64,000 nt of DNA. It comes from Rubrivivax sp. GTDB lineage: Bacteria; Pseudomonadota; Gammaproteobacteria; Burkholderiales; Burkholderiaceae_C. The notes beneath the pieces were generated by a model that did no database searches, was not told the origin of the DNA, and saw only the letters and a program-made list of their open reading frames with translations. Position numbers and translations under genes: made by a program. Positions 1-64,000 of the stretch are shown piece after piece. How positions within the stretch are numbered: the first letter of the stretch is position 1; every line of letters begins with the position of its first letter. The stretch spans positions 6,604-70,603 of the forward strand of contig JAEUPC010000061.1 of the NCBI GenBank assembly GCA_016789865.1. Reading direction: 5' to 3'.

Positions 1-12
1 TCCGGATGGGCA

Positions 13-1524
13 TCACTGCACCAGCGCCTGCAGCTGCGCGCGGCTGTCGGCCAGCGGTGCGCGCTCGTGCATGTCCTGCTGCAGGAAGACACTGAGCTGC
101 GGCGCCAGGCGCACCGCGAGGTCGAGCTCGGCGTCGTGGCCCGGCTGGTAGGCGCCCAGCTGCAGCAGGTCGCGGGCCTTGGCCAGGCGTGCCATCAGCT
201 GGCGCAGCCGGCGCGCAGCCTGCTGCTGCGGGCGCGGCGCCACGGCAGTCATCACGCGCGAGATCGAGCGCTCGATGTCGATGGCCGGGTAGTGCCCGCT
301 CTCTGCCAGCTCGCGCGACAGCACGATGTGGCCGTCCAGGATGCCGCGCGCGGCGTCGGCGATCGGGTCCTGCGGGTCGTCGCCTTCGGTGAGCACGGTG
401 TAAAAGGCGGTGATCGAGCCTTGCCCGGAACCGGCGCCCAGGCCGTTGCCGCTGCGTTCCACCAGCTGCGGCAGCTTGGCGAAGCAACTGGGCGGGTAGC
501 CGCGCGTGGCCGGCGGCTCGCCGATGGCCAGCGCGATCTCGCGCTGGGCCATCGCGTAGCGCGTCAGGCTGTCCATCAGCAGCAGCACATGCCGGCCGCG
601 GTCGCGAAAGTGCTCGGCGATCGCGCTGGCGTAGTGCGCGCCCTGCAGGCGCACCAGCGGCGGTGCGTCGGCCGGGGCGGCCACCACCACGCTGCGCGCC
701 AGGCCCTCGGCCTCGAGGATGTCCTCGATGAACTCCTTGACCTCGCGGCCGCGTTCGCCGATGAGGCCGACGACGATGACGTCGGCCTGCGTGTAGCGCG
801 CCATCATGCCCATCAGCACGCTCTTGCCCACGCCGGTGCCGGCGAACAGGCCCACGCGCTGCCCGCGGCCCACGGTGAGCAGCGCGTTGATGGCGCGCAC
901 GCCCGTATCGAGCGGCGTGCGCACCGGGTCGCGGTCCATGGCGTTGATGGGGCGGCGCGCCATCGGCTCGGGCCGCGTGCCGGCCAGGTCGCCGCGGCGG
1001 TCCAGCGGCTGGCCCTGCGAGTCGACGACGCGGCCGAGCAGCCCGTCGCCCATCGGCAGGTGCAGGCCGCGGTCCTCGCTGCGCCGCCACAGGTGGGGCT
1101 GGGTCGCGCCGAAGCGCAGCGACACTTGCGGCGCCTGGCGCGGCACCACGCGTGCGCCGCTGGCCAGGCCGTGCAGCTCGCCGGTGGGCATGAGGAAGGC
1201 GCGGTCGCCGCTGAAGCCCACCACCTCGGCAAGCACGGGCGCGGCGCTGCCGCCGGGCCGGGCGCCGCGCTCGGGGCCGCGGTCGGGGCCGCGGTCGGCG
1301 GTGCGGTCGGTGCCGCAGCCCTCGCCATGCACCTCGCACACCGCACCGACGGGCGCGCGCACGCCGGCGGCTTCCAGCACGAGGCCGGTGACGCGCAGCA
1401 GCCGCCCCTCGGCGGCCAGCGGCTGCGGCAGCGCGGCGTGCTGCTCCAGCCCCTGCATCCAGTGCGCCCAGCGTTTCTGGCGCCGGTCCATGCGCTCGGC
1501 CAGCGAGAGGGGGCCGGCCGTCAT
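13..1524 (-). CDS. fliI: Flagellar export ATPase FliI
   Basis: Walker [37 protein letters not shown] motifs; follows fliH. Confidence 0.97.
1259..1318. repeat. Degenerate 12-bp tandem repeat inside fliI (encodes [16 protein letters not shown] insert)
   Basis: tcggggccgcgg x2 plus 2-3 degenerate copies. Confidence 0.7.
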
Positions 1525-2285
1525 GTCGTGGTCTCGCTCCAGTCGACATCAGCGGCCAGTCCTTCGGCCGCCTGCTGCCAGCGCCGGGCGATGCCGGCGT
1601 CGACGCCGCCGACCTCGGACTCGACGCGCACGCCACCGCGCTCCACACCCTCGTCGGCCACGAGGCGCGCGCCGCGCGCGGCCAGCGCCTCCTCGGCGCC
1701 TTCGGCGACCAGCGGCAGGTCGTGCGGGTGCAGGTGCACGGTGATGTGCCGTGCCGAAAGCATCACGGCGCCCACCGCCTCGGCGGCCACGCGGGCCACC
1801 TGCGCGGGCTGCGCGGCCAGCTCGCTGCGCACCACTTCGCGGGCCAGCTGCACGGCGGCGCGGGCCAGCGTCTGCGCCAGCTGCCCGTCCAGGGCCGTGA
1901 GCTGGCGATCGAAGGCCTCCAGCAGCGCGCCCACCTGGGCCGTGGCCTGGGCGGCGAACTGCTGCTTGAAGTTCTCCAGCGCCGCCAGGCCGTCGCGATA
2001 ACCGTCCTGGTAGCCTGACTGGCGCGCGGCCTGCACAAGCCGCTGCCAATCGGCAGCGGTGGGCTCGGCCGCCGGTGCCGCCGGGGGTGCTGCCCCCGCC
2101 GCACCGGCCGCACCGGTGCCACCGCCGGCCGCCGAGCCGGCGCCGCCGAAGGTGCCCGGCCGCCAGGAGGCCACCTCGCCGAGTTCCTCGCGCGGGATGA
2201 ATCGCGTGTACGCCGAGGTGGGCTTGCCGGCGTGCGGCGGCGGCACCTGGCGCACCGTGCGCTTGCCGCGCGAATCTGCGCTCAT
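1521..2285 (-). CDS. fliH: Flagellar assembly protein FliH
   Basis: GYQDGYRDG repeat, C-terminal [13 protein letters not shown]; lies between fliG and fliI with ATGA overlaps. Confidence 0.93.
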
Positions 2286-3289
2286 ACGAACTGCTCGTCG
2301 CCGCCGCCGGCCAGCACGATCTGGCCTTCGTCGACGAGGCGGCGCACGATCTTGAGCATCTCCTTTTGCTCGGCTTCCACCTCCGACAACCGCACCGGGC
2401 CGCGCGATTCGAGGTCTTCCTTGAGCGTCTCGGCGGCGCGGCTGGACATGTTCTTGAACACCTTGTCGCGCATCGCCGGGGTGGCGCCCTTCAGCGCGAT
2501 GACCAGCGACTCGCTCTGCACCTCCTTCAGCAGGGCCTGGATGCCCTTGTCGTCGATCTTCTCGACGTCATCGAAGGTGAACATGTTGTCCATGATCTTC
2601 TGCGCCAGGTCGTTGTCGGCCTCGCGCACGAAGTCCAGCACGCTGGTCTCCACCGAGCTGCCCAGCATGTTGAGGATCTCGGCAGTGGCCTTCACGCCGC
2701 CCAGGCTGGCTTTCTTGGTGCGGTCGCCGCCGGCCAGCACCTTGCTCATGACCTCGTTGAGGTCCTTCAGCGCCGTGGGCTGGATGCCGTCCAGCGTGGC
2801 GATGCGGATCATCACCTCGTTGCGCTGGCGCTCGGTGAACAGCTTGAGGACGTCGGCGGCCTGGTCGAACTCCAGGTGCACGAGGATGGCGGCGACGATC
2901 TGCGGGTGCTCGTTGCGCAGCAGCTCGGCCACCGAGCTGGGGTCCATCCACTTCAGGCTCTCGATGCCGGTGATGTCGCTGCCTTGCAGGATGCGGTCGA
3001 TCAGCAGGTTGGCCTTGTCCTCGCCGAGCGCCTTGCGCAGCACGCTCTTGACGTACTCGTTGGTGTCGGCGACGAGCAGGCTCTCGCTGGCGGCGAGCGT
3101 CTCGAACTTCTCGAACACGGTGTCGACGCGCTCGCGCGACACCGCCTTCATCTTGGCGATGGTCTCGCCCAGGCGCTGCACCTCCTTGGGCGCCAGGTGC
3201 TTGAAGATCTCCGCGGCCTCCTCCTCGCCCAGGCTCATGAGCAGGATGGCGGCGTTCTCGGTGCCTTCGTCGTCGGTGGGGGCGGCCAT
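2282..3289 (-). CDS. fliG: Flagellar motor switch protein FliG
   Basis: AAILLMSLGEE, EHPQIVA, MFTFDD, KNMSSRAAE..GPVRLSEVE motifs. Confidence 0.98.
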   Translation of the reverse strand: MAAPTDDEGTENAAILLMSLGEEEAAEIFKHLAPKEVQRLGETIAKMKAVSRERVDTVFEKFETLAASESLLVADTNEYVKSVLRKALGEDKANLLIDRILQGSDITGIESLKWMDPSSVAELLRNEHPQIVAAILVHLEFDQAADVLKLFTERQRNEVMIRIATLDGIQPTALKDLNEVMSKVLAGGDRTKKASLGGVKATAEILNMLGSSVETSVLDFVREADNDLAQKIMDNMFTFDDVEKIDDKGIQALLKEVQSESLVIALKGATPAMRDKVFKNMSSRAAETLKEDLESRGPVRLSEVEAEQKEMLKIVRRLVDEGQIVLAGGGDEQFV

Positions 3290-3326
3290 GGGCTAGGAGT
3301 CGTGCTGCGGGTGTGGCCGAGCGGGT

Positions 3327-3470
3327 GCCGCGGATCCGGCTACGCCGGGCCGCTGGCGCGCCTTGCTGGTCGAGCCGGATGAAGGCGCCCGGCCCCAAGC
3401 CAAGCAGGCGAGGTCCGCCGGACCTCTGGTGTCCGGGCTCGGCCCCCCGGGGGGGACGCGCCTGGGGCGC
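3327..3470. repeat. REP-like palindromic element in the fliF-fliG spacer
   Basis: gccgcggatccggctacgccgggccgctggcg (3327-3358) is nearly identical to 34024-34055 and similar to 34972-35003. Confidence 0.7.
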
Positions 3471-3483
3471 TGCGGGGAGGGCT

Positions 3484-5211
3484 TCATGTTTCGCCGTTGA
3501 CCCAGCCGCGCACGATGTTGGCGACGGCCGCCGGGTTGTCCTTGGCCAGCTTGCGCGCTGCCTCCAGGCGCAGCTGTGCCGCCGGGGTCTCGAGCGCGAG
3601 CTGGGCCGCGGCGCCGTCGCCCGGGGGCGCGTCGCCGCCGATCACTTCGTTGACCTGTGCGCCAGGCCGGGGCGGCGGCGGCGCGAGCATTGCCGCGACG
3701 GCCGGCTTGATGAGCGCGAAGACGATGGCCAGGCCCACCAGCCCCAGCGCCGCCGGGGCGGCTGCGCTCTTGAGCAGGTCGATGAGCCATGGCTCGCGCC
3801 ACAGCGGCGTGCTGTCGGCGGCCGGCGCCGGTTCGGCGCGGAACGGTGCGTTGATGACCTTCACCTGGTCGCCGCGTTCGCTGTTGAAGCCGATGCCCTG
3901 CTGCACCAGCGCGGTGAGCTGCTCGATTTCCTTGTCGGAAAGCGGCGCGGCGGTGGTCTTGCCCTTGGCGTCGGTGGAGCTGCGGTGGTTCACCACCACC
4001 GCCGCCGACAGCCGCTTGACCTGGCCGACCGCGGCGCGCGTGACGGTGGTGGTCTTGTCCAGTTCGTAGCGGGTGGCGCCTTCGCGGCTGGAACCCATGC
4101 CGGCCCCCGCGCCGCCGGCGCCCTGCAGCGGTGCCGATGCGCCGGTGATCGGCGCGGTGGCGTTCACCGGGGGCTGGTTGCTGGTGGCGCCGGGCACGCC
4201 GGCCGGCGTGGCGCTGCCCGGCTGCGTGCTCTCCTGGGTGCGCTGCTCACGGATGGCGATGCGCGCGTCGGCGCCCTGGTTGGGGCGCCACGCCTCGGCC
4301 GTCTGCATGACCTGCGAGAAGTCGATCTCGGCGGTGACGCTGGCGCGCACGTTGTCGCGGCCGACCACCGGTTCCAGCAGCGCCAGCACGCGGCGCAGGT
4401 GGCCGGCCTCGATCTCGCGGCGGTACTGCAGCTGCGCGCCGTCCAGGCCCTCGGCGCTGTCGCTGTCGTGCGCGCCGGACAGCAGCGCGCCGCTGCTGTC
4501 GAGCACGCTCACCGCCTTGGGGCTGAGCTCGGGCACGCTGGAGCTCACCAGGTGCACGATGCCGGCGACCTGGCTGCGCTCCAGCGTGCGCCCGGGGTGC
4601 AGGTTGAGCACGACGCTGGCGCTGGGTTTTTGCTGTTCGCGGAAGAAGCCGTTCTGGTGCGGGATGGCCAGGTGCACACGCGCCGACTGCACCGACGCCA
4701 GGCTGTGGATGGTGCGCGTGAGCTCGCCTTCGATGGCGCGCTGCACGTTCATGCGCTCCTGGCCCTGCGTCTGGCCGAAGGGCGTCTTGTCCAGCAGTTC
4801 GTAGCCGGGGCCCGAGCCGCCGGCCAGGCCCCCCACGCCGCCGGTAGGCACGCCGGCGGCGGACAGCTTCATGCGCAACTCGTGCACGCGCGATGCCGGC
4901 ACCATGATGAAGCCGCCGCTGTCGCTGAAACGGTACGGCACGTTCATCTGCGTGAGCCGTTCGATGACCACGCCGCCGTCCTTCTCCGACAGGTTCGGGA
5001 ACAGCACGCGGTAGTCGGCGTTGCGCGCATTGCCCAGCAGCATCACCAGCACGGCAACCAGCGCTGCCACCCCGGCCAGCGCCATGAGCTGAGTGCGGGC
5101 GGGCAGCGAACGCCAGCGCGCCACGGGCCCCGAGTGGCCAGGGTCGGCACCGCCCGCGGCGGCGGCGGCTGCAAGGCCCGGGTTGGGAACGGTCGCGACG
5201 GCGTTGTCCAT
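3484..5211 (-). CDS. fliF: Flagellar M-ring protein FliF
   Basis: Start trimmed to MDNAVAT; GYELLDK..FG, RAIEGELTRTI, ARVHLAIP, KPSASVV, GVPGATSNQP motifs. Confidence 0.96.
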   Translation of the reverse strand: MDNAVATVPNPGLAAAAAAGGADPGHSGPVARWRSLPARTQLMALAGVAALVAVLVMLLGNARNADYRVLFPNLSEKDGGVVIERLTQMNVPYRFSDSGGFIMVPASRVHELRMKLSAAGVPTGGVGGLAGGSGPGYELLDKTPFGQTQGQERMNVQRAIEGELTRTIHSLASVQSARVHLAIPHQNGFFREQQKPSASVVLNLHPGRTLERSQVAGIVHLVSSSVPELSPKAVSVLDSSGALLSGAHDSDSAEGLDGAQLQYRREIEAGHLRRVLALLEPVVGRDNVRASVTAEIDFSQVMQTAEAWRPNQGADARIAIREQRTQESTQPGSATPAGVPGATSNQPPVNATAPITGASAPLQGAGGAGAGMGSSREGATRYELDKTTTVTRAAVGQVKRLSAAVVVNHRSSTDAKGKTTAAPLSDKEIEQLTALVQQGIGFNSERGDQVKVINAPFRAEPAPAADSTPLWREPWLIDLLKSAAAPAALGLVGLAIVFALIKPAVAAMLAPPPPRPGAQVNEVIGGDAPPGDGAAAQLALETPAAQLRLEAARKLAKDNPAAVANIVRGWVNGET

Positions 5212-5516
5212 GCAGGGTTCGGGGGGCGGGAGCGCGGCGTGCCGGGCGTGGGTGAAAGGGGGCGGCGGATGCGGTGGGTGGAGCGGCGGGCCGGGCTGCG
5301 GGCGGGCGGTCGAACGTTGGCGGGTGTCCTCGCGACCCTGTCGTGCTGGCGTCCCCCGGGCGACGCTGGCCTGGGCCCCGTTGCCGCTGGCATTGTTCGA
5401 CCGGCATCGCGCGCCCGGTGTGGCGAGAAGGTGCCCAAAGCCCGGCCTCTTCCCGGCCCGGCGGCGGCGGGCCGCTCCTACAGTGCCCGCACCGTGAACT
5501 CGCCCCCGGCCCTGCC

Positions 5517-5843
5517 ATGAACGAGGTCCGACTGAAGCCCTTCGACTTCCAGGCGGCGCTGGCCCGCGCCGGTCTGCAGCCCAGCGGCCTGCCGCGCGTC
5601 GAGGGCAACGGCGCCGCCGCCGGCGGCTTTCGCGCCGCGATGACCCAGGCGCTGCAGGGCGTGAGTCAGTCGCAGCTGGAAGCGCAGCGATTGCAGCGCG
5701 AGTTGAGCCTGGACAACCCCACCGTGAGCGTGGAAGAAACAATGCTCGCCATGCAGAAGGCGAACCTCGGGTTCCAGGCGACGCTGCAGGTGCGCAACCG
5801 CATGCTGCAGGCGTACAGCGAGATCATGAACATGCAGGTGTGA
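5517..5843 (+). CDS. fliE: Flagellar hook-basal body protein FliE
   Basis: MLAMQKANLGFQATLQVRNRMLQAYSEIMNMQV C-terminus; divergent from fliF. Confidence 0.96.
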   Translation: MNEVRLKPFDFQAALARAGLQPSGLPRVEGNGAAAGGFRAAMTQALQGVSQSQLEAQRLQRELSLDNPTVSVEETMLAMQKANLGFQATLQVRNRMLQAYSEIMNMQV

Positions 5844-5964
5844 GGGCGCAGGCTGGTGCGCATCCACCGGATTGCGGATGCCGCCGACTCGCGCCGTACG
5901 CCGGCGGGTAATGGGTGGGGGATTGCCGGTGCCTAGCATCTTTCTCAGGCGGCTCGCTCCCGAC

Positions 5965-6020
5965 GCTGCCCCGTTGCCCCGTTGCCCTGTTGCCCAGTTG
6001 CCCAGTTGCCCAGTTGCCCT
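5965..6020. repeat. 8-bp tandem repeat (GTTGCCCN x7) upstream of the lipoprotein gene
   Basis: gctgcccc-gttgcccc-gttgccct-gttgccca x3-gttgccct. Confidence 0.9.
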
Positions 6021-6087
6021 TTTGCACCGCTGCCGCACGCATGCCGGCATGCCCGTTAGAACCACCTGACCGCGAGGGAAGCCCCCG

Positions 6088-7698
6088 ATGACCACGCGCC
6101 GCCGCATTTCGATTGCCTTCACGCTGCTGGCCAGCGCAAAGGGGCTGACCGCCTGCGGCGGGTCGGGCCCCGAGGACACTGTCGAGCAGGACGAGCAGGC
6201 CCAGGCGCAGGCCTGGTGGTCGTGGCTGACGCGCAGGCCGACGCCCAAGCCGACGCCGGCCCCGACGCCGGCACCGACCCCCGCCCCAACGCCGGCCCCA
6301 ACGCCGGCACCAACGCCGGCACCAACGCCGGGGCCGACGCCTGCACCGACACCTGCACCGACACCTGCACCGACACCTGCACCGACACCTGCTCCGACAC
6401 CTGCTCCGACACCTGCTCCGACACCTGCTCCGACGCCCGCGCCAACCCCGGCGCCGGGCAGCTTGCCCGCGTGGGTGCCGCCGGCCGGCGAAGTGGTCCT
6501 GCTCACGCAGACCAACGGCCGGCTCAGCAACCGCTTCCGCGACATCGTCGCCCCGTACTACGACCCCTTCTATTCGAAGAAGATCGTCAACGACTACAGC
6601 GGCGCGTTCAAGAACCCGCACTGGGGCACCTGGGGCTGCACGATGTTCTGGGGCGGCGGCCACGCCGCCACCAACGACAACATGGTGGCCATCGCCGAGT
6701 ACGGCGCCAGCAGCATCACCTTCCGCCGCATCAGCGACCCGACCCCCTGGTTCGGCACCGGCACCGACGCCACCACGCGCTACCGCAACAGCGTCGACAA
6801 CGCCAACGCGACCCTCAACATGACCTACATGGAGTCGACGATCGACGGCAAGCCCGGCGCGCCGCACAGCTACGGCGGCGGCGACGTCATCGCGCCGGCC
6901 GATGGGGGTGCGGCCTGCGGCACGTTCCTGCAGGTCATCGCCTCGGCGGTCAATGCACGCAACGACGCCGGCGCGGTGGCCGCGCACGAACTGCCGCTGG
7001 ACAGCACCACCACGCCCAGCAGCGCACGCACCTGGCGGCGCGTCACCGACGCGCAGGCCAACAACACCCTCGGCCCATGGGCGGCACCGCAGCTCACGGC
7101 CCACGTGCCGGGGCAGGCGCGCGTGTACATCGTGCCCAACGGCATGAACATCCCGGGGCTGGTGCGCTGGTTCGACCGCACGAGCCGCACCTGGGTGCAG
7201 GGCACCGGCACCGGCTTCAGCTACGACGAGTCCGACGGCTGGGACAGCGGCATCCTGTTCCACGTGCCCGAGCGCGGGCTGCTGCTGTGCCTGTACCCGG
7301 TGGGCGCACGGCTGAAGATTCAGTGGATGAACGTCACCGTCAACCAGCCCACCCTGGGCACCGCGGTGACACTCAGCCAGACGCTGACCCTGTCGATGCC
7401 CTGGTCTGCGGCGTGCTGGTGCCCGCACAACAACCGCATCATCGTGGCCGGTGTGTCAGGCGACAACGCGGCGGCCTACGAGATCGAGATTCCGGCCGTG
7501 CTGAGCAGCCCTTGGCCGGTGACGCGGGCTCCGTTCGGTCCTGGCCAGACGTTCACGCCCGCCGATCCGTCGGTCGGCATCGGCGTGACCTGGAAGAAGT
7601 TCCACTACGACGAGAAGGTGCGGGCCATCGTCTACATGCCGCTGGCCGCCAGCGACGGCGACGACCGCATCTGGGTGTATCGGCCTCGATTCACCTAG
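6088..7698 (+). CDS. Putative exported lipoprotein: RR/lipobox signal, (PTPA)n tether, Trp-rich beta-rich (probably propeller) domain; function unknown
   Basis: MTTRRRI..GLTAC|GG; about 18 PTPA units; WGGGH motif; strong coding codon bias. Confidence 0.8.
6238..6456 (+). repeat. 12-bp coding tandem repeat (Pro-Thr-Pro-Ala)n
   Basis: Blocks of identical ccgacacctgca and ccgacacctgct units. Confidence 0.95.
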
Positions 7699-7783
7699 AG
7701 GTGGCCTGCGCGGCCTGTGCCGCGTGGCCGCGCCATGCGAGCGCGGGCCGCGGCGGGCGGCCGCGCATCGACACGGCAGCCGC

Positions 7784-8311
7784 TCAGCAGCGCGGCACGC
7801 GGGCGTTGTGGCCTTGTGGGTCGCAGACCCGGGTGCGGCCGAAGCGCGAGACCTGCACCTGCAGCTGCCGCTCGCCCGCGACGAACGCGGCGGCCACCGC
7901 CACGCTCGACTGACCGTCGGCGCCGATGCGCACGGGCTCGATGTGGGCGAGGCCGACCCCGGGGTGCTCGGCAGCCCGCACAATTTTCAGTCGGCACGGC
8001 GCGGCCTCGGGGCCGCCGGGCACCATGTCGGCGGGAGCGGCCACGCCGGCGTCGCAAGGGCAGCCGGCGTGGGTGGCCACTGACCAGCACCACTGTGCGC
8101 CGTCGCGGTGGGCCTCGATGTGCAGCGCGCTGCCGCGGCGCGCCGCCTCGTGTCGCGCTTGGGCGATGTCGGCAGCCAGCGCCTCGGCCGCACCGAGCAG
8201 CCGCTCGTGGCGCAGGCGCGAAGCCAGGCCCGGCGTGGCCAGGGCCGCCAGCACCACCAGCACGGCCAGCACGATGACCAGCTCCAGCAAGGTCAGGCCG
8301 CGCCGCATCAT
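7784..8311 (-). CDS. fimT: FimT/GspH-family type IV prepilin-like protein
   Basis: RRG|LTLLELVIVLAVL class III signal; ARHEAARRG; C-terminal GRTRVC; ATGA overlap with pilE. Confidence 0.85.
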   Translation of the reverse strand: MMRRGLTLLELVIVLAVLVVLAALATPGLASRLRHERLLGAAEALAADIAQARHEAARRGSALHIEAHRDGAQWCWSVATHAGCPCDAGVAAPADMVPGGPEAAPCRLKIVRAAEHPGVGLAHIEPVRIGADGQSSVAVAAAFVAGERQLQVQVSRFGRTRVCDPQGHNARVPRC

Positions 8312-8709
8312 CGGTTCCAGCACCGGCCCTCGGGGCCGAGTGTCGCGAATCCCTGGCGCACCTCGACGCTGATCGTGGTGCAGCCGCCGTCGGCCTGCTG
8401 GCCGCCATCGGCCATGGCATGGGCGTGCAGGCGGTAGCCTTCCGCGCCGCGCGTTTCGAGGGCCAGCGTGTAGCGCCCTCCGGGGGTGGTGGTCGCCAGG
8501 CCCAGCGCCCGCAGCTGGGCCGAGTACACGCCGTAGGCCGCCCGGTGCCGCTCCTGGGCGAGCTGGGCGCGCTGAAGCGTCTCGATGGCCTCGTTGCGGG
8601 CGGCGCGCCGCAACTGGCCCTGGTAAGACGGCCAGGCGATGAACGCCAGCACCGCGCCGATGACGCTGGCGACCAGCACCTCGACGAGCGTGAAGCCGCG
8701 CCGCTGCAT
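8308..8709 (-). CDS. pilE: PilE-family type IV minor pilin
   Basis: MQRRG|FTLVEVLV..IAWPSY..RRAARNEA; QERHRA; terminal CW. Confidence 0.88.
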   Translation of the reverse strand: MQRRGFTLVEVLVASVIGAVLAFIAWPSYQGQLRRAARNEAIETLQRAQLAQERHRAAYGVYSAQLRALGLATTTPGGRYTLALETRGAEGYRLHAHAMADGGQQADGGCTTISVEVRQGFATLGPEGRCWNR

Positions 8710-8740
8710 GACCGAGGTCGCCGCCAGCCGGGGCCGGCGC

Positions 8741-9679
8741 TCAGCCGGCCGGGGGCTCGGGCGTGCCAGCGGGGCCGTTGGAGCCCGCCGCTGCGATGCT
8801 GCCCGCCGCGCCCGCGGCACCCGGAGTGTCGAGCGGGTCGGCCGTCACGCCTGGCCCGGCTGCGCCTTCGCTGGAGCCGGCCTCGGCAGTGGTGCTGCGC
8901 TGGCGCAGCCGCTGGCGCACCTGGGCCTGGTCGATCCAGCGCTGCAGCGCGCGCTCGTCCTCCACTCGCGCGAGCCGCCACTCGCAACCCACGCGCGCGC
9001 TGGCCATCCGGCCCGGGCTGCCGCCCGAAGACAGGTGGGTCAGGTGCTGCAGCGTCAGGTCCGCACGCAGCCGCGTGTTGACGTCCAGTTCAATGATCAC
9101 GCCGGCGATGTGCGTGCCTGGCGACAGCGGCGGCACGTCGTCGGGCAGGCGCAGCGCGCAGCCGCCCAGGCTCAGGTCGAGCACGCGCAGCGCCAGCGAC
9201 ATGTCGGGAATGGCCGGGTGGCGCAGGTAGGCCACCGGGGCCGAGACCGGCGGCGTGACGCGAAAGCTCTCGCGCCGCTGGATGCGCAGCATCTCTTCGG
9301 GCAGCGCCGACTGCAGCACGACGCAGGCCTGGCTGCGCACCAGCACCAGCCCGGTGAGCTCGAACTGCAGCTTGACCGGGCCCGGGTGGGCGATCGCCGT
9401 CACGTCGTCGGCATCGAGCAGCGGCGACAGGTACGGCGCGCTCGACTCGGCCGCCGACATCGCAAAGGCCAGCCGCGCCGCGGCCGCGTCCACCAGCGAC
9501 AAGGTGGTGCGCAGCGCGTGGCCGTCGGGGGCGTGCATCAGCACCGGCGTGCCGCGATCGCGCAGCTCGACGAGCAGCGCCAGCCGTTCGGCGGGGTCGC
9601 GGACGCGGCAGTCGTCCAGCGGCGCGACGCGCAGTCGCGCCTCGGTTCGCGTGGCACGCAGATCGGCCTGCATGACCAT
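8741..9679 (-). CDS. ycgR: Flagellar brake protein YcgR (PilZN-PilZ)
   Basis: c-di-GMP motifs QRRESFR and DLSLGG; GPVKLQF; GGAG RBS before 9679. Confidence 0.9.
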   Translation of the reverse strand: MVMQADLRATRTEARLRVAPLDDCRVRDPAERLALLVELRDRGTPVLMHAPDGHALRTTLSLVDAAAARLAFAMSAAESSAPYLSPLLDADDVTAIAHPGPVKLQFELTGLVLVRSQACVVLQSALPEEMLRIQRRESFRVTPPVSAPVAYLRHPAIPDMSLALRVLDLSLGGCALRLPDDVPPLSPGTHIAGVIIELDVNTRLRADLTLQHLTHLSSGGSPGRMASARVGCEWRLARVEDERALQRWIDQAQVRQRLRQRSTTAEAGSSEGAAGPGVTADPLDTPGAAGAAGSIAAAGSNGPAGTPEPPAG

Positions 9680-9702
9680 GGCCGGTGCTCCCGCGTGCGG
9701 CT

Positions 9703-10110
9703 TCAGTGCAGCGTGCGACGGCGGCCCTGCATGGCCTCGTCGAGCGTCTGCAGCCAAGGCTCGGCCAGTTGGCGGATCTCGGCGTCGTTCATCAGGATGC
9801 GCTGCATGATGCGCGCCTTGGCGCGTGCCGCGTCACCGGCCACCTGGGCACGCTCGCGAGGCGAGGCGGCAGCGCCGGCCAGCGCGGGCGCGGGCGGCAA
9901 GGCGCCCGGCGGGGGCACCTCGAAGCTCGTCGGCTCCGCGGCGCCGTAGGGCGGAGGCTCCTGCGCGGCGTGCTTGAGCTGGCTGATCAGCAGCACGCAG
10001 GCGCCCTCGAGCTTGACGACCTCGTCCCAGTTGCCGGCGCGGGCGGCATTGAGCATGTCGGCGCTGGCGCGCTCGATGGCTTCGTAGTAGGTGAGAAGTT
10101 GGGGGTCCAT
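9703..10110 (-). CDS. fliT: Flagellar chaperone FliT (with Pro/Ala insertion)
   Basis: YEAIERASADMLNAARAGNWDEV..RILMNDAEIRQLAEPW. Confidence 0.88.
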   Translation of the reverse strand: MDPQLLTYYEAIERASADMLNAARAGNWDEVVKLEGACVLLISQLKHAAQEPPPYGAAEPTSFEVPPPGALPPAPALAGAAASPRERAQVAGDAARAKARIMQRILMNDAEIRQLAEPWLQTLDEAMQGRRRTLH

Positions 10111-10231
10111 CGGGCGAAGGGGCAGGGGGTGGTCAGGGATTCGGGTGGGCCGGGCGGGCTGGCCGATCGAGGCGTGCAGTGCTGTTGTGCCGTTGTGTGG
10201 TCGTGCGGCTGTGCGATCGCGAGCTGCGCGC

Positions 10232-10678
10232 TCACGCGCCGCGGCGGCCGAGCGTCTCGGCCTCGTCGGCGATGGCCAGCCAGGCCTCGTGCAGCGGCCG
10301 CATCAGCCGCTGGCACTCTTCGAGCGCCGCTTCGTCGTTGCGCAGGTTGGCCAGCGTCAGGCGCATCGACAGGTAGGCATAGAGCTCGTCGAGGTCGCGG
10401 GCGAGGGTGCCGCCGGCGCGCAGGTCCAGCCCGGCGCGCAGCCCCTCCTCGAGGATGCGCACGGCGCGCGTGATGGCCGTGCATTTGGCTTCGTGCCGCT
10501 GCTCGCGCAGCGCACCGCGGGCCTGGGCCAGCGCCTCGGCGTAGCCGTCGAACAACATCGCCACCAGCTCGTGGGCGGAGGCCGCGGCGACCTTGGATTC
10601 GACCCGCACCTGCTGGTACAGGCCACCCAGCGCATGGCGGGCTGCGGGGCTGGAGAAGGGCAAGGCGGTGGCGTACAT
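10232..10678 (-). CDS. fliS: Flagellin chaperone FliS
   Basis: ASAHELVAMLFDG, LDELYAY, RLTLANLRND, EAW. Confidence 0.93.
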   Translation of the reverse strand: MYATALPFSSPAARHALGGLYQQVRVESKVAAASAHELVAMLFDGYAEALAQARGALREQRHEAKCTAITRAVRILEEGLRAGLDLRAGGTLARDLDELYAYLSMRLTLANLRNDEAALEECQRLMRPLHEAWLAIADEAETLGRRGA

Positions 10679-10711
10679 CCTGACGGGGCCTGGTGCGCTG
10701 TGGATGCATGC

Positions 10712-10739
10712 ATATCGGCCCGGCGCGCACGGCACTTGA
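10712..10739 (-). promoter_or_regulatory. Sigma-28 (FliA) promoter of fliS-fliT-ycgR(-pilE-fimT)
   Basis: Minus strand reads TCAA-N16-GCCGATAT. Confidence 0.7.
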
Positions 10740-10997
10740 GGCGCGGGGCAGCGTGGCCGGCACGATCCGGCATCGGCGATGCCATTCGCTTCCTCCGGGG
10801 GCGCCCGAGCGTCGACGAAGCGGCGGCGCTGGCGGCCTGGAAGCCCCGGGGCGCGACGGGCGAATCGCGCGCGTGCGAAGGGGCTTGGCCGAAATCGATC
10901 GCGCGGGAGGGTCGTGTCGGCGGCCCGCGCCGGTGGCCCGCGAACGGGCTTGCGCCGAGGGGGGCCGGATCGTGCAGCGCGGTGCGCGCCGCCCGAT

Positions 10998-12467
10998 TCA
11001 GCGTGAGCCGCTGCCGCCGCTGCTGCTGTTGGCCAGGCCGGCCAGTTGCTGCGTGACGTAGCTGTTCAGCGCGTTCAGCCGCGCCAGGTTCGAGTCCATC
11101 GCGGTGAACTGCTGCACCAGCCGTTCCTGGTAGCGCTCCACGCGGTCCTCCAGGCGGCTTTGCTTCTCGCTGTTCTGGCTGATCAGCTTGCGCAGGCCTT
11201 CGGTGCGCGTGGTCAGGCTGCCGTCCACCGCCAGCAGCTCGCCGGCCAGGTTGGCGAAGCGGCGCGCGAAGCCCTCGTTGGCCGGCACCAGTGCATCGCC
11301 GTGGGTGAAGGCGCGCTTGAGCGCATCGAGGTTGCCCAGCGCCCGGTCGAGCTTGGCGCTGTCCACGGCGAGGCCGCCGTCGCGCTGCAGTTCGAGGCCG
11401 ATGTCGGAAAGCCGCGGGAAGTTCGCCGAGGCGCCCGACAGGCCGTTGATCACGCTGCGCAGCCGCGCCAGCACGCCGCCGACGGCGCTGTCGCCCTGCA
11501 GCGGGCCGCCGATCTTGCTGGCGGGGTCGTACTTGGTCTGCTCGCCGATCAGCCTGGCCAGCTCGCTGTAGGAGGTGGCCAGGCCCTTGACGGCCTCGGT
11601 GAGCGCGGCGCGGTCGGGGCTCACGTCCACGTCCACCGGGGCCGCGCCCGGGGCCGTGGTGCCGCGCAGCCGCAGCGTGAGGCCATCGACGATGCCGGTG
11701 AGTTCGTTGCTGGCCGAGGTGACGCTCACGCCGTTCACGCTGGCCACGGCGTCGGCGCCGCCTTGCCCCAGCAGCATGCCGGTGGTGCCGGCCGGCGGAT
11801 CGAATGCCAGGCGCGACAGCGCGCTGTTGTCGGCCGGGGTGCCGTCCAGGTCGTCGGCGCGCACGCGAAAGCCGTTCGCAGCGCCGGTGGCCGTGGAGCG
11901 CAGCGCCAGCCGCGTGCCGCTGGCGTCGTTGACCAGGCTGGCCGTGACGCCGGCACCGGCCGCGTTGATCTTGTCGCGCACCGTCTGCAGCGTGTCGGCG
12001 GCGGTCACCGCGATGTCCAGGGCCGTGGTGCCGGCCTTGGCCGTGAAGGCCGCCTGACCTGCGCTCCAGGTGCCCAGCTCCAGCGTCAGCGTGCCTGCAC
12101 CGATCGGTGCGGCCGGGTCGGGGAACAGCGCCGCCGACGACACCGTCTGCGCGGTGGCCATCGCCGTGACGCTGACGCTGTAGGTGCCGGGTGCGGCCGA
12201 ACTGCCGCCGACCGCCGTCACCACGTTTTCGTTGGCACTGGTGGCCTGCGACTGGGACCACAGGCTCGAGCCCTTGAGCTTGTTGGCCGCGTCCTGCAGG
12301 CGCGACACCAGGCTCTGGATCTGCCCGAAGCTGGAGACCTTGGTCTGCAGTTTGCTGGCCTCGGCCTTCATCTGCTCGAGCGGCTTGCGCTCCAGCGCCA
12401 CCAGCTGCGTGAGCATGGTGTTCAGGTCGATGCCGCTGCCGATGCCAAGTGAGGTCAGTGCAGGCAT
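10998..12467 (-). CDS. fliD: Flagellar filament cap FliD
   Basis: SLGIGSGIDL N-terminus, GPLQGDS, QQFTAMD C-terminus. Confidence 0.96.
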   Translation of the reverse strand: MPALTSLGIGSGIDLNTMLTQLVALERKPLEQMKAEASKLQTKVSSFGQIQSLVSRLQDAANKLKGSSLWSQSQATSANENVVTAVGGSSAAPGTYSVSVTAMATAQTVSSAALFPDPAAPIGAGTLTLELGTWSAGQAAFTAKAGTTALDIAVTAADTLQTVRDKINAAGAGVTASLVNDASGTRLALRSTATGAANGFRVRADDLDGTPADNSALSRLAFDPPAGTTGMLLGQGGADAVASVNGVSVTSASNELTGIVDGLTLRLRGTTAPGAAPVDVDVSPDRAALTEAVKGLATSYSELARLIGEQTKYDPASKIGGPLQGDSAVGGVLARLRSVINGLSGASANFPRLSDIGLELQRDGGLAVDSAKLDRALGNLDALKRAFTHGDALVPANEGFARRFANLAGELLAVDGSLTTRTEGLRKLISQNSEKQSRLEDRVERYQERLVQQFTAMDSNLARLNALNSYVTQQLAGLANSSSGGSGSR

Positions 12468-12585
12468 TCAGGTTCTCCCGGGGCGGCGCCAGCGCGGGGC
12501 CGGAGGCCGCGCGCTCGAAAGAGCCAAGGGGCTCGTCAGGGTTGGCAGCGCATCCAGCTCGCGCTTGCCGCCCCCTTGGAGCCCC

Positions 12586-12612
12586 ATATCGGCCGGCCTG
12601 CGCCGGCCTTGA
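12586..12612 (-). promoter_or_regulatory. Sigma-28 promoter of fliD
   Basis: Minus strand reads TCAA-N15-GCCGATAT. Confidence 0.8.
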
Positions 12613-12645
12613 ACCGCCGATGTGCGGAAGTTGTCGTTCCTCGTG

Positions 12646-13509
12646 TCAGCGCTGCAACAGGCTGAGCACTTGCTGGGGCAGCTGGTTGGCCTGCGCCACC
12701 ATCGCGTTGCCGGCCTGCTGCAGGATCTGCGCGCGGCTGAGGGCGGCGGTCTCGGCAGCGTAGTCGGCATCCATGATGCGGCTGCGCGCGGCCGACTGGT
12801 TCTCGGTGCTCACCATGAGGGTGGCGATCACGTTCTCGAAGCGGTTCTGCACCGCACCGAAGGCGGCGCGCTGCTGGTTGATGCTGTCGATGGCCGCGTC
12901 GATGGCGGCAATGGAGGCCAGCGCGAAGCTGCCGTCGCTGCCGGCGATGTTGGTGGTGGGGTCGGTGGCCACCGCCGCACCCACGGCCGCGGTGATGGTG
13001 GCGCTTTGCGTCCAGTCGAACGCGGTGACCTGGATCTGGTCCAGCGTGGCCGACGTGTTGGCGCCGACCTGGAAATTGCTGGTGAGCGTGGTGGCCAGGA
13101 TGTTCTGGCCGTTGAACTGCGTGCCGCCCAGCGTGCGCGCCGATTCGCGCGCCAGCGCCATGTACTCGTCGTTCAGGCTGTTGCGGTCGGCCGCGGTGTT
13201 GGTGCCGTTGGCGGCCTGCACGGCCAGTTCGCGCATGCGCTGCAGCATGTCGCTGACCTTGCCCAGCGCGCCTTCGCCCACCTGCGCCATCGAGATGCCG
13301 TCGTTGGCGTTGCGCATTGCCACGTTCATGCCGCGCACCTGCGTGTGCATGCGCTCGGCGATGGCCAGGCCCGCGGCGTCGTCCTTGGCGCTGTTGACGC
13401 GAAGGCCCGAACTCAGGCGCTGCATCGACACGGCCAGCGCGTTCTGGCTCGTGTTGAGGTTGCGCTGCGCGTTCAGCGAGACGAGGTTGGTGTTGATGGT
13501 CTGGGGCAC
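12646..13509 (-). CDS. fliC: Flagellin (copy 2, about 287 aa, GTG start)
   Basis: INTN..RLSSGLRVNSAKDDAAGLAI; SRIMDADYA; AAGGAG RBS. Confidence 0.97.
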   Translation of the reverse strand: MPQTINTNLVSLNAQRNLNTSQNALAVSMQRLSSGLRVNSAKDDAAGLAIAERMHTQVRGMNVAMRNANDGISMAQVGEGALGKVSDMLQRMRELAVQAANGTNTAADRNSLNDEYMALARESARTLGGTQFNGQNILATTLTSNFQVGANTSATLDQIQVTAFDWTQSATITAAVGAAVATDPTTNIAGSDGSFALASIAAIDAAIDSINQQRAAFGAVQNRFENVIATLMVSTENQSAARSRIMDADYAAETAALSRAQILQQAGNAMVAQANQLPQQVLSLLQR

Positions 13510-13764
13510 GGCGGGTACTCCTTGCGGAAGGCGCTTGGGCGCTGCGTTGCGTCGGGTCGGTGGCGAAGTCAATCGCCTCGAACTGCCGACGCGGATGGCC
13601 GAAGCGTTGTGCCGTCAGATTACGGCGCCGCCAGCGCGCAGCATCGTCCGATAAGGGGGCGGATGCGGGCGCATATCGATGCCGGGGCGTGCCCGGGACC
13701 GAAACGAGCGAGGGCCCGCTGCCCGTGGAAGGCAGCGAGCCCTTTGGATTGAGTGCGACCCGCG

Positions 13765-13854
13765 CCGGGCGGAGTGCCCGGCGCATGCGTGGCTCCGGGC
13801 GCAGTGCCCGGCGCATGCGTGGCTCCGGGCGCAGTGCGCGGCGCCAGCGTGACC
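13765..13854. repeat. 30-bp tandem repeat (about 3 copies) between the flagellins
   Basis: ccgggcg(g/c)agtgcccggcgcatgcgtggct x2 plus a degenerate third copy. Confidence 0.85.
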
Positions 13855-13918
13855 CCGGCACAAGGCTGCGCCGGCACTGTGTCGGTCGAGCCGCGGGCGG
13901 GTGCCCGCGTTCGATGCG

Positions 13919-14779
13919 TCAGCGCAGCAGCGCCAGCACCTGCTGGGGCAGCTGGTTGGCCTGCGCCACCATCGCGTTGCCGGCCTGCTGCAGGATGGAA
14001 GCGCGCGACAGGTTGGCCGTCTCGGTGGCGTAGTCGGCGTCCATGATGCGGCTGCGCGCGGCGGTCTGGTTCTCCACCGAGACCATCAGCGTGGCCACCA
14101 CGTTGTCGAAGCGGTTCTGCACCGCACCGAAGGTGGCGCGCTGCGAGTTGACCGAGTCGATGGCGTTGTCGATGGCGGTGATGGCGGCCAGCGCGAAGCT
14201 GCCGTCGGTGCCGGCCACGGCCGTGGTCGGGTCGGCGCCCACCGCCGAGCCGATGGCCGTGGTGATGTTGGCCACGCTCGTCCAGTCGAACGCCGCCACC
14301 GAGATCTGGTCCAGCGTGGCCGACGTGTTGGCGCCCACCTGGAACGTGCTGGCGCTGGTGGTGGCGAGGATGTTCTGGCCGTTGAACTGGGTGCCGCCCA
14401 GCGTGCGCGCGGCTTCGCGGGCCAGCTGCAGGTACTCGTCGTTCAGGCTGGTGCGGTCGCTGGAGGTGTTGGTGCCGTTGGCGGCCTGCACGGCCAGCTC
14501 GCGCATGCGCTGCAGCATGTCGCCGACTTTGCCCAGCGCCCCTTCGGCCGTCTGCGACAGCGAGATGGCGTCGTTGGCATTGCGGATGGCGACATTCATG
14601 CCGCGCACCTTGGTCTGCATGCGCTCGGCGATGGCCAGGCCGGCGGCATCGTCCTTGGCGCTGTTGACGCGCAGGCCCGAGCTCAGCCGCTGCATCGACG
14701 TGGCCAGCGAGGTCTGGCTCACGCTGAGGTTGCGCTGGGCGTTCAGCGAGACGAGGTTGGTGTTGATCGATTGAGGCAT
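13919..14779 (-). CDS. fliC: Flagellin (copy 1, about 286 aa)
   Basis: Same conserved D0/D1 motifs; start MPQSINTN. Confidence 0.97.
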   Translation of the reverse strand: MPQSINTNLVSLNAQRNLSVSQTSLATSMQRLSSGLRVNSAKDDAAGLAIAERMQTKVRGMNVAIRNANDAISLSQTAEGALGKVGDMLQRMRELAVQAANGTNTSSDRTSLNDEYLQLAREAARTLGGTQFNGQNILATTSASTFQVGANTSATLDQISVAAFDWTSVANITTAIGSAVGADPTTAVAGTDGSFALAAITAIDNAIDSVNSQRATFGAVQNRFDNVVATLMVSVENQTAARSRIMDADYATETANLSRASILQQAGNAMVAQANQLPQQVLALLR

Positions 14780-15033
14780 TTTCAGTGTGCTCCCAAGTAG
14801 GGGTGACAAGACCGCAGGCTGTTCGGCAGCTTGGGGCAGGCGGCTCCCTTCCTCCTTCCGAAGCCGCGCACCTTTCGCCGCCCGCTCCTTTCGAGCCGGC
14901 CTCGAGGCGCCGGCTCTCCAGGAGCACGCCCGGGCAACCCGTCGCCGCGGCTGCCGCCCCTGGATGGGCAGGTGTCAGCTGCGGCCCGTTCCGCTCCGGA
15001 CCCGCACCCACTCTCGTGGGCACGTTGAGGCGG

Positions 15034-15060
15034 TTTTCGGCCGGGCCGATCGGTGCTTTA
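15034..15060 (-). promoter_or_regulatory. Sigma-28 promoter of flagellin copy 1
   Basis: Minus strand reads TAAA-N15-GCCGAAAA, one mismatch from the FliA consensus. Confidence 0.85.
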
Positions 15061-15202
15061 GCGCCTTTTTTCGCGCCTTGTTCTGCGCGCGCCCGGTGCC
15101 GCGGCCATGAACTGGCGGGGCGAACCGCGTCATTTCGGCGGCACCGCGCCGGACTTGAACCCGATCATCTGCGCCGATGCCGTCCCTCGGGGAAACGCCT
15201 GT

Positions 15203-15802
15203 ATGAATCCACGCAAGCTTCACATCGGCGGCGCCCAGGCGCGGGCCGGCTGGGAGGTGCTGGACGTGCGCACTGCCGCGCATGTGCAGCACGTGGGCGA
15301 CGCGCTGGACCTGGCGCGCTTCGCCGACGGCACCTTCGCCGAGATCTACGCCTCGCACGTGCTGGAGCACTTCGACTACGTGCAGGCGCTGCCGCGCGCG
15401 CTGGCCGAGTGGCACCGCGTGCTGGCCCCGGGGGGCGTGCTGCGGCTGTCGGTGCCCGACATCGACATCCTCGCCCACCTGCTGCTGCAGCGGCATGTGC
15501 TGGACGTCAACCAGCGCTTCCAGGTGATGCGCATGATCTTCGGCGGCCAGACGCACGACCACGACCACCACCGGGTCGGGCTGAACCAGGACTTCATGGC
15601 GGCGTACCTGAGCCGCGCAGGCTTCGTCAACCTGCAGCGCGTCAGCCGGCATGGCCTGTTCGCCGACACCAGCGAGACCGTCGTGCTCGGCACGCCGATC
15701 AGCCTGAACATCCTTGCACACAAGGCCCCGTTGTCACCGGTGTCGCCGGCCGCGGCCCCGGCCGCCCAGGCGTGCGGTGCCGCTCCGGAGGTCACGGCAT
15801 GA
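15203..15802 (+). CDS. Class I SAM-dependent methyltransferase-like protein
   Basis: KLHIGG..GW..LD, FADGTFAEIYASHVLEHF, EWHRVLAPGG..SVPD. Confidence 0.85.
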   Translation: MNPRKLHIGGAQARAGWEVLDVRTAAHVQHVGDALDLARFADGTFAEIYASHVLEHFDYVQALPRALAEWHRVLAPGGVLRLSVPDIDILAHLLLQRHVLDVNQRFQVMRMIFGGQTHDHDHHRVGLNQDFMAAYLSRAGFVNLQRVSRHGLFADTSETVVLGTPISLNILAHKAPLSPVSPAAAPAAQACGAAPEVTA

Positions 15803-17748
15803 CGATGATGCTCCCGCAGCCGGTGCCGGCGCGCGCCGGTCACCGCCACTGGCAGCAGGGCGTCGACCACGCGCAGCGCCGCGACTGGGTCGGCGCGGCG
15901 CGCGCCTTCCGCCGCGCGGTGCGCGCGGCGCCGGGCGATGCGCTGTACTGGATCAACCTGGCCAACACCTACCGCCATGCCGGCGACCACGCGCGCGCGC
16001 TGGGCGCGGTGGGGCATGCCCTGGCGCTCGATGCGGCGCAGCCGCTGGCGCTGCGCCTGCAAGGCGAGGCGCTGGCCGCACTGCACCGCTACCCCGAGGC
16101 GGTGGCGGCGTTCGAGAAGCTCTGGGCCACCGGCGCGCGCGAGCCCGACGCGATGCTGCAGCACGCCGCCATGCTGCAGGCGCTGCGCAAGCCCAAGGAG
16201 TCGATCGAGCTGCTGATGGAAGCGGCGGCCCTCGAGCCGGCGATGCTGCAGCTGCACGCGATGATGGCCACGGCTTTCCGCGACATGGCGCTGCAGAACG
16301 AAGCCATCGAGTGCCTGAAGACGGTGCTGGCGCTGGACCCCGGCAACCTGCAGGCCCTGGCGCATCTGTCGTACGAGAAGCGCCACGTCTGCGACTGGAG
16401 CGACCTCGACGCCGACATCGCGCGGCTGCAGCAGGTGCTGGCCACGCTGCCCGCCGGAATGGCCCGCCTTTCCAGCTCGTTCAGCCTGCTGTCGCTGCCG
16501 CTGGACCCGGCGCTGCAGCTGGCCGCTTCGCGCGCCGAGGCGCTGGCGGCGATGGTTGGTGCGCGCGAGCTGGCGCCGTTGACGGCGGCCGAACACGCCC
16601 AGCGCACCACCGATACCGCGCGCCGCCCGCGCATCGGCATGCTCTCGTTCGACTTCCACGAGCACCCGGTGTCGCAGCTGATCGTCGAGATGCTGGAGCG
16701 CATGAACGGCAGCCGCTTCGAGGTGACGCTGTACTCCACCGGCCGCGACGACGGCTCGGCGCTGCGCCAGCGCATCGAGCGTGCGGCCGATCACTTCGTC
16801 GACCTGCGCGGCACCAGCGATGCGCTGGCCGCCGAGCGCATCCGCGCCGACGGCACGGACATCCTGGTGGACCTGCAGGGCCACACGCGCGGCCACCGCA
16901 GCGCCATCCTGGCGCGCCGCCCGGCGCCGGTGCAGGTGGCCTATCTCGGCTACCCGGCCAGCAGCGGTGCGCCGTACATCGACTACCTGATCGGCGACCC
17001 GCTGGTCACGCCGGTGCAGCTGGCCCACCTGTACACGGAGAAGCTGGCGCAGATGCCGCTGACCTTCCAGCCCAACGGCGGCTGGCGGCCGGTGCCCGAG
17101 CAGGCGATGCCGGCGATGACACGCGAGCGTGCCGGCTTGCCGGCCGAGGGCTTCGTGATGTGCGCCTTCAACCACACCTACAAGATCCTGCCCGAGGCGT
17201 TCGACGCCTGGTGCGCGGTGATGCGCGAGGTGCCCGGTTCGGTGTTGTGGCTGAAGGAGACCAACGGCCAGCTGCACGACAACGTGCGCCGCGAGGCCCA
17301 GGCCCGGGGCGTGGCCGGCGAGCGCATCGTGTTCGCCCGCGCCGTGGCGTATGCCGAGCACTTCGCGCGGCTGGCGCTGGCCGATGTGTTCGTCGACACC
17401 TGGCCGTACAACGCCCACACCACCGCCGCAGATGCGCTGTGGGCCGGCGTGCCGGTGGTCACGCTGCATGGCAACGGCTTCGCCTCGCGCGTGGCGGCCA
17501 GCGTGCTGAATGCCGCCGGGATGGCCGAGCTGGCGTTCGAGCGTGTGGAGGACTACTGCGCGGCGATCACTGCGCTGGCGCGCGAGCCGGCGCTGCACGC
17601 CGGCTACCGCGAGCACCTGCGCACGCGGCGGCGGGAGCTGCCGTTGTTCGACTGCGCGCGCTACACGCGCGAGTTCGAGGACCTGCTGGCGCGAATGTGG
17701 CGTCGCTGGGCAGCCGGCGAGGCGCCGCAGCACCTGCTGGCGGAATAG
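15799..17748 (+). CDS. TPR plus GT41 (SPINDLY/OGT-like) O-linked glycosyltransferase, probably modifying flagellin
   Basis: TPRs, SFDFHEHPV, DILVDLQGHT, RPAPVQVAYLGYP, FNHTYKI, DTWPYNAHTT, DALWAGVPV. Confidence 0.92.
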   Translation: MTMMLPQPVPARAGHRHWQQGVDHAQRRDWVGAARAFRRAVRAAPGDALYWINLANTYRHAGDHARALGAVGHALALDAAQPLALRLQGEALAALHRYPEAVAAFEKLWATGAREPDAMLQHAAMLQALRKPKESIELLMEAAALEPAMLQLHAMMATAFRDMALQNEAIECLKTVLALDPGNLQALAHLSYEKRHVCDWSDLDADIARLQQVLATLPAGMARLSSSFSLLSLPLDPALQLAASRAEALAAMVGARELAPLTAAEHAQRTTDTARRPRIGMLSFDFHEHPVSQLIVEMLERMNGSRFEVTLYSTGRDDGSALRQRIERAADHFVDLRGTSDALAAERIRADGTDILVDLQGHTRGHRSAILARRPAPVQVAYLGYPASSGAPYIDYLIGDPLVTPVQLAHLYTEKLAQMPLTFQPNGGWRPVPEQAMPAMTRERAGLPAEGFVMCAFNHTYKILPEAFDAWCAVMREVPGSVLWLKETNGQLHDNVRREAQARGVAGERIVFARAVAYAEHFARLALADVFVDTWPYNAHTTAADALWAGVPVVTLHGNGFASRVAASVLNAAGMAELAFERVEDYCAAITALAREPALHAGYREHLRTRRRELPLFDCARYTREFEDLLARMWRRWAAGEAPQHLLAE

Positions 17749-17849
17749 GCGCGCTCAGCCGACGTCGCCGCGCACAAGCCGCGCGGCGATGACAAGCCTG
17801 GCGCTCCGCGGCTGCGCCGCGGGCACCCGGTGGCTTGCGGCCTCGTTGG

Positions 17850-17913
17850 GCCTCAGCGGCCTGCGGCCGCGTTGCGCCTCAGCGGCCTGCGACCGCGTTG
17901 CGCCTCAGCGGCC
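17850..17913. repeat. 26-bp tandem duplication overlapping the argE stop
   Basis: gcctcagcggcctgcg(g/a)ccgcgttgc x2 plus a partial copy. Confidence 0.8.
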
Positions 17914-19167
17914 AAGGACCGCCGCCCCCTGCGCGGTGATGCCGCGCAGGAAGCCTTCGCACCGCGCCAGCTGCTCCAGCGTGACGAACTCGTCGGCCTG
18001 GTGCGCCTGGCCGATGCTGCCCGGCCCGCACACCACGGTGGAGATGCCGGCGCGCTGGAACATGCCGGCCTCGGTGCCGAAGGCGACATGGGTGGTGCTG
18101 GTCGCCTGCGCCAGCCGCAGCGCCAGCGCCACGGCCGGCTCGTCGGGCTGAGCGCGGAAGGCCGGCATCTCGGCAAACGACTCGAAGCGAAAGCCGCTGG
18201 TCGCATCCACCGCCTGCATCGCCGGCTCGAGCGCACGCGCGCTGGCCAGCACCTGCTGCTGCAAGGCCTCGGGGTCGACGCCGGGCAGGTTGCGGAACTC
18301 GTAGTGGAAGCGGCAGTCCTCGGGCACCACGTTGTCGGCGATGCCGCCTTGCACGAAGCACACCGCGGCGGTGCTGTAGGGCACATCGAAGCCGGCCTGT
18401 CGCGACTCGCCGGCGCGCAGTTCGTCGCCGATGCCGCTGATGCGCGCGATGACGCGCGCCGCCGCCTCCACCGCGTTCACCGCAAACGGCGTCAGCGAGC
18501 TGTGCGCCGCGTGCCCGCGCACATGGCAGCGCCAGCGGTAGACGCCCTTGTGCGCGACCGCCGGCACCATCTCGGTGGGTTCGCCGATGATGCACAGGCG
18601 CGGCGCCACGCCCGCATCGCGCAGGTCGGCCAGGAGCCGCCGCACGCCGAAACCGCCGACCTCCTCGTCGTAGCTGAAGGCGTAGTGCAGCGCGAACGGC
18701 AGATCGGCCGCGAGCCAGGCGCGCGTCTGCGCGACCACCGCGCCGATGTAGCTCTTCATGTCGGCACTGCCGCGGCCCCAGAGCCGGCCATCGGCCGCCT
18801 CGCCGCCCAGCGGGTCGCGCGTCCACGCCTGGCCGTCCCAGGGCACGGTGTCGGTGTGGCCCGAGAGCACGAGCCCCGCCGGCTTGCCCGCGCCCAGCGT
18901 CGCAAAGAGGTTGGCCTTGCGCCGCTCGTCGTCGTAGGTCAGGCGAAGCGGCACCTGCAGGGCCCGCAGCGCGTCGGCGATGGTCTCGATGAGCGCGAGG
19001 TTCGACCCGCTGCTGACGGTGTTCAGGCGCACCAGGCGCTGCGCCCAGGCGAGCGTGTCGGCGCTCGGCGCCGGGCCCGGGGTCTTTTCGGTGACATGGC
19101 CGGTGACGGGGCCGGTGACGTGGCCCGTGGGGAGGCCGGGCCTGGCGGCTGGGGCGGACGCGTGCAT
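17905..19167 (-). CDS. argE: Acetylornithine deacetylase (M20)
   Basis: LSGHTDTVP, GRGSADMK, YDEEVG, GEPT, AHKG, GPGSIGQAHQADEF. Confidence 0.9.
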   Translation of the reverse strand: MHASAPAARPGLPTGHVTGPVTGHVTEKTPGPAPSADTLAWAQRLVRLNTVSSGSNLALIETIADALRALQVPLRLTYDDERRKANLFATLGAGKPAGLVLSGHTDTVPWDGQAWTRDPLGGEAADGRLWGRGSADMKSYIGAVVAQTRAWLAADLPFALHYAFSYDEEVGGFGVRRLLADLRDAGVAPRLCIIGEPTEMVPAVAHKGVYRWRCHVRGHAAHSSLTPFAVNAVEAAARVIARISGIGDELRAGESRQAGFDVPYSTAAVCFVQGGIADNVVPEDCRFHYEFRNLPGVDPEALQQQVLASARALEPAMQAVDATSGFRFESFAEMPAFRAQPDEPAVALALRLAQATSTTHVAFGTEAGMFQRAGISTVVCGPGSIGQAHQADEFVTLEQLARCEGFLRGITAQGAAVLGR

Positions 19168-19205
19168 GCCCGACTCTACCCTCGGGCGCGGCGCGCGGCG
19201 CTACG

Positions 19206-20198
19206 ATGAGGCGCATGGACGCTGCCCCTACCCCCTCGGTTGAAGCCGATATGGCGGACCTGGCCGATCTGGTCGGCCCGGCGGCCGTGCGCGCGGCGAT
19301 GGAGCGCATCAAGCACGACGTGCGGCGCACGCCGCTGTGGCGCATGCCGGGCGCGGCGCTCGGTGTGCCGTGCGCCGAGGTCTGGCTGAAGCTGGAGCAC
19401 ATGCAGGTCAGCGGCAGCTTCAAGGCGCGCGGCATGTTCAACCGGCTGCGTTCGCAGCGCGTGCCGGCCGCCGGCGTGGTCATCGCCTCGGGCGGCAACG
19501 CCGGCATCGCCGCGGCGATGGCCGCCCGCGCCGTGGGCGCGCGCTGCGAGGTGTTCGTGGCCGAGAGCACACCGCAATCCAAGCGCCACCGCCTGCTGGC
19601 CGCCGGGGCGCAGATGACGGTGGCCGGCCCGACTTACGCCCATGCGTTCGAGGCCTGCCTCGACCGGCAGATCGCCACGGGTGCGCTGCTGATGCACGCC
19701 TACGACCAACCCGAGGTGCTGGCCGGCGCCGGCACGCTGGCCATGGAGATCGAGGCCGAGGCCGGCGTGCCCGACCGGGTGCTGGTCAGCGTGGGCGGCG
19801 GCGGGCTCATCGCCGGCATCGCGGCGTGGTTCGAAGGCTGCACGCGCGTCGAGTCGATGGAGCCCGAGCGCGCCCCCACGCTGCACAGCGCGCTGCAGCG
19901 CGGCGAACCGGTGGACGTGGAGGTCTCGGGCATCGCCGCCGACTCGCTCGGCGCGCGGCGCATCGGCCGGCTGGCGTGGCCGGTCTGCCGCCGGCACGTG
20001 GTGGCCTCGTATCTGCTGCCCGACGACCTCATCGGCGCGGCGCAGCTGCGCATGTGGCGCGACCTGCGGCTGGCGGTGGAACCCGGCGCCGCGCTGCCGA
20101 TGGCGGCGTTGTGGGCGCGGGCGGTGGAGCTGGCGCCCGACGAGCGCGTGGCGGTCGTCGTCTGCGGGGCGAACTTCGACCCGGCGGCGTTAGGCTGA
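19206..20198 (+). CDS. PLP-dependent threonine/serine dehydratase family protein
   Basis: KLEHMQVSGSFKARG, ASGGNAG, VGGGGLIAG, CGAN. Confidence 0.9.
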   Translation: MRRMDAAPTPSVEADMADLADLVGPAAVRAAMERIKHDVRRTPLWRMPGAALGVPCAEVWLKLEHMQVSGSFKARGMFNRLRSQRVPAAGVVIASGGNAGIAAAMAARAVGARCEVFVAESTPQSKRHRLLAAGAQMTVAGPTYAHAFEACLDRQIATGALLMHAYDQPEVLAGAGTLAMEIEAEAGVPDRVLVSVGGGGLIAGIAAWFEGCTRVESMEPERAPTLHSALQRGEPVDVEVSGIAADSLGARRIGRLAWPVCRRHVVASYLLPDDLIGAAQLRMWRDLRLAVEPGAALPMAALWARAVELAPDERVAVVVCGANFDPAALG

Positions 20199-20345
20199 AG
20201 CGCCCGCGGGGCGGGCCGCGGTCTTGTCGCGCGCGTCGAGGCCCGGGCCGCCGATGTAGATGGCATCGGCGCCGTGGTTCACCGCTTCGATGCCGATGAC
20301 TGCGTCGCGGGCGGGGGCGGGCAGCTCGAGTTCGCGGCGGAGCAT
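20190..20345 (-). pseudogene. 51-codon N-terminal remnant of a U32-family (RlhA/YdcP-like) gene
   Basis: Hand translation MLRRELELPAPARDAVIGIEAVNHGADAIYIGGPGLDAR..* matches the U32 start ELLxPA..GADAVYxG; absent from the ORF track. Confidence 0.75.
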
Positions 20346-20370
20346 GGGGCGCGTTCCTGGTCGGGGATGC

Positions 20371-20988
20371 TCAAGCCGCGCCCAGGCGCGCCGCGGCGGC
20401 GTCGATGCCGGCCTTCAGGTCAGCGTAGTTCGAGTGCACCGGAAACTGCGGGAACTGCGCCACCACGTTGGCCGGCGGGTGGATCAGGAAGCCGGCGTCG
20501 GCGGCGCCGAGCATCGCGGTGTCGTTGTACGAGTCGCCCGCAGCGATGACGCGGTAGTTCAGGCCCTGCAGCGCCTGCACCGCCTGCCGCTTCTGGTCGG
20601 GCTGGCGCAGGTGATAGGCGGCCACGTAGCCCTCGGCATCCGTTTCCAGCCGGTGGCAGAACAACGTGGGCCGGCCGAGCTGGCGCATCAGCGGGTCGGC
20701 GAACTCGTAGAACGTGTCCGACAGGATGATCACCTGGTAGCGGCTGCGCAGCTCGTCCAGGAACTCGCGCGCGCCGGGCAACGGCGCCATGCCGGCGATG
20801 ACGCCCTGGATGTCGGCCAGCTTCAGGCGATGCTGGCGCAGCAGCGCCAGGCGCCAGCGCATCAGCCGGTCGTAATCGGGCTCGTCGCGGGTGGTGCGGC
20901 GAAACTCGGCGATGCCGGTGCGTTCGGCAAACGCGATCCAGATCTCGGGCACGAGCACGCCTTCGAGATCGAGGCAGACAACTTGCAT
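20371..20988 (-). CDS. thrH: Phosphoserine phosphatase/homoserine phosphotransferase ThrH
   Basis: CLDLEGVLVPEIW, TTRDEPDYD, ILSDTFYEF, AAGDSYND. Confidence 0.95.
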   Translation of the reverse strand: MQVVCLDLEGVLVPEIWIAFAERTGIAEFRRTTRDEPDYDRLMRWRLALLRQHRLKLADIQGVIAGMAPLPGAREFLDELRSRYQVIILSDTFYEFADPLMRQLGRPTLFCHRLETDAEGYVAAYHLRQPDQKRQAVQALQGLNYRVIAAGDSYNDTAMLGAADAGFLIHPPANVVAQFPQFPVHSNYADLKAGIDAAAARLGAA

Positions 20989-21210
20989 GGGGGCTCCGGA
21001 CAGGGCGCGCGATTCTCGCGCAGCCAAGGGGCCCGGCCGGCCGGGCAGCCTGCGCCCGATGTTGTAATGATCGGCATGCCGACGACATGCCAGGGGCCCC
21101 TGGCGCTACCCGTCGGCAGCCCGGTGGCCGCAGGTCGCGGGACGAACCCGCCGCCGCCCGCAGCCAACGGCGGCATGCCGCGCCGCCGCCCGCGCCGCAA
21201 GGAGAACACC

Positions 21211-22251
21211 ATGTCGCATGAGCTCGGCCGCCTTGAAGACCTGCCCGCCGACTACGTGGCGGCGCTGCGCGCGCTGAACCTCGTGCCGCTGTGGCCGAGC
21301 CTGCGCGCCGTGCTGCCGCCGGACAAGCCGGTGCCGGCCACGCGCGCCACGCATTGGGCCTATGAGGCGCTGCGCCCGCTGCTGCTGAAGGCCGGTGAGC
21401 TGACGCCCATCGAAAAGGCCGAGCGCCGCGTGCTGGTGCTGGCCAACCCCGGCCACGGGCTGGAGAAGATGCAGGCCAGCGCCGCCATCTACCTGGGCAT
21501 GCAACTGCTGCTGCCGGGTGAATGGGCGCCCAGCCACCGCCACACGCCCAACGCGGTGCGCATGATCGTCGAGGGCGAGGGTGCCTACACCACCGTCGAC
21601 GGCGAGAAGCTGCCGATGAGCCGAGGCGATCTCATCCTCACGCCCACCGGCCTGTGGCACGAGCACGGGCACGACGGCCGCCAGCCGGTGGTGTGGCTCG
21701 ACGTGCTCGACCTGCCGCTGGTCCACTACCTGGAGGCGAGTTACCACCTGCCCGGTGTGCGCCAGCCGGTGCACCCGGGTGCGGCCGAGCGGCGCTACGC
21801 GCGCGGCGGCCTGCTGCCCACGCCGTACTTCCAGCGCGCCGCCAAGGCCTACCCGATGCTGCGCTACCCCTGGGCCGAGGCGCGCGCTGCGCTGCTGGCG
21901 CTGGCCGGCGAGCTGGGGGCCGACGAGCCGGTGCAGATCACCTACGCCAACCCCGAGACCGGCGCGCACGCGCAGAACATCCTCGGCTTCTACGCGCTGA
22001 TGCTGCGCCCCGGGCAGACGCTCACGCTGCCGGCGCGCAGCCCGGCGTGCGTGTTCCACCTCATCGAAGGCGGCGTCACGGTGCAGGCAGGCCCCGACAC
22101 CTTCACGCTGGCCGAGGCCGACACCTGCTGCGCACCGGGGTACACGCCGGTGACGCTGGGCAACCGCGCGGGGCACGGGCCGGCGTTCGTCTTCCTGGCC
22201 GACGAGACGCCGCTGCACTGCAAGCTGGGCGTGTACGAAGAGCGGCGCTGA
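21211..22251 (+). CDS. Gentisate 1,2-dioxygenase-like bicupin
   Basis: KAERRVLVLANPG, APSHRHTPNAVR, WHEHGH, WLDVLDLP; AAGGAG RBS. Confidence 0.85.
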   Translation: MSHELGRLEDLPADYVAALRALNLVPLWPSLRAVLPPDKPVPATRATHWAYEALRPLLLKAGELTPIEKAERRVLVLANPGHGLEKMQASAAIYLGMQLLLPGEWAPSHRHTPNAVRMIVEGEGAYTTVDGEKLPMSRGDLILTPTGLWHEHGHDGRQPVVWLDVLDLPLVHYLEASYHLPGVRQPVHPGAAERRYARGGLLPTPYFQRAAKAYPMLRYPWAEARAALLALAGELGADEPVQITYANPETGAHAQNILGFYALMLRPGQTLTLPARSPACVFHLIEGGVTVQAGPDTFTLAEADTCCAPGYTPVTLGNRAGHGPAFVFLADETPLHCKLGVYEERR

Positions 22252-22311
22252 GCGCAGGGGGCGGCACACGCTGCGGCGATACTGCGCCCACCCGCAGGAG
22301 AGCGCGACCCC

Positions 22312-23226
22312 ATGGCTTCCGACCCCGCCTACCAGACGCTGCGCGTCGAGCTCGCCGAGCACGTGCTGACGGTGACGCTCGACCGCCCCGAGCAGCTCAA
22401 CACCTTCAACCTGGCGATGATGAACGACCTCATCGCCGTGTTCGACCGCGCCGATGCCGACGACGAGGTGCGCGCCGTCGTCGTCACCGGGGCCGGCCGC
22501 GCCTTCTGCGCCGGAGCCGACTTGTCGCAAGGCGGCAAGACCTTCGACTACGAGGCCCGCGCCGACCGCCCCGGCGTGGCCGCGGTGGTGGGCGCCGACG
22601 GCCGCGTCGACTGGGCCAGCGAGGCGGTGCGCGATGGCGGCGGGCGGGTCACGCTGCGCATCTTCGATTGCCTGAAGCCGGTGATCGCCGCCGTCAACGG
22701 CCCGGCGGTGGGCATCGGCGCGACCCTGTTGTTGCCGATGGACATGCTGCTGGCCAGCGAGCAGGCGCGCTTCGGTTTCGTGTTCACCCGCCGCGGCATC
22801 GTGCCCGAGGCCTGCTCGAGCTGGTTCCTGCCGCGCCGCGTGGGCATCGGCCGGGCGCTGGAGTGGACGATGACCGGCCGCGTGTTCCCGGCCTCCGAGG
22901 CGCTGGAGGCCGGCCTCGTGCGGCAGGTGGTGCCCGCCGAAGCGTTGCTGCCGGCCGCGCAGGCGCTGGCGCGCGAGATTGCCGCCCACACCGCGCCGGT
23001 GTCGGTGGCGCTGACGCGGCAGATGATGTGGCGCATGCTGGGCGCCGAGCACCCGATGCACGCCCACCGCGTGGACAGCCGCGCCATCTTTGCGCGCGGC
23101 CGCTCGGCCGACGTGCGCGAGGGCGTGGCATCGTTCCTCGAGAAGCGCCCGGCGCACTTCACCGACCGTGTCACCAGCGCGATGCCCGTTTGGTTTCCGT
23201 GGTGGCACGATCCGCGCTACGAGTGA
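22312..23226 (+). CDS. Enoyl-CoA hydratase/isomerase family protein
   Basis: AFCAGADL, KPVIAAVNGPAVGIG, RGIVPE. Confidence 0.92.
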   Translation: MASDPAYQTLRVELAEHVLTVTLDRPEQLNTFNLAMMNDLIAVFDRADADDEVRAVVVTGAGRAFCAGADLSQGGKTFDYEARADRPGVAAVVGADGRVDWASEAVRDGGGRVTLRIFDCLKPVIAAVNGPAVGIGATLLLPMDMLLASEQARFGFVFTRRGIVPEACSSWFLPRRVGIGRALEWTMTGRVFPASEALEAGLVRQVVPAEALLPAAQALAREIAAHTAPVSVALTRQMMWRMLGAEHPMHAHRVDSRAIFARGRSADVREGVASFLEKRPAHFTDRVTSAMPVWFPWWHDPRYE

Positions 23227-23330
23227 AGGTCCGGGGGTGCGCCGCGCGCTCCCCGCCGTTTACCCTCTTGCGCTCTCAGCCTCTTGCCCTCTCGCCCCTT
23301 CCTGCGCAGCCCGCGCGTGCCCGGATGCAG

Positions 23331-24017
23331 ATGAACCCGCCGCCCGCGGCCGCCCTGGCCGCCACGCCCCTCGTCGACAGCGACCACGCGGCGGTGCGCG
23401 CCTTCGCCGCCGCGCACGCCGAGGGCGGCACCGAACTCCAACGTGCGGTGGCGCTGTACCTGGCCGTGCGCGACGGCTTTCGCTACGACCCGTATCGCGT
23501 GGACCTCTCGCCCGCCGGCATGCGTGCCAGCACCGTGCTCGAATGCGGCTACGGGTGGTGCGTGCCCAAGGCGGCGCTGCTGGCCGCGGCCTGCCGCGCC
23601 AGCGGCATCCCGGCGCGGCTGGGCTATGCCGACGTGCGCAACCACCTGAGCACCGAGCGCATGCGCCAGGTGCTCAAGACCGACCTGTACATCTGGCACG
23701 GCTACACCGACCTCTTCCTCGCGGGGCGCTGGGTGAAGGCGACGCCGGCGTTCAACATCCAGCTGTGCGAGCGCTTCGGGCTGCTGCCGCTGGAGTTCGA
23801 CGGCCTGCACGATTCGATCTACCACCCCTACGACCGCGCCGGCAACCGGCACATGGAATACGTGCACCAGCGCGGCACCTTCGACGACATGCCGCTGGAC
23901 GCGATCACCGCCGACTTCGCCCGGCTCTACCCGGGCTGGGGCGCGGCCGAAGGCGGCGCCGGCGCCTTCGCCCGGGCCGATTTCGATGCCGACGTGGCGC
24001 GGGAGGCGAAGGCGTGA
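23331..24017 (+). CDS. Transglutaminase-like superfamily protein
   Basis: VRDGFRYDPY, GWCVPKA..AACRA, WHGY, WVKATPAF. Confidence 0.88.
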   Translation: MNPPPAAALAATPLVDSDHAAVRAFAAAHAEGGTELQRAVALYLAVRDGFRYDPYRVDLSPAGMRASTVLECGYGWCVPKAALLAAACRASGIPARLGYADVRNHLSTERMRQVLKTDLYIWHGYTDLFLAGRWVKATPAFNIQLCERFGLLPLEFDGLHDSIYHPYDRAGNRHMEYVHQRGTFDDMPLDAITADFARLYPGWGAAEGGAGAFARADFDADVAREAKA

Positions 24018-24075
24018 CAGCCTGGATCCGCTCCGAGGCATGTACACGGAAGCGCGCCGGCGCGGAGGTTGCCCG

Positions 24076-24570
24076 GTGAGCGCCGATGTCGGCGCCGAAG
24101 GCGCGGCCGCATCGCCAGGCGACGCGTTCGCCCACGCCGGTGTGCCCCCGGGCTACCGGCCCTTCCGCGCCAGCACAGGCTTCATCGCCGTGAATGGGCC
24201 GCTGTGGGTGCGCCACGAGGGCGTTGAGTTCAAGCTGGGGTTTCGCGTCGAGCCGCGCCACTGCAATCCGATGGGCATCTGCCACGGCGGCATGCTCGCC
24301 ACCTTTGCCGACATGCTGATGCCGATCGGCGCCATTGCGCTGGTGCCCGAACTGAAGCGCCGCTTCCTGCCCACGGTCAGCCTGCAGATCGACTACATCG
24401 GCCCGGCGCGCCTGGGCGACTGGGTCGAAGGCCAGATGCAGGTGCTGCGCACGACGCGCACGATGGTGTTCATGCAGGGCTTGGTGCGCAGCGCCGACGC
24501 AGTGGCCATGCGCTGCAGCGGCGTGTTCAAGATCGGGCCGGAGTTCGACCGCGAGGCGGTGCGCGGCTGA
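24076..24570 (+). CDS. PaaI-family hotdog thioesterase
   Basis: HCNPMGICHGGMLATFAD; GGAGG RBS before the GTG. Confidence 0.88.
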   Translation: MSADVGAEGAAASPGDAFAHAGVPPGYRPFRASTGFIAVNGPLWVRHEGVEFKLGFRVEPRHCNPMGICHGGMLATFADMLMPIGAIALVPELKRRFLPTVSLQIDYIGPARLGDWVEGQMQVLRTTRTMVFMQGLVRSADAVAMRCSGVFKIGPEFDREAVRG

Positions 24571-24644
24571 AGCCCGCCCGGGCGGCGCGGCCGGCGCAGG
24601 ACACCCCCCGTGCCGCGCCGCGCGTTGGGGGCACCTCGCGCGTC

Positions 24645-25799
24645 TCAGTCGCTGCTGCCCAGCACCACCGCCTGCTTGCGCGTCTGACCGGCGCGCCACA
24701 GCGTCAGCGTCACGGTGTCGCCGGGCTGGCGGCGCTCCAGCAGCGTGAACATGTCGTCCAGGTCGTTGACGTTCTCGCCGTCGATCTGCGTGATGACGTC
24801 GCCGGCGACGATCTCGCCGCGCTGCGCGCCGCGGCGGAAGGGCTGCAGCCCGGCTCGCATCGCCGGGCTGTTGTTGCCCACCTGCACGATGGCCACGCCA
24901 CGCGGCAGCTTCAGCGCCCGGTGCAGGTCGGCCGGCCCGGCGCCGATGCCCAGCGTCGGCCGCACGAAGCGCCCGTCGCGGATCAGCCGCGGCACGATGC
25001 GGTTCACCTCGTCCACCGGAATCGAGAAGCCGATGCCGGCGCTGGCGCCGCTGGGGCTGGCGATCTGCGTGTTGACGCCGATCAGCCGCCCGGCCGAGTC
25101 GAGCAGCGGCCCGCCGCTGTTGCCGGGGTTGATGGCCGCGTCGGTCTGGATGACGCCGCGGATGGTGCGCTGGTTGAAGCTCTCGATCTCGCGGTTGAGC
25201 GCACTGACGATGCCGGTGGTCAGCGTCTGGTCCAGGCCGAAAGGGTTCCCGATGGCCAGCACGCGCTGCCCCACCTGCAGGTCGCGGCTGGTGCCGATGG
25301 CGATCGGCGGCAGCTTGTCCTTGGGCGCATTGATGCGCAGCACGGCCAGGTCGCGGTCCGGGAAGGCGCCCACCAGTTCGGCCTCGTGCGTGCTCTGGTC
25401 GGCCAGTGTCACGCGCGCGGCGCTGGCCTCCTGGATGACGTGGAAGTTGGTGACGATGTGGCCGCGCTCGTCCCACACGAAGCCGGTGCCGGTGCCGCGC
25501 GGCACGCGCTGCACATTCATGCTGAAGAAGTCGCGCTGGGTGCCCAGCGAGGTGATGTGCACCACCGACGGCGAGGCCCTGCGGAACAGCTCGATCAGCG
25601 CGCGTTCTTCGGGCTCCAGCGGCCCGCGCGGCGTGATGACGCGCGGCGCGGCGTCGGTGCGGCCGTTCACCAGCCGCGGCGCGGTGAAGAATGCGGTAAA
25701 GGCCAGCAGGCCGCCCAGGGCGGCCCAGATCCACCCGGGCCATCCGGCCCATCCGGTCCATCCGGTCCACCCGGCGGGTCGTGCGCGCTGCACCTTCAC
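24645..25799 (-). CDS. HtrA/DegP-like serine protease (trypsin plus PDZ)
   Basis: TNFHV, DLAVL, TDAAINPGNSGGPL; GTGA overlap with the upstream Cys-rich ORF. Confidence 0.92.
   Translation of the reverse strand: MKVQRARPAGWTGWTGWAGWPGWIWAALGGLLAFTAFFTAPRLVNGRTDAAPRVITPRGPLEPEERALIELFRRASPSVVHITSLGTQRDFFSMNVQRVPRGTGTGFVWDERGHIVTNFHVIQEASAARVTLADQSTHEAELVGAFPDRDLAVLRINAPKDKLPPIAIGTSRDLQVGQRVLAIGNPFGLDQTLTTGIVSALNREIESFNQRTIRGVIQTDAAINPGNSGGPLLDSAGRLIGVNTQIASPSGASAGIGFSIPVDEVNRIVPRLIRDGRFVRPTLGIGAGPADLHRALKLPRGVAIVQVGNNSPAMRAGLQPFRRGAQRGEIVAGDVITQIDGENVNDLDDMFTLLERRQPGDTVTLTLWRAGQTRKQAVVLGSSD
25731..25775. repeat. 9-bp coding repeat (xGW)5 in the protease N-terminus
   Basis: cca(t/c)ccgg(c/t/g) x5. 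Confidence 0.8.
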
Positions 25800-26065
25800 C
25801 GTGTGACCCCCGATTCGGCCGGTTCGGTGCGTGATGCCGGCGGGTCGCCCGGCAGGTGGTACCAGGCGCGGTGCGGCGACACCTTCTCGCAGGTCGGGCA
25901 CTGCGTGGTCTTCCACGGCCGCGTACACCCCGGGCAGACGCCGCCGGTCCAGAACGTGTGCCACACCGTGCCGCACTCGGCCACACAGGTCCAGCGGTCT
26001 TCGATGCGCGGCTTGTAGCCGCAGGCCGGGCAGTGGATCTCGGGCTGGCGAAGCATGCCCGTCAT
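25796..26065 (-). CDS. Small Cys/Trp-rich putative zinc-binding protein
   Basis: CPAC, CVAEC, CPGC, CPTC..H..WYH. Confidence 0.75.
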   Translation of the reverse strand: MTGMLRQPEIHCPACGYKPRIEDRWTCVAECGTVWHTFWTGGVCPGCTRPWKTTQCPTCEKVSPHRAWYHLPGDPPASRTEPAESGVTR

Positions 26066-26164
26066 TCTGCCGCCGGTGCCGCGTTGCCGCGATGCCGGCC
26101 AGCGCGGCGCGTGCTGCAGCGGGGCGCGGCGGCCGCCTCGCGGGCGCCCGGCCGGGACAAGCTC

Positions 26165-26539
26165 TCAGCGCATCGGCGGCCCGGCGTCTTGGAGCGCGCT
26201 GCCGTGGATCATGCGCGCGACGCCGGCGGCGGCCGCGGCGGCTTCGCAGGCCCGGCAGGGCCGGGAGGTCGAGTACAACACGGCGCCGGCCAGCGAGGGC
26301 CGGCCCAGCCGCTGCTGCGCATCGCGCAGGGCCACGCGCTCGGCATGAGCGTCGGGATTGCGGTCGACCACCACGCGGCTGGGGCCGACGCCGACGATCA
26401 CCCCGTCGGCCACGAGCACGGCGCCATAGGACTGGTCGCCCCACGACACGGCCAGGCGTCGCAAGGCCTCGGCGGCGTCGAAGAAGCGCTGCTCGGGGGC
26501 GGGCGAGGCGGCGTCTGCCGGGCGCGGTGAGGTCGACAC
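26165..26539 (-). CDS. Nucleoside/nucleotide deaminase (CDA/TadA fold); start uncertain
   Basis: YGAVLV, AHAE, PCRAC zinc motif. Confidence 0.8.
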   Translation of the reverse strand: MSTSPRPADAASPAPEQRFFDAAEALRRLAVSWGDQSYGAVLVADGVIVGVGPSRVVVDRNPDAHAERVALRDAQQRLGRPSLAGAVLYSTSRPCRACEAAAAAAGVARMIHGSALQDAGPPMR

Positions 26540-26573
26540 GGGGGCGGGTGTGCCTGCGGCGGCCCAGGGCGCC

Positions 26574-26768
26574 TCAGGGGCCCGGGGTGGGTGCCGGTGG
26601 GTTCGCTGGCCCAGCGGCACCGCTCTCGCCGCCGGCCGGGGCGCCGGCCTGATCAGCCGGCGCATCGCTGCCGGTACGGGTCTGCTTGCGCTGCGCCTTC
26701 TCCTCCTTCTTGCGCTTTTTCTCGAGTTCGCGCTGGCGCTTCTCGAACGCGTAGTTGGGCTTGGGCAC
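26574..26768 (-). CDS. Small basic coiled-coil hypothetical protein
   Basis: (M)PKPNYAFEKRQRELEKKRKKEEK; GAGGA RBS and GTG start. Confidence 0.7.
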   Translation of the reverse strand: MPKPNYAFEKRQRELEKKRKKEEKAQRKQTRTGSDAPADQAGAPAGGESGAAGPANPPAPTPGP

Positions 26769-26813
26769 GGCAGGTTCCTCGGATGAAGCGGCAGGAGCCG
26801 GCAGCATACGCGA

Positions 26814-26894
26814 GTGCGGGGCGGGTGCGGGGCGGGTGCGGGGCGGGTGCGGGGCGGGTGCGGGGCGCGTTCGGCGCCGGTGCGGGGCGGGTGC
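26814..26894. repeat. 11-bp G-rich tandem repeat (GTGCGGGGCGG x about 7)
   Basis: Five exact and two degenerate units in a divergent intergenic region. Confidence 0.9.
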
Positions 26895-27010
26895 CCGCCC
26901 GGTACGTGGGCCCGATGCGCCGCGGGCAGCAGCGCCCCGCGTTCCTGGCCGTTCGCGCGAACCGCGGGGCCTGGGGCGCGCCCGAGCCTGCCGCCACAAT
27001 CGGCCCCACG

Positions 27011-28297
27011 ATGCCGCTGCCCAGCCGCCTGGCCGCGTTGGACCCGAGAAGCCGCCCGTGGGTCTGGGCCGCGCTGGCTGTGCTGGCCGTGGCCGCCGTG
27101 CTGGCGTGGAGCCGCACGCGCGCCGTGCCCGTGCAGGTGGTCACCGCCGCTGCGGCACCGTTGACTCAGAGCCTGGCCGTCAGTGGCCGTGTGGCCAGCG
27201 AAAGCCGCGTGTTCGTCGGCGCCACCATCACCGGCCGCGTGGCCGAGGTCACGCGCCGCGAGGGGCAGATGCTCGCCGCCGGCGAGCTGCTGGTGCGGCT
27301 GGAAGATGCCGAACTCGCGGCCACCGCGCGGCAGGCCGCCGCCGCGCTGGCCGCCGCCGAGGCCCGCCTGGCCGGCCAGCGCCGGCTGGCCGCCCCGGTG
27401 GCCACGCAGCAGGTGGAGCAGGCGCGCGCCAACGCCGCCGCGGCCGAGCGCGAGGCGCAGCGCAGCGAGCAGTTGCTGGCCCAGGGCTTCATCGGCCAGG
27501 CGCGGCTGGACGAGGCCCGCCGCGCCGCCGAAGTCGCACAGGCGGCGCTTCGCTCCGCCTTGTTGCAACAGGAGGCCAACGTCAGCGGCACCGAGCTGCT
27601 GCAGGCCGAAGCCCGCGTGGCCGAGGCGCGCGCGGCGCTGGAGCTGGCGCGCGCGCGGCTGGCGCAGACGCGCATCGGCGCGCCGGCCGAGGCCACCGTG
27701 CTCTCGCGGCTGGTGGAGCCGGGGCAGATCGTGCAGCCAGGCACCCGGCTGGCCGAGCTGAGCGTGCGCGGGCCGGTGCAGCTGGTTGCGCTGGTCGACG
27801 AGAAGTACCTCGGCCGCCTCAACCCCGGGCTGGCCGCCCGGGTGGTGGCCGATGCCTTTGCGCAGCAGCCGTTCGAGGCCCGCGTGGCCAGCATCGCACC
27901 GCTCATCGACGCGCAGCGCGGCTCGGTGGAGGTGAAGTTCTCGCTGCCGGTCTTGCCAGCGCCGCCGGTGGTGCTGAAGAACGACATGACGGTGTCGATC
28001 GAGGTCGTCACCGGCCGCCGCGAGCGGGCCATCGCGCTGCCGGGTGAAGCCGTGCGCGCCGGCCCCGCGGTGCTGGTGGTGGCCGATGGCCGCACCGTGC
28101 TGCGGCCCGTGCGCACGGGCTTGCGCACGCTGAGCGCCGTGGAGGTGACCGAAGGGCTGGTGGCGGGCGAGCAGGTGGTGCTGGATGCCGCGGTGCTGCC
28201 CGGTGCGCGCGTGCGCGCCGTCCTGCGCGCCGCAGCCGGTGCGCAGGGCGAGGGCATCGACGTCGGTGCGGCGATGCGCGGCCTGGGTCGAGATTGA
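27011..28297 (+). CDS. Efflux periplasmic adaptor (MacA/HlyD-like)
   Basis: N-terminal TM helix, lipoyl halves, coiled hairpin, GLVAGEQVV. Confidence 0.9.
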   Translation: MPLPSRLAALDPRSRPWVWAALAVLAVAAVLAWSRTRAVPVQVVTAAAAPLTQSLAVSGRVASESRVFVGATITGRVAEVTRREGQMLAAGELLVRLEDAELAATARQAAAALAAAEARLAGQRRLAAPVATQQVEQARANAAAAEREAQRSEQLLAQGFIGQARLDEARRAAEVAQAALRSALLQQEANVSGTELLQAEARVAEARAALELARARLAQTRIGAPAEATVLSRLVEPGQIVQPGTRLAELSVRGPVQLVALVDEKYLGRLNPGLAARVVADAFAQQPFEARVASIAPLIDAQRGSVEVKFSLPVLPAPPVVLKNDMTVSIEVVTGRRERAIALPGEAVRAGPAVLVVADGRTVLRPVRTGLRTLSAVEVTEGLVAGEQVVLDAAVLPGARVRAVLRAAAGAQGEGIDVGAAMRGLGRD

Positions 28298-28312
28298 GCG
28301 GCAAGGCGAGCG

Positions 28313-29571
28313 ATGGGTTTCCCCTTCACCGTGGCCTGGCGCTTCCTGCGCGAGGGGCGCTTCCAGACGCTGCTGATCATCGTCGGCGTGGCCGCCGGCG
28401 TGGCGGTGGTGACCTACATCTCGGCGCTGATCCAGGGGCTGCAGGGCAACACCATCGAGCGCACGCTGGGCACGCAGCCGCACCTGACCGTCAAGCCGCG
28501 CGAGGAGCGCACCGCGCCGGTGCCCACCGGTGCGGCCGGGGCCACTGCGCGCGACACCCAGCCGCGCGCGCAGCGCCTGCGCTCGCTGGACGACTGGCGC
28601 GCCATCGAGGCCGAGATGGCGCGCCTGTCCGGTGTGCTGGCCGTCACCAGCATCGTCAGCGGTGCGGCGCTGGCGCAGCGCGGCGAGGCCAGCCGCGCCA
28701 TCTCGCTGCTGGGCATCGAACTGGAGGGTTATGACCGCATCGTCGCACTGCGCTCGCGGGTGGTCGAGGGCGAGGCGCGTGTGGCGCCGGGCGAGGCGCT
28801 CATCGGCCGCCAACTGGCCGAAGATCTCGGCCTGGGCGTGGGCGACCGGCTGGTGGTGCGTGCGGGCAGCGCCGGGGGCGCCGCCGCCGTGGCCCCCGGC
28901 GGCGCGGTGCCGCTGGGCGTGGCCGGCGACACCTTCAAGATCGCGGGCCTGTTCGACCTGGGCAGCCGCGACCTCAACCGGCGCTTCGTCTACGTCACCC
29001 ACACCAGCGCGCAAAGCCTGCTCGGCATTCCCGGAGGCATGACGCAGACCTACGGTCGCGTGGCCGACCTCTTCGCCGCCGCCGGGCTGGCCACGCTGCT
29101 GCGCGCGCGTACCGGCGTCGAGGTGGAAAGCTGGATGGACAGCAACGCCCAGCTGCTCTCGGCGCTGCAGGCGCAGAGCATCAGCACGGGGCTGATCCGC
29201 GTCTTCACCGCCATCGTGGTGATGCTCGGCATCGCCAGCGTGCTGGTGGTGTCGGTGGTGCAGAAGAGCAAGGAGATCGGCATCCTGCGCGCGATGGGGG
29301 CCACGCGCGCACAGATGACGCAGGTGTTCCTGATTCAGGGGGCCATCGTCGGCTGGGCCGGCTCGCTGGCCGGCGTGGTGCTGGCCGATCGCATGCTGTG
29401 GGCGTTTTCCACCTTCGCCAAGGGCAGCGACGGCAGGCCGCTGTTCGTGGTGGGGCTGCCGCTGGACCTGGCGTTGACGGTGGCCCTGGTGGCCACCGCC
29501 GCCGGCGTGCTGGCCGCCGTGGCGCCGGCGCGACGCGCGGCGCGGCTGGACCCGGCGCAGGCGATCCGGCT

Positions 29572-29575
<4 letters not shown>
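28313..29575 (+). CDS. ABC permease (MacB/FtsX/LolE-like)
   Basis: [25 protein letters not shown]. Confidence 0.92.
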
Positions 29576-30368
<793 letters not shown>

Positions 30369-30378
<10 letters not shown>

Positions 30379-30764
30379 CCGAGCAGCGAGATCACCTTGC
30401 AGCCGATGACGCCGGCGAGCTTGGAGGCCACCACCGAGGCGTCGCCGTCGTCATAGGTGCGGCCTACCGTGATGCGGTCGAGAAAGCCGCAGAACAGCGT
30501 GATCGACCAGCTGCGCTCGCCGCGCCCGCCCGGGAAGGCGGCGATGTCCACCGACTGGATGCTGTCGAAAGCGGCCAGCTGCTGCTCGTCCTGCAGCACC
30601 ACGCGGGCCTGGCGGTCGAAGACGAAGCGGCCGTGCGACGACCCGAGCACGAGCTGGTTGTCGTCGAGCGCCTCGACCTCGACGAAGGGTTCGACCAGCG
30701 GCTCGCCGCGGGCGGCTTCGACCAGCGGGGAGAGCTTCAGCGCGAGGCGGTGCGGGATCTTCAT
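30369..30764 (-). CDS. Hypothetical protein
   Basis: 131 aa ORF with good codon usage; overlaps the convergent ABC gene by 10 bp. Confidence 0.65.
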
Positions 30765-30903
30765 GGCGATCGGGGTCGCGAAGGGTCCATGTCCGGCGTG
30801 GAACCAGCCGCGATGCTAGCGGCCGCGCCGGCGGCGTCAACGCAGCCAGCCCATCGCGGCCGCGCCAAGGGGCCCGCCCGCCCAGGCGCCATGGCCAGCC
30901 CCG

Positions 30904-32127
30904 TCAGCGCCGGCCCTCGAACAACGAGCGCGCCACGATCTCCTTCATGATCTCGGTGGTGCCGCCGTAGATGCGCTGCACACGCGCATCGACCCAGGCG
31001 CGCGCGATCGGGTATTCGCGCATGTAGCCATAGCCGCCGAACAGTTGCAGGCAGCTGTCGAGCACCTGGAACTGCATCTCGGTGCACCAGTACTTGGCGA
31101 TCGACGCGGTGGCGGTGTCCAGCGTGCCGGCGAGGTGCCGGCGCAGGCACTCGTCGAGAAAGGCGCGCGCCACGCGCGTGTTGGCATGGGCCTCGACGAG
31201 GCGGTGGCGCACCGTCTGCTTGTCGGCCAGCGGCGCACCGAAGGCTTCGCGCTGCATCACCTGCTCGCGCGTCCACGCCACCGCGGCTTCCATCGCGCCC
31301 ACCGCGGTGATGGCCACCAGCAGCCGCTCCTGCGGCAGCTGGCTCATCATGCAGCCGAAGCCGCGGCCCGCCTCACCCAGCAGGTGGTCGCGCGGGATGC
31401 GCAGGTCGGTGAAGAAGAGTTCCGAGGTGTCTTGCGCGTGCATGCCGAGCTTGTCGAGCCGGCGCCCGCGGCTGAAGCCCGCCAGGTGCGTGGGGACCAG
31501 CAGCAAGCTCACGCCGTGCGCGCCACGCGCGGCGTCGGTCTTTGCCGCCAGCAGCAGCAGGTCGCACAGCTGGCCGTTGCTGATGAAGATTTTCTGGCCG
31601 TTGATGCGCCACACCGCCTGCGCGCCCTCGCCCTCGGGCTCGGCGCGCGTGCGCAGCGCCGCAAGGTCGCTGCCGGCGCCCGGCTCGGTCATGCCGATGG
31701 CGGCGATGCATTCGCCGCGGGCCATGCGCGGCAGCCACTGCTGCTTCTGCGCCTCGGTGCCGTAGTGCACGAGGTACGGCGCGACGATGTCCGAGTGCAG
31801 GTAGAACAGCGGCCCGGTGGCGCCGGCGCGCGCCATCTCCTCGGTGACGATGGCGGCGTAGCCGAAGTCGGCGCCGGCGCCGCCGCAGGCCTCGGGCACC
31901 GTCAGGCAAAGCAGGCCCAGTTCACCGGCACGCTGCCACAGCGCTCGCGGCACCTGGCCGTCGCGTTCCCACTGGGCGTGGTGCGGCGTGATCTCCTCGG
32001 CGATGAAGCGGCGCACGGTGGCGCGGAAGGCGGCGTGCTCCTCGGTGGCCAGCGGGGTCGTGGCGGGGTACAGGTCGTCGACGCCTCCGCCTCCGCCCCC
32101 ACCTCCGGTCGACGGCGCGGTGTTCAC
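30904..32127 (-). CDS. Acyl-CoA dehydrogenase (LCAD-like)
   Basis: MTEPGAGSDL, NGQKIFISNG, QLFGGYGYM, RIYGGTTEIMK; GTGA overlap. Confidence 0.93.
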   Translation of the reverse strand: MNTAPSTGGGGGGGGVDDLYPATTPLATEEHAAFRATVRRFIAEEITPHHAQWERDGQVPRALWQRAGELGLLCLTVPEACGGAGADFGYAAIVTEEMARAGATGPLFYLHSDIVAPYLVHYGTEAQKQQWLPRMARGECIAAIGMTEPGAGSDLAALRTRAEPEGEGAQAVWRINGQKIFISNGQLCDLLLLAAKTDAARGAHGVSLLLVPTHLAGFSRGRRLDKLGMHAQDTSELFFTDLRIPRDHLLGEAGRGFGCMMSQLPQERLLVAITAVGAMEAAVAWTREQVMQREAFGAPLADKQTVRHRLVEAHANTRVARAFLDECLRRHLAGTLDTATASIAKYWCTEMQFQVLDSCLQLFGGYGYMREYPIARAWVDARVQRIYGGTTEIMKEIVARSLFEGRR

Positions 32128-33989
32128 GCCGCCTGGCCCACGGGCGCCTGCGCCGCGCCCCCGCCGTACAGCGCCTCGATCGCCACGGCGTACTTCTCGG
32201 CAATGCTCCTGCGCTTGACCTTCATCGTCGCGGTGACCTCGCCGTCGTCGTGGTCGAGTTCCTTGGTCAGCAGGTGGAACCGGCGCACCTGCTGCACCTG
32301 CGGGAAGCGCGCGTTGACGCGGTCGACCTCGGCCTGCACGAGTTCGCGCACGCGCGGGTGCTCGGCGAGGCTGCGGAAATGCGTGTACGCGAGGCTGTGC
32401 TCCTCGGCCCACTTGCCCACGGTGTCGTAGTCGATCTGGATCAGCGCGGCGACGAACGGCCGGCGGTCGGCGACGACGATGGCTTCCTTGACGTAGGCGC
32501 TGAACTTCAGCGCGTTCTCGATTTCGCTGGGCGTGATGTTCTTGCCGCCGGCGGTGATCATGATGTCCTTCTTGCGGTCGACGATGCGGACCTCGTCGCC
32601 ATGCCGCGCGCTTTCTGGGCTCGCCACGCGTTCGGCCACGTCGCCGGTGTGCAAGTAGCCCTCGGCGTCGATGGCCTCGCGCGTGGCCGCTTCGTTGCGG
32701 TAGTAGCCCTTGAACACCGTCGGGCCGCGCACGAGCAACTCGCCGTCGTCGGCGATCTTCAGCTCGACACCCGGGATCGCGCTGCCCACCGTGCCGATGG
32801 GCGACGCGGCGCTGCGCTGCACGGTGGCGACGCCGGCGGTCTCGGTCATGCCGAAGCCCTCGCGGATGGGCACGCCCAGCGCGCGGAAAAAGCGCAGCAT
32901 GTCCGGTGCGATCGGCGCGGCGCCCGACAGCGCCATGCGGCAGCGGGTGAGGCCGATGAAGTTGGTGAGCGCGCGCAGCACGAGCCACCACCACAGCCCG
33001 TGCGTCAGGCGCTGCGCCAGCGTGCGGCGCTCGGGCGGCACGTCGGCAAACGGCAGCGTGGCGGCGAGCGCACGCTCGTAGAGCTTGCGGCGCAGGCCGC
33101 CCGCCTCGCGCACCTTGATCTCGATCGAGGCGTGCAGCTTCTCCCAGATGCGCGGCACGCCGAGGAACAGCGTGGGCGCGATCTCGCGCAAGTCGCCTTG
33201 CACCGTGCGCAGGCTTTCGGCGAAGTTCACCACCGCGCCCGAGCGCAGCGGCAGGTCCACGGTGTAGATCTGCTCGGCCACGTGACAAAGCGGCAGGTAC
33301 GACACGGTGCTGTCGGCGGGTGTGCAGCGGTAGATGGCGTCGGCGCCTCGGGCCATCGCGGCGACGTTGCCGTAGCTCAGCATCGCCGCCTTCGGGCGGC
33401 CGGTGGAGCCGCTGGTGAAGATCATCAGCGCGGTGTCGTCCATGCGCTGGCGTTCGAGGCGCTCGTCGACGATGCGCGGCTTCTCGTGCTCGAACGCCGC
33501 GCCGAGCGCGCTGACCTCCTCGAAGGTCATCAGGTCGGGCACTTCGTAGTGGCGCAGGCCGCGCGGGTCGATGACGACCAGGTGCTTCAGCAGCGGCAGC
33601 CGCTCGCGCACCTCCAGCACCTTGTCGAGCTGCTCCTGGTCTTCGCACACGACGACCACCGCGTCGGAGGCGTGCAGCAGGTACTCCACTTCGGGCGCCG
33701 GTGATGTGGGGTAGACGCCCACCGTCACCGCACCGACCAGCCCGCAGCCCAGCTGCGCGAACACCCACTCCTTGCGGTTCTCGCTGATCACCGCGCAGTG
33801 GCCGCCTTCGGGCAGGCCGAGCTTCACGAGGCCGAGGCCGAAGTGGCGCGCCGCCTGCTCGTACTGCGCCCAGGTCACCGGTTCCCAGATGCCGAAGTCC
33901 TTCTGCCGCAGCGCCACCGCTTCGGGCCGCACCTGTGCCCAGTGGCGCAGCTGCAGCGGCAGCGTGAGGGTGTCGATGGGGGAACTCAT
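32124..33989 (-). CDS. Long-chain acyl-CoA synthetase
   Basis: FTSGSTGRPK, EGFGMTE, TGD, DRKKDIMITAGGKNI. Confidence 0.93.
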   Translation of the reverse strand: MSSPIDTLTLPLQLRHWAQVRPEAVALRQKDFGIWEPVTWAQYEQAARHFGLGLVKLGLPEGGHCAVISENRKEWVFAQLGCGLVGAVTVGVYPTSPAPEVEYLLHASDAVVVVCEDQEQLDKVLEVRERLPLLKHLVVIDPRGLRHYEVPDLMTFEEVSALGAAFEHEKPRIVDERLERQRMDDTALMIFTSGSTGRPKAAMLSYGNVAAMARGADAIYRCTPADSTVSYLPLCHVAEQIYTVDLPLRSGAVVNFAESLRTVQGDLREIAPTLFLGVPRIWEKLHASIEIKVREAGGLRRKLYERALAATLPFADVPPERRTLAQRLTHGLWWWLVLRALTNFIGLTRCRMALSGAAPIAPDMLRFFRALGVPIREGFGMTETAGVATVQRSAASPIGTVGSAIPGVELKIADDGELLVRGPTVFKGYYRNEAATREAIDAEGYLHTGDVAERVASPESARHGDEVRIVDRKKDIMITAGGKNITPSEIENALKFSAYVKEAIVVADRRPFVAALIQIDYDTVGKWAEEHSLAYTHFRSLAEHPRVRELVQAEVDRVNARFPQVQQVRRFHLLTKELDHDDGEVTATMKVKRRSIAEKYAVAIEALYGGGAAQAPVGQAA

Positions 33990-34023
33990 GATTGCGGGGC
34001 AGTGTGCTGCCAGCCAAGCGAAC

Positions 34024-34098
34024 GCCGCGGAACCGGCTTTGCCGGGCCGCTGGCGTTGCCCCCTGGGGGGAGGCGGCCGAAGGCCGCTACGGGGGGGG
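34024..34098. repeat. REP-like palindromic element
   Basis: gccgcggaaccggctttgccgggccgctggc..ccccctggggg..gcggccgaaggccgc stems. Confidence 0.75.
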
Positions 34099-34911
34099 TC
34101 ATGACAACCAGCGCTTGCGGCGCTTGTAGTGCTTCACGTGGCGGAAGCTCGCCAGCTCCGCGCTGCCGTCGCCGTAGCCGAGATAGAAGCGCTGCACGTC
34201 GGGGTCGCGCACGAGCTTGTCGGTGGGGCCGTCGATAACGACCTTGCCGCTTTCCATGATGTAGCCGTACTGCGCGATCTCGAACGCGGCCATCGCGTTC
34301 TGCTCCACCAGCAGCATCGCCACGCCCTGCTCGCGGTTGATGCGGGCGATGATCTCGAAGATGCCCTGCACCACCAGCGGCGCCAGGCCCAGCGAGGGTT
34401 CGTCCAGCAGCATCAGCGCGGGCTTGCCGAGCAGCGCGCGGCCGATGGCCAGCATCTGCTGCTCGCCACCCGAGAGGTAGCCGGCGCGCTGCGCGCGGCG
34501 CTCGGCCAGGCGCGGAAAGTAGTCGTAGATGAGCGCGGTGTCGGCGGCTTTCGGTCCGCCGCGCCCTGTCAATGCATTGGACGCGGCGACGAGGTTCTCG
34601 TCGACGGTGAGGTCTTCGAACACGTGCCGCCCCTCGCGCACGTGGCCGATGCCGCGCCGCGCCAGCAGGTGCGGCGGCACGGCATCGATGCGCTCGCCCT
34701 GGAAGCGGATGGCGCCGCTCTTGATCTCACCCACCTCCAGCGGCAGCAGGCCCGAGATGGCCTTCAGCGTGGTCGTCTTGCCGGCGCCATTGCTGCCCAG
34801 GAGCGCCACGATCTGCCCGGCCGGCACCGCCAGCGACAGCCCGCGCAGCACCTGCACCGAGTGGCCGTAGACCACCTCGATGTTCTCGATGCCGAGCGCG
34901 GGCGGTGTCAT
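34099..34911 (-). CDS. LIV-type ABC ATP-binding protein (LivF-like)
   Basis: GSNGAGKTT, LSGGEQQMLAIGRAL, DEPSLGLAP. Confidence 0.92.
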   Translation of the reverse strand: MTPPALGIENIEVVYGHSVQVLRGLSLAVPAGQIVALLGSNGAGKTTTLKAISGLLPLEVGEIKSGAIRFQGERIDAVPPHLLARRGIGHVREGRHVFEDLTVDENLVAASNALTGRGGPKAADTALIYDYFPRLAERRAQRAGYLSGGEQQMLAIGRALLGKPALMLLDEPSLGLAPLVVQGIFEIIARINREQGVAMLLVEQNAMAAFEIAQYGYIMESGKVVIDGPTDKLVRDPDVQRFYLGYGDGSAELASFRHVKHYKRRKRWLS

Positions 34912-34971
34912 CAGCGTGCTCGTTCCCGGTGAAGCGCACGCGGGTGAGGTGCTTGACATGGCCAGGCGGCC

Positions 34972-35044
34972 GCCGGGGACGCGGCTTTGCCGGTGCGCTG
35001 GCAGCGCCATCTCGAGGGGGAGGCGGCCGCCAGGCCGCTTCGGG
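34972..35044. repeat. REP-like element, degenerate copy
   Basis: ggctttgccgg..gctggc..ggggaggcggccgccaggccgcttcggg, similar to the 34024 copy. Confidence 0.7.
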
Positions 35045-35053
35045 AGTGGGCCA

Positions 35054-36295
35054 TTACGCCGTCTTGATCCAGCCGCTGGCGGGCTGCAGCAGCTTCGACG
35101 TGGCGTCGTAGGTGTAGATGCGGCCGCTCGGAATCTGGTGGCCCTTGAGTGACACCAGCAACCCCGTCACGCCGCCGGTGTCCCAGTGGTCGATGCTTTC
35201 CAGCGCCGCCTTCATGTTCGCTCCGGTCAGCGGCTTGCCGGCCTTCAGCGTGCGTTCGATCACTTCGCTGAAGATCATGCCCACCAGCCAGCCGTGCGTG
35301 TAGAACAGCGGCACGTAGGGCATGTTCGGCCGCGCCTTGGCGGTGAACTCCTTGATCGCCTGCATCGTCGGCGCGCCCTCGGTGTCGTAGCTGTAGCGGT
35401 AGGGCATCACGCCCATCCAGCCCTGGCCGGCGGCGCCCATCGCGTCGACGGTGGTCTTGTCCATGCTCCAGATCGTGCCCATCGGCACCGTGCTCATGCC
35501 GGCCTCGCGCATCTGCTTGATGAACTCGGGGATCGGTGCCAGCACATAACCGTGGAAGATCACGTAGTCCGGCTTGGCGCGGCGCAGCTTGGCCACCTCG
35601 CTGCTCACGTCCACCGCGCCCGGCTTGGTGACGATCTCCTGCACGATCGGGATCTGCAGCGCCTGCGCCTTGGCCTTGATGCCGGGGATGGGGTCGCGGC
35701 CGAACTCGGTGTCGCTGTACACGATGGCGACCGCGGGCTTGCTGGCGCCGCGCGAGGTGCGGTTGATGTACTCGAGCAGGATCTCGCCCATCGCCGTGTA
35801 GGTGGGCCCGGCCATGAAGTAGTAGGGCGCGTTCTTCGGGTCGGCGAGGTCGGAGCTGAAGCTCGGGCTCGAGGTGAGCGTGGTGCCGAGTTGGCTGACT
35901 TCGGCCGCGGCGGCCTTGGCCCAGGCCGTGCTGTCGCCGTAGAACACCGGCGGCTTGTGCGCGCCCATCAGCTTCTTGAAGACGGCCATCGCCTGGTCCA
36001 TCTTGTAGCCACTGTCTTCGCCGATGTAGCGCAGCGTGCGGCCGGCGACGCCCCTCCTGGTTTCGTTGCGCCACTGGCAGTAGTCGCCCAGGCCCTGGTG
36101 CAAGCCCACGCCGGCGAACGCGAACACGCCGGTGATCGGCGGTGCGGCGGCGACGACGATCTCGCCGCTCTGGGCGATGGCCGCGCCCAGCGGCAGCGAA
36201 GACAGCGCGGCGGCGCCGGCCGCGCCGAGGCCGGCACCGACGATGCGGCGGCGAACAGGGTCGCGCAGCGGGTTGCTCAGGTCATCGTGGCTCAT
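35054..36295 (-). CDS. LIV-type ABC substrate-binding protein with Tat signal
   Basis: VRRRIVGAG signal; EDSGYK, DTEFGRDP; AAGGAG RBS. Confidence 0.9.
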   Translation of the reverse strand: MSHDDLSNPLRDPVRRRIVGAGLGAAGAAALSSLPLGAAIAQSGEIVVAAAPPITGVFAFAGVGLHQGLGDYCQWRNETRRGVAGRTLRYIGEDSGYKMDQAMAVFKKLMGAHKPPVFYGDSTAWAKAAAAEVSQLGTTLTSSPSFSSDLADPKNAPYYFMAGPTYTAMGEILLEYINRTSRGASKPAVAIVYSDTEFGRDPIPGIKAKAQALQIPIVQEIVTKPGAVDVSSEVAKLRRAKPDYVIFHGYVLAPIPEFIKQMREAGMSTVPMGTIWSMDKTTVDAMGAAGQGWMGVMPYRYSYDTEGAPTMQAIKEFTAKARPNMPYVPLFYTHGWLVGMIFSEVIERTLKAGKPLTGANMKAALESIDHWDTGGVTGLLVSLKGHQIPSGRIYTYDATSKLLQPASGWIKTA

Positions 36296-36324
36296 CGTCA
36301 GCTCCTTGCGTTGGACGGGAAGGG

Positions 36325-37365
36325 TCAGGCCCGGAAGGGCCACAGGTGGAAGCTCCTGCGCACGCGCCGCCAGATTTCCAGCAGGCCGTGCGGCTCGAAG
36401 ACGAGAAAGCCCATGATCAGGAGGCCGAACACCACCTGCTGCGCGGGGCTGAGCACCTCGGTGGCGCGCGGCGCCCATTGCGAGATGGTGGCCACGCCGC
36501 CGCGCAGCAGCTCGGGCATCAGCGTCATGAACACCGCGCCGAAGATCGTGCCCAGCATGCTGCCCAGACCGCCGACGATGATCGCGGCGAGGTAGAAGAT
36601 GGAAAGCTGCAGCGTGAAGTACTCGGGCGTCATCGCGCGGTAGAAGTAGCCCAGCAGCGCGCCGGCCACGCCGGCGTAGAACGAGCCGATCGCGAACGCG
36701 GCGAGTTTGTAGCGCAGCAGGTCGATGCCCAGCACCTCGGCCGAGATGTCCTTGTCGCGGATGGCGATGAAGGCGCGCCCGACGCGCGTGCGGAAGAGGT
36801 TGCGCCCGCCGATGAGCAGCGCCGCGGCCACCGGCACGATGAGGAAGTACATGCGCGCGTCGTTCTTCAGCTCGAAGCCGAAGACGCTGGCATTGGGCAC
36901 GTTGACTCCGCGCACGCCGCCGGTGACGCTTTCCCACTCGCGGAACACGTAGACCAGCAGGAACTGCGTGGCCAGCGTCGCCACCGCGAGGTACAGGCCC
37001 TTGATGCGCAGGCTGGGCAGCCCGACCACGAGGCCCAGCGCCGCGGCCATCAAGCCCGCCGCCGGCAACGTGACGAAGAACGGCATGCCCTGCCTGGCCA
37101 GCCACGCCGCGGTGTAGCAGCCCACGCCCATGAACGCCGCGTGGCCCAGCGAGATGAGCCCGGTGTAGCCGGTCATGATGTTCAGCCCCGCCGCGGCGAT
37201 GCAGTGGATGCCGACGATGCACGCCAGGCTGACCAGGTAGCCGTTGGCGGTGAACGGAAACACCAGCAGCGCGACCACCAGCCCGACGAGCCACGTCTGC
37301 TGCACGCGCGTGGGCCAGATCGCCTCGTCGTGCGCGTAGCTCTCGCGGTAGTCGCCGATGCGCAT
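36325..37365 (-). CDS. LIV-type ABC permease (LivM-like)
   Basis: GYTGLISLGHAAF, LRIKGLYLAVATL, IIVGGLGS. Confidence 0.92.
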   Translation of the reverse strand: MRIGDYRESYAHDEAIWPTRVQQTWLVGLVVALLVFPFTANGYLVSLACIVGIHCIAAAGLNIMTGYTGLISLGHAAFMGVGCYTAAWLARQGMPFFVTLPAAGLMAAALGLVVGLPSLRIKGLYLAVATLATQFLLVYVFREWESVTGGVRGVNVPNASVFGFELKNDARMYFLIVPVAAALLIGGRNLFRTRVGRAFIAIRDKDISAEVLGIDLLRYKLAAFAIGSFYAGVAGALLGYFYRAMTPEYFTLQLSIFYLAAIIVGGLGSMLGTIFGAVFMTLMPELLRGGVATISQWAPRATEVLSPAQQVVFGLLIMGFLVFEPHGLLEIWRRVRRSFHLWPFRA

Positions 37366-37394
37366 GTGTCGGTGTTCCTGCTTCGGGCCGGTGC

Positions 37395-38291
37395 TCAGAG
37401 CCGCTCGATCTGCCGCGTGCCGAACAGGCCGTAGGGCCGGATCAGCAGGATCACGAGCACGGTGGCGTAGGGCACGATGTCGCGCACCTTGCCGCCCAGG
37501 TACGCGGCGGTGAGGCTTTCGAGCAGCCCGACGATGAGCCCGGCGACGATGGCGCCGGCGATGCTGTCGAGCCCGCCGAGGATGATGACCGCCAGCACCC
37601 CGAGCGCCGCGCTGCCCAGCGCCGGCGACAGGCTCGTCATCGATGCCACCACGATGCCGGCCATGGCGCCGACGACGCCGGCGAACATCCAGGTCAGCGC
37701 CTGCGTGCGCCGCACGTCGATGCCCATCACGTAGGCGGTAATGGGGTCGCTGGCCGCGGCGCGCATGGCGATGCCGGTGCGCGAGTAGCGGAAGTACAGC
37801 GTGAAGGCGGTGATGACCGCGGCCGCGAGCACGAAGCTCCACACCACCTGCCCGGGAATGAGGATGTCGCCGGGCGTGAACGGCTTGCGCGGCAGCACCT
37901 GCGGCATCTCGAGGTTCTGACCGCCCCACGTGCCTTCGACCAGGCCATGCAGCGCGCTGGCCAGGCCGATGGTGGCCATCAGCACCGAGATCACCGGCTG
38001 GCCCGAAAGCGGCCTGAGCAGCGTGCGTTCGATCAACGCCGCCACCGCGGCCACGGCCGCCAGCGTGAGCGCCAGCGCCACGCCCATCGGCAGCTTCCAC
38101 ATCACGTCGGCGGTGTAGAAGAAGTAGGCGCCCAGCATCATGAACTCGCCCATCGCGAAGTTGATGACGCCCGTGCCCTTGTAGATAAGCACGAAGCCCA
38201 GCGCGATGAGCGCCAGCAGCCCGCCCGAGAGCAGGCCGATGGCCGAGTATTCGGCCAGCGCGACCCAGTCGAAGCCGGCGGCGCTGTTCAT
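37395..38291 (-). CDS. LIV-type ABC permease (LivH-like)
   Basis: ALGFVLIYKGTGVINFAMGE, ILGGLDS, LIRPYGLFG. Confidence 0.92.
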   Translation of the reverse strand: MNSAAGFDWVALAEYSAIGLLSGGLLALIALGFVLIYKGTGVINFAMGEFMMLGAYFFYTADVMWKLPMGVALALTLAAVAAVAALIERTLLRPLSGQPVISVLMATIGLASALHGLVEGTWGGQNLEMPQVLPRKPFTPGDILIPGQVVWSFVLAAAVITAFTLYFRYSRTGIAMRAAASDPITAYVMGIDVRRTQALTWMFAGVVGAMAGIVVASMTSLSPALGSAALGVLAVIILGGLDSIAGAIVAGLIVGLLESLTAAYLGGKVRDIVPYATVLVILLIRPYGLFGTRQIERL

Positions 38292-39103
38292 GCTTGCGCC
38301 ACCTGCCGCGCCGCGGCCTGCTCGCCGAGGTAGGCGCGCACGACCTCGGGGTTGTGCCGCACGTCGGCCGGCGTGCCCTCGCCGATGACTTCGCCGAAGT
38401 TGAGCACCACCACGTGGTTGGCGATGTCCATCACCAGGCCCATGTCGTGCTCGATCAGCAGCACCGTGATGCCGCGCTCCTCCTGGATGTCGAGGATGAA
38501 ACGCGCCATGTCCTCGGTTTCTTCGCGGTTCATGCCGGCCACGGGCTCGTCGAGCATCAGCACCTTGGGCCGCATGGCCAGCGCGCGCGCGAGCTCGACG
38601 CGCTTTTGCAGCCCGTAGGGCAGCGCCGCCACCGGCTGGTGGCGCACATGGTCGATCTCGAGGAAGTCGACCACCTCGCGCTCGATCTCGCGGCGCAGCG
38701 CCATCTCTTCGCGCTGCGCGGGGCCGAGGTACCACCAGGCCGTCAGCGGGTTGGCGGCCAGGCGGCTGTGGCCGCCGAGCTTGATGTTGTCCAGCACGCT
38801 CATGCCGCGAAACAGCGCCACGTTCTGGAACGTGCGCGCCAGGCCCATCGCCGCGCGGCGGGCCGGGCCGATGCGCGTGATGTCGCGCCCCTCGAAGACG
38901 ATGCGCCCCTGCTGCGGGCGGTAGAAGCCCGAGACGGTGTTGAACAGGCTCGTCTTGCCCGCGCCATTGGGGCCGATGATCGCGGTGATCTCGCCCGCGC
39001 GCGCACAAAGAGACACGCCGGCCAGCGCCTTGATGCCGCCGAAGCCGAGGTGCACGCCGTCGGCCTGCAGCAGCGGCGCGGAGGAGGTCGGCGATGCGGT
39101 CAT
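38288..39103 (-). CDS. LIV-type ABC ATP-binding protein (LivG-like)
   Basis: GPNGAGKT, RTFQN, LPYGLQKRVELARAL, IEHDMGLV. Confidence 0.92.
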   Translation of the reverse strand: MTASPTSSAPLLQADGVHLGFGGIKALAGVSLCARAGEITAIIGPNGAGKTSLFNTVSGFYRPQQGRIVFEGRDITRIGPARRAAMGLARTFQNVALFRGMSVLDNIKLGGHSRLAANPLTAWWYLGPAQREEMALRREIEREVVDFLEIDHVRHQPVAALPYGLQKRVELARALAMRPKVLMLDEPVAGMNREETEDMARFILDIQEERGITVLLIEHDMGLVMDIANHVVVLNFGEVIGEGTPADVRHNPEVVRAYLGEQAAARQVAQA

Positions 39104-39247
39104 CGGGGCTCGGCGGGTCGGGGCAGCCGACGAAAGAGCAGCCGGCGGTGCAAGTGCTGCGGGCATTGTTCGGAGGGTGCCGTGCGCCGGCCATCATCGT
39201 TAGCCCTAGCGGCGCCTGCCGGGTGCTGGCGTCGACGCCGGGCGCAC

Positions 39248-39302
39248 GCCGCGAGCCTGCCACGAGCCCGCCACGAGCCTGCCACTGGCCCGTCACGAGC
39301 CC
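39248..39302. repeat. 11-bp tandem repeat (GCCACGAGCCY x5)
   Basis: gccgcgagcct-gccacgagccc-gccacgagcct-gccactggccc-gtcacgagccc. Confidence 0.8.
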
Positions 39303-39340
39303 GCCGCGCGTTGCCCTCGGGCGCGAGCCTCATCGTGCCT

Positions 39341-40606
39341 TCATGCGTGATGCTGCCCCGTGAGATAGACCGTGCCGGTGAAGCTGGAGACCGGCCGCCC
39401 GTCGCTGCGCGAGACGTCGACGCGGTAGACGGCGAGCTTGCGGCCGCGCGAGACCTCGTGCGCGCGGGCCGACAGCGTCTCGCCGACGGCGGCCGCCTGC
39501 TGGTACGTGATGTGCGCGTCGATGCCGGCGGCCACGGTGCCGCGCGAATTGGCGGCCAGCCCGAACGCGGTGTCGGCCAGCGCGAAGATGACTCCGCCGT
39601 GGCAGGTGCCGTTGAAGTTGATGTGCTCGGGGCGCAGCGTGACAGCAACTTCCGCCTCGCCCGGGCCGCCGCGCACGCAGAGGATGCCGGTGGCGCGGGC
39701 GAAAGGGTCGCTGGCGGCGAGGTGGAACACGCGGGCCGCCGCCGCCGCTGACTTCGCGTCGGCGTGCAGCCGCCGCCCGTGGCCGGCGTGGCTGGCGTGT
39801 TCGAGCGTGCGCTCGACCAGGGCTGCGACCCCGTCGCCCGCGGTCGCCTGCACGCGCAGCACCGGCACCTTCCAGGCCGCAGCGGCCGGCGGGTGGCGCA
39901 ACTGCAGCATCTCGCGCAGGTCGCGCTCGGTGGGCTCGGCGCCGGGCAGGTCGGCTTTGCTCACCACCAGCAGGTCGGCGATCTCCAGCAGCCCGGCCTT
40001 GCTGGCCTGCACCGCGTCGCCCAGGCCCGGCGGGCAGACGACGACGCGCGTGTCGGCCACGCTCATGATCTCCACTTCGGACTGGCCGGCGCCCACCGTC
40101 TCGACGATCACGGTGTCGAAGCCCGCGGCATCGAGCACGTCGACGATGGCGCGCGTGGTCGGTGACAGGCCGCCGAGGTGCCCGCGCGAGGCGACGGAGC
40201 GGATGAACACATCGGCATGTGCGCCGTGTTCGCCCATGCGCACGCGGTCGCCGAGCACGGCGCCGGCGCTGAGCGGGCTCGAAGGATCGACCGCCACCAC
40301 GCCGACCCGGCGCCCGCGCGCGAGCAGCTCGCCCAGCAGCGAATGCACCAGCGTCGACTTGCCGGCGCCCGGCGCGCCGGTGATGCCGATGACGTGGGCG
40401 CGCCCGAGGTGCGGGGCCAGCGCGGCGCCGAGCGCGGCGGCGTCGGCCGCACCTTGTTCGATGTGGCTGATGGCGCGCGCCACCGCGCGGCGGTCGCCGC
40501 GCAGCACGCCGCGATGCAGGCCGGCCACGCCGGGGGGCGGCGACACGGGCGCCAGGGCCGCATCAGCGGCCGGATGCGCTGCGTGGCGCGTGGCGGCGCT
40601 GCTCAC
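39341..40606 (-). CDS. meaB: MeaB/ArgK mutase GTPase chaperone fused to a PaaI/PaaD-like hotdog thioesterase
   Basis: [32 protein letters not shown], then [24 protein letters not shown] in the same frame. Confidence 0.88.
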
Positions 40607-42303
40607 ACAAAGGCCTGCACGTGGCCGAAACCGAGTTCGCGCCTGAGCGTCGCGCAGATCTCGCCATGGGTGCAGCCGGCCTCGGCGGCCTCGACGACGC
40701 GGCCGAAGACGTTGTCCTGTGGGTCGTTCGCCGCGCGGGCCAGCGCGTCGAGCGCGCTTTGCACGTCGGCCTGCGAACGCGCGGCCTTGAAGGCGCGCAA
40801 GTCCTCGAGGTGCGCGAGCATCGTCGCGCGATCCGGCCGCGCATTGATCGGCCGCGCGCTGCGGTCTTCGTCCATCTCGTAGGCGTTGACGCCCACCAGC
40901 GTCTGCTCGCCGCTGTCGATGCGCGCCTGGAAGCGCCGCGCCGACTCGCCGATCATGCGCTGCACGAGGCCCGACTCGACCGCCTTGTACATGCCGCCGG
41001 CGTCCTGCACGAGGCCCATCACGCGCTCGATCTCGGCCTGCATCCGGTCGGTGAGCGCCTCGACGTAGTGGCTGCCGCCCAGTGGGTCGATGACGTCGGT
41101 GAGATGCGCCTCCTCGCGCAGGATGTTCTGCGTGGCCACCGCGATGCGCGCGCCGAACTCGCTGGGGCAGCTCAGGGCCTCGTCGTAGGCGTCGGTATGC
41201 AGCGACTGAAGGCCGCCGAAGATGCCGGCCATCGCCTGCACCGCCACGCGCGCCACGTTGTTCAGCGGCTGCTGGCGCGTCAGGTCCACGCCCGAGGTCT
41301 GGCCGTGGAACTTGAAGCGCCACGACTTCGGGTCCTTCGCACCCAGGCGCTCCTTCGTCACCTTGGCCCAGATGCGGCGCGCGGCGCGGAACTTGGCGAC
41401 CTCTTCGAAGAAGCTGATCGAGATGTCGAAGAAGAAGGTGAAACGCGGCAGGAATGCGTCGGGGTCCAGGCCGCGGGCGATGCAGTCCTCGGCGTTCTGG
41501 ATCGCGGTGCTCAGCGTGAAGGCCACCGCCTCGGCCGGCGTGGCGCCGGCCTGCTGCATGTGCTGGCCCACCACCGACATCGGGTTCCACTTCGGCACGA
41601 AGCGGTTGCAGAACTGGATGTGATCGCCAAGGATGCGCCGCGCGCCGGGCAGCGCGATGCGAAAGAACATGTGGTTGGCGACGCAGTGGCTGAGGTAGTC
41701 GCTCTGGTTGCTGGTGCCGCTGACCTGCCGCCAGTCGGTGCCGCGCTTCCTGGCCGCGGCCAGCATGAAGGCCAGCAGCGTGAACGGGCTCGGGTCGTTC
41801 AGCGCGCACGAGGTGGCGCCGAGGTCCACCCCTTGCAGCGCGCGGTCCATGTGCCCGGCGGTGTTGACCACCGTGCCGCAGGTGCCCAAGAGCTCGACAT
41901 GCGACTCGTCCATGTCGACGCCGCGGAACACCGAGTTGCACGGGATCAGCGACACCGCGGTGGCGCCGGCACCCAGCACGTCGAGCAGGCGGGCGTTGTA
42001 CTCGGCGGGGGTGCCCAGGCCGATGAGCTGCCGCTGCGTCCAGGTGCGGCCGCGGTGCATGGTGGCGTAGATGCCGCGCGTGTAGGGCGCCTGGCCGGGC
42101 AGGCCTTGTTCGCTTTCGCGTGCGGGGTGCCAGTCGGCGGCGGTGTACAGCGGCTTGATCGGTACGCCCGAGCGGTTGAACACCGGACGGTCGGCGCCGA
42201 TCTGCACCGCGTATTCGTGCTGCCAGCGCGCCAGCGCCGGGTCGGCGTCGCCGGTGGCGCCGTCGGCCACCGAGGCGAGCGGGACGTCGAAGGGCTTGTT
42301 CAT
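40603..42303 (-). CDS. B12-dependent acyl-CoA mutase large subunit, pivalyl-CoA-mutase-like
   Basis: [13 protein letters not shown] (Leu at the MCM Tyr89 position), SHCVAN (Asn at Arg207), [24 protein letters not shown]. Confidence 0.88.
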
Positions 42304-42366
42304 CGTGGAAGCTCCGGAAGGCGGAAGGCGGAAGGCGAGGATGCCGGATGCCGGCCGCGCCGCCGG

Positions 42367-42807
42367 TCAGACGGTGGCGCGCCGTGCACGCACGCGGGCG
42401 GCCAGCGCGCGCACACCGGCGGCGATGTCGGGCAGCGGCGTGCCCGGATGGAACACGCGCGCCACGCCGGCGGCGAGCAGCATCTGCTCGTCCTCGTCGG
42501 GCACGATGCCGCCGACGATGACCGCGACGTCGCCGAGCTCGGCCGCGCGCAGGGCCTCCATCAGCTTGGGCACGATGAGGTGATCGGTGGCCAGCGAGCT
42601 GATGCCGATGACGTCGACATCCTCCTCGGTGGCCAGCTTCACCACGGTGGCGATCTCCTGCCACGGCGGCGTGTAGATGACCTCCATGCCGGCGTCGCGC
42701 AGCGCGGCGGCCACCACGCGGCTGCCGCGGTCGTGGCCGTCGAAGCCGATCTTGGTGACCAGCACCTTGGGGATGATGGAAGGGGCGGCGGCGGTGTCGG
42801 CGTTCAT
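42367..42807 (-). CDS. Acyl-CoA mutase small (cobalamin-binding) subunit
   Basis: DGHDRG, GISSL, VGG, FHPG. Confidence 0.93.
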   Translation of the reverse strand: MNADTAAAPSIIPKVLVTKIGFDGHDRGSRVVAAALRDAGMEVIYTPPWQEIATVVKLATEEDVDVIGISSLATDHLIVPKLMEALRAAELGDVAVIVGGIVPDEDEQMLLAAGVARVFHPGTPLPDIAAGVRALAARVRARRATV

Positions 42808-43562
42808 GGCGCGGTGATCTCCTGGTTCTGGCGCAAGAGGGCGGTGAACTGGCGCGCCAGCGCCCGCGGCGACGATGTGCCGTCGGCGCGGTACCAGTTC
42901 TGCGCCCAGTTCAGCGCGCCCAGCAGCATCAGCCGCAAGGCGCGGCGGTCGGTGCGGCGCGGCAGCGGCAAGGCGGCGACGAGCGCGGCCCACAGCGCTT
43001 CGTAGCGGTCGCGCTGCGCCACCAGGCGCGCGGCGGCGCCGGGCACATCGGCGGGGCGCACGCGCACCACCACGCGCGCGTAGTCGTCGTCGCGCAGGAT
43101 GGCCTCGAGGTGCGCCACACAGGCGGCTTCGAGCCGCTCCCATGGGTCGGCAAGCGGCAGCACGGCGGCTTGCGCCGCGCTGCAGATCTGCTCGCAGCCG
43201 CGCAGGTAGACGGCGACCAGCAGGTCCTCCTTGGTGGCGAAGTGGCAGTACAGCGAGCCGGGCAGCATGCCCGCGGCGCCGGCGATCTCGCGCACCGAGG
43301 TGCCTTCGAAGCCCTGGCGGCAGAACAAGCGCGCCGCGGCGTCCAGCACCAGCGGCGCGCGGCTGTCGGTGTGGGCTTGCCGCGAGGCCTTCTCCTTGGA
43401 CTGCCGCAACGCCGGCGTGGGTGCGGCGGCTGCGTGTGCGACCCGCGCCGCGGTGCGCACCGGCGCAGCGCGCGTCACCGCGTGTGCGGAAGGGTGTGCG
43501 GCCGGGCGTGCGGCCGGGGTTGGGGTGCGTGCGGGGGCCTGGCGGGCGAGGCTGCGCGGCAT
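42804..43562 (-). CDS. TetR-family regulator (start uncertain)
   Basis: LDAAARLF..GFEGTSVREIA..GSLYCHFATKEDL. Confidence 0.9.
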   Translation of the reverse strand: MPRSLARQAPARTPTPAARPAAHPSAHAVTRAAPVRTAARVAHAAAAPTPALRQSKEKASRQAHTDSRAPLVLDAAARLFCRQGFEGTSVREIAGAAGMLPGSLYCHFATKEDLLVAVYLRGCEQICSAAQAAVLPLADPWERLEAACVAHLEAILRDDDYARVVVRVRPADVPGAAARLVAQRDRYEALWAALVAALPLPRRTDRRALRLMLLGALNWAQNWYRADGTSSPRALARQFTALLRQNQEITAP

Positions 43563-43627
43563 GGCTCGAACGATGACTGCTGTGGAGTCCCCGGGTCGGC
43601 GGCGCCGCGGGGTGCAGGCCAATATAC

Positions 43628-43641
43628 CAAACAACCGTTTG
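43628..43641. promoter_or_regulatory. Palindromic TetR (PsrA-like) operator in the divergent promoter
   Basis: CAAAC-aacc-GTTTG inside an AT-rich patch. Confidence 0.65.
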
Positions 43642-43747
43642 TTAAAATGCTCCGCGTCGCCCTATCATCGGCGCCATCCCCCCGAACCGACCGCTCGGGT
43701 CCTGTGCGTCACCAGCCACCGGCCTCACGGGGCCGGCGCATCTCGCC

Positions 43748-44953
43748 ATGAGCTTCACCGACATCGTGCTCGCCGCCGGCGCCCGCACGCCCTTCGGCGA
43801 CTTCGGAAAGTCGCTGCGCGATGTGCCGCTGTGCGACCTCGGCGTGCACGTCGTCGAGGCCAGCCTCGCGCGCGCCGGGTTGAGGGGCGCGCAGGTCGAC
43901 CACCTCGTGTTCGGCAACACCGCGCCGGTGGACCACGACGGCCTGTTCGTCAGCCGCAAGATCGCGCTGCTGGCCGGGCTGCCCGAAGACAGCGCGGCGC
44001 TGGGCGTGGTGCGCGCCTGCGGCACGGGTTCGCAGGCCATCGTCAGCGCCGCGCAGCAGATCATGAGCGGCCACAGCGAGATCGCCGTCGCTGCCGGCGG
44101 CGAGAACTATTCGCGCGTGCCGTACCTCGCGCATCACGTTCGCTGGGGTGCGCAGCGCGGGCCGTTCGAGTTCGTCGACGGCCTGGACTACATCTACCGC
44201 TGCCCGTTCACCAAGGAGCTGATGGGCGACACGGCGGAGAACCTCGCCGCTCGCTTCGGCTACACGCGCGAGGCGATGGACGCCTGGGGGCTGATGAGCC
44301 AGCAGCGTGCCGGCGCGGCGACGCAAAGCGGCTTCCTGGCGCGGCAGATCGCGCCGATCGACGTGCCGCAGCCGGTGAAGGGCCAGCCGCCGACGCGCCG
44401 CTTCGAGCACGACGAGTTCCCGCGCCCGCAGATCACGGCCGCGAAGCTGGCGAGTCTGAAGCCGGCGTTCCGCAAGGACGGCCAGGGCAGCGTCACCGCG
44501 GGCAACTCCAGCGGCGTCACCGATGGCGCCGCGGCGCTGGTGGTGGCCAGCGCCGCCGCGGCGCGGCGCGCAGGCCTGCGGCCCGAAGCGCGCCTGGTCG
44601 ACTGGGCCGTGGTCGGCGTGGAGCCGGCGATCATGGGCGCCGGCCCCGTGCCGGCGATCCGCAAGCTGCTCGCACGCACGCGGCTCGCGGTGAGCGACAT
44701 CGACTGTTTCGAGATCAACGAAGCCTTCGCGGTGGTGAACCTGCACGCCGAGCGTGAGCTGGGCATCCCGCGCGAGCGCACCAATCTCTACGGCGGCGGC
44801 ATCAGCATCGGTCACCCGCCCGGCGCCACCGGGCTGCGCATGACCATCACTGCGATGCACCACCTGGCCGACACCGGCGGGCGCTACGCGGTGGTCAGCA
44901 TGTGCCTGGGTTCCGGCATGGGGATGGCCACGCTGATCGAGCGGCTGGGCTGA
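43748..44953 (+). CDS. Acetyl-CoA C-acyltransferase (thiolase)
   Basis: RACGTG, TAGNSSG, NEAF, GHPPGATG, CLGSGMG. Confidence 0.94.
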   Translation: MSFTDIVLAAGARTPFGDFGKSLRDVPLCDLGVHVVEASLARAGLRGAQVDHLVFGNTAPVDHDGLFVSRKIALLAGLPEDSAALGVVRACGTGSQAIVSAAQQIMSGHSEIAVAAGGENYSRVPYLAHHVRWGAQRGPFEFVDGLDYIYRCPFTKELMGDTAENLAARFGYTREAMDAWGLMSQQRAGAATQSGFLARQIAPIDVPQPVKGQPPTRRFEHDEFPRPQITAAKLASLKPAFRKDGQGSVTAGNSSGVTDGAAALVVASAAAARRAGLRPEARLVDWAVVGVEPAIMGAGPVPAIRKLLARTRLAVSDIDCFEINEAFAVVNLHAERELGIPRERTNLYGGGISIGHPPGATGLRMTITAMHHLADTGGRYAVVSMCLGSGMGMATLIERLG

Positions 44954-44974
44954 GCGCAGCGCCGGCCCCAGTTG

Positions 44975-45001
44975 CGGCCCGCATTTCGGAAGTGCGGGCC
45001 A
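44975..45001 (+). terminator. GC-rich hairpin after the thiolase gene
   Basis: ggcccgcattt..aagtgcgggcc stem; no clear U-tract. Confidence 0.4.
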
Positions 45002-45089
45002 CTGGCAGCCTGGCAGCCTTGGCTGCCCCGCACTTACCCGGGGTTGCCGCCGACGGGCGGGGCCGCAACGATCAGGCGTCGTCCTCCGC

Positions 45090-46979
45090 ATGAAAGGCAC
45101 GCCCGTCATGGACACGCTTCCGGCCCGCAAGTTCGCCCCATCGTCTCTTTGCCTGGCTGCCGTGGCCGCCTGCGCGGGCCTGGTCTGCTCGCAGGCGCAG
45201 GCCACCGGTGAACCCGTCATCGAGGGCACGGCCTACCGGGGTGGCGTGGTGTCGGTGGCCAACCCCCACGGCGCCGAGGCGGGCGCGCGCATCCTGGAGC
45301 AAGGCGGCAACGCGATCGACGCCGCGGTGGCCATCGCCTACGCGCTGAACGTGGTGGAGCCGCAGTCTGCCGGCATCGGCGGCGGCGGCTTCATGATGTT
45401 CCACCTTGCGCAGTGGGGCCTGACCTTCACGCTGGACACGCGCGAGAAGGCGCCTGCCCTCGCCACGCGCGACATGTTCGTGGGCGTGCCCAGCGCCTCG
45501 CTGCAAGGCGTGGCCGTCGGTGTGCCGGGCATGGTGCGCGGCACGGCGATGGCGGTGCAGTTCCTGGGGCGCAAGTCGCTGGCGCAGGTGATGGCCCCGG
45601 CCATCGAACTGGCCGACCAGGGCTTCGCGGCCACGCCGCGATTCGTCTCCAGTCCCGCGTGCACCACCCCCACAAGCCGCGCGCTGAACTCGCCCGAGTC
45701 GGCCGCCTATTTCTGCCCCGGCGGCGCGGCCATTCCAGCCGGTACCGTGGTGACCAACAAGCCGCTGGCCGAGACCTTCCGCCTGATCGCCAGGCATGGC
45801 CCGGACTGCTTCTACAAGCACATGCCGGACAAGGGCTGCGACATTGCGCTGGGCATCGTCGAGGGCCAGAAGTTCGCGCGCAGCCAGGCCGGCAGCAAGG
45901 GCGGCAGCATGACGCTGGCCGACCTCGAGGCCTACCAGCCGGCCTTCCGCCCGCCCATCGAAGGCAGCTACCGCGGCTACAAGATCAAGGCGATGGGGCC
46001 GCCTTCTTCCGGGGCGCTGACCGTGCTGCAGATCCTGAAGATGCTGGAACGCTTCCCGCTGGGCGACACCAACGCCGGCTTCGGCTACGGCTCGGTCAAG
46101 ACGCTCAACGTGATGGCCGACGCGATGCGCCTGGCCTTCGCCGACCGCGCCGACTGGATGGCCGATGCCGACTTCGTGCCGGTGCCCGCCAAGGGCCTGC
46201 TCGACTCCACCTACGTGGCGGTGCGCGGCGGGCCCATCGTGCCCGGCGTGATGCTGGCGCCGAACCCGTTGCCCGGTGACCCGCGGCCCTACCAGACCGC
46301 CGGGCTCGAGCCGCGGCAGGCCGCGCTCAGGGGCGCGCCGACCACCGGCCCCGAGAACGGCACGACGCATTTCTCGGTGGTCGACCGCTGGGGCAACTTC
46401 GTCTCCTACACCAACACCATCGAGAGCGGCTACGGCATCGGCGTGTTCGCCGGCTACAAGCGCAACGACGGCACGTTGCGCAACCACGGCTTCCTGCTCA
46501 ACAACGAGCTGACCGACTTCAACACCACGCCCAGCACCAACCGCGTCAGCGGCGAGGTCGGCTACAACGACGTGCAGCCGGGCAAGCGCCCACGCAGCAG
46601 CATGAGCCCGACGATGCTGTTCACGCCCGAGGGCAAGCCGGTGCTGGCCTACGGCTCCCCGGGCGGCGCGACCATCATCAACTCGGTGGTCAACATCACC
46701 ATCAACCTCGTCGACCATGGCATGCAGTTGCAGCCGGCCATCGACGCGGCGCGCATCTCGGTGGCCAGCAGCGCGCCCTCGATCACGCTGGAGACCGCGC
46801 GCCTGCCGGCCGGCACCGGGCCGGCCACCGAGGCTGCGCTGCGGGCGCTGGGCTACACGGTAGGCACCGGCGACGTCGGCTCGGTGCAGATCGTCGCCGT
46901 GGACCCGCGCAACGGCAAGCAGTACGGCGCGGCAGACAACCGGCGGGAAGGCACGGTGATCGGGCTGCCGCGGCACTGA
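45090..46979 (+). CDS. ggt: Gamma-glutamyltransferase (exported)
   Basis: GGNAIDAA, EPQSAGIGGG, GTTHFSVVD, NNELTDF, PGKRPRSSMSP, GSPGG. Confidence 0.94.
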   Translation: MKGTPVMDTLPARKFAPSSLCLAAVAACAGLVCSQAQATGEPVIEGTAYRGGVVSVANPHGAEAGARILEQGGNAIDAAVAIAYALNVVEPQSAGIGGGGFMMFHLAQWGLTFTLDTREKAPALATRDMFVGVPSASLQGVAVGVPGMVRGTAMAVQFLGRKSLAQVMAPAIELADQGFAATPRFVSSPACTTPTSRALNSPESAAYFCPGGAAIPAGTVVTNKPLAETFRLIARHGPDCFYKHMPDKGCDIALGIVEGQKFARSQAGSKGGSMTLADLEAYQPAFRPPIEGSYRGYKIKAMGPPSSGALTVLQILKMLERFPLGDTNAGFGYGSVKTLNVMADAMRLAFADRADWMADADFVPVPAKGLLDSTYVAVRGGPIVPGVMLAPNPLPGDPRPYQTAGLEPRQAALRGAPTTGPENGTTHFSVVDRWGNFVSYTNTIESGYGIGVFAGYKRNDGTLRNHGFLLNNELTDFNTTPSTNRVSGEVGYNDVQPGKRPRSSMSPTMLFTPEGKPVLAYGSPGGATIINSVVNITINLVDHGMQLQPAIDAARISVASSAPSITLETARLPAGTGPATEAALRALGYTVGTGDVGSVQIVAVDPRNGKQYGAADNRREGTVIGLPRH

Positions 46980-47019
46980 GCGGCGCGAGGGGCGGGCCAC
47001 GCCCCCGCGTGTACCGCTC

Positions 47020-47220
47020 CTATCGCAGCCCGGGCGCCGCACAGCCCGCGAGGAAGCGCTGAAGCTCCGCGGCACCGGCGAATTCGTGGCGCTCGCTGGT
47101 CTTGAGGTCCTGCACCAGGTAGCGCGTGCCGTCGGCCAGCACGCGGATGCGCAGCAGGAAGCTGCGATCCGGCGTGCCGCGAAGGTCCACGAACGTGCGG
47201 GGGATCGGGGCAGGGGTCAT
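47020..47220 (-). CDS. 66-aa microprotein (SFLLRI..VQDLKTSERHEF..LQRFL)
   Basis: GGAG RBS; last gene of the minus-strand module; coding-like codons. Confidence 0.6.
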   Translation of the reverse strand: MTPAPIPRTFVDLRGTPDRSFLLRIRVLADGTRYLVQDLKTSERHEFAGAAELQRFLAGCAAPGLR

Positions 47221-47281
47221 CACGTCGCTCCAGGCGTCGCCGCGTCTCGAGGGTGTCGGTCGCATGCCGCGTGGACATCCA

Positions 47282-48565
47282 TCAAGGTTGAACCCGGTAG
47301 CCGGGCCCCACCTCGACGGGCACCGTCAGGTCGGTGACCTCGATGCGCCCGCACTGGCTGGTGAAGTTGCTGCCGAAGCAACCGACGCGGCCGTCCTGCA
47401 GCAGCACCAGCGAGTGGTTCGTGCCGGCGGCGATGGCGGTGGCGCCGCTCAGGTTCACCACCTGCGGCGTGGCCGTGCTCTGCGTGGCGCCGTCGCTGCC
47501 GTTGCCCAGCCGCCCCGCGCTGGCGTTGCCCCAGGTGCGCACGGTGCCGTCGTTGCGCAGGGCGATCGAGTGGGTCTCGCCGGCGGCCAGCGCGGTGACG
47601 CCCAGCAGCCCTGGAACAGTGGTCGGAGCGAGCACGTTGCCCGAGCCCGGCGCGGCCGTGCCAGTCTGGCCGCGCGAGTTCGACCCCCAGCCGAGCACCG
47701 CGCCGAGGTTGGTGCGCGCCAGCGTGTGAAAACCGCCGGCGGCCAGCGCGACGACGCCGCGGCCGTCCAGCGCGGTGACCCGTGTCGGCGCGGCCACGGG
47801 CGCGCTCACCGAGCCCAGGCCGAGCTGGGCGTTGGCATTCCAGCCCCAGGCCCACACCGACCCGTCGTTGCGCAGTGCAAACGAGTGGGCGGCGCCGGCG
47901 GCGATGGCCACCACGCTGTTCAGGCCGGGCACCTGCGTGGGTGTGGTCCGTGATTGATCGTCGCCCTGGCCGAGCTGGCCCACGTCGTTCTGGCCCCAGG
48001 CCCACACCGTGCCGTCGCTGCGCAGGGCCAGCGAGTGGTCCTGGCCGACGCTGATCGCGTTCACCTGGCTCAGGCCCGCAACCGGCTGCGGCGTCGGGAA
48101 CAGGCCGCCGAGGCTGCCGATGCCCAGCTTGCCGTCGGCGTTGGAGCCCCAGGCCACCACCGTGCCGTTGGCGCGCACGGCCACCGAGTGGAAGCCGCCG
48201 GCGGCCACCTGCAGTGCGTCGGCCAGGCCCTGCACCGCTTGCGGTGTGCGCTGCGACGACGCCGAGACGACGGTGTTGCCGAGCTGGCCCGAGCCCTGGT
48301 CGCCCCACGATGACACGGTGCCGTTGGTCCTGAGCGCCAGTGAAAAGCCGTCGCCGGCGGCGACTCGCGGCGTTACCGCGGTCGGCGTGGGCGTGGGGGG
48401 CGGCGGCGTGCCCGGCGCCGGCGCGGGGGCCGGCGCGGCGGGTGCCGCCGCCGGGGCGTCACCACCGCCGCCGCCGCAGGCGGCGAGCGTGGCCATCGCG
48501 GTGGCCAGGAACAGGCGGCGGCTGATGGGCAGGCGCGCGGCGAGCGAGGCAAGCGAAGCATTCAT
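47282..48565 (-). CDS. Tat lipoprotein with Pro-rich tether and RCC1-repeat beta-propeller
   Basis: SRRLFL..LAAC|G; seven IAAGxxHSLAL..DGxVxxWGxNxxGQLG repeats. Confidence 0.9.
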   Translation of the reverse strand: MNASLASLAARLPISRRLFLATAMATLAACGGGGGDAPAAAPAAPAPAPAPGTPPPPTPTPTAVTPRVAAGDGFSLALRTNGTVSSWGDQGSGQLGNTVVSASSQRTPQAVQGLADALQVAAGGFHSVAVRANGTVVAWGSNADGKLGIGSLGGLFPTPQPVAGLSQVNAISVGQDHSLALRSDGTVWAWGQNDVGQLGQGDDQSRTTPTQVPGLNSVVAIAAGAAHSFALRNDGSVWAWGWNANAQLGLGSVSAPVAAPTRVTALDGRGVVALAAGGFHTLARTNLGAVLGWGSNSRGQTGTAAPGSGNVLAPTTVPGLLGVTALAAGETHSIALRNDGTVRTWGNASAGRLGNGSDGATQSTATPQVVNLSGATAIAAGTNHSLVLLQDGRVGCFGSNFTSQCGRIEVTDLTVPVEVGPGYRVQP

Positions 48566-48661
48566 GGTCGAGAGGTCCTTGGCGGGTGAAGGGTCAGCAG
48601 TGCGCTTGGAGGGCGGCCGCCGCGCCTGGCGGGCGGCCGCTGCGGGGCGGTGGCGTGGAGT

Positions 48662-49480
48662 TCAGAGCGGCAGGTCGCTCTTGGGGTACTCGTAGACCTT
48701 GCGTTGCCACGAGTCGCGGCCGTCGCGGTCTTTCAGCACCCAGCCGATGCGGTCGGAGGCCCGCTCGGCGTCGTGCTGCACCTTGGTCATGCCTTCGGGC
48801 TTGGTCGGGCCGCTTTCCCCGCCGGCGGTGGGCACGCAGCGGTCTTCGTGGCCGCGCTTGTCGATGTCCAGCTTCCAGCCGATGCTGACGATGCCGGCGT
48901 GCACGCCGTCGCAATCGGCCCGCTTGGGCGCACCGTCGTTCTTGTCGCAGCGGATGCCGCGGCCGTTGAAGCGCCGGTCACCGTCGAAGCCGGCGGGGCA
49001 TTGCACGCCCTTGCCGGCATCGCCAATGAACACCGGGCCGCCCTCGGGGAAGGCGTGGCGGGTGACATCGGCGGTGTAGCTGTCGGGGCCGTCGGCATCG
49101 GTGCGAGTGCGCTTGACCTGGTAGTCGGTCACGCCCACCGGCAGGCCGGTGAACTGCGGCTCGATCGTCTGGCCACTGGCCACCGCCAGGCACTTGTCGG
49201 CGCCGCGGGTGTCCATCACCACGTTGCCGCTGACGGTGATGCCGCGGGCGCTGAAGACCAGTGGCGAGCAGAGAGGCTTGACGGCGTACTCGGTGGTCTT
49301 GCTGCAGACGAGCTTGCGGTGGTCCTGGCTGATGCGGGCGTCGTAGCCCGCGGGGCACTTCACGCCTTGCTGCTCGCCGGCGTGCGCCGGGGCGGCAGGA
49401 AGGAACGTGGCCGTGGCCAGGGCGGCCAAGGCGGCCAGGGTGTTGAAGGGAGCCAGGGCCGGGTGGCGGTGGTTGCGCAT
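48662..49480 (-). CDS. Secreted Cys-rich protein with an internal duplication; function unknown
   Basis: Signal ending AHA; GVKCPAGYD..LVC and GVQCPAGFD..IRC halves; CAGGAG RBS. Confidence 0.8.
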   Translation of the reverse strand: MRNHRHPALAPFNTLAALAALATATFLPAAPAHAGEQQGVKCPAGYDARISQDHRKLVCSKTTEYAVKPLCSPLVFSARGITVSGNVVMDTRGADKCLAVASGQTIEPQFTGLPVGVTDYQVKRTRTDADGPDSYTADVTRHAFPEGGPVFIGDAGKGVQCPAGFDGDRRFNGRGIRCDKNDGAPKRADCDGVHAGIVSIGWKLDIDKRGHEDRCVPTAGGESGPTKPEGMTKVQHDAERASDRIGWVLKDRDGRDSWQRKVYEYPKSDLPL

Positions 49481-49607
49481 GACGGATATCTCCTGAGCAG
49501 TGGATGAGCCGCGGGCACCAGCGCCCGCGGTCCGGGCTTGGGGCGCTTGCGACTTCTCTGAACTGCCGGGGCGTCGCACTCGCCACGGGTCGCACTGTTC
49601 CGGGTGG

Positions 49608-49661
49608 GCGTCAATGCAGCGTCAATGCCCGCCGCGTTGGCCGCGGCCGGCGCATTGACGC
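49608..49661. promoter_or_regulatory. Putative SARP/BTAD operator: GCGTCAATGC direct repeat at 11-bp period plus an inverted copy
   Basis: Copies at 49608-49617 and 49619-49628, inverted copy at 49652-49661. Confidence 0.65.
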
Positions 49662-49713
49662 AAGGGCTGGCGCTCCTTCGGATGAAGGAGAGCGCGCGCC
49701 GGCCGCAGCGGCT

Positions 49714-52700
49714 TCAGCCGCTGGTGCGCTGCGGCGCCTGACCGGCCTCCCCCACGTAGGGGAGAGGATCGATGCCGCGCGCCACCAGCGCGGCGCGCAG
49801 GCGTTCGCGCAGCCAGGGGTCCAGCCCTGCCGGCTTGAGCGCCCCCAGTGCGGCCTGCACCTGCGCCGCGTCGCCGTGCTGCAGCAGGTTGATGGCGGCC
49901 GTGGCGTGGGCGATTCCCACCTCGGTGCTGCCGAGCGTGGCCACGACCTTCGATGCCATCGCCCGCGCCAGCTCGGCGCGGCCCAGCCGGTGATGCAGGT
50001 CGACGAGCCGGGCACGGGCGATCAGCGCCAGCGTCGGGTCGGCGCCATCGGCCAAGGCGGTGTACACCTCGCTGGCCTCGTCCAGGCGGCCGAGTTCGGT
50101 GAGCGACCAGGCGAGGTTGTTGCGCAGCGTGGGCGTGCCGTCGTACTCGCCCAGCGCCAGCGCCTCGCGCGCCAGCGTGATGCCCTCTTCGTCGCGCTTC
50201 AAGGCCGCCAGGGCCCACAGCAGGTTGATCGCCACATCCACCTGCGCGTAGCGGGCACCCAGCCGCTGCGCGAGGCGGTAGGCCTCCTCGTGCAGCGGCA
50301 GGCCGCGGGCCACGTCGCCCAGCTCGTCGTAGGCGGCGCCCAGGCTGGTCAGGCAGCGCACGAGTTCCGGCCCCGGTCGCTCGCGGCGCATGCGGTCGCG
50401 CTGCGCTTCCAGCGCCGGAATCACCTCGGCCACGCGGCCCTGCAGATTGGCCAGCTTGCCGCGATCGACCTGCAGCGCAAGGCTGTCGGGCTCGGCCAGC
50501 GCCGCTTCGTGCAGCGCGCGGCCGGCGTCGTCGAGCCGGCCCGACTGCATGGCCAGCGCGGCCCGCGCCCGCCACGCTGCGGCGCGCTCGCGCGGTTCGG
50601 CCATGGTCTCTGCCAACACGGCGCCCGCGGCTGCTTCGGCGCCTTCGAGGTCGGCCATTTCCAGGCAGACATGGGCGCGGGCGGCGTGCAGGCGCGCGCC
50701 CAGGGGCGCGGCACCGGCGGCTGCGCCGCGCGGCCCGGCGTCCAGGCGCGCGGCGGCATGCGCCAGCAATTGCAGGGCCTGGGCGTGCAGCCCGCCATGG
50801 CGGCAGTGCTCGACGGCGCGCAGCGTCGCTTCGAGCGCGGGTTCGGGCTGGCCCGCGGCCCACCAGTGCGCGGCCACCTGTTCCGGCGGCATCGTCTGGT
50901 CGAACTGGCGCGCCACGGCGGCGTGCATCGCTTCGCGCAGCGGCGCGGGCAGGCCCGCCAGGTGGCTCTCTCGCACGAGGTCGTGCGCGAAGCGGCCCTC
51001 GCGCAGCAGGCCGGCGCTCTCGGCCTCGGCCAGCGCCTCGGCGGTGGCCCAGGGCGACAGGCCGATCGTCGCGCCGATGCGTTCGACCTCACGGGCGTGG
51101 CCACACACCGCCACCACGCCGAGCACGCGCCGGGCGCCGTCGGACAAGCCGCGCAGCCGGCGCTGCACCAGCTCGGCCACCTGCGCCGGTACCTCGAGTT
51201 CGGAGTAGTCGATGGTCACCGCGTCGAGGTCGCTGGCCCATCCGGTGGCGGTGGCTGCGAGCCGGCGGCTCTCGAACAGCGCGCGCAGCATCTGCAACGC
51301 GAAGAACGGGTTGCCGCCGGTGCGGGCGTGCAGCCACGCGGTGAACCTGAGCGGGCCCGCGGCGCTGCGCGACAGTTCGGCCAGCAGCGCCTGGAGTGCC
51401 TCGGCCGACAGCGGCGCCAGCAGCATGCGCTCCAGACCCCACGCCTGCAGCGCGCCGAGCAGCTCGTCGAGCGCCGGCGTCGCTTCGGTGCTGCGGTGGG
51501 CCAGCCGCAGCGGCACCTCGGCGCGGCGGGCGAGGAAGACCATCAGCTCGGCGGTGGCGGCGTCGGCCCACTGCACGTCGTCGAACACCAGCGGGCGCCG
51601 CTCGTGCTCCAGCACCCGCGCCAGGCCGGCCAGCAGCCGCGGCTTGGCGAGCGTGGGGTCGGCCGGCGGCGGCAGTTCGCCGTGGCTCAGCGCGGGCACC
51701 AGGCGCGCGAGGTCGAGCCGGTACTCGCCGAGCTCGGGCAGGCTGTCGGCGAAGTCCTGCAGGTACTCGATCAGAGGCGCCAGCGCCACCTGCGACAGGC
51801 CTTCGCGGCAGGCGATCCAGCGCGCCCCGGGCAGGGCGTCTTCCAGCAGCCGCGTCTTGCCCACGCCGGGTTCGCCGCCCACCGCAACGAGCCGGCGCGA
51901 GGTGTCGGCGACGAATTCACGTTCACGCTCGCGGCCGACGACACGCGGCGGCTGGATCACCGCGCGCGGCACGTTGGCCGCCGGCGGGCTGCTGGCCGCG
52001 GGCGCGCGGGCCGGCAGCCGCTGGCCCAGGCGCAGCGTGTCGGCCAGCGCCGCGGTGGCGGCCATCGGCTGCAGGCCGAGCTCTGCAGCGAGCCAGCGGC
52101 GAAAGCGCTCGAAGGCTGCCAGCGCCTCGTCGCGCCGGCCCGCGGCGGCGGCCACGCGCAGCAGGGCCTGCACGGCATCTTCGGTGCCGGGCTCGGCCTG
52201 CAGCAGGCGCACCAGCAGGGCACACGCGTCTGCGGGCTCGCCGGCCTGCTCCAGGCCGAGCGCTGCCTTCAGCGAGGCGTCGCGCCAGGCTTCGGCGAGC
52301 GCCTGGCGCTCGCTGCGCGCCCACTCCTCCACCAGAGTGAAACCGCGGAAGGTCATGGCGGCCAGCAGCGGCCCGGGGTGCAGCGCGACGGCGCCGGTCC
52401 AGTCGGCGCGGCCCAAAGCGGCACGGAACGCCGCCACGTCGGTGGGCAGGTCGAGCCGGATGCGCCGGCGCTCGGCCTGCAGCGCCGCGGCCTCGCCCCA
52501 GCCTTGGAGCAGCGTGCGCACGCGGTGCAGATTGGCCCGCAGGTTGTGCTGTGCTTCCTCTTCGGCGCGCTCGGGCCAGAACAGGCCCGCCAGCGCCTCG
52601 CGGCTGACCCAGTCGCCGCGGTAGGCCAGATGGCACACGAGGTATCCGGGCAGGCTGTCGGGCAGGTCGCGCCGTTCGCCGCCGGCAAGCCAGTGCGCTG

Positions 52701-52752
52701 CGCCCAGCAGTCGCAGGGGCGGCGGTGGCTGATCGGCGGCCGGCTCCGTCAT
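49714..52752 (-). CDS. AfsR/SARP-like regulator: wHTH-BTAD-STAND ATPase-TPR
   Basis: SREALAGLFWP, TDVAAF, ELGLQP, GEPGVGKT, FDDVQWAD, TGGNPFF, FAHDLVRE, TPRs. Confidence 0.9.
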   Translation of the reverse strand: MTEPAADQPPPPLRLLGAAHWLAGGERRDLPDSLPGYLVCHLAYRGDWVSREALAGLFWPERAEEEAQHNLRANLHRVRTLLQGWGEAAALQAERRRIRLDLPTDVAAFRAALGRADWTGAVALHPGPLLAAMTFRGFTLVEEWARSERQALAEAWRDASLKAALGLEQAGEPADACALLVRLLQAEPGTEDAVQALLRVAAAAGRRDEALAAFERFRRWLAAELGLQPMAATAALADTLRLGQRLPARAPAASSPPAANVPRAVIQPPRVVGREREREFVADTSRRLVAVGGEPGVGKTRLLEDALPGARWIACREGLSQVALAPLIEYLQDFADSLPELGEYRLDLARLVPALSHGELPPPADPTLAKPRLLAGLARVLEHERRPLVFDDVQWADAATAELMVFLARRAEVPLRLAHRSTEATPALDELLGALQAWGLERMLLAPLSAEALQALLAELSRSAAGPLRFTAWLHARTGGNPFFALQMLRALFESRRLAATATGWASDLDAVTIDYSELEVPAQVAELVQRRLRGLSDGARRVLGVVAVCGHAREVERIGATIGLSPWATAEALAEAESAGLLREGRFAHDLVRESHLAGLPAPLREAMHAAVARQFDQTMPPEQVAAHWWAAGQPEPALEATLRAVEHCRHGGLHAQALQLLAHAAARLDAGPRGAAAGAAPLGARLHAARAHVCLEMADLEGAEAAAGAVLAETMAEPRERAAAWRARAALAMQSGRLDDAGRALHEAALAEPDSLALQVDRGKLANLQGRVAEVIPALEAQRDRMRRERPGPELVRCLTSLGAAYDELGDVARGLPLHEEAYRLAQRLGARYAQVDVAINLLWALAALKRDEEGITLAREALALGEYDGTPTLRNNLAWSLTELGRLDEASEVYTALADGADPTLALIARARLVDLHHRLGRAELARAMASKVVATLGSTEVGIAHATAAINLLQHGDAAQVQAALGALKPAGLDPWLRERLRAALVARGIDPLPYVGEAGQAPQRTSG

Positions 52753-52897
52753 CGGTGGTGGCGGGTCGACGGTGGGATGGATGCGCGTGGACAGCGTGTG
52801 AGCGGCTTGACGCGCAGTCTACGGTCCGCCCCGCCGCGGCGCGGTGGCCGCGGCCGCCCACGACGCCGGCATCACGGCATCACGTCATCGCGGCACA

Positions 52898-52936
52898 TGA
52901 CGCGTGACGCGTCACGCGTCACGCGTCACGCGATCA
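52898..52936. repeat. Perfect 24-bp palindrome built from 7-bp tandem repeats
   Basis: tgacgcgtgacgcgtcacgcgtca (52898-52921) followed by more cgcgtca units. Confidence 0.85.
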
Positions 52937-53425
52937 CGACACCACGAACGCCGCCGCCCCGGTGGCGATCAGCTCGCCTTGGTCATTGTGCAGCGCCATC
53001 TGCGCCGAGCCGATGCGCCCGCCCAGCCGCGTGACCTTGGCGGTGGCGTCGAAGTGCCTGCCCAGCCCCTGGCGCAGGAAGTCGATTCGCAGGTCGATGG
53101 TGCCCATGCGTGCGAAGCGGTGCGTCACCTGCACGGCGCTTTCGTGGGGGTGGCGCTCGGCGATGGCGACCATCAGCGCCAGGCCGGCCATCGCGTCCAG
53201 CACCGAGGAGATCACGCCGCCGTGCAGGCGGCCATAGGCGAAGTGGCCGACGAGTTCGGGCTTCATCTCGAAGCGGCCGCGCACATCACCGGCTTGCACC
53301 GACACCACCTTCAGCCCGAGCACTTTGTTGAAGCTGATGTGGTGCTCGAACATCTCGCGCACGGCGCGCTCGAAGCGCGCCTGCTCCTCGGCGCTGCGCG
53401 TGGCCGCTGGCGTGGCGCCGGTCAT
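52934..53425 (-). CDS. Hotdog thioesterase family protein
   Basis: LHGGVISSVLD, TIDLRIDFLR. Confidence 0.88.
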   Translation of the reverse strand: MTGATPAATRSAEEQARFERAVREMFEHHISFNKVLGLKVVSVQAGDVRGRFEMKPELVGHFAYGRLHGGVISSVLDAMAGLALMVAIAERHPHESAVQVTHRFARMGTIDLRIDFLRQGLGRHFDATAKVTRLGGRIGSAQMALHNDQGELIATGAAAFVVS

Positions 53426-54414
53426 GCCTGGGCCGGCGCTGCCTTCAGGCCCAGGCGTGCGCGGGTCTCGGCCGGGCTGGCGATCTCCCGGCCGCAGTCG
53501 CGAGCCACGCGCGCCAGCGCCTCGATGAGCTGGCCGTTGCCGCGGGCCCGCTCACCGCTGGGCAGGTAGAAGGTGTCCTCCAGGCCGGTGCGCAGCATGC
53601 CGCCGAGCTCGGCGGTGCGCCGATGCACGGGCCAGATCTCGGCGCGACCGATGAGCGTGGTCTGCCACACCGCTTCTTTCGGTGCGTAGCGCGGCAGCAA
53701 GGCGAGCAGGTCGGCATCGGCGGGCATGCCGCTGGCCACGCCCATCACGAAGTTGACCTCGGGCACGAATGTCCGCCCCCTGGTCGCGGCTTCGCCGCGC
53801 CCGCCCCCCGAGGGGGACGCGCCGGCTTGGGACGGCCCGGCGCCGGCGCCGCTGATCATGCCGGCCTTCAGGTACATGCCCACGCTGCGCACGATGCCGA
53901 CATCGAAGCACTCGAACTCCGGGTGCGTGTCGGTCTCGGCCATCGCATCGAGCATCTGCTTGATCTTGGCCACCGGGTTGTCGAACACCATCGGTGGCCA
54001 GGCCCAGCTGCCGTCTTCCTTGATCTTGAGGTAGTTCAGGCTGCCGGCATTGCATGCCGCGGACTCGGGCTTGACGCGCTGGATGCAGGCGATGGGGCCC
54101 GAGACATCCTTGCCGACGACGCCGGTGGTGAGGTTGATGATGACGCCCGGGCACGCGGCGCGGATGGCATTCACCACGGCCTCGGCGACATCGGGGTCCC
54201 AGCTCGGCATGTGGCCCATGCCCGGCTCCTGGCTGCGCAGGTGCACGTGCATGATGCTGGCGCCGGCGTTGAAGGCATCGCGCGCCTCGGCGGCCATCTG
54301 CGCGGGCGTCACCGGCACGGGGTGCTGCTTGGGGTCGGTGAGCACGCCGGTGAGCGCGCAGGTGAGGATGGCCTTGTCGGTGGAACCCGCGGCGGCGTTC
54401 GTGTTGTTCGTCAT
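53422..54414 (-). CDS. Beta-keto acid cleavage enzyme (BKACE/DUF849) with an in-frame REP-like insert
   Basis: ILTCALTG, PVTP, HVHLR, PEFECFD, RTGLED. Confidence 0.9.
   Translation of the reverse strand: MTNNTNAAAGSTDKAILTCALTGVLTDPKQHPVPVTPAQMAAEARDAFNAGASIMHVHLRSQEPGMGHMPSWDPDVAEAVVNAIRAACPGVIINLTTGVVGKDVSGPIACIQRVKPESAACNAGSLNYLKIKEDGSWAWPPMVFDNPVAKIKQMLDAMAETDTHPEFECFDVGIVRSVGMYLKAGMISGAGAGPSQAGASPSGGGRGEAATRGRTFVPEVNFVMGVASGMPADADLLALLPRYAPKEAVWQTTLIGRAEIWPVHRRTAELGGMLRTGLEDTFYLPSGERARGNGQLIEALARVARDCGREIASPAETRARLGLKAAPAQA
53772..53846 (-). repeat. REP-like element inserted in-frame in BKACE
   Basis: gccgggccgtcccaagcc..ccccctcgggggg..gcggcgaagccgc..ggggg; resembles the intergenic REP-like elements. 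Confidence 0.65.
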
Positions 54415-56348
54415 TGCGCAATCTCCAGTTCCACCAGCACCGCGCCGGCGGCCACGCTGGCCTTGGGCGCGACGTGCACGGCCTTCACGGTGCCGGCGGC
54501 GGTGGCGTTTAGCCACATCTCCATCTTCATCGCTTCCACGCAGACCAGCGGCTGGCCGGCCTGTACGGCCTGGCCCACCGCCACGCTGACATGCGCCACC
54601 ACGCCGGCCACCGGCGCGCGCGCGCGGCGCGGGTCGACCGCCGCGTCGGCGGCGGGGTAGGGCGAGGCTTCGCGGAAGCGGAACACCGCGCCGTCGATCG
54701 CCAGCTGCAGGCCACCACCGGTGCTCACGTGCGCCCGCAGCCGGCGGCGCATGCCATCGACCGTGCAGCGCAGCGTGGTGCCTTCGAGCACATCGATCTG
54801 CACGCCTTCGGGCGGGGCGCGCAGCGTGCGCTTCGTCTCATGTGCGCCGTCGCCGGCGAGCAGCGTGAGGCTGAACTGCGCCACGCTGGCCGGGCGGCCA
54901 TGGGAACCGTGGTCGGGGCCGGCCAGCAGCGCCGCGGCGATGCGCCAGGCTTCTTCGGGCGGCTCGGGCCGCACGAGCAGCGGCTCACGGGCCTCGGGCG
55001 CCTCGAGCCATTCGTCGAGCAGCGTCGTCGTCATCGACGCCGACGTGAATTGCGGATGGTTCACCAGGTCGCGCAGGAAGCGGCCGTTGTTCGCCGGGCC
55101 GAACAGCGGCACTTCCTCCAGCGCGCGCGTCAGTCGCCGCACGGCATCGGCCCGGTCGCGGCCGTGGGCGATGAACTTGGCGACCATCGCGTCGTAGTAG
55201 GGGGTGACCTCGCCGCCGGTGACGATGCCGTGGTCGATGCGCACTTCACCCGCTTCGGGTGCCCAGCCGTCGATGCGCCCGGTCTGCGGCTTCCAGCCGT
55301 CGTAGGGGTCTTCGGCGTAGAGGCGCGCCTCGATCGCGTGGCCGGCGAAGCGGATGTCGTCCTGCAGGCGCGGCACCAGGTTCGTCAACGGCTCGCCGGA
55401 GGCGATGCGCAGCTGCCACTCCACGAGATCGAAGCCGGTGATGCACTCCGTGACCGGGTGCTCCACCTGCAGCCGCGTGTTCATCTCCAGGAAGTAGTGC
55501 TTCAGCTCGGCATCGACGATGAACTCCACCGTGCCCGCGCCGCGGTAGCCCACGGCCAGGGCGGCGGCCACGGCGTCGCGGCCCATCGCCTCGCGCATCG
55601 CCGGGCTGACCACCGGCGAGGGCGCTTCCTCGATGACCTTCTGGCGCCGGCGCTGCGCGGTGCAGTCGCGCTCGCCCAGGTGCACGGCGTTGCCGTGCGC
55701 ATCGGCGAAGACCTGGATCTCGATGTGGCGCCCGCCTTCGATGAGCCGCTCCAGCATCAGGGTGCCGCTGCCGAAGGCGCTTTGCGCTTCACGGCGCGCG
55801 CCGGCCAGGGCCTCGGGCAAGGCGGCCAGATCGCGCACGAGGCGCATGCCGCGCCCGCCGCCACCGGCCACCGCCTTCACCAGCAGCGGCGCGCCCAGGC
55901 GACGCGCTTCGGCGGAGAGGTGCTCGTCGCTCTGCTGGTCGCCGAGGTAGCCGGGGGCGCAGGGCACGCCGGCCCCGCGCATGCGGCGCTTGGCGGCGGC
56001 CTTGTCGCCCATCGCGGCGATGGCCTCGGGCGGCGGGCCGATGAAGACGAGCCCGGTCTCGGCACAGGCCCTCGCGAAATCGGCGCGTTCGCTGAGGAAG
56101 CCGTAGCCCGGGTGCACGGCATCGGCGCCGGCGCGGTGCGCGGCGTCGAGCAGCGCGGCGATCTTCAGGTACGACTCGGCCGCGGGCGGCGCACCGATGC
56201 GCACGGCCTCATCGGCCATCGCGACATGCGGCGCGTCCGCGTCGGCGTCGCTGAACACCGCCACGGTGCGGTAGCCGAGGCGATGCGCGGTGCGCAGCAC
56301 GCGGCAGGCGATCTCTGCGCGATTGGCGACGAGGATCTTCCGAAACAT
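54411..56348 (-). CDS. atuF: Geranyl-CoA carboxylase-like biotin carboxylase/BCCP subunit
   Basis: HPGYGFLSE, GGGGRGMR, EMNTRLQVEHPVTE, EAMKME; atu-like context. Confidence 0.8.
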   Translation of the reverse strand: MFRKILVANRAEIACRVLRTAHRLGYRTVAVFSDADADAPHVAMADEAVRIGAPPAAESYLKIAALLDAAHRAGADAVHPGYGFLSERADFARACAETGLVFIGPPPEAIAAMGDKAAAKRRMRGAGVPCAPGYLGDQQSDEHLSAEARRLGAPLLVKAVAGGGGRGMRLVRDLAALPEALAGARREAQSAFGSGTLMLERLIEGGRHIEIQVFADAHGNAVHLGERDCTAQRRRQKVIEEAPSPVVSPAMREAMGRDAVAAALAVGYRGAGTVEFIVDAELKHYFLEMNTRLQVEHPVTECITGFDLVEWQLRIASGEPLTNLVPRLQDDIRFAGHAIEARLYAEDPYDGWKPQTGRIDGWAPEAGEVRIDHGIVTGGEVTPYYDAMVAKFIAHGRDRADAVRRLTRALEEVPLFGPANNGRFLRDLVNHPQFTSASMTTTLLDEWLEAPEAREPLLVRPEPPEEAWRIAAALLAGPDHGSHGRPASVAQFSLTLLAGDGAHETKRTLRAPPEGVQIDVLEGTTLRCTVDGMRRRLRAHVSTGGGLQLAIDGAVFRFREASPYPAADAAVDPRRARAPVAGVVAHVSVAVGQAVQAGQPLVCVEAMKMEMWLNATAAGTVKAVHVAPKASVAAGAVLVELEIAQ

Positions 56349-56463
56349 CAGTGGCTCGCGCAGGGGCCGCCTGCCCGCGCTTCGCGCGGCATGCGGGTTG
56401 GCTGCGCCGCAGCGGCCCCGTGACCGCTGTCTCCCCGATTCGCAGCGAGGATCTCGCGAAGGC

Positions 56464-57303
56464 TCACGGCGCCGCGCCCTCCGGCGCGGGCGGACCTTCA
56501 GGCACCCAACTTGCCTTGCGCTTGTGGAGGAATGCCATCGTGCCTTCCACGCCCTCGGGCCCGAGCACGGCGTTCGAGAACATCTGCGCCGCCTCGGGCA
56601 CCAGCGCCGCCGGCGCCGTGAAGCGCGCCTTGGCCAGCAACGCCTTGGTGGCCGCCAGTGCGCCTGGCGCGCAGGCGAGGACCTGCGTCACGATGCGGCC
56701 CAGCGCCCAGTCGAGCGCTTCGGCGTCGTGTACTTCGTGCACGAGGCGCAGCCGCAGCGCCTCTTGCGACTCGACCTTCGCGCCGGTGACGGCCAGGCGC
56801 TTGGTCTCGGCGTAGCCGATGCGTTCGACGAGAAACGGCCCCACCTGCGCCGGCAGCAGGCCGAGGCCCGTCTCGGGCAGGCGGAACACCACGCTGTCGT
56901 CGGCAATGCAGATGTCGCTCACGCAGGCCAGGCCGAAGCCGCCGCCCATCACCGTGCCCTGCAGCATGGTGATGATCGCCAGGCCGGTGTTCGCGTAGGC
57001 CACGCACAGTTCGCCGAAGGTGGCGTTGGTCGTGGCGAGCGCGGCAGGGTCTTCGGCCAGGCGGCCCCGCGCCGCGGCCATGTCCTTGATGTCGCCGCCG
57101 GCGCAGAAGTGGCCACCGGCGCCGCGCAGAACCAGCACCCGGGTGTGCCCGTCCATCTCGGCCTGCGCCAGCACGGCGCGCAGCTCGCGCACCATCTGCA
57201 GCGACATGGCATTGCGCACGTCGAGCCGGTTGAGCGTGACGTGCAGCACCGGGCCGTCGCGCTTCAGCGCGAGGGTCTTGAAGTCGGCCAGCTCGACGCT
57301 CAT
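56464..57303 (-). CDS. atuE: Isohexenylglutaconyl-CoA hydratase-like crotonase
   Basis: FCAGGDIKDM, GGGFGLACVSD, LPETGLGLLPAQ. Confidence 0.75.
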   Translation of the reverse strand: MSVELADFKTLALKRDGPVLHVTLNRLDVRNAMSLQMVRELRAVLAQAEMDGHTRVLVLRGAGGHFCAGGDIKDMAAARGRLAEDPAALATTNATFGELCVAYANTGLAIITMLQGTVMGGGFGLACVSDICIADDSVVFRLPETGLGLLPAQVGPFLVERIGYAETKRLAVTGAKVESQEALRLRLVHEVHDAEALDWALGRIVTQVLACAPGALAATKALLAKARFTAPAALVPEAAQMFSNAVLGPEGVEGTMAFLHKRKASWVPEGPPAPEGAAP

Positions 57304-57310
57304 CGCGGCC

Positions 57311-58468
57311 TCAATGTGCACCCTTGGGCAGCGTGCCCTCGAGCTTGCAGATGATGCCGAGCATCACCTCGTCGGCGCCGCCGCCGATGGAGGTGAGGCG
57401 GCCGTCGCGATAGGCCTGCGACAGCGGGTTGTCGGCGGTGAAGCCCATGCCGCCCCAGTATTGCAGGCAGCTGTCGGCCACCTCGCGCCCCAGGCGCCCG
57501 GCCTTGAGCTTGGCCATGCTGGCGAGCTTGGTCACGTCCTTGCCGCTGACGTACAGCTCGACCGCGCGGTAGGTCAGCGCGCGCAGCGCTTCCAGTTCCG
57601 TGCGCAGCTCGGCCAGGCGGAAGTGCACCACCTGGTTGTCGAGGATGCTCTTGCCGAAGGCCTTGCGCTGGCGCGTGTAGTCGACGGTCAAATCGATCAG
57701 CCGGTCCATCGCCTTCAGCCCCGCGGCGGCGCCCCACAGGCGCTCTTCCTGGAACTGCAGCATCTGGAACGCGAAGCCCATGCCTTCCTGGCCGATGAGG
57801 TTGCGGCGTGGCACGCGCACGTTGTCGAAGAAAAGCTGCGCGGTGTCTGAACTGTGCATGCCGATCTTGTGGATCTTCTGCCTGGTGATGCCGCGGCTGT
57901 CCATCGGCACGACGATCAGGCTCTTGTTCTTGTGCGGCGAGCCGCCTTCGCTGGTGTTGGCGAGCAGGCAGCACCAGTCGGCTTTCAGGCCGTTGGTGAT
58001 CCACATCTTGGTGCCGTTGATGACGTAGTCACCGCCGTCGTGCCTGGCGGTGGTCTTGACGGCGGCCACGTCGCTGCCGCCGCCGGGCTCGCTTACGCCC
58101 AGGCAGGCCACGTAGTCGCCGGCGATGGTGGGCACGAGGTATTCCTTGCGCAGCTCGTCGCTGCCGAAGCGGGCCAGCGCCGGGGTGGCCATGTCGGTCT
58201 GCACGCCGATGGCCATCGGGATGCCGCCGCATGCGCACACGCCCAGCGCTTCGGCCATTACCAGGCTGTAGGAGAAGTCCAGGCCCTGGCCGCCGAATTC
58301 CTCGGGGTACTTCAGGCCCAGGAGCCCGAGGTTGCCGAGCTTCTTGAAGACCTCGTGGCTCGGGAACTGCTCAGCCTTCTCCCATTCGGGCACGAAGGGG
58401 TTGATTTCCTTCTGCACGAACTTGATCACCGTGTCTTCGATCTGGCGGTGTTCGGGAGTGAACTTCAT
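57311..58468 (-). CDS. atuD: Citronellyl-CoA dehydrogenase-like acyl-CoA dehydrogenase
   Basis: GVQTDMATPAL, GVSEPGGGSDVA, QFQEERL, SIGGGADEVML. Confidence 0.85.
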   Translation of the reverse strand: MKFTPEHRQIEDTVIKFVQKEINPFVPEWEKAEQFPSHEVFKKLGNLGLLGLKYPEEFGGQGLDFSYSLVMAEALGVCACGGIPMAIGVQTDMATPALARFGSDELRKEYLVPTIAGDYVACLGVSEPGGGSDVAAVKTTARHDGGDYVINGTKMWITNGLKADWCCLLANTSEGGSPHKNKSLIVVPMDSRGITRQKIHKIGMHSSDTAQLFFDNVRVPRRNLIGQEGMGFAFQMLQFQEERLWGAAAGLKAMDRLIDLTVDYTRQRKAFGKSILDNQVVHFRLAELRTELEALRALTYRAVELYVSGKDVTKLASMAKLKAGRLGREVADSCLQYWGGMGFTADNPLSQAYRDGRLTSIGGGADEVMLGIICKLEGTLPKGAH

Positions 58469-58513
58469 GAGGGTGTCTCCGGAAGGAATCAGCACAGGCA
58501 AGCCGCGGCGCGC

Positions 58514-60124
58514 TCAGAGCCGCGCGATGCCGAAAGTGTTGGGTCGCAGCGTGCGCGCGGCGGCCTCGGCGGCGATGGTGAGGCACAGGCCGAGGATGCG
58601 CCGCGTGTCGCGCGGGTCGATGATGCCGTCGTCCCACAGGCGCGCGGTGCCGAACAGCGCCGCGCTCTCGGCGTCGAGCCGACGGCGCAGCGCGTCGCTC
58701 ATCGCGGCCAGCGCTTCGTCGTTGGGCTGCTGGCCCATCTTGGCCAGCTTGTTGCGGTTGACGATGTCCATCACCTTGGCGGCCTGCGCGCCGCCCATCA
58801 CGGCCGTACGCGCCGAAGGCCACGCAAAGATGAAGCGCGGGTCGAAGCCGCGGCCGCACATGCCGTAGTTGCCGGCGCCGAAGCTGCCGCCGAGCACGAT
58901 GGTGAACTTCGGTACGCGCGCGTTGGCCACCGCCTGGATCATCTTGCTGCCGTGCTTGATGGCGCCGGCGTGTTCGGCGGCGCGGCCCACCATGTAGCCG
59001 GTGGTGTTCTGCAGGAAGACGAGCGGCGTGCCGCTTTGATCGCAGAGTTGAATGAACTGACCGGCCTTGGTGCTGCCGCTGGGCTGGATGGGCCCGTTGT
59101 TGCCGATGAGGCCGACCGCGTGGCCGTGGATGCGCGCGTGGCCACAGATGGTGTCGGTGGCGTAGGCGGCCTTGAATTCGAGGAAGTCGCTGGCGTCGGA
59201 GAGGCGCGCGATGACCTCGCGCACGTCGTAGGGTTCGCGGTCGTCGGCGGGCACGATGCCCATCAGCTCTTCGGCGGCGTACAGCGGCTCGGGCGCCGCG
59301 GGCCGCGCCGCCACGGTGTCCCACGGCAGCTTGTCGATCAGTTCGCGCGCGACGGCAATCGCATGCGCGTCGTTTTCGGTGAGGTACTCGCCCAGGCCCG
59401 TGATCGACGCGTGGGTTTCGGCGCCGCCGAGTTCCTCTTCGCTGGCGTCTTCGCCGATCGCGGCTTTCACCAGCGGCGGGCCGGCCAGGTAGATGCTGCT
59501 GCGGTTCTTCACCAGCACCACGTAGTCGGAGAGGCCCGGCAGGTAGGCGCCACCCGCAGTGGAGGCGCCGTGCACCACGGCGACTTGCGGAATGCCCGCG
59601 GCCGACAGGCGCGCCTGGTTGGCGAAGGTGCGCCCGCCGTCGACGAAGATCTCGGCCTGGTACATCAGGTTGGCGCCGCCGGACTCGACGAGCGCCACCA
59701 GCGGCAGCTTGTTCTCGCGCGCCAGTTCCTGCGCACGCAGCGCCTTTCTCAAGCCCATCGGCGCCACGGTGCCGCCCTTGATGCCGCTGTCGCTGGCCGA
59801 GACGAGCACGCGTTTGCCCGCCACCACGCCGATGCCGACGATGCTGCCGCCGCCCATCACGCTCTTCTTGCCGTCGTCGTCGTGCATGTTGAGGCCGGCG
59901 AGCGTGCTCAGTTCGAGGAACTCGCTGCCGCGGTCGACGAGGCGTGCCACCCGTTCGCGCGGCAGCAACTGGCCGCGCTCCTCGAACCGCTTGCGCTTGC
60001 TGTCGCTTTCGGCCACCACCAGAGCTTCGAGCCGGCGCACCTCGGCCAGCCGCTCGTGCATGCGCGCGGCGTTGGCCTGGAAGGCTGCCGAGGCCGGGTT
60101 CAGCGAAGAAGCGATCCGGGGCAT
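58514..60124 (-). CDS. atuC: Geranyl-CoA carboxylase-like carboxyltransferase subunit
   Basis: VESGGANL, TAGGAYLPGLSD, SFGAGNYGMCGR. Confidence 0.82.
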   Translation of the reverse strand: MPRIASSLNPASAAFQANAARMHERLAEVRRLEALVVAESDSKRKRFEERGQLLPRERVARLVDRGSEFLELSTLAGLNMHDDDGKKSVMGGGSIVGIGVVAGKRVLVSASDSGIKGGTVAPMGLRKALRAQELARENKLPLVALVESGGANLMYQAEIFVDGGRTFANQARLSAAGIPQVAVVHGASTAGGAYLPGLSDYVVLVKNRSSIYLAGPPLVKAAIGEDASEEELGGAETHASITGLGEYLTENDAHAIAVARELIDKLPWDTVAARPAAPEPLYAAEELMGIVPADDREPYDVREVIARLSDASDFLEFKAAYATDTICGHARIHGHAVGLIGNNGPIQPSGSTKAGQFIQLCDQSGTPLVFLQNTTGYMVGRAAEHAGAIKHGSKMIQAVANARVPKFTIVLGGSFGAGNYGMCGRGFDPRFIFAWPSARTAVMGGAQAAKVMDIVNRNKLAKMGQQPNDEALAAMSDALRRRLDAESAALFGTARLWDDGIIDPRDTRRILGLCLTIAAEAAARTLRPNTFGIARL

Positions 60125-60149
60125 GCGCAAGCAGGCGATGGTAGGCGGG

Positions 60150-61052
60150 TCACTTGAACGCCTCGGGCGTGACGGCGCGGTGGAAGCCTTCGTAGGGCCG
60201 CTGGTTCCTGGCCTCCTGCAGCGGGAACACCGCGTGGCCGAGCGAGGCGCCGCCGTCGATCTGCACGGTGACGCCGGTGACGAACGAAGCGGCCGGCGAC
60301 AGCAGGAAGACGATGACGGCGCTGATCTCGGCTTCCAGCGCCACGCGCTTCATCGGTACCGCGTTCTTCAGCTTCTTGATCATCGGCTGCATCGCCGGGC
60401 CGTAGGTGTCCATGCCGCTGCTGGCCACCCAGCCCGGCGCCACGGCGTTCACACGGACGCCGGCATGTGCCCACTCGAAGGCCGCGGTCATGGTCAGGTT
60501 GCTCATGCCCGCGCGCGCCGCGCCGCTGTGCGCCATGCCCGGCATGCCGTTGCGGAAGTCGGCCGTCATGTTGACGATGGCACCGCCGTGCTGCTCCATG
60601 CACTGGTTGTAGAGCTCGCGCATCATGAGGAAGCCGCCGGTGAGGTTGTTGGCCACCACCGCGTCGAACCCCTTCTTGCCGATGGCCATCAGTGGCGAAG
60701 GGAACTGGCCACCGGCGTTGTTCACCAGGCCGGCGACCGGGCCATACTGCGCGACCACCTGCTTGACTGCGCCCTGGACCATGGCTTCGTCACGGATGTC
60801 GAAGGCGATGACGTGGCAGCGGCCGCCGTCTTCGACGATCTCGGCACGCACGCGCTCGAGCTTGTCGAGCTTGCGGCCGCTGATGATGACCGTGGCGCCG
60901 AGCGAGGCCAGTTCGTGCGCCACGCAGCGGCCGATGCCGCTGCCACCACCGGTGACCCAGACGCGCTGGCCGGCGAACAGCCCGGGGTGGAATGCGCTGC
61001 GGTAGCCGGCGGCGGGGGTGCCCGGGTCGGGCGTGGGCGTGGGAGCGTCCAT
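60150..61052 (-). CDS. atuB: SDR oxidoreductase, AtuB-like
   Basis: TGGGSGIGRC, NNAGGQF, HSGAARAGM. Confidence 0.8.
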   Translation of the reverse strand: MDAPTPTPDPGTPAAGYRSAFHPGLFAGQRVWVTGGGSGIGRCVAHELASLGATVIISGRKLDKLERVRAEIVEDGGRCHVIAFDIRDEAMVQGAVKQVVAQYGPVAGLVNNAGGQFPSPLMAIGKKGFDAVVANNLTGGFLMMRELYNQCMEQHGGAIVNMTADFRNGMPGMAHSGAARAGMSNLTMTAAFEWAHAGVRVNAVAPGWVASSGMDTYGPAMQPMIKKLKNAVPMKRVALEAEISAVIVFLLSPAASFVTGVTVQIDGGASLGHAVFPLQEARNQRPYEGFHRAVTPEAFK

Positions 61053-61074
61053 CGAATCCGATTGGACCCGCAGG

Positions 61075-61088
61075 TGACGTTAACGTCA
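61075..61088. promoter_or_regulatory. LiuR-type MerR operator
   Basis: Perfect palindrome TGACGTTAACGTCA between the divergent operons. Confidence 0.8.
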
Positions 61089-61193
61089 ACTGCGTGACAT
61101 CTAGGGGATTGCGATGAGCGCCGCGGCATGGGCTGGCGCTACGATGGCTGCCAGCCAAGAGGCGGCCTGGGCCGCGACGGAGTTCCTCATTCC

Positions 61194-61490
61194 ATGGACA
61201 TGCAAGCCATCACCGAGCAGCTGCGCGCCAAGGTCGGCGCAGGCAGCGGCCTGAACGCCACGCTGAAGTTCGACTGCGGCGCCGACGGCGTCGTCGTCAT
61301 CGACGGCAAGAGCGTGCCGAACACGGTGGACAACACCGACCGCGAGACCGACTGCACCGTGAGCATCACCCACGAGAACCTGGTGGCGCTGATGACCGGA
61401 GAGCTGGAGCCGGCCACCGGCTTCATGATGGGCAAGTTCAAGGTCACAGGCGACATGAGCGTGGCGCTGAAGCTGCAGCGCGTGGTCTGA
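61194..61490 (+). CDS. SCP2 sterol/lipid carrier domain protein
   Basis: DCTVSI..GELEPATGFMMGKFKVTGDMSVALKL. Confidence 0.9.
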   Translation: MDMQAITEQLRAKVGAGSGLNATLKFDCGADGVVVIDGKSVPNTVDNTDRETDCTVSITHENLVALMTGELEPATGFMMGKFKVTGDMSVALKLQRVV

Positions 61491-61505
61491 GCGCTGCGCA
61501 CGGCG

Positions 61506-62012
61506 ATGCTGCAACGGGCCGCCAGGCGGGCAGAACGCACCGGCCGTTCCGCGCGAGTGGCGGCCCTCACCGCCGCCGGCGCGGCGCCGCCGGTGTCGGC
61601 GCGTGACGTGGTGGCCTCGCACCGCGATGACGGCACCGGCGAACTGTTCGGCATCACCGAACTGTGCCGCGACTTCGGCATCACGCTGCGCACCATCCGC
61701 TTCTATGAAGACAAGGGGCTTCTCGCGCCGCGCCGCGTGAACGGCACCCGCGTCTACACGCGGCGCGACCGCGCTCGGCTGGCGCTCATCCTGCGCAGCA
61801 AGGCCATCGGCGCGAGCCTGGCCGACATCAAGCAGTACCTCGACCTGTACGGCGCGCACGGCGAAGGCCGCGTGCAGCAGCTGAAGTGGGTGCTGGGCAA
61901 GACCGATGCCGCGATCGACGAGCTGGAACAGCGCCGCGCCCACATCGACGCGACGCTGGCCGAGCTGCGCGTGATCAACAGCGAGGTGCGCAAGCATCTG
62001 GAGGGTCGATGA
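61506..62012 (+). CDS. MerR-family regulator (LiuR-like)
   Basis: ITELCRDFGITLRTIRFYEDKGLLAPRR..RDRARL. Confidence 0.9.
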   Translation: MLQRAARRAERTGRSARVAALTAAGAAPPVSARDVVASHRDDGTGELFGITELCRDFGITLRTIRFYEDKGLLAPRRVNGTRVYTRRDRARLALILRSKAIGASLADIKQYLDLYGAHGEGRVQQLKWVLGKTDAAIDELEQRRAHIDATLAELRVINSEVRKHLEGR

Positions 62013-63166
62013 GCCTGCCCCTGTTCCCCTCGGCGTGGATGACCGAGGAGCACCGCATGCTCCAGGATGCGGCCGCCCGCTACATCGCCGAGAAGTGGGT
62101 GCCGCGTGCCGCGGAGTTCCGCCAGCTCGGCCTGATGCCGCCGACCGTGTGGCGCGAAGCGGCAGCCAACGGGCTGCTCTGCGCCTCGACGCCGGAGGAG
62201 TACGGCGGCGCCGGCGGCGACTTCGGCCACGAAGCGGTCATCCTGCTGGAGCAGGCCCGGGCCAACATGAGCGGCTGGGGCGGCGGGCTGCACTCGGCGA
62301 TCGTCGCGCCCTACATCCTGCACCACGGCACCGAGGAGCAGAAGCGCCGCTGGCTGCCGAAGATGTGCACGGCCGAATTCATCACCGCCATCGCGATGAC
62401 CGAGCCGGGCACCGGCAGCGACCTGCAAGGCGTGCGCACCACGGCGCGCCGCGACGGTGACCACTACGTCATCAACGGCGCCAAGACCTTCATCACCAAC
62501 GGACAGAACGCCAACCTGGTGGCAGTGGTGTGCCGCACAGGCGACGTGGGCGCCGGCGCCAAGGGCATGTCGCTGCTGTTCGTCGAGACCGGGCACGCGC
62601 CGGGCTTTCGCCGTGGCCGCCATCTCGACAAGGTCGGCATGAAGGCGCAGGACACGAGCGAACTCTTCTTCGACGACGTGCGCGTGCCGGCCGAGAACCT
62701 GCTGGGCATGAAGGAAGGCCAAGGCTTCTTCCAGCTGATGCAGGAACTGCCGCAAGAGCGCCTCATCATCGCGGTGAGCGGCGTGGGCGCGATGGAGCGG
62801 GCACTGGAGGAAACGCTGGCCTACGCCAAGGAACGAAAGGCCTTCGGCAAGACGGTGTGGGACTTCCAGAACACCCGCTTCAAGCTCGCCGAGGTGCAGG
62901 CCACGGTGCTGGCCACGCGCGCCTATGTCGACGCGTGCATGGTGGCGCACCTGAAGGGTGAGCTGGACGCCGCACGCGCCGCGCTGGCCAAGGCCTGGGT
63001 GAGCGAGCAGCAGTGCAAGGTCATGGATGAGTGCCTGCAGCTCTTCGGCGGCTACGGCTACATGATGGAGTACCCCATCGCCGAGCTGTATGTGGACGCG
63101 CGCGTGCAGCGCATCTACGGCGGCACGAACGAGATCATGAAGGAGCTGGCGTCGCGCTTCATGTGA
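62009..63166 (+). CDS. Acyl-CoA dehydrogenase (LCAD-like)
   Basis: AMTEPGTGSDLQ, QDTSELFF, RIYGGTNEIMKE. Confidence 0.93.
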   Translation: MSLPLFPSAWMTEEHRMLQDAAARYIAEKWVPRAAEFRQLGLMPPTVWREAAANGLLCASTPEEYGGAGGDFGHEAVILLEQARANMSGWGGGLHSAIVAPYILHHGTEEQKRRWLPKMCTAEFITAIAMTEPGTGSDLQGVRTTARRDGDHYVINGAKTFITNGQNANLVAVVCRTGDVGAGAKGMSLLFVETGHAPGFRRGRHLDKVGMKAQDTSELFFDDVRVPAENLLGMKEGQGFFQLMQELPQERLIIAVSGVGAMERALEETLAYAKERKAFGKTVWDFQNTRFKLAEVQATVLATRAYVDACMVAHLKGELDAARAALAKAWVSEQQCKVMDECLQLFGGYGYMMEYPIAELYVDARVQRIYGGTNEIMKELASRFM

Positions 63167-63328
63167 GGCGCGGGCGCGGGGCAGCGACCGGGCGGGTGTC
63201 GAATGGCGGGTGCGCCGCCGCCCGCGGGCCGTGGCGTTTAGGTGGTGTTCCCGGCGGCGTTGCGGCACGATCGGCGCCCTGGTCACACCGACATGGCGGC
63301 GCGCCCGGCGCGCCAAGGAGACAAGGCG

Positions 63329-64000
63329 ATGAACGTCAACGACCTGCCGCTGGCCCAGCGGCTGCAATCGGCCCTCGCGCTGCAGCGCGCGGCTTATCAC
63401 GGCAACCCGGTGCCCACGCTCGCCGAGCGACGTGACGACTTGAAGCGCCTGCGCGCCTTCCTGCGCGAGCATGCCGACGAGATCACTGGCGCCATCGGCG
63501 CCGACTACGGCCACCGCTCGGTGCACGAAACGCGGCTGGCCGAACTGGTGCCGGCCATCGACGGCATCGGCCACGTGCTGGGCCACCTGCGCGGCTGGAT
63601 GAGGCCGCAGCGCCGCGGTGTGGACTGGATGACCTTTCCGCTGGCGCGCAACCGCGTCATCCCCCAGCCGCTGGGCGTGGTGGGCGCCATCGTGCCGTGG
63701 AACTTTCCGGTCAACCTGAGCTTCGTGCCGCTGACCTACATCTTCGCCGCCGGCAACCGCGCGATGGTGAAGATGAGCGAAAACTCGCGCCGGCTGGCCG
63801 CGCTGCTCATCGACAAGGCGCCCAAGTACTTCCCGCCCGAGAAGCTGCAGTTCTTCGACGAGACGGGCGGCGTGGGCATCGAGTTCTCCAAGCTGCCGTT
63901 CGACCACCTGCTGTTCACCGGCTCGGGCACCACCGGCCGTGCGGTGATGGCCGCCGCGGCCGCCAACCTGTGCCCGGTGACGCTGGAACTCGGCGGCAAG
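63329..64000 (+). CDS. calB: Aldehyde dehydrogenase, coniferyl-aldehyde DH-like (runs off the window end)
   Basis: Hand translation MNVNDLPLAQRL..PQPLGVVGAIVPWNFP..FTGSG..TLELGGK; AAGGAG RBS. Confidence 0.8.
   Translation, partial: MNVNDLPLAQRLQSALALQRAAYHGNPVPTLAERRDDLKRLRAFLREHADEITGAIGADYGHRSVHETRLAELVPAIDGIGHVLGHLRGWMRPQRRGVDWMTFPLARNRVIPQPLGVVGAIVPWNFPVNLSFVPLTYIFAAGNRAMVKMSENSRRLAALLIDKAPKYFPPEKLQFFDETGGVGIEFSKLPFDHLLFTGSGTTGRAVMAAAAANLCPVTLELGGK

Follow-up and report, generated by a model that had tools for sequence, protein, structure and literature searches.

A pivalyl-CoA mutase-type operon with uptake, activation and oxidation genes in a Rubrivivax-like betaproteobacterium

The two-subunit, AdoCbl-dependent pivalyl-CoA mutase (PCM) of Xanthobacter autotrophicus Py2 interconverts isovaleryl-CoA and pivalyl-CoA, reversibly and without isobutyryl-CoA mutase (ICM) activity. 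Its subunits, Xaut_5043 and Xaut_5044, lie in locus Xaut_5045-5034 on plasmid pXAUT01, and the enzyme was reportedly characterised by Kitanishi et al. in 2015. A pivalate cluster is also said to have been described in Thauera humireducens PIV-1 by Jacoby et al. in 2022, in which a pivalate-CoA ligase is followed by a B12 pivalyl-CoA mutase and the leucine/isovalerate route; in concept this is the scheme proposed for the operon reported here. The 2-hydroxyisobutyryl-CoA mutase (HCM) of Aquincola tertiaricarbonis, HcmAB (PDB 4r3u), likewise has split subunits and a MeaB-type chaperone. ICM and its fused form IcmF also act on an uncharged branched acyl-CoA, moving its thioester carbon by the same kind of radical 1,2-shift, and IcmF has weak pivalyl-CoA mutase activity.

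The window analysed here, a DNA stretch of 64,000 nucleotides, comes from a Rubrivivax-like Burkholderiales MAG (77% complete), a betaproteobacterium despite its 72% G+C. It carries a minus-strand run at 30904-43634 of tetR, the small and large mutase subunits, meaB-thioesterase, five importer genes, ligase and dehydrogenase, with a thiolase gene divergent from tetR (Table 1). An earlier note on this DNA, made from the sequence alone, had proposed such a single operon with a divergent thiolase, and the GC3 frame plot and Pfam bear this out. Genes for uptake, activation and oxidation are carried alongside the B12 mutase, and are co-oriented and tightly packed. The PCM family is already characterised and the window operon belongs to it; judged from sequence, the mutase system is very probably orthologous to that of Xanthobacter and is embedded in a complete catabolic operon.

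Table 1. Features of the PCM-type operon and its surroundings (positions counted from the first nucleotide of the window)
Feature	Position	Strand	Evidence or remark
LCAD-type acyl-CoA dehydrogenase	30904..32127	-	three ACAD Pfam domains, all present
Acyl-CoA ligase, 621 aa	32124..33989	-	Pfam AMP-binding + AMP-binding_C_3
ABC ATPase, LivF-like	34099..35010	-	Pfam ABC_tran; 56% identical to Xaut_5034
Periplasmic substrate-binding protein	35054..36295	-	Pfam Peripla_BP_6; only 25% identical to Xaut_5035
ABC permease, LivM-like	36325..37365	-	Pfam BPD_transp_2; 39% identical to Xaut_5036
ABC permease, LivH-like	37395..38291	-	Pfam BPD_transp_2; 39% identical to Xaut_5037
ABC ATPase, LivG-like	38288..39166	-	Pfam ABC_tran + BCA_ABC_TP_C; 54% identical to Xaut_5038
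MeaB G-protein chaperone + PaaI-type hotdog thioesterase, 421 aa	39341..40606	-	Pfam MeaB + 4HBT
Mutase large subunit, 566 aa	40603..42303	-	Pfam MM_CoA_mutase, 7e-165
Mutase small subunit, B12-binding, 146 aa	42367..42807	-	Pfam B12-binding
TetR-family repressor	42804..43478	-	Pfam TetR_N + TetR_C_24; start uncertain
Candidate TetR operator CAAACGGTTGTTTG, imperfect palindrome	43628..43641	.	conservation in relatives; putative function
Thiolase, BktB/acetoacetyl-CoA type	43748..44953	+	Pfam Thiolase_N + Thiolase_C
Atu-type operon (SDR, carboxyltransferase, dehydrogenase, hydratase, biotin carboxylase, BKACE, thioesterase)	52934..61052	-	NCBIfam

The mutase has the split architecture of the PCM type, in which a TIM-barrel large subunit has ~560 aa and a B12-binding small subunit ~140 aa, with MM_CoA_mutase and B12-binding domains on separate proteins. 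Identity of the large subunit reaches 66% with Xaut_5043 (UniProt A7IQE5, 'Pivalyl-CoA mutase large subunit') against at most 40% with any other class, and that of the small subunit 73% with Xaut_5044, the PCM small subunit according to UniProt. A plasmid search with the large subunit returned six records at 59-68% identity, the remainder being at or below 40%. The earlier note had placed Leu at about 93 (in WTQRQLIG) and Asn at about 210 (in SHCVAN) at the specificity sites; alignments to solved HCM and MCM structures, to Xaut_5043 and among 36 sequences put Leu93 and Asn210 exactly there. Pocket residues of the large subunit are Leu93, Ile120, Pro121-Cys122, Asn210 and Gln247-His248. In phmmer alignments to solved structures, the Leu93 column holds Ile in HCM ('RQIAG') and Tyr in methylmalonyl-CoA mutase (MCM; 'RQYAG'), and the Asn210 column Gln in HCM ('MAQKEY') and Arg in MCM ('MVRNTY'); IcmF sequences have Phe/Gln. 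Where MCM, HCM and ICM have xxFDxxT and GYH, the large subunit has 'SLIPCNS' and 'GQH'. Leu93, Asn210, SL(I/L)PC and GQH are invariant throughout the PCM family, and every distinctive pocket motif is common to Xaut_5043. The Leu/Asn sequences, including the large subunit and Xaut_5043, form one clade (SH-aLRT 100) in a tree built without any HCM sequence, HCM being compared solely through the phmmer structure alignment. The small subunit retains the His-on B12 motif DxHxxG (DGHDRG, residue 23). Together with the synteny described below, the identities, pocket motifs and clade uphold the assignment to pivalyl-CoA mutase.

Three other mutase classes were considered and rejected. MCM binds the substrate carboxylate through Tyr89 and Arg207, and Leu/Asn replace both columns here. 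ICM/IcmF is set aside on the same pair, Leu/Asn instead of Phe/Gln, and IcmF is a fused protein only ~29-33% identical to the large subunit; the IcmF of the same genome (L004), on another contig, has Phe/Gln. HcmAB is the best solved-structure match of the large subunit (1.5e-105), yet in the alignment to 4r3u it has Ile90, Asp117 and Gln208 against Leu93, Ile120 and Asn210, and in HCM both FD and GYH are retained.

The Xanthobacter locus is syntenic with the window operon. Both have the order TetR-small-large-MeaB, a PaaI-type thioesterase and a LIV-type ABC importer, and their ligases (~620-660 aa) belong to one class, that of Xanthobacter being 659 aa long with close relatives auto-named long-chain ligases. 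Apart from the LCAD-type dehydrogenase and the divergent thiolase, which are additions in the window operon, counterparts in Xanthobacter are reported for every other operon gene, including TetR (47% identity to Xaut_5045) and the ligase (33% to Xaut_5039). The MeaB-thioesterase matches Xaut_5042 at 64% identity and Xaut_5041 at 40%, separate genes in Xanthobacter but fused in frame here (MeaB at residues 41-283, 4HBT at 330-403 by Pfam); of the 80 related loci, 43 have the fusion. Its gene lies directly downstream of that for the large subunit, and the P-loops are intact, with GAPGAGKS in MeaB. A second, PaaK-type ligase is found in the Xanthobacter locus only, and the window operon, unlike that locus, has the importer before the ligase. 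The window locus also appears to be chromosomal and adjoins an Atu-type operon, whereas that of Xanthobacter is on a plasmid.

In the proposed pathway, the LIV-type importer would bring in a carboxylic acid whose alpha carbon is quaternary, pivalate or a close relative, and the ligase would convert it to the CoA thioester. The radical chemistry of the mutase, whose B12 cofactor MeaB would load and guard, would shift the thioester carbon off the quaternary carbon and onto a methyl carbon and so give a 3-methyl-branched acyl-CoA, isovaleryl-CoA in the case of pivalyl-CoA. The LCAD/IVD-type dehydrogenase could then form the 3-methyl-2-enoyl-CoA. Its methyl branch would be removed by the carboxylase, hydratase and cleavage enzymes of the neighbouring Atu-type operon, with the thiolase acting in the last part of breakdown. 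The thioesterase fused to MeaB probably releases CoA from thioesters that the pathway cannot handle.

The Atu-type operon is likely to be the sink for the 3-methyl-branched acyl-CoA. It matches the Pseudomonas Atu/Liu systems in its AtuB-, C-, D-, E- and F-like genes and a GCC-type beta subunit, the carboxyltransferase resembling geranyl-CoA carboxylase beta (5ikl_B, 720 bits) more closely than MCC beta (3u9r_B, 530 bits). It differs from them in ending with BKACE and thioesterase genes and in that neither AtuA nor the lyase gene occurs within the window. We know of no linkage to a PCM operon in the Atu/Liu systems as described. In the window the Atu-type operon is ~9 kb from tetR, the intervening genes being unrelated; in other genomes such an operon and the PCM core are direct neighbours, in two different gene orders. 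The Atu-type enzyme is the sole MCC/GCC-type carboxylase found in the assembled genome; since the genome is only 77% complete, a separate liu cluster may have escaped notice.

It is plausible from sequence that the operon handles acids larger than pivalate. Rather doubtful is the stronger reading, in which larger gem-dimethyl (neo) acids and not pivalate are the physiological substrates, the ligase acting on 2,2-dimethyl acids of C6 or longer to yield 3-methylacyl-CoAs for the LCAD-type dehydrogenase and the Atu-type carboxylase. Among characterised ACADs the dehydrogenase appears closest to LCAD, not to IVD: its best solved match is human LCAD (8w0t, 3.6e-123), with isovaleryl-CoA dehydrogenases at ~1e-70, and it contains 'LPQERL' and 'IYGGT', which we take to mark the catalytic Glu on helix G and a Gly at the MCAD Glu376 position. 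The ligase has a FadD11/long-chain-like architecture with a TSGSTGRPK motif, and FadD11 (NF038343) is its best NCBIfam model, at 399 bits against a curated cut-off of 950, so that this score suggests resemblance only; among solved structures it has no close relative. The 'long-chain type' label that the earlier note gave to both enzymes thus holds as family resemblance, while the ligase falls far short of the cut-off. The larger acids are also favoured by the recurrent PCM linkage of a carboxylase type suited to long 3-methyl-enoyl-CoAs, and by an extra SDR between ligase and ACAD in some relatives (L007, L025). The low identity to Xanthobacter of the binding protein and the ligase, compared with that of the mutase, fits a substrate change; the binding protein has no informative relative among solved structures.

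Against this, the pocket motifs hardly differ from those of the enzyme that was characterised with pivalyl-CoA, and the Xanthobacter locus also has a LIV-type importer and same-class ligase, which therefore do not distinguish the window operon. Geranyl-CoA carboxylase carboxylates 3-methylcrotonyl-CoA too, so linkage to atu is equally compatible with pivalate, and since no other carboxylase of this kind was found in the genome, the Atu-type enzyme may serve simply as the route for isovalerate. The thiolase is of the short-chain type (best solved matches acetyl-CoA acetyltransferase and BktB, 1e-90 to 1e-92); it keeps its divergent position in L009 and L011 at 85-89% identity.

The importer-ligase-dehydrogenase block gives the step to larger acids no firm footing either, as it is absent from the locus of the closest relative (L006), whose mutase is 92% identical; the block is therefore accessory to the PCM core. 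Among related loci it takes two different positions relative to that core: 3' of meaB in the window operon, L007, L009, L011 and L058, and upstream of tetR in Ramlibacter L025 and L016. At ~60 of the 80 PCM loci the four-gene core stands alone among unrelated neighbours, and the core may therefore also serve an importer-independent role. Very unlikely for the window, though, is that the core works mainly on internal metabolites, that it equilibrates leucine-derived isovaleryl-CoA with pivalyl-CoA and that the fused thioesterase frees pivalate as overflow or as a starter unit, the importer block being a later add-on. Most loci do lack ligase and importer and consist of TetR, both mutase subunits and MeaB, to which the thioesterase may or may not be added; the conservation of the thioesterase and its frequent fusion to MeaB also favour this reading, and reversibility of the PCM reaction would allow it; but the mutase here sits in a catabolic layout with the importer, ligase, dehydrogenase and thiolase genes, pivalate production has no apparent benefit, and TetR control is typical of inducible catabolism. 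Also very unlikely is drift of the Burkholderiales subclade to a related but different substrate, such as a hydroxylated or dicarboxylic gem-dimethyl acyl-CoA, e.g. 3-hydroxypivalyl-CoA or 2,2-dimethylsuccinyl-CoA: near-pocket residues that differ in the Xanthobacter/Sphingobium subclade (Ile120 where that has Leu, NSV at 123-125 where it has CSG, V209 where it has I, M212 where it has Q), the SDR inside the block of some relatives and the divergent binding protein lean that way, but the pocket has neither Arg nor Tyr to bind a carboxylate, has Ile in place of a hydroxyl-binding Asp like HCM Asp117, and keeps signature residues invariant across the clade.

For the preferred reading, a catabolic operon for pivalate or a close relative, a candidate control site lies between tetR and the thiolase gene. 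The stop codon of tetR overlaps the start of the small subunit as ATGA; start candidates for tetR run from 43409 to 43634, and the coding signal weakens near 43400-43480. The repressor probably binds the CAAAC..GTTTG palindrome in this gap and would be released by the acid or its CoA ester. A promoter-like site directed towards the thiolase gene, at 43639-43668, overlaps the candidate operator. The operator is conserved in L006 and L011, and the version in L009 is a perfect palindrome, CAAACAATTGTTTG.

The large subunit of the mutase encoded in the minus-strand operon is supported, from protein comparisons, as a member of the pivalyl-CoA mutase (PCM) family. Its nearest relatives in a large protein collection, with 77-92% identity, belong to Rubrivivax, Ramlibacter, Rhodoferax and other Burkholderiales; one, at 80% identity, carries the JGI name 'pivalyl-CoA mutase large subunit'. 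Among NCBIfam models, generic mutase models were found for the large subunit and no specific one. A tblastn search of a plasmid collection was bimodal, with six records at 59-68% identity and all others at or below 40%. The six include pXAUT01 of Xanthobacter autotrophicus Py2 (66%), in which the matched gene is Xaut_5043 and the small subunit is Xaut_5044. An exact look-up of UniProt A7IQE5 gives these two as 'Pivalyl-CoA mutase large subunit' and 'small subunit', and the identity of the reference is taken from this name. Work by Kitanishi, Cracan and Banerjee from 2015 is said to agree with this naming. In a quick IQ-TREE run on 36 barrel domains from related loci, plasmid records and sister-genome paralogs, all 18 Leu/Asn sequences fall into a single clade on a long stem (SH-aLRT 100), and the Tyr/Arg and Phe/Gln sequences lie outside it. 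No clustering with methylmalonyl-CoA mutase (MCM) was seen in this tree, from which 2-hydroxyisobutyryl-CoA mutase (HCM) is missing because the sampled genomes yielded no Ile/Gln sequence.

The earlier note had placed Leu at about 93 and Asn at about 210 of the large subunit and tabulated the signatures of MCM, isobutyryl-CoA mutase (ICM) and HCM. Both the calls and the table hold: the large subunit has Leu93 and Asn210 (segment SHCVANH), and alignment found no other residue at either site. In phmmer alignments to solved structures the Leu93 column holds Ile in HcmA (RQIAG) and Tyr in human and mycobacterial MCM (RQYAG), and the Asn210 column holds Gln in HcmA (MAQKEY) and Arg in MCM (MVRNTY). 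Phe and Gln occupy the two columns in IcmF sequences, among them the one from this genome. Unlike MCM, HCM and ICM, the large subunit has SLIPCNS in place of xxFDxxT, with Ile120 equivalent to HCM Asp117, and GQH in place of GYH (MCM Tyr243-His244). Leu93, Asn210, SL(I/L)PC and GQH are all common to the window protein and Xaut_5043 in alignment, and the pocket differs from that of the characterised enzyme at Ile120 for Leu, NSV for CSG, V209 for I and M212 for Q. As an enzyme the mutase is not new, and the operon as a whole, though well equipped, is at present an ordinary example of a family that has been characterised.

Several unusual mutase paralogs occur in sister genomes (L091, L092 and L093). 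L091 lies 13 kb from its own genome's PCM and has Tyr/Arg, with LD and AH replacing FD and YH; in L093, an extremely divergent sequence, Leu/Ala, GD and YF are found. To our knowledge neither L091 nor L093 fits a known mutase class. On a plasmid of Sphingobium sp. YC-XJ3 (L105) the PCM cassette, a divergent thiolase and an AMP-binding ligase are present twice, with transposase genes of IS6100 and ISSp1 between the two copies.

At 72% G+C the window gives rise to many spurious ORFs, and genes were therefore located by a frame plot of GC at third codon positions, followed by a Pfam check. Eleven co-oriented genes result, with a thiolase gene divergent from tetR (see table). Operon junctions are tight: tetR shares an ATGA overlap with the small-subunit gene, the stop codon of the large-subunit gene adjoins the start of meaB, and the ATPase-G gene abuts the first permease gene, as does the ligase gene the dehydrogenase gene. 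Sizeable gaps separate only meaB from the ATPase-G gene (about 172 nt) and the ATPase-F gene from the ligase gene (107 nt). A terminator scan gave sites not above the shuffled-sequence count. The gene list of the earlier note is therefore right, with the addition that the chaperone is a fusion protein. Upstream of tetR, overlapping a promoter-like site directed towards the thiolase gene, is the palindrome-like site CAAACGGTTGTTTG, which is conserved in the related loci L006 and L011 and whose counterpart in L009 is the perfect palindrome CAAACAATTGTTTG. By reasonable inference this site is a candidate TetR operator for both divergent units.

Features of the operon, its surroundings and related loci, with identity to the Xanthobacter counterpart
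Feature	Position (strand)	Identity
Thiolase gene	43748-44953
Palindrome-like site	43628-43641
Eleven-gene operon	43634-30904 (-)
Gene 1, TetR regulator	(-)	47%
Gene 2, B12-binding protein (small subunit), 146 aa	(-)	73%
Gene 3, MM_CoA_mutase protein (large subunit), 566 aa	(-)	66%
Gene 4, MeaB with C-terminal 4HBT thioesterase domain	39341-40606 (-)	MeaB 64%; thioesterase 40%
Gene 5, LivG-like ATPase	(-)	54-56% (both ATPases)
Genes 6 and 7, two BPD_transp_2 permeases	(-)	39%
Gene 8, Peripla_BP_6 binding protein	(-)	25%
Gene 9, LivF-like ATPase	(-)	54-56% (both ATPases)
Gene 10, AMP-binding ligase, 621 aa	(-)	33%
Gene 11, acyl-CoA dehydrogenase	(-)
First block-flanking ORF	30369-30815 (-)
Second block-flanking ORF	29335-30282 (-)
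Atu-type operon	52934-61052 (-)
MerR-family regulator, then second LCAD-like dehydrogenase	61506-63166 (+), continuing into L086
Atu-type arrangement in relatives	L006:2-6622; L010:519-8637; L014:12935-20217
PCM locus and adjoining genes on pXAUT01	L001:1-10287
Duplicated cassette on the Sphingobium plasmid	L105:7744-24959
2-oxoacid:ferredoxin oxidoreductase	L067:387-3947
Mutase paralog L091	G026:C2:444500-446400

The Xanthobacter locus is syntenic with the window operon. Its order begins with TetR (Xaut_5045), small subunit (5044), large subunit (5043) and MeaB (5042). It continues with a PaaD-type thioesterase (5041), a PaaK-type ligase (5040) and a 659-aa ligase (5039), and ends in a five-gene LIV-type ABC importer (5038-5034). 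Close relatives of Xaut_5039 are auto-named 'long-chain fatty acid-CoA ligase' in some records. The importer and long-chain-like ligase that the earlier note had stressed are thus present in the window but are not distinctive, and alone cannot indicate a different substrate, because the reference PCM locus has both. MeaB and the thioesterase are two separate overlapping genes in Xanthobacter (Xaut_5042 and Xaut_5041), whereas in the window a PaaI-type hotdog thioesterase is joined in frame to a MeaB whose usual C-terminal arm is missing. The fusion is found in 43 of the best 80 loci, all from Burkholderiales. On pXAUT01 the PCM locus directly adjoins the epoxyalkane/coenzyme M genes of strain Py2 (2-hydroxypropyl-CoM lyase, SDRs, phosphosulfolactate synthase).

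Across species-representative genomes, 393 stretches encode a relative of the mutase, and the best 80, all from Burkholderiales, were examined. Among these, TetR-small-large-MeaB is present in essentially every locus of sufficient length, and the window-type block of importer, ligase and LCAD-type dehydrogenase, at 65-93% identity, occurs in only a few (L007, L009, L011, L016, L025, L035 and L058). The block lies downstream of meaB in the window, L007, L009, L011 and L058, and upstream of tetR in the Ramlibacter loci L016 and L025, the latter from the cultured strain R. lithotrophicus RBP-1; the same genes at differing positions argue for a functional module. Identities of the L025 proteins to those of the window are 78% for the mutase, 77% for the ligase and 75% for the dehydrogenase. 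Some loci have an extra SDR between the ligase and dehydrogenase genes. The closest relative, L006 (mutase 92% identical), has no block. There, as in L008 and L010, meaB is followed directly by the two ORFs that flank the block in the window, neither of which has a Pfam or NCBIfam match, and the 8.3-kb block is therefore an insertion or deletion. Other loci have a Xanthobacter-like importer and ligase (ATPases about 54%, ligase 34-40% identity), and most of the remainder have unrelated neighbours, e.g. 2-oxoacid:ferredoxin oxidoreductase, Lon, EamA and LysR. The first of these is a 1186-aa protein with TPP_enzyme_C, POR and DUF6537 domains; within the group at 70-75% identity, nine loci (L067 and eight more) carry its gene on the strand opposite the PCM core, some 5 kb upstream. 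Among 150 same-family genera, one genome each, an ortholog was found in only one other genome, and none in the same-genus genome of that sample; the tally includes an unpublished genome, G145, with an MCM-like match only, on which no claim is built. The PCM cassette is patchy, accessory and often plasmid-borne.

The window also contains an Atu-type operon, whose carboxyltransferase scores 720 bits to geranyl-CoA carboxylase (GCC) beta vs 530 bits to methylcrotonyl-CoA carboxylase (MCC) beta. In the Rubrivivax-type loci L006, L010, L013 and L021, Atu-like genes share the strand of the PCM core and lie upstream of it, and in the Ramlibacter-type loci L014, L023 and L031 and partly in L015 and L018 they are immediately downstream and convergent. 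The last two genes of the operon encode a BKACE (DUF849) and a hotdog thioesterase, and AtuA and the lyase gene are absent from it; relatives such as L006, L010 and L014 conserve this arrangement.

Features specific to the window locus are the full catabolic outfit (importer, ligase, LCAD-type dehydrogenase and thiolase), the thioesterase fused to the chaperone and the recurrent linkage of the Atu-type operon to the PCM core. These three make the locus a good system for testing which substrates PCM accepts. Ordinary beta-oxidation stops at a quaternary carbon, so that pivalate, neo-acids and branched-fuel or terpenoid fragments tend to persist in the environment, and PCM is the known way round the block. 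In freshwater and soil Burkholderiales the operon packages PCM with genes for uptake, activation and downstream oxidation, and it points to a recurring genomic link between PCM and an Atu-type carboxylase route.

Substrates larger than pivalate are an alternative, and judged from sequence it is unlikely, though worth weighing, that longer neo-acids are the main ones. The operon dehydrogenase matches human LCAD at 3.6e-123 (415 bits), isovaleryl-CoA dehydrogenases at about 1e-70 and SCAD and MCAD more weakly still; it has LPQERL and IYGGT, motifs that indicate a catalytic base placed as in LCAD and IVD. The ligase and binding protein are far more diverged from Xanthobacter than the mutase. However, in its pocket motifs the mutase nearly matches the enzyme characterised on pivalyl-CoA, the thiolase belongs to the acetoacetyl/BktB type, the ligase falls well under the FadD11 cut-off with no close solved relative found, and no informative relative of the binding protein was found. 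Solved-structure searches with ligase, binding protein and thiolase yielded no chain-length information. The GCC-type Atu operon, in the window and adjoining the PCM core in two arrangements elsewhere, bears on both sides. In favour, a mutase converting 2,2-dimethylacyl-CoA to 3-methylacyl-CoA needs exactly such a carboxylase route past the 3-methyl branch. Geranyl-CoA carboxylase also accepts 3-methylcrotonyl-CoA, which counts against a larger substrate, and the enzyme may simply serve isovaleryl-CoA, since it is the sole MCC/GCC-type carboxylase found in the 77%-complete genome.

It is a tentative and rather doubtful proposal that in a sublineage of Burkholderiales the PCM core, in at least two independent gene orders, is wired to the block and the Atu-type operon as a complete, as yet undescribed route for quaternary-carbon acids longer than pivalate, the candidates being terpenoid-, carotenoid- or fuel-derived 2,2-dimethyl acids. 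Such a route would run from 2,2-dimethylacyl-CoA through 3-methylacyl-CoA to 3-methyl-2-enoyl-CoA, from which carboxylation, hydration and cleavage would remove the branch, while the chaperone-fused thioesterase would guard the CoA pool. If the range does exceed pivalate, these clusters would mark organisms that remove a broader range of recalcitrant branched acids, and would be a source of enzymes with which gem-dimethyl carbon skeletons could be built or broken down.

Near the window edge, the MerR-family regulator and acyl-CoA dehydrogenase pair (61.5-63.2 kb) was considered as liuR-liuA and ruled out, the dehydrogenase being LCAD-like and not IVD-like. This second dehydrogenase is 50% identical to that of the operon, and a thiolase-like gene lies beyond the edge.

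Follow-up and report, generated by a model that had tools for sequence, protein, structure and literature searches.

Does the operon of a B12 mutase in a Rubrivivax-like Burkholderiales genome feed its product into the Atu-like carboxylase operon that lies near it? An earlier note on this DNA had suggested such a joint pathway and knew of no description of the coupling. We analysed the whole stretch of 64,000 nucleotides (the window), which comes from a MAG with a genome that is 77% complete, and called genes from third-position GC bias together with Pfam and NCBIfam models. The mutase locus occupies 30904-43409 on the minus strand, with a divergent thiolase on the plus strand (43748-44953), and the Atu-like locus occupies 52934-61052 on the minus strand, with divergent genes on the plus strand from 61194. 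From the end of the thiolase (44953) to the thioesterase at 52934 we measured 7,981 bp, in agreement with the spacing of about 8 kb given before; the Atu-type operon is 10.6 kb away from the mutase gene. The two loci are catabolic units under separate control that most likely work in series and, on balance but with limited confidence, we favour a reading in which a pivalyl-CoA mutase (PCM) feeder and an Atu-type trunk together degrade quaternary-carbon acids. In the accepted logic of pivalate catabolism, pivalyl-CoA is converted to isovaleryl-CoA, which enters the leucine/methylcrotonyl-CoA carboxylase (MCC) route. The feeding of a leucine-type pathway by PCM is thus already known for pivalate, and the statement that the coupling had no description was too strong.

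The mutase operon

The mutase large subunit (40603..42303, minus strand; Pfam MM_CoA_mutase, 550 bits) shares 66% identity with Xaut_5043 of Xanthobacter, the next family standing at about 40%, and its Leu93 and Asn210 occupy the positions of MCM Tyr89 and Arg207, confirming the Leu/Asn mutase called earlier. This signature is invariant across 82 PCM family members, and one homologue, at 80% identity, carries the JGI name pivalyl-CoA mutase large subunit. The B12-binding small subunit (42367..42807, minus strand; Pfam B12-binding, 86.5 bits; TIGR00640 over its cut-off) is 73% identical to Xaut_5044. Judged by its sequence, the mutase is a member of the PCM family. The PCM operon on plasmid pXAUT01 of Xanthobacter autotrophicus Py2 (Xaut_5045-5034) shows synteny with that of the window; the two share a TetR regulator (47% identity), the small subunit, the Leu/Asn large subunit, MeaB (64% over the MeaB part), a thioesterase of the PaaD type, a CoA ligase and an ABC transporter of the LIV type. 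This synteny and the identity of the mutase, in placing it in the PCM family, argue for the feeder role. We take Xaut_5043/5044 to be the PCM characterised by Kitanishi, Cracan and Banerjee (2015). The window differs from Xanthobacter in a fused MeaB-thioesterase, an LCAD-like ACAD at the operon end and the divergent thiolase; the Xanthobacter operon, unlike that of the window, has no carboxylase operon nearby.

The first gene of the operon encodes the TetR-family regulator (42804..43409, minus strand; Pfam TetR_N and TetR_C_24), which is present in 69 of 81 PCM loci. The divergent thiolase (43748..44953, plus strand; Pfam Thiolase_N and Thiolase_C) probably shares the TetR regulon, and a TetR-divergent thiolase recurs at L021, L022, L024 and in Sphingobium, with further thiolase matches at L048 and L051. 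Downstream of the large subunit lies a fusion of a MeaB G-protein chaperone and a PaaI/PaaD-type hotdog thioesterase (39341..40606, minus strand; Pfam MeaB, 278 bits, residues 41-283; 4HBT, 59.5 bits, residues 330-403; NCBIfam TIGR00750 over its cut-off). The fusion was found in 70 of the 81 loci, and the two proteins are separate in Xanthobacter (Xaut_5042 and Xaut_5041). A LIV-type ABC importer follows on the minus strand (34099..39166; Pfam ABC_tran, Peripla_BP_6, two BPD_transp_2, BCA_ABC_TP_C), comprising livG (38288-39166), livH (37395-38291), livM (36325-37365), the binding protein (35054-36343) and livF (34099-35010); such a set adjoins PCM in 12-14 of 81 loci, and also in Xanthobacter and Diaphorobacter. 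The 621-aa AMP-forming acyl-CoA synthetase (32124..33989, minus strand; Pfam AMP-binding, 249 bits) is FadD11-like, scoring 399 bits with the NCBIfam FadD11 model, under its cut-off, and is 33% identical to Xaut_5039 of the Xanthobacter PCM operon. The last gene, ACAD1 (30904..32127, minus strand; all three ACAD Pfam domains), has human long-chain ACAD (LCAD) as its best PDB match at 415 bits, with isovaleryl-CoA dehydrogenases (IVD) at 215-242 bits; it is LCAD-like and not IVD-like, and its orthologues, at 65-91% identity, adjoin PCM at other loci.

The Atu-type operon and its divergent genes

The gene order atuB-C-D-E-F followed by BKACE and a thioesterase was found as the earlier note had it. 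The operon opens on the minus strand with an SDR in the AtuB position (60150..61052; Pfam adh_short and adh_short_C2) and an AtuC-like carboxyltransferase (CT) beta subunit (58514..60124), which scores 720 bits with the Pseudomonas aeruginosa geranyl-CoA carboxylase (GCC) beta subunit 5ikl_B against 530 bits with the MCC beta subunit 3u9r_B. Its Gly163 corresponds to Gly162 of GCC, its sequence, IFVDGGRTFANQA, has neither the Phe nor the three-residue insert of MCC, and its homologues are named geranyl-CoA carboxylase beta subunit by JGI; these residues and matches assign the carboxylase to the GCC/Atu type. The ACAD in the AtuD position (57311..58501, minus strand; ACAD Pfam domains) falls in no solved class, because its PDB scores are evenly spread between 263 bits for the best match and 213 bits for IVD. 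The AtuE-type enoyl-CoA hydratase (56464..57321, minus strand) matches the P. aeruginosa isohexenylglutaconyl-CoA hydratase 4zu2 at 240 bits and 4k3w at 258 bits, with the next crotonases at about 105 bits. The remaining minus-strand genes encode an AtuF-like alpha subunit with biotin carboxylase and BCCP (54411..56348; Pfam Biotin_carb_N, CPSase_L_D2, Biotin_carb_C, Biotin_lipoyl), a beta-keto acid cleavage enzyme (BKACE) of an uncharacterised subfamily (53422..54414; Pfam BKACE, 269 bits in two stretches; no NCBIfam equivalog at or over its cut-off; best PDB match Kce 2y7d, 112 bits) and a 4HBT hotdog thioesterase (52934..53425; Pfam 4HBT), homologues of which, at 50-90% identity, close the PCM-adjoining carboxylase or SDR-ACAD operon in 13 related loci.

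The divergent SCP2, LiuR-like regulator, ACAD and ALDH noted before are all encoded on the plus strand and were identified by Pfam: SCP2 (61194-61490), a LiuR-like MerR regulator (61593-62012), the LCAD-like ACAD3 (62009-63166; 378 bits with human LCAD) and an aldehyde dehydrogenase truncated where the window stops (63293..64000; Aldedh). The last is full-length, at 452-474 aa, in L126-L129, and in relatives this operon runs on into ALDH, thiolase and FadB-like genes. P. aeruginosa atuRABCDEFGH has in common with the window the order SDR, CT, ACAD, hydratase and BC/BCCP, the GCC-type CT and the AtuE-type hydratase. Unlike it, the window cluster lacks atuA (an AtuA-family pair sits elsewhere with a TctC gene), atuG, atuH and a TetR-type AtuR, has the LiuR-like MerR regulator instead, closes with BKACE and the hotdog thioesterase, and faces a divergent operon of SCP2, ACAD, ALDH, thiolase and FadB-like genes. 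With liuRABCDE it shares a LiuR-type MerR regulator and the logic of 3-methylacyl-CoA dehydrogenation, methyl carboxylation, hydration and cleavage; it differs in its non-MCC carboxylase, in which Gly replaces the equivalent of Phe191 and the three-residue insert does not occur, and in lacking an IVD-like ACAD and, within the cluster, a gene for HMG-CoA lyase.

Separate operators

The palindrome CAAACAACCGTTTGTT in the TetR/thiolase divergent promoter region (43628..43643) is likely the TetR operator. It occurs once in the window against 0.05 matches expected by chance, and a CAAACnnnnGTTTG element lies at the equivalent site upstream of TetR in Rubrivivax, Ramlibacter, other Burkholderiales and Diaphorobacter loci. 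The perfect palindrome TGACGTTAACGTCA in the atuB/SCP2 divergent promoter region (61075..61088) likewise occurs once in the window, is likely the operator of the LiuR-like MerR regulator, and keeps its position in L023, L034 and L126-L132. No cis element common to both units was found in the window, and in relatives each operator travels with its own unit; at L023 the TetR operator lies between 4HBT and TetR even though the units are contiguous. Since the conserved operators are separate for each unit, no shared regulator was found, which argues against the units acting in series.

Linkage of the two units in relatives

In the window, unrelated genes on both strands keep the units 9.3 kb apart, another point against the in-series reading. 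The intervening genes (45090-52752; Pfam), which are unrelated to the pathway, encode GGT on the plus strand and, on the minus strand, an 81-aa ORF, an RCC1-repeat protein, an unknown 305-aa protein and a BTAD/AAA/TPR regulator. The RCC1, 305-aa and BTAD genes occur in none of the 80 related loci, and GGT is retained in L019 only. In favour of the in-series reading, the units are linked in all six Rubrivivax-clade genomes contiguous enough to test. L023 carries atuB-C-D-E-F-BKACE-4HBT-TetR-mutS-mutL-MeaB4HBT, with all twelve genes in the same orientation and the units 122 bp apart; L019 is similar, with GGT alone between them; in L026 and L034 a single DUF349 gene stands between atuC-D-F-4HBT and the TetR-mut genes that follow; and G406 has an atuC orthologue 24 kb upstream on the same contig. 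Ramlibacter provides an independent association, also in favour, in which the PCM operon converges on TetR2-SDR-CT-ACAD-BC-ACAD-4HBT (L027, L036, L044). This carboxylase operon is non-orthologous and differently oriented; its CT is 53% identical to that of the window, 62% to a third CT type and 44% to MCC, and has the Gly without the MCC insert. Among well-flanked loci (at least 8 kb on both sides), a carboxylase is present in four of seven of this PCM clade against 0 of 23 outside it.

Several observations speak against a general coupling. The four-gene PCM core is solitary among unrelated genes at most loci, and the Diaphorobacter and Sphingobium plasmid PCM loci have no carboxylase within 20 kb. 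Five near-complete PCM-positive genomes carry a single unlinked CT at the MCC identity level, and six of nine evaluable Ramlibacter-clade loci hold SDR-ACAD-4HBT only, without carboxylase genes. None of six evaluable loci with close Atu-type orthologues (AtuC 85-93% identical) has PCM beside it. The mutases of the carboxylase-linked clade have no residue fixed differently, so nothing there points to an altered mutase substrate. The synteny that the earlier note proposed to look for across Burkholderiales thus holds in the Rubrivivax clade and, with another carboxylase, in Ramlibacter, and fails as a general rule.

These patterns invite the explanation that there is no metabolic link: a mobile four-gene PCM cassette would have landed once, in a Rubrivivax ancestor, downstream of an independent Atu-type operon, and isovaleryl-CoA from pivalate would pass to a canonical Liu/MCC pathway elsewhere. 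The Atu-type operon is then cast as an isoprenoid or branched-lipid operon. The DNA downstream of 4HBT differs from genome to genome, different again beside each of the six close orthologues, and the PCM site is a variable region, so the Rubrivivax linkage may reflect one insertion that was then inherited. The PCM core is also patchily distributed, occurring in 12 of 400 genomes sampled across the order, and in other taxa it sits on plasmids with IS elements; the separate operators, the MCC-level CTs of other PCM-positive genomes and the poor use of 3-methylcrotonyl-CoA by GCC-type enzymes point the same way. Elsewhere in their genomes, relatives have a canonical MCC locus that includes HMG-CoA lyase, as this explanation needs; the same locus makes the PCM-linked carboxylase an extra, dedicated system with a lyase available in trans, which favours the in-series reading. 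A single insertion does not sit well with the second association in Ramlibacter, nor with linkage that has survived in six genomes of the Rubrivivax clade while the intervening DNA turned over heavily; moreover, the adjoining enzymes are exactly those required by the PCM product, and ACAD1 is LCAD-like and not IVD-like. We regard the absence of a link as possible but rather doubtful.

The Liu pathway is the accepted sink for isovaleryl-CoA derived from pivalyl-CoA, and the Atu-like operon could itself be the leucine/isovalerate (Liu) pathway of the organism under LiuR, forming with PCM an ordinary pivalate route without larger substrates. We consider this improbable. In its favour, the regulator is a LiuR-kind MerR protein with a conserved palindrome, and the genome yielded neither a further CT or alpha subunit of the MCC/GCC type nor an HMG-CoA lyase. 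The lack of MCC and lyase also counts against the in-series reading, although the missing MCC weighs little because the genome is only 77% complete. Jurado et al. describe a larger GCC pocket that can also accommodate 3-methylcrotonyl-CoA; GCC nevertheless works very poorly on this substrate, with a very high Km. Moreover, the CT, with Gly as its selectivity residue and no MCC insert, scores higher with GCC than with MCC, the hydratase is AtuE-type, none of the three ACADs is IVD-like, and close relatives additionally carry the canonical MCC with lyase.

Proposed model

We propose the following route for two units acting in series. In the feeder, under TetR and the operator at 43628-43643, the LIV-type importer would bring in a branched acid and the 621-aa ligase would form its CoA ester. 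With the MeaB::thioesterase chaperone keeping it loaded, the B12 mutase would shift the thioester carbon from the quaternary C2 to a methyl group, turning a 2,2-dimethylacyl-CoA into a 3-methylacyl-CoA, from which ACAD1 would yield the 3-methyl-2-enoyl-CoA. In the trunk, under the LiuR-like regulator and the operator at 61075-61088, the AtuC/AtuF-like biotin carboxylase of the GCC type would carboxylate the 3-methyl group, the AtuE-type hydratase would add water, and an HMG-CoA-lyase-type enzyme encoded elsewhere would split the hydrated product. BKACE would convert the free beta-keto acid and acetyl-CoA to acetoacetate and a shortened acyl-CoA, and the divergent operon, with its ACAD and ALDH in the window and, in relatives, a thiolase and a FadB-like enzyme after them, would end the route by beta-oxidation. 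The chemistry fits, since the product class of PCM is exactly what the ACAD, gamma-carboxylase and hydratase need. What the analysis shows directly is family membership, gene order, linkage in relatives and a conserved operator for each unit; how metabolites pass from one unit to the other, what BKACE does, the use of a lyase in trans and the substrate are inferred. The wide-pocket Gly carboxylase and the LCAD-like ACAD1 and ACAD3 hint at substrates larger than C5, beyond pivalate; the quaternary-carbon lipids and terpenoids named in the earlier note are speculative candidates.

The closest solved structure to the mutase is the 2-hydroxyisobutyryl-CoA mutase (HCM) of Aquincola tertiaricarbonis (PDB 4r3u, 357 bits), like it a B12 mutase resolving a tertiary or quaternary carbon, acting in xenobiotic breakdown in a host from a Rubrivivax-related group, as is that of the window. 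HCM has Ile/Gln in place of Leu93/Asn210 and TDFD where the window mutase reads LIPCN, and identity to HCM is far under that to Xaut_5043.

Gene layout of the two operons

The window corresponds to contig C148 in a MAG of 4.59 Mb and 77% completeness, whose nearest kin are Rubrivivax-like Sphaerotilaceae MAGs. Because its DNA is about 72% G+C, genes were called by third-position GC bias, with confirmation by Pfam and NCBIfam. These gene calls bear out the earlier note's claim of a mutase operon and an atu-like operon about 8 kb apart; the gap measures 7,981 bp and holds a gamma-glutamyltranspeptidase (GGT), an RCC1 protein, an unknown gene and a BTAD/AAA/TPR regulator. The mutase operon (30904-43409, reverse strand), with 4-bp overlaps at several gene junctions, encodes in order of transcription a TetR regulator, a B12-binding small mutase subunit (mutS), a 566-aa large mutase subunit (mutL), MeaB fused to a hotdog thioesterase (MeaB::4HBT), a LIV-type ABC importer from five genes, an AMP-forming ligase of 621 aa and an acyl-CoA dehydrogenase (ACAD1, 30904-32127); a thiolase gene diverges from the TetR gene. 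The second operon (52934-61052, reverse strand) encodes an SDR, a carboxyltransferase (CT), an ACAD (57311-58501), an enoyl-CoA hydratase, a biotin carboxylase (BC/BCCP), a BKACE protein and a 4HBT thioesterase, and genes for SCP2, a LiuR-like MerR regulator, a further ACAD (ACAD3, 62009-63166) and ALDH diverge from it.

Identity of the mutase

The large subunit is 66% identical, over 95% of the protein, to Xaut_5043 of Xanthobacter autotrophicus Py2, encoded on plasmid pXAUT01, and the next families reach at most 40% (tblastn, plasmids); the small subunit is 73% identical to Xaut_5044. We take Xaut_5043/5044 to be the native pivalyl-CoA mutase (PCM) that Kitanishi, Cracan and Banerjee characterised in 2015. 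The Xanthobacter locus is syntenic with the window and comprises TetR (Xaut_5045), the B12 subunit (5044), the mutase (5043), MeaB (5042), a PaaD-type thioesterase (5041), ligases and an ABC transporter. The best solved structure for the mutase is 2-hydroxyisobutyryl-CoA mutase (HCM, 357 bits), with MCM at about 319 and IcmF at 155 bits, and sequence comparison separates it clearly from MCM, ICM and HCM. It carries Leu93 (in RQL) at the position of MCM Tyr89 and Asn210 (in VANH) at that of MCM Arg207; this Leu/Asn pair is invariant across 82 aligned family members, Xaut_5043 among them, an alignment from which we infer that the pair defines PCM. One homologue, of 80% identity, bears the JGI name pivalyl-CoA mutase large subunit. 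On account of the identity and synteny with Xaut_5043, the Leu/Asn signature, the name of this homologue and the reported characterisation of Xaut_5043/5044, we file the window mutase as a PCM-family member, with predicted interconversion of pivalyl-CoA and isovaleryl-CoA.

The MeaB and PaaD-type thioesterase parts (39341-40606 in the window; 16646-18093 in L099) are as a rule fused in the mutase family, the fusion being found in 70 of 81 loci. The two are separate neighbouring genes in X. autotrophicus (Xaut_5042 and Xaut_5041), and in Sphingobium MeaB is about 325 aa long, with no thioesterase gene annotated beside it. Two further acyl-CoA mutases are encoded elsewhere in the window's own MAG (G000), one MCM-like (G000:C182:6465-8042; 36% identical, 708-aa frame) and one IcmF-like and fused (G000:C9:6323-7852; 1155-aa frame).

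The Atu-type operon

The CT scores 720 bits to the beta subunit of P. aeruginosa geranyl-CoA carboxylase (GCC; 5ikl_B) against 530 bits to that of methylcrotonyl-CoA carboxylase (MCC). Two features distinguish these enzymes, namely Gly162 in the beta subunit of PaGCC where MCC has Phe191, and a three-residue insert in MCC beta directly before that Phe (Jurado et al. 2015, PMC4673880). The window CT reads IFVDGGRTFANQA, with IFVDGGRTF aligned to IFVEGARGF of 5ikl_B, and Gly163 of its 536 residues takes the position of GCC Gly162. The insert is absent, appearing as a HMMER gap in the query against MCC (PDREHFGRIFF), and the MCC paralogues of relatives show FPDREHFGRIFYNQA. The extended N-terminal helix, which GCC beta and MCC beta have and PCC beta has not, is present, the alignment to 5ikl_B starting from query residue 4 and chain residue 1. 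By these sequence criteria the CT is GCC-type, and it may carboxylate geranyl-CoA. For the hydratase, P. aeruginosa AtuE (4zu2) gives 240 bits and other crotonases about 105; the order SDR, CT, ACAD, hydratase, BC/BCCP is that of Pseudomonas atuB-C-D-E-F. From the CT scores, the Gly and the missing insert, and the AtuE-type hydratase, the gene order of the operon and its genes C, E and F class as Atu-type.

The operon falls short of full membership of the Pseudomonas atu cluster, whose regulator AtuR is TetR-type whereas that of the window operon is a MerR, and from which it also differs in ending with BKACE and a thioesterase. The genes atuA, atuG and atuH and a TetR-type AtuR are absent from the cluster, 52.9-64 kb being without a match to AtuA, a second SDR or a ligase. 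The sole AtuA-family pair of the genome, a split AtuA with its ferredoxin-like partner (G000:C42:5679-7417), lies on another contig beside a TctC receptor, an alkyl sulfatase and a 951-aa FAD-binding/AMP-binding fusion protein, far from any carboxylase. ACAD1 and ACAD3 have human long-chain ACAD (LCAD) as their best match, with 415 and 378 bits, and all three ACADs score 213-246 bits to IVDs; judged by these scores, none of the three is IVD-like.

The BKACE protein (DUF849) matches Pfam PF05853 in two stretches at 269 bits (cut-off 24.8) and reaches no NCBIfam equivalog cut-off. Metagenome contigs from three runs skip 89 bases within its gene, at 53767-53857, and have 14 other letters there; its orthologues in relatives are 290-314 aa long against 330 aa in the window. 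Both observations agree with a lineage-specific in-frame insertion.

A third type of CT beta subunit in the MCC/GCC family was identified in three relatives (loci L107, L108 and L116 of genomes G403, G404 and G408) and in the loci L027 (17666-19327) and L044 (8791-10362). It has the motif ESAGANL...FV[HR]GG..FRNLA, with Gly at the GCC selectivity position and without the MCC insert, is 53-56% identical to the GCC type and 43-46% to MCC, and coexists with both in single genomes.

Linkage of the two operons

We examined 80 of 393 loci with a window-type mutase, typing neighbours by tblastn and ORF clustering. A four-gene core of TetR, mutS, mutL and the MeaB::4HBT fusion recurs in about 70 of 81 loci, and every other neighbour in at most 18. 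In the mutase tree, every carboxylase-linked locus falls in one well-supported clade of 23 rows. The synteny of Leu/Asn mutases with the carboxylase envisaged in the earlier note holds in part within this clade, where a carboxylase lies near PCM in four of seven loci, but in none of 23 outside it (loci with at least 8 kb on both sides). The two units touch in close relatives: in L023, atuB-C-D-E-F-BKACE-4HBT-TetR-mutS-mutL-MeaB4HBT run on a single strand, with 122 bp from 4HBT to TetR; in L019, GGT alone separates them; and in L026 and L034, atuC-D-F-4HBT are followed by one DUF349 gene and then the mutase operon. In genome G406 the atuC orthologue, 93% identical, is found 24 kb upstream of PCM on the same contig; in G407 and G409 the orthologue is on another short contig, and G408 has none.

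The Ramlibacter loci L027, L036 and L044 offer a second association, in which the mutase operon converges on TetR2-SDR-CT-ACAD-BC-ACAD-4HBT. The linked CT has Gly at the selectivity position and no MCC insert, and is 53% identical to the window CT, 62% to the third CT type and 44% to MCC; in each of G403 and G404, paralogues of the GCC type, the third type and MCC occur together. Since gene family and orientation both differ, we read the Ramlibacter association as a second, independent event. Six of nine evaluable loci of the Ramlibacter clade have SDR-ACAD-4HBT alone, which counts against coupling. Ramlibacter lithotrophicus RBP-1, a cultured carrier, has PCM, LIV, ligase and ACAD genes together with SDR-ACAD-4HBT, and MCC is its sole carboxylase of this family.

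Other observations count against coupling too. Outside the carboxylase-linked clade, the mutase core has unrelated neighbours (EamA, phasin, Lon and an indolepyruvate-oxidoreductase-like gene), on the plasmids of Diaphorobacter and Sphingobium no carboxylase lies within 20 kb of the PCM loci, and five near-complete PCM-positive genomes each encode a single unlinked CT of 48-50% identity, the level of MCC. Seven close AtuC orthologues (85-93%, long contigs) all retain atuB-C-D-E-F-BKACE-4HBT and the divergent SCP2-MerR-ACAD-(ALDH)-thiolase-FadB operon, yet PCM follows the Atu-type operon in none of the six evaluable loci; a DegP-like protease, an Ig-repeat protein, a PIN toxin-antitoxin pair or a PAS kinase is found there instead. 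A DegP-like gene also lies beyond the PCM module in L019, L023, L026 and L034, which places the module in a variable spot, and the linkage in Rubrivivax may go back to a single insertion, inherited thereafter. At the thresholds used, the carboxylase-linked clade shows no mutase residue with a fixed difference, which likewise counts against coupling. The order-wide co-occurrence tally is of limited use, as its CT threshold of 1e-175 does not separate GCC-type from MCC-type and just excludes the Ramlibacter type; a lower threshold was used for selected genomes. Across 42300-61100, metagenome contigs from four runs, short and with short-sided joints, include none that bridges both units and none with an alternative arrangement, a result that speaks neither for nor against linkage.

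The DNA 3' of the 4HBT gene (45090-52934 in the window; from about 17100 in L126-L132) differs in nearly every relative, holding the DegP-like protease, the Ig-repeat protein, PIN toxin-antitoxin genes with a beta-lactamase, the PAS kinase, DUF349, GGT, the BTAD module or the PCM module, and looks like an insertion hotspot. On a plasmid of Sphingobium sp. YC-XJ3, thiolase, TetR, mutS, mutL, MeaB and an adjacent AMP-binding ligase gene are duplicated (L125, 17417-22621 and 26104-32959, about 10 kb apart) with IS6100 and ISSp1 transposases between the copies, which shows that the PCM module is mobile. A plasmid of Diaphorobacter sp. HDW4B bears another cluster for a B12 mutase (L124, 31874-36747), some 10 kb downstream of its PCM operon, with an enoyl-CoA hydratase, mutase, B12 subunit, CoA transferase and GTP-binding protein.

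Regulators and operators

A candidate TetR operator, CAAACAACCGTTTGTT, lies at 43628-43643, and CAAACnnnnGTTTG is conserved upstream of the PCM TetR gene, including between 4HBT and TetR in L023. In ten loci, the region between atuB and SCP2 retains the candidate MerR operator, TGACGTTAACGTCA. Each palindrome is absent from the promoter of the other unit, in the window and in related loci. The two conserved motifs may be of use for biosensor or regulon studies.

Proposed pathway and its alternatives

We propose, with a slight leaning in its favour, that the two operons serve one pathway, PCM as feeder and the Atu-type operon as trunk. The biochemical fit of the PCM product to the Atu-type enzymes is strong: PCM would yield a 3-methylacyl-CoA, which would then undergo dehydrogenation, carboxylation of the methyl group, hydration and cleavage. 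A lyase, if HMG-CoA-lyase-like, would free acetyl-CoA and a beta-keto acid, which BKACE, in its inferred role, would turn with acetyl-CoA into acetoacetate and a shortened acyl-CoA. The window holds no HMGL-like gene, and the only long HMGL-like ORFs of the 77% complete genome are two, of 573 and 588 aa; HMG-CoA lyase, MCC and IVD were not found in it, which at this completeness is no evidence of absence. Because MCC beta, MCC alpha and HMG-CoA lyase are encoded together at a canonical locus in the relative G403, a lyase acting in trans, as LiuE does in Pseudomonas, is plausible. BKACE as a replacement for the lyase was rejected on chemistry, since its substrate must be a beta-keto acid, whereas the hydratase yields a tertiary alcohol.

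That the operons are neighbours with no metabolic link is a reading we consider rather unlikely, though one to be taken seriously. The linked branched-acid pathway suggested in the earlier note is partly supported: it gains from the contact of the units in close relatives and from the Ramlibacter association, and loses by the absence of linkage in the 23 loci outside the clade and the six Atu-type loci. Separate regulators and operators, retained by both units, also count against coupling; separate regulators are, on the other hand, to be expected of a feeder and a trunk induced in sequence. A plain Liu pathway, in which the cluster would be of the MCC type, appears improbable: the regulator is LiuR-like, but Phe191, the three-residue insert and an IVD and HMG-CoA lyase in the cluster are all missing from the window.

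GCC has very weak activity on 3-methylcrotonyl-CoA, with a very high Km (Jurado et al. 2015, PMC4673880), so a GCC-type partner would be sensible only for mutase products of greater length than isovaleryl-CoA; the long ligase and the LCAD-like ACADs hint in that direction too. We tentatively suggest, as a possibility that we would not favour as yet, that the PCM of this clade acts on 2,2-dimethyl acids longer than pivalate, its products passing to a wide-pocket GCC-type carboxylase dedicated to them, to a hydratase of the AtuE type and to a BKACE that recaptures the beta-keto acid left by the lyase. If true, bacteria would possess a complete route, so far undescribed, to mineralise mid-chain neo-acids and other compounds whose alpha-carbon is quaternary.

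Relation to known routes and occurrence

In the accepted view of pivalate catabolism, PCM feeds isovaleryl-CoA into a leucine-type carboxylase route, and to this extent the coupling is less novel than the earlier note supposed. We know of no description of a PCM operon in physical contact with a carboxylase operon of the non-MCC, wide-pocket kind that includes BKACE; literature searches turned up no article dealing with gene clusters for PCM or with pivalate pathways. Quaternary carbons block beta-oxidation, and neo-acids, pivalate esters and tert-butyl compounds are therefore persistent. To our knowledge, a B12 mutase is the only biochemically defined bypass of this block at the acyl-CoA level. 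The repeated adjacency of PCM and a non-MCC wide-pocket carboxylase supplies a concrete, testable gene set for the downstream route, and may hint at PCM substrates beyond pivalate. The window DNA is present in bioreactor, activated-sludge and biofilm metagenomes (four runs, shares 0.22-0.51), which are settings where such xenobiotics occur.
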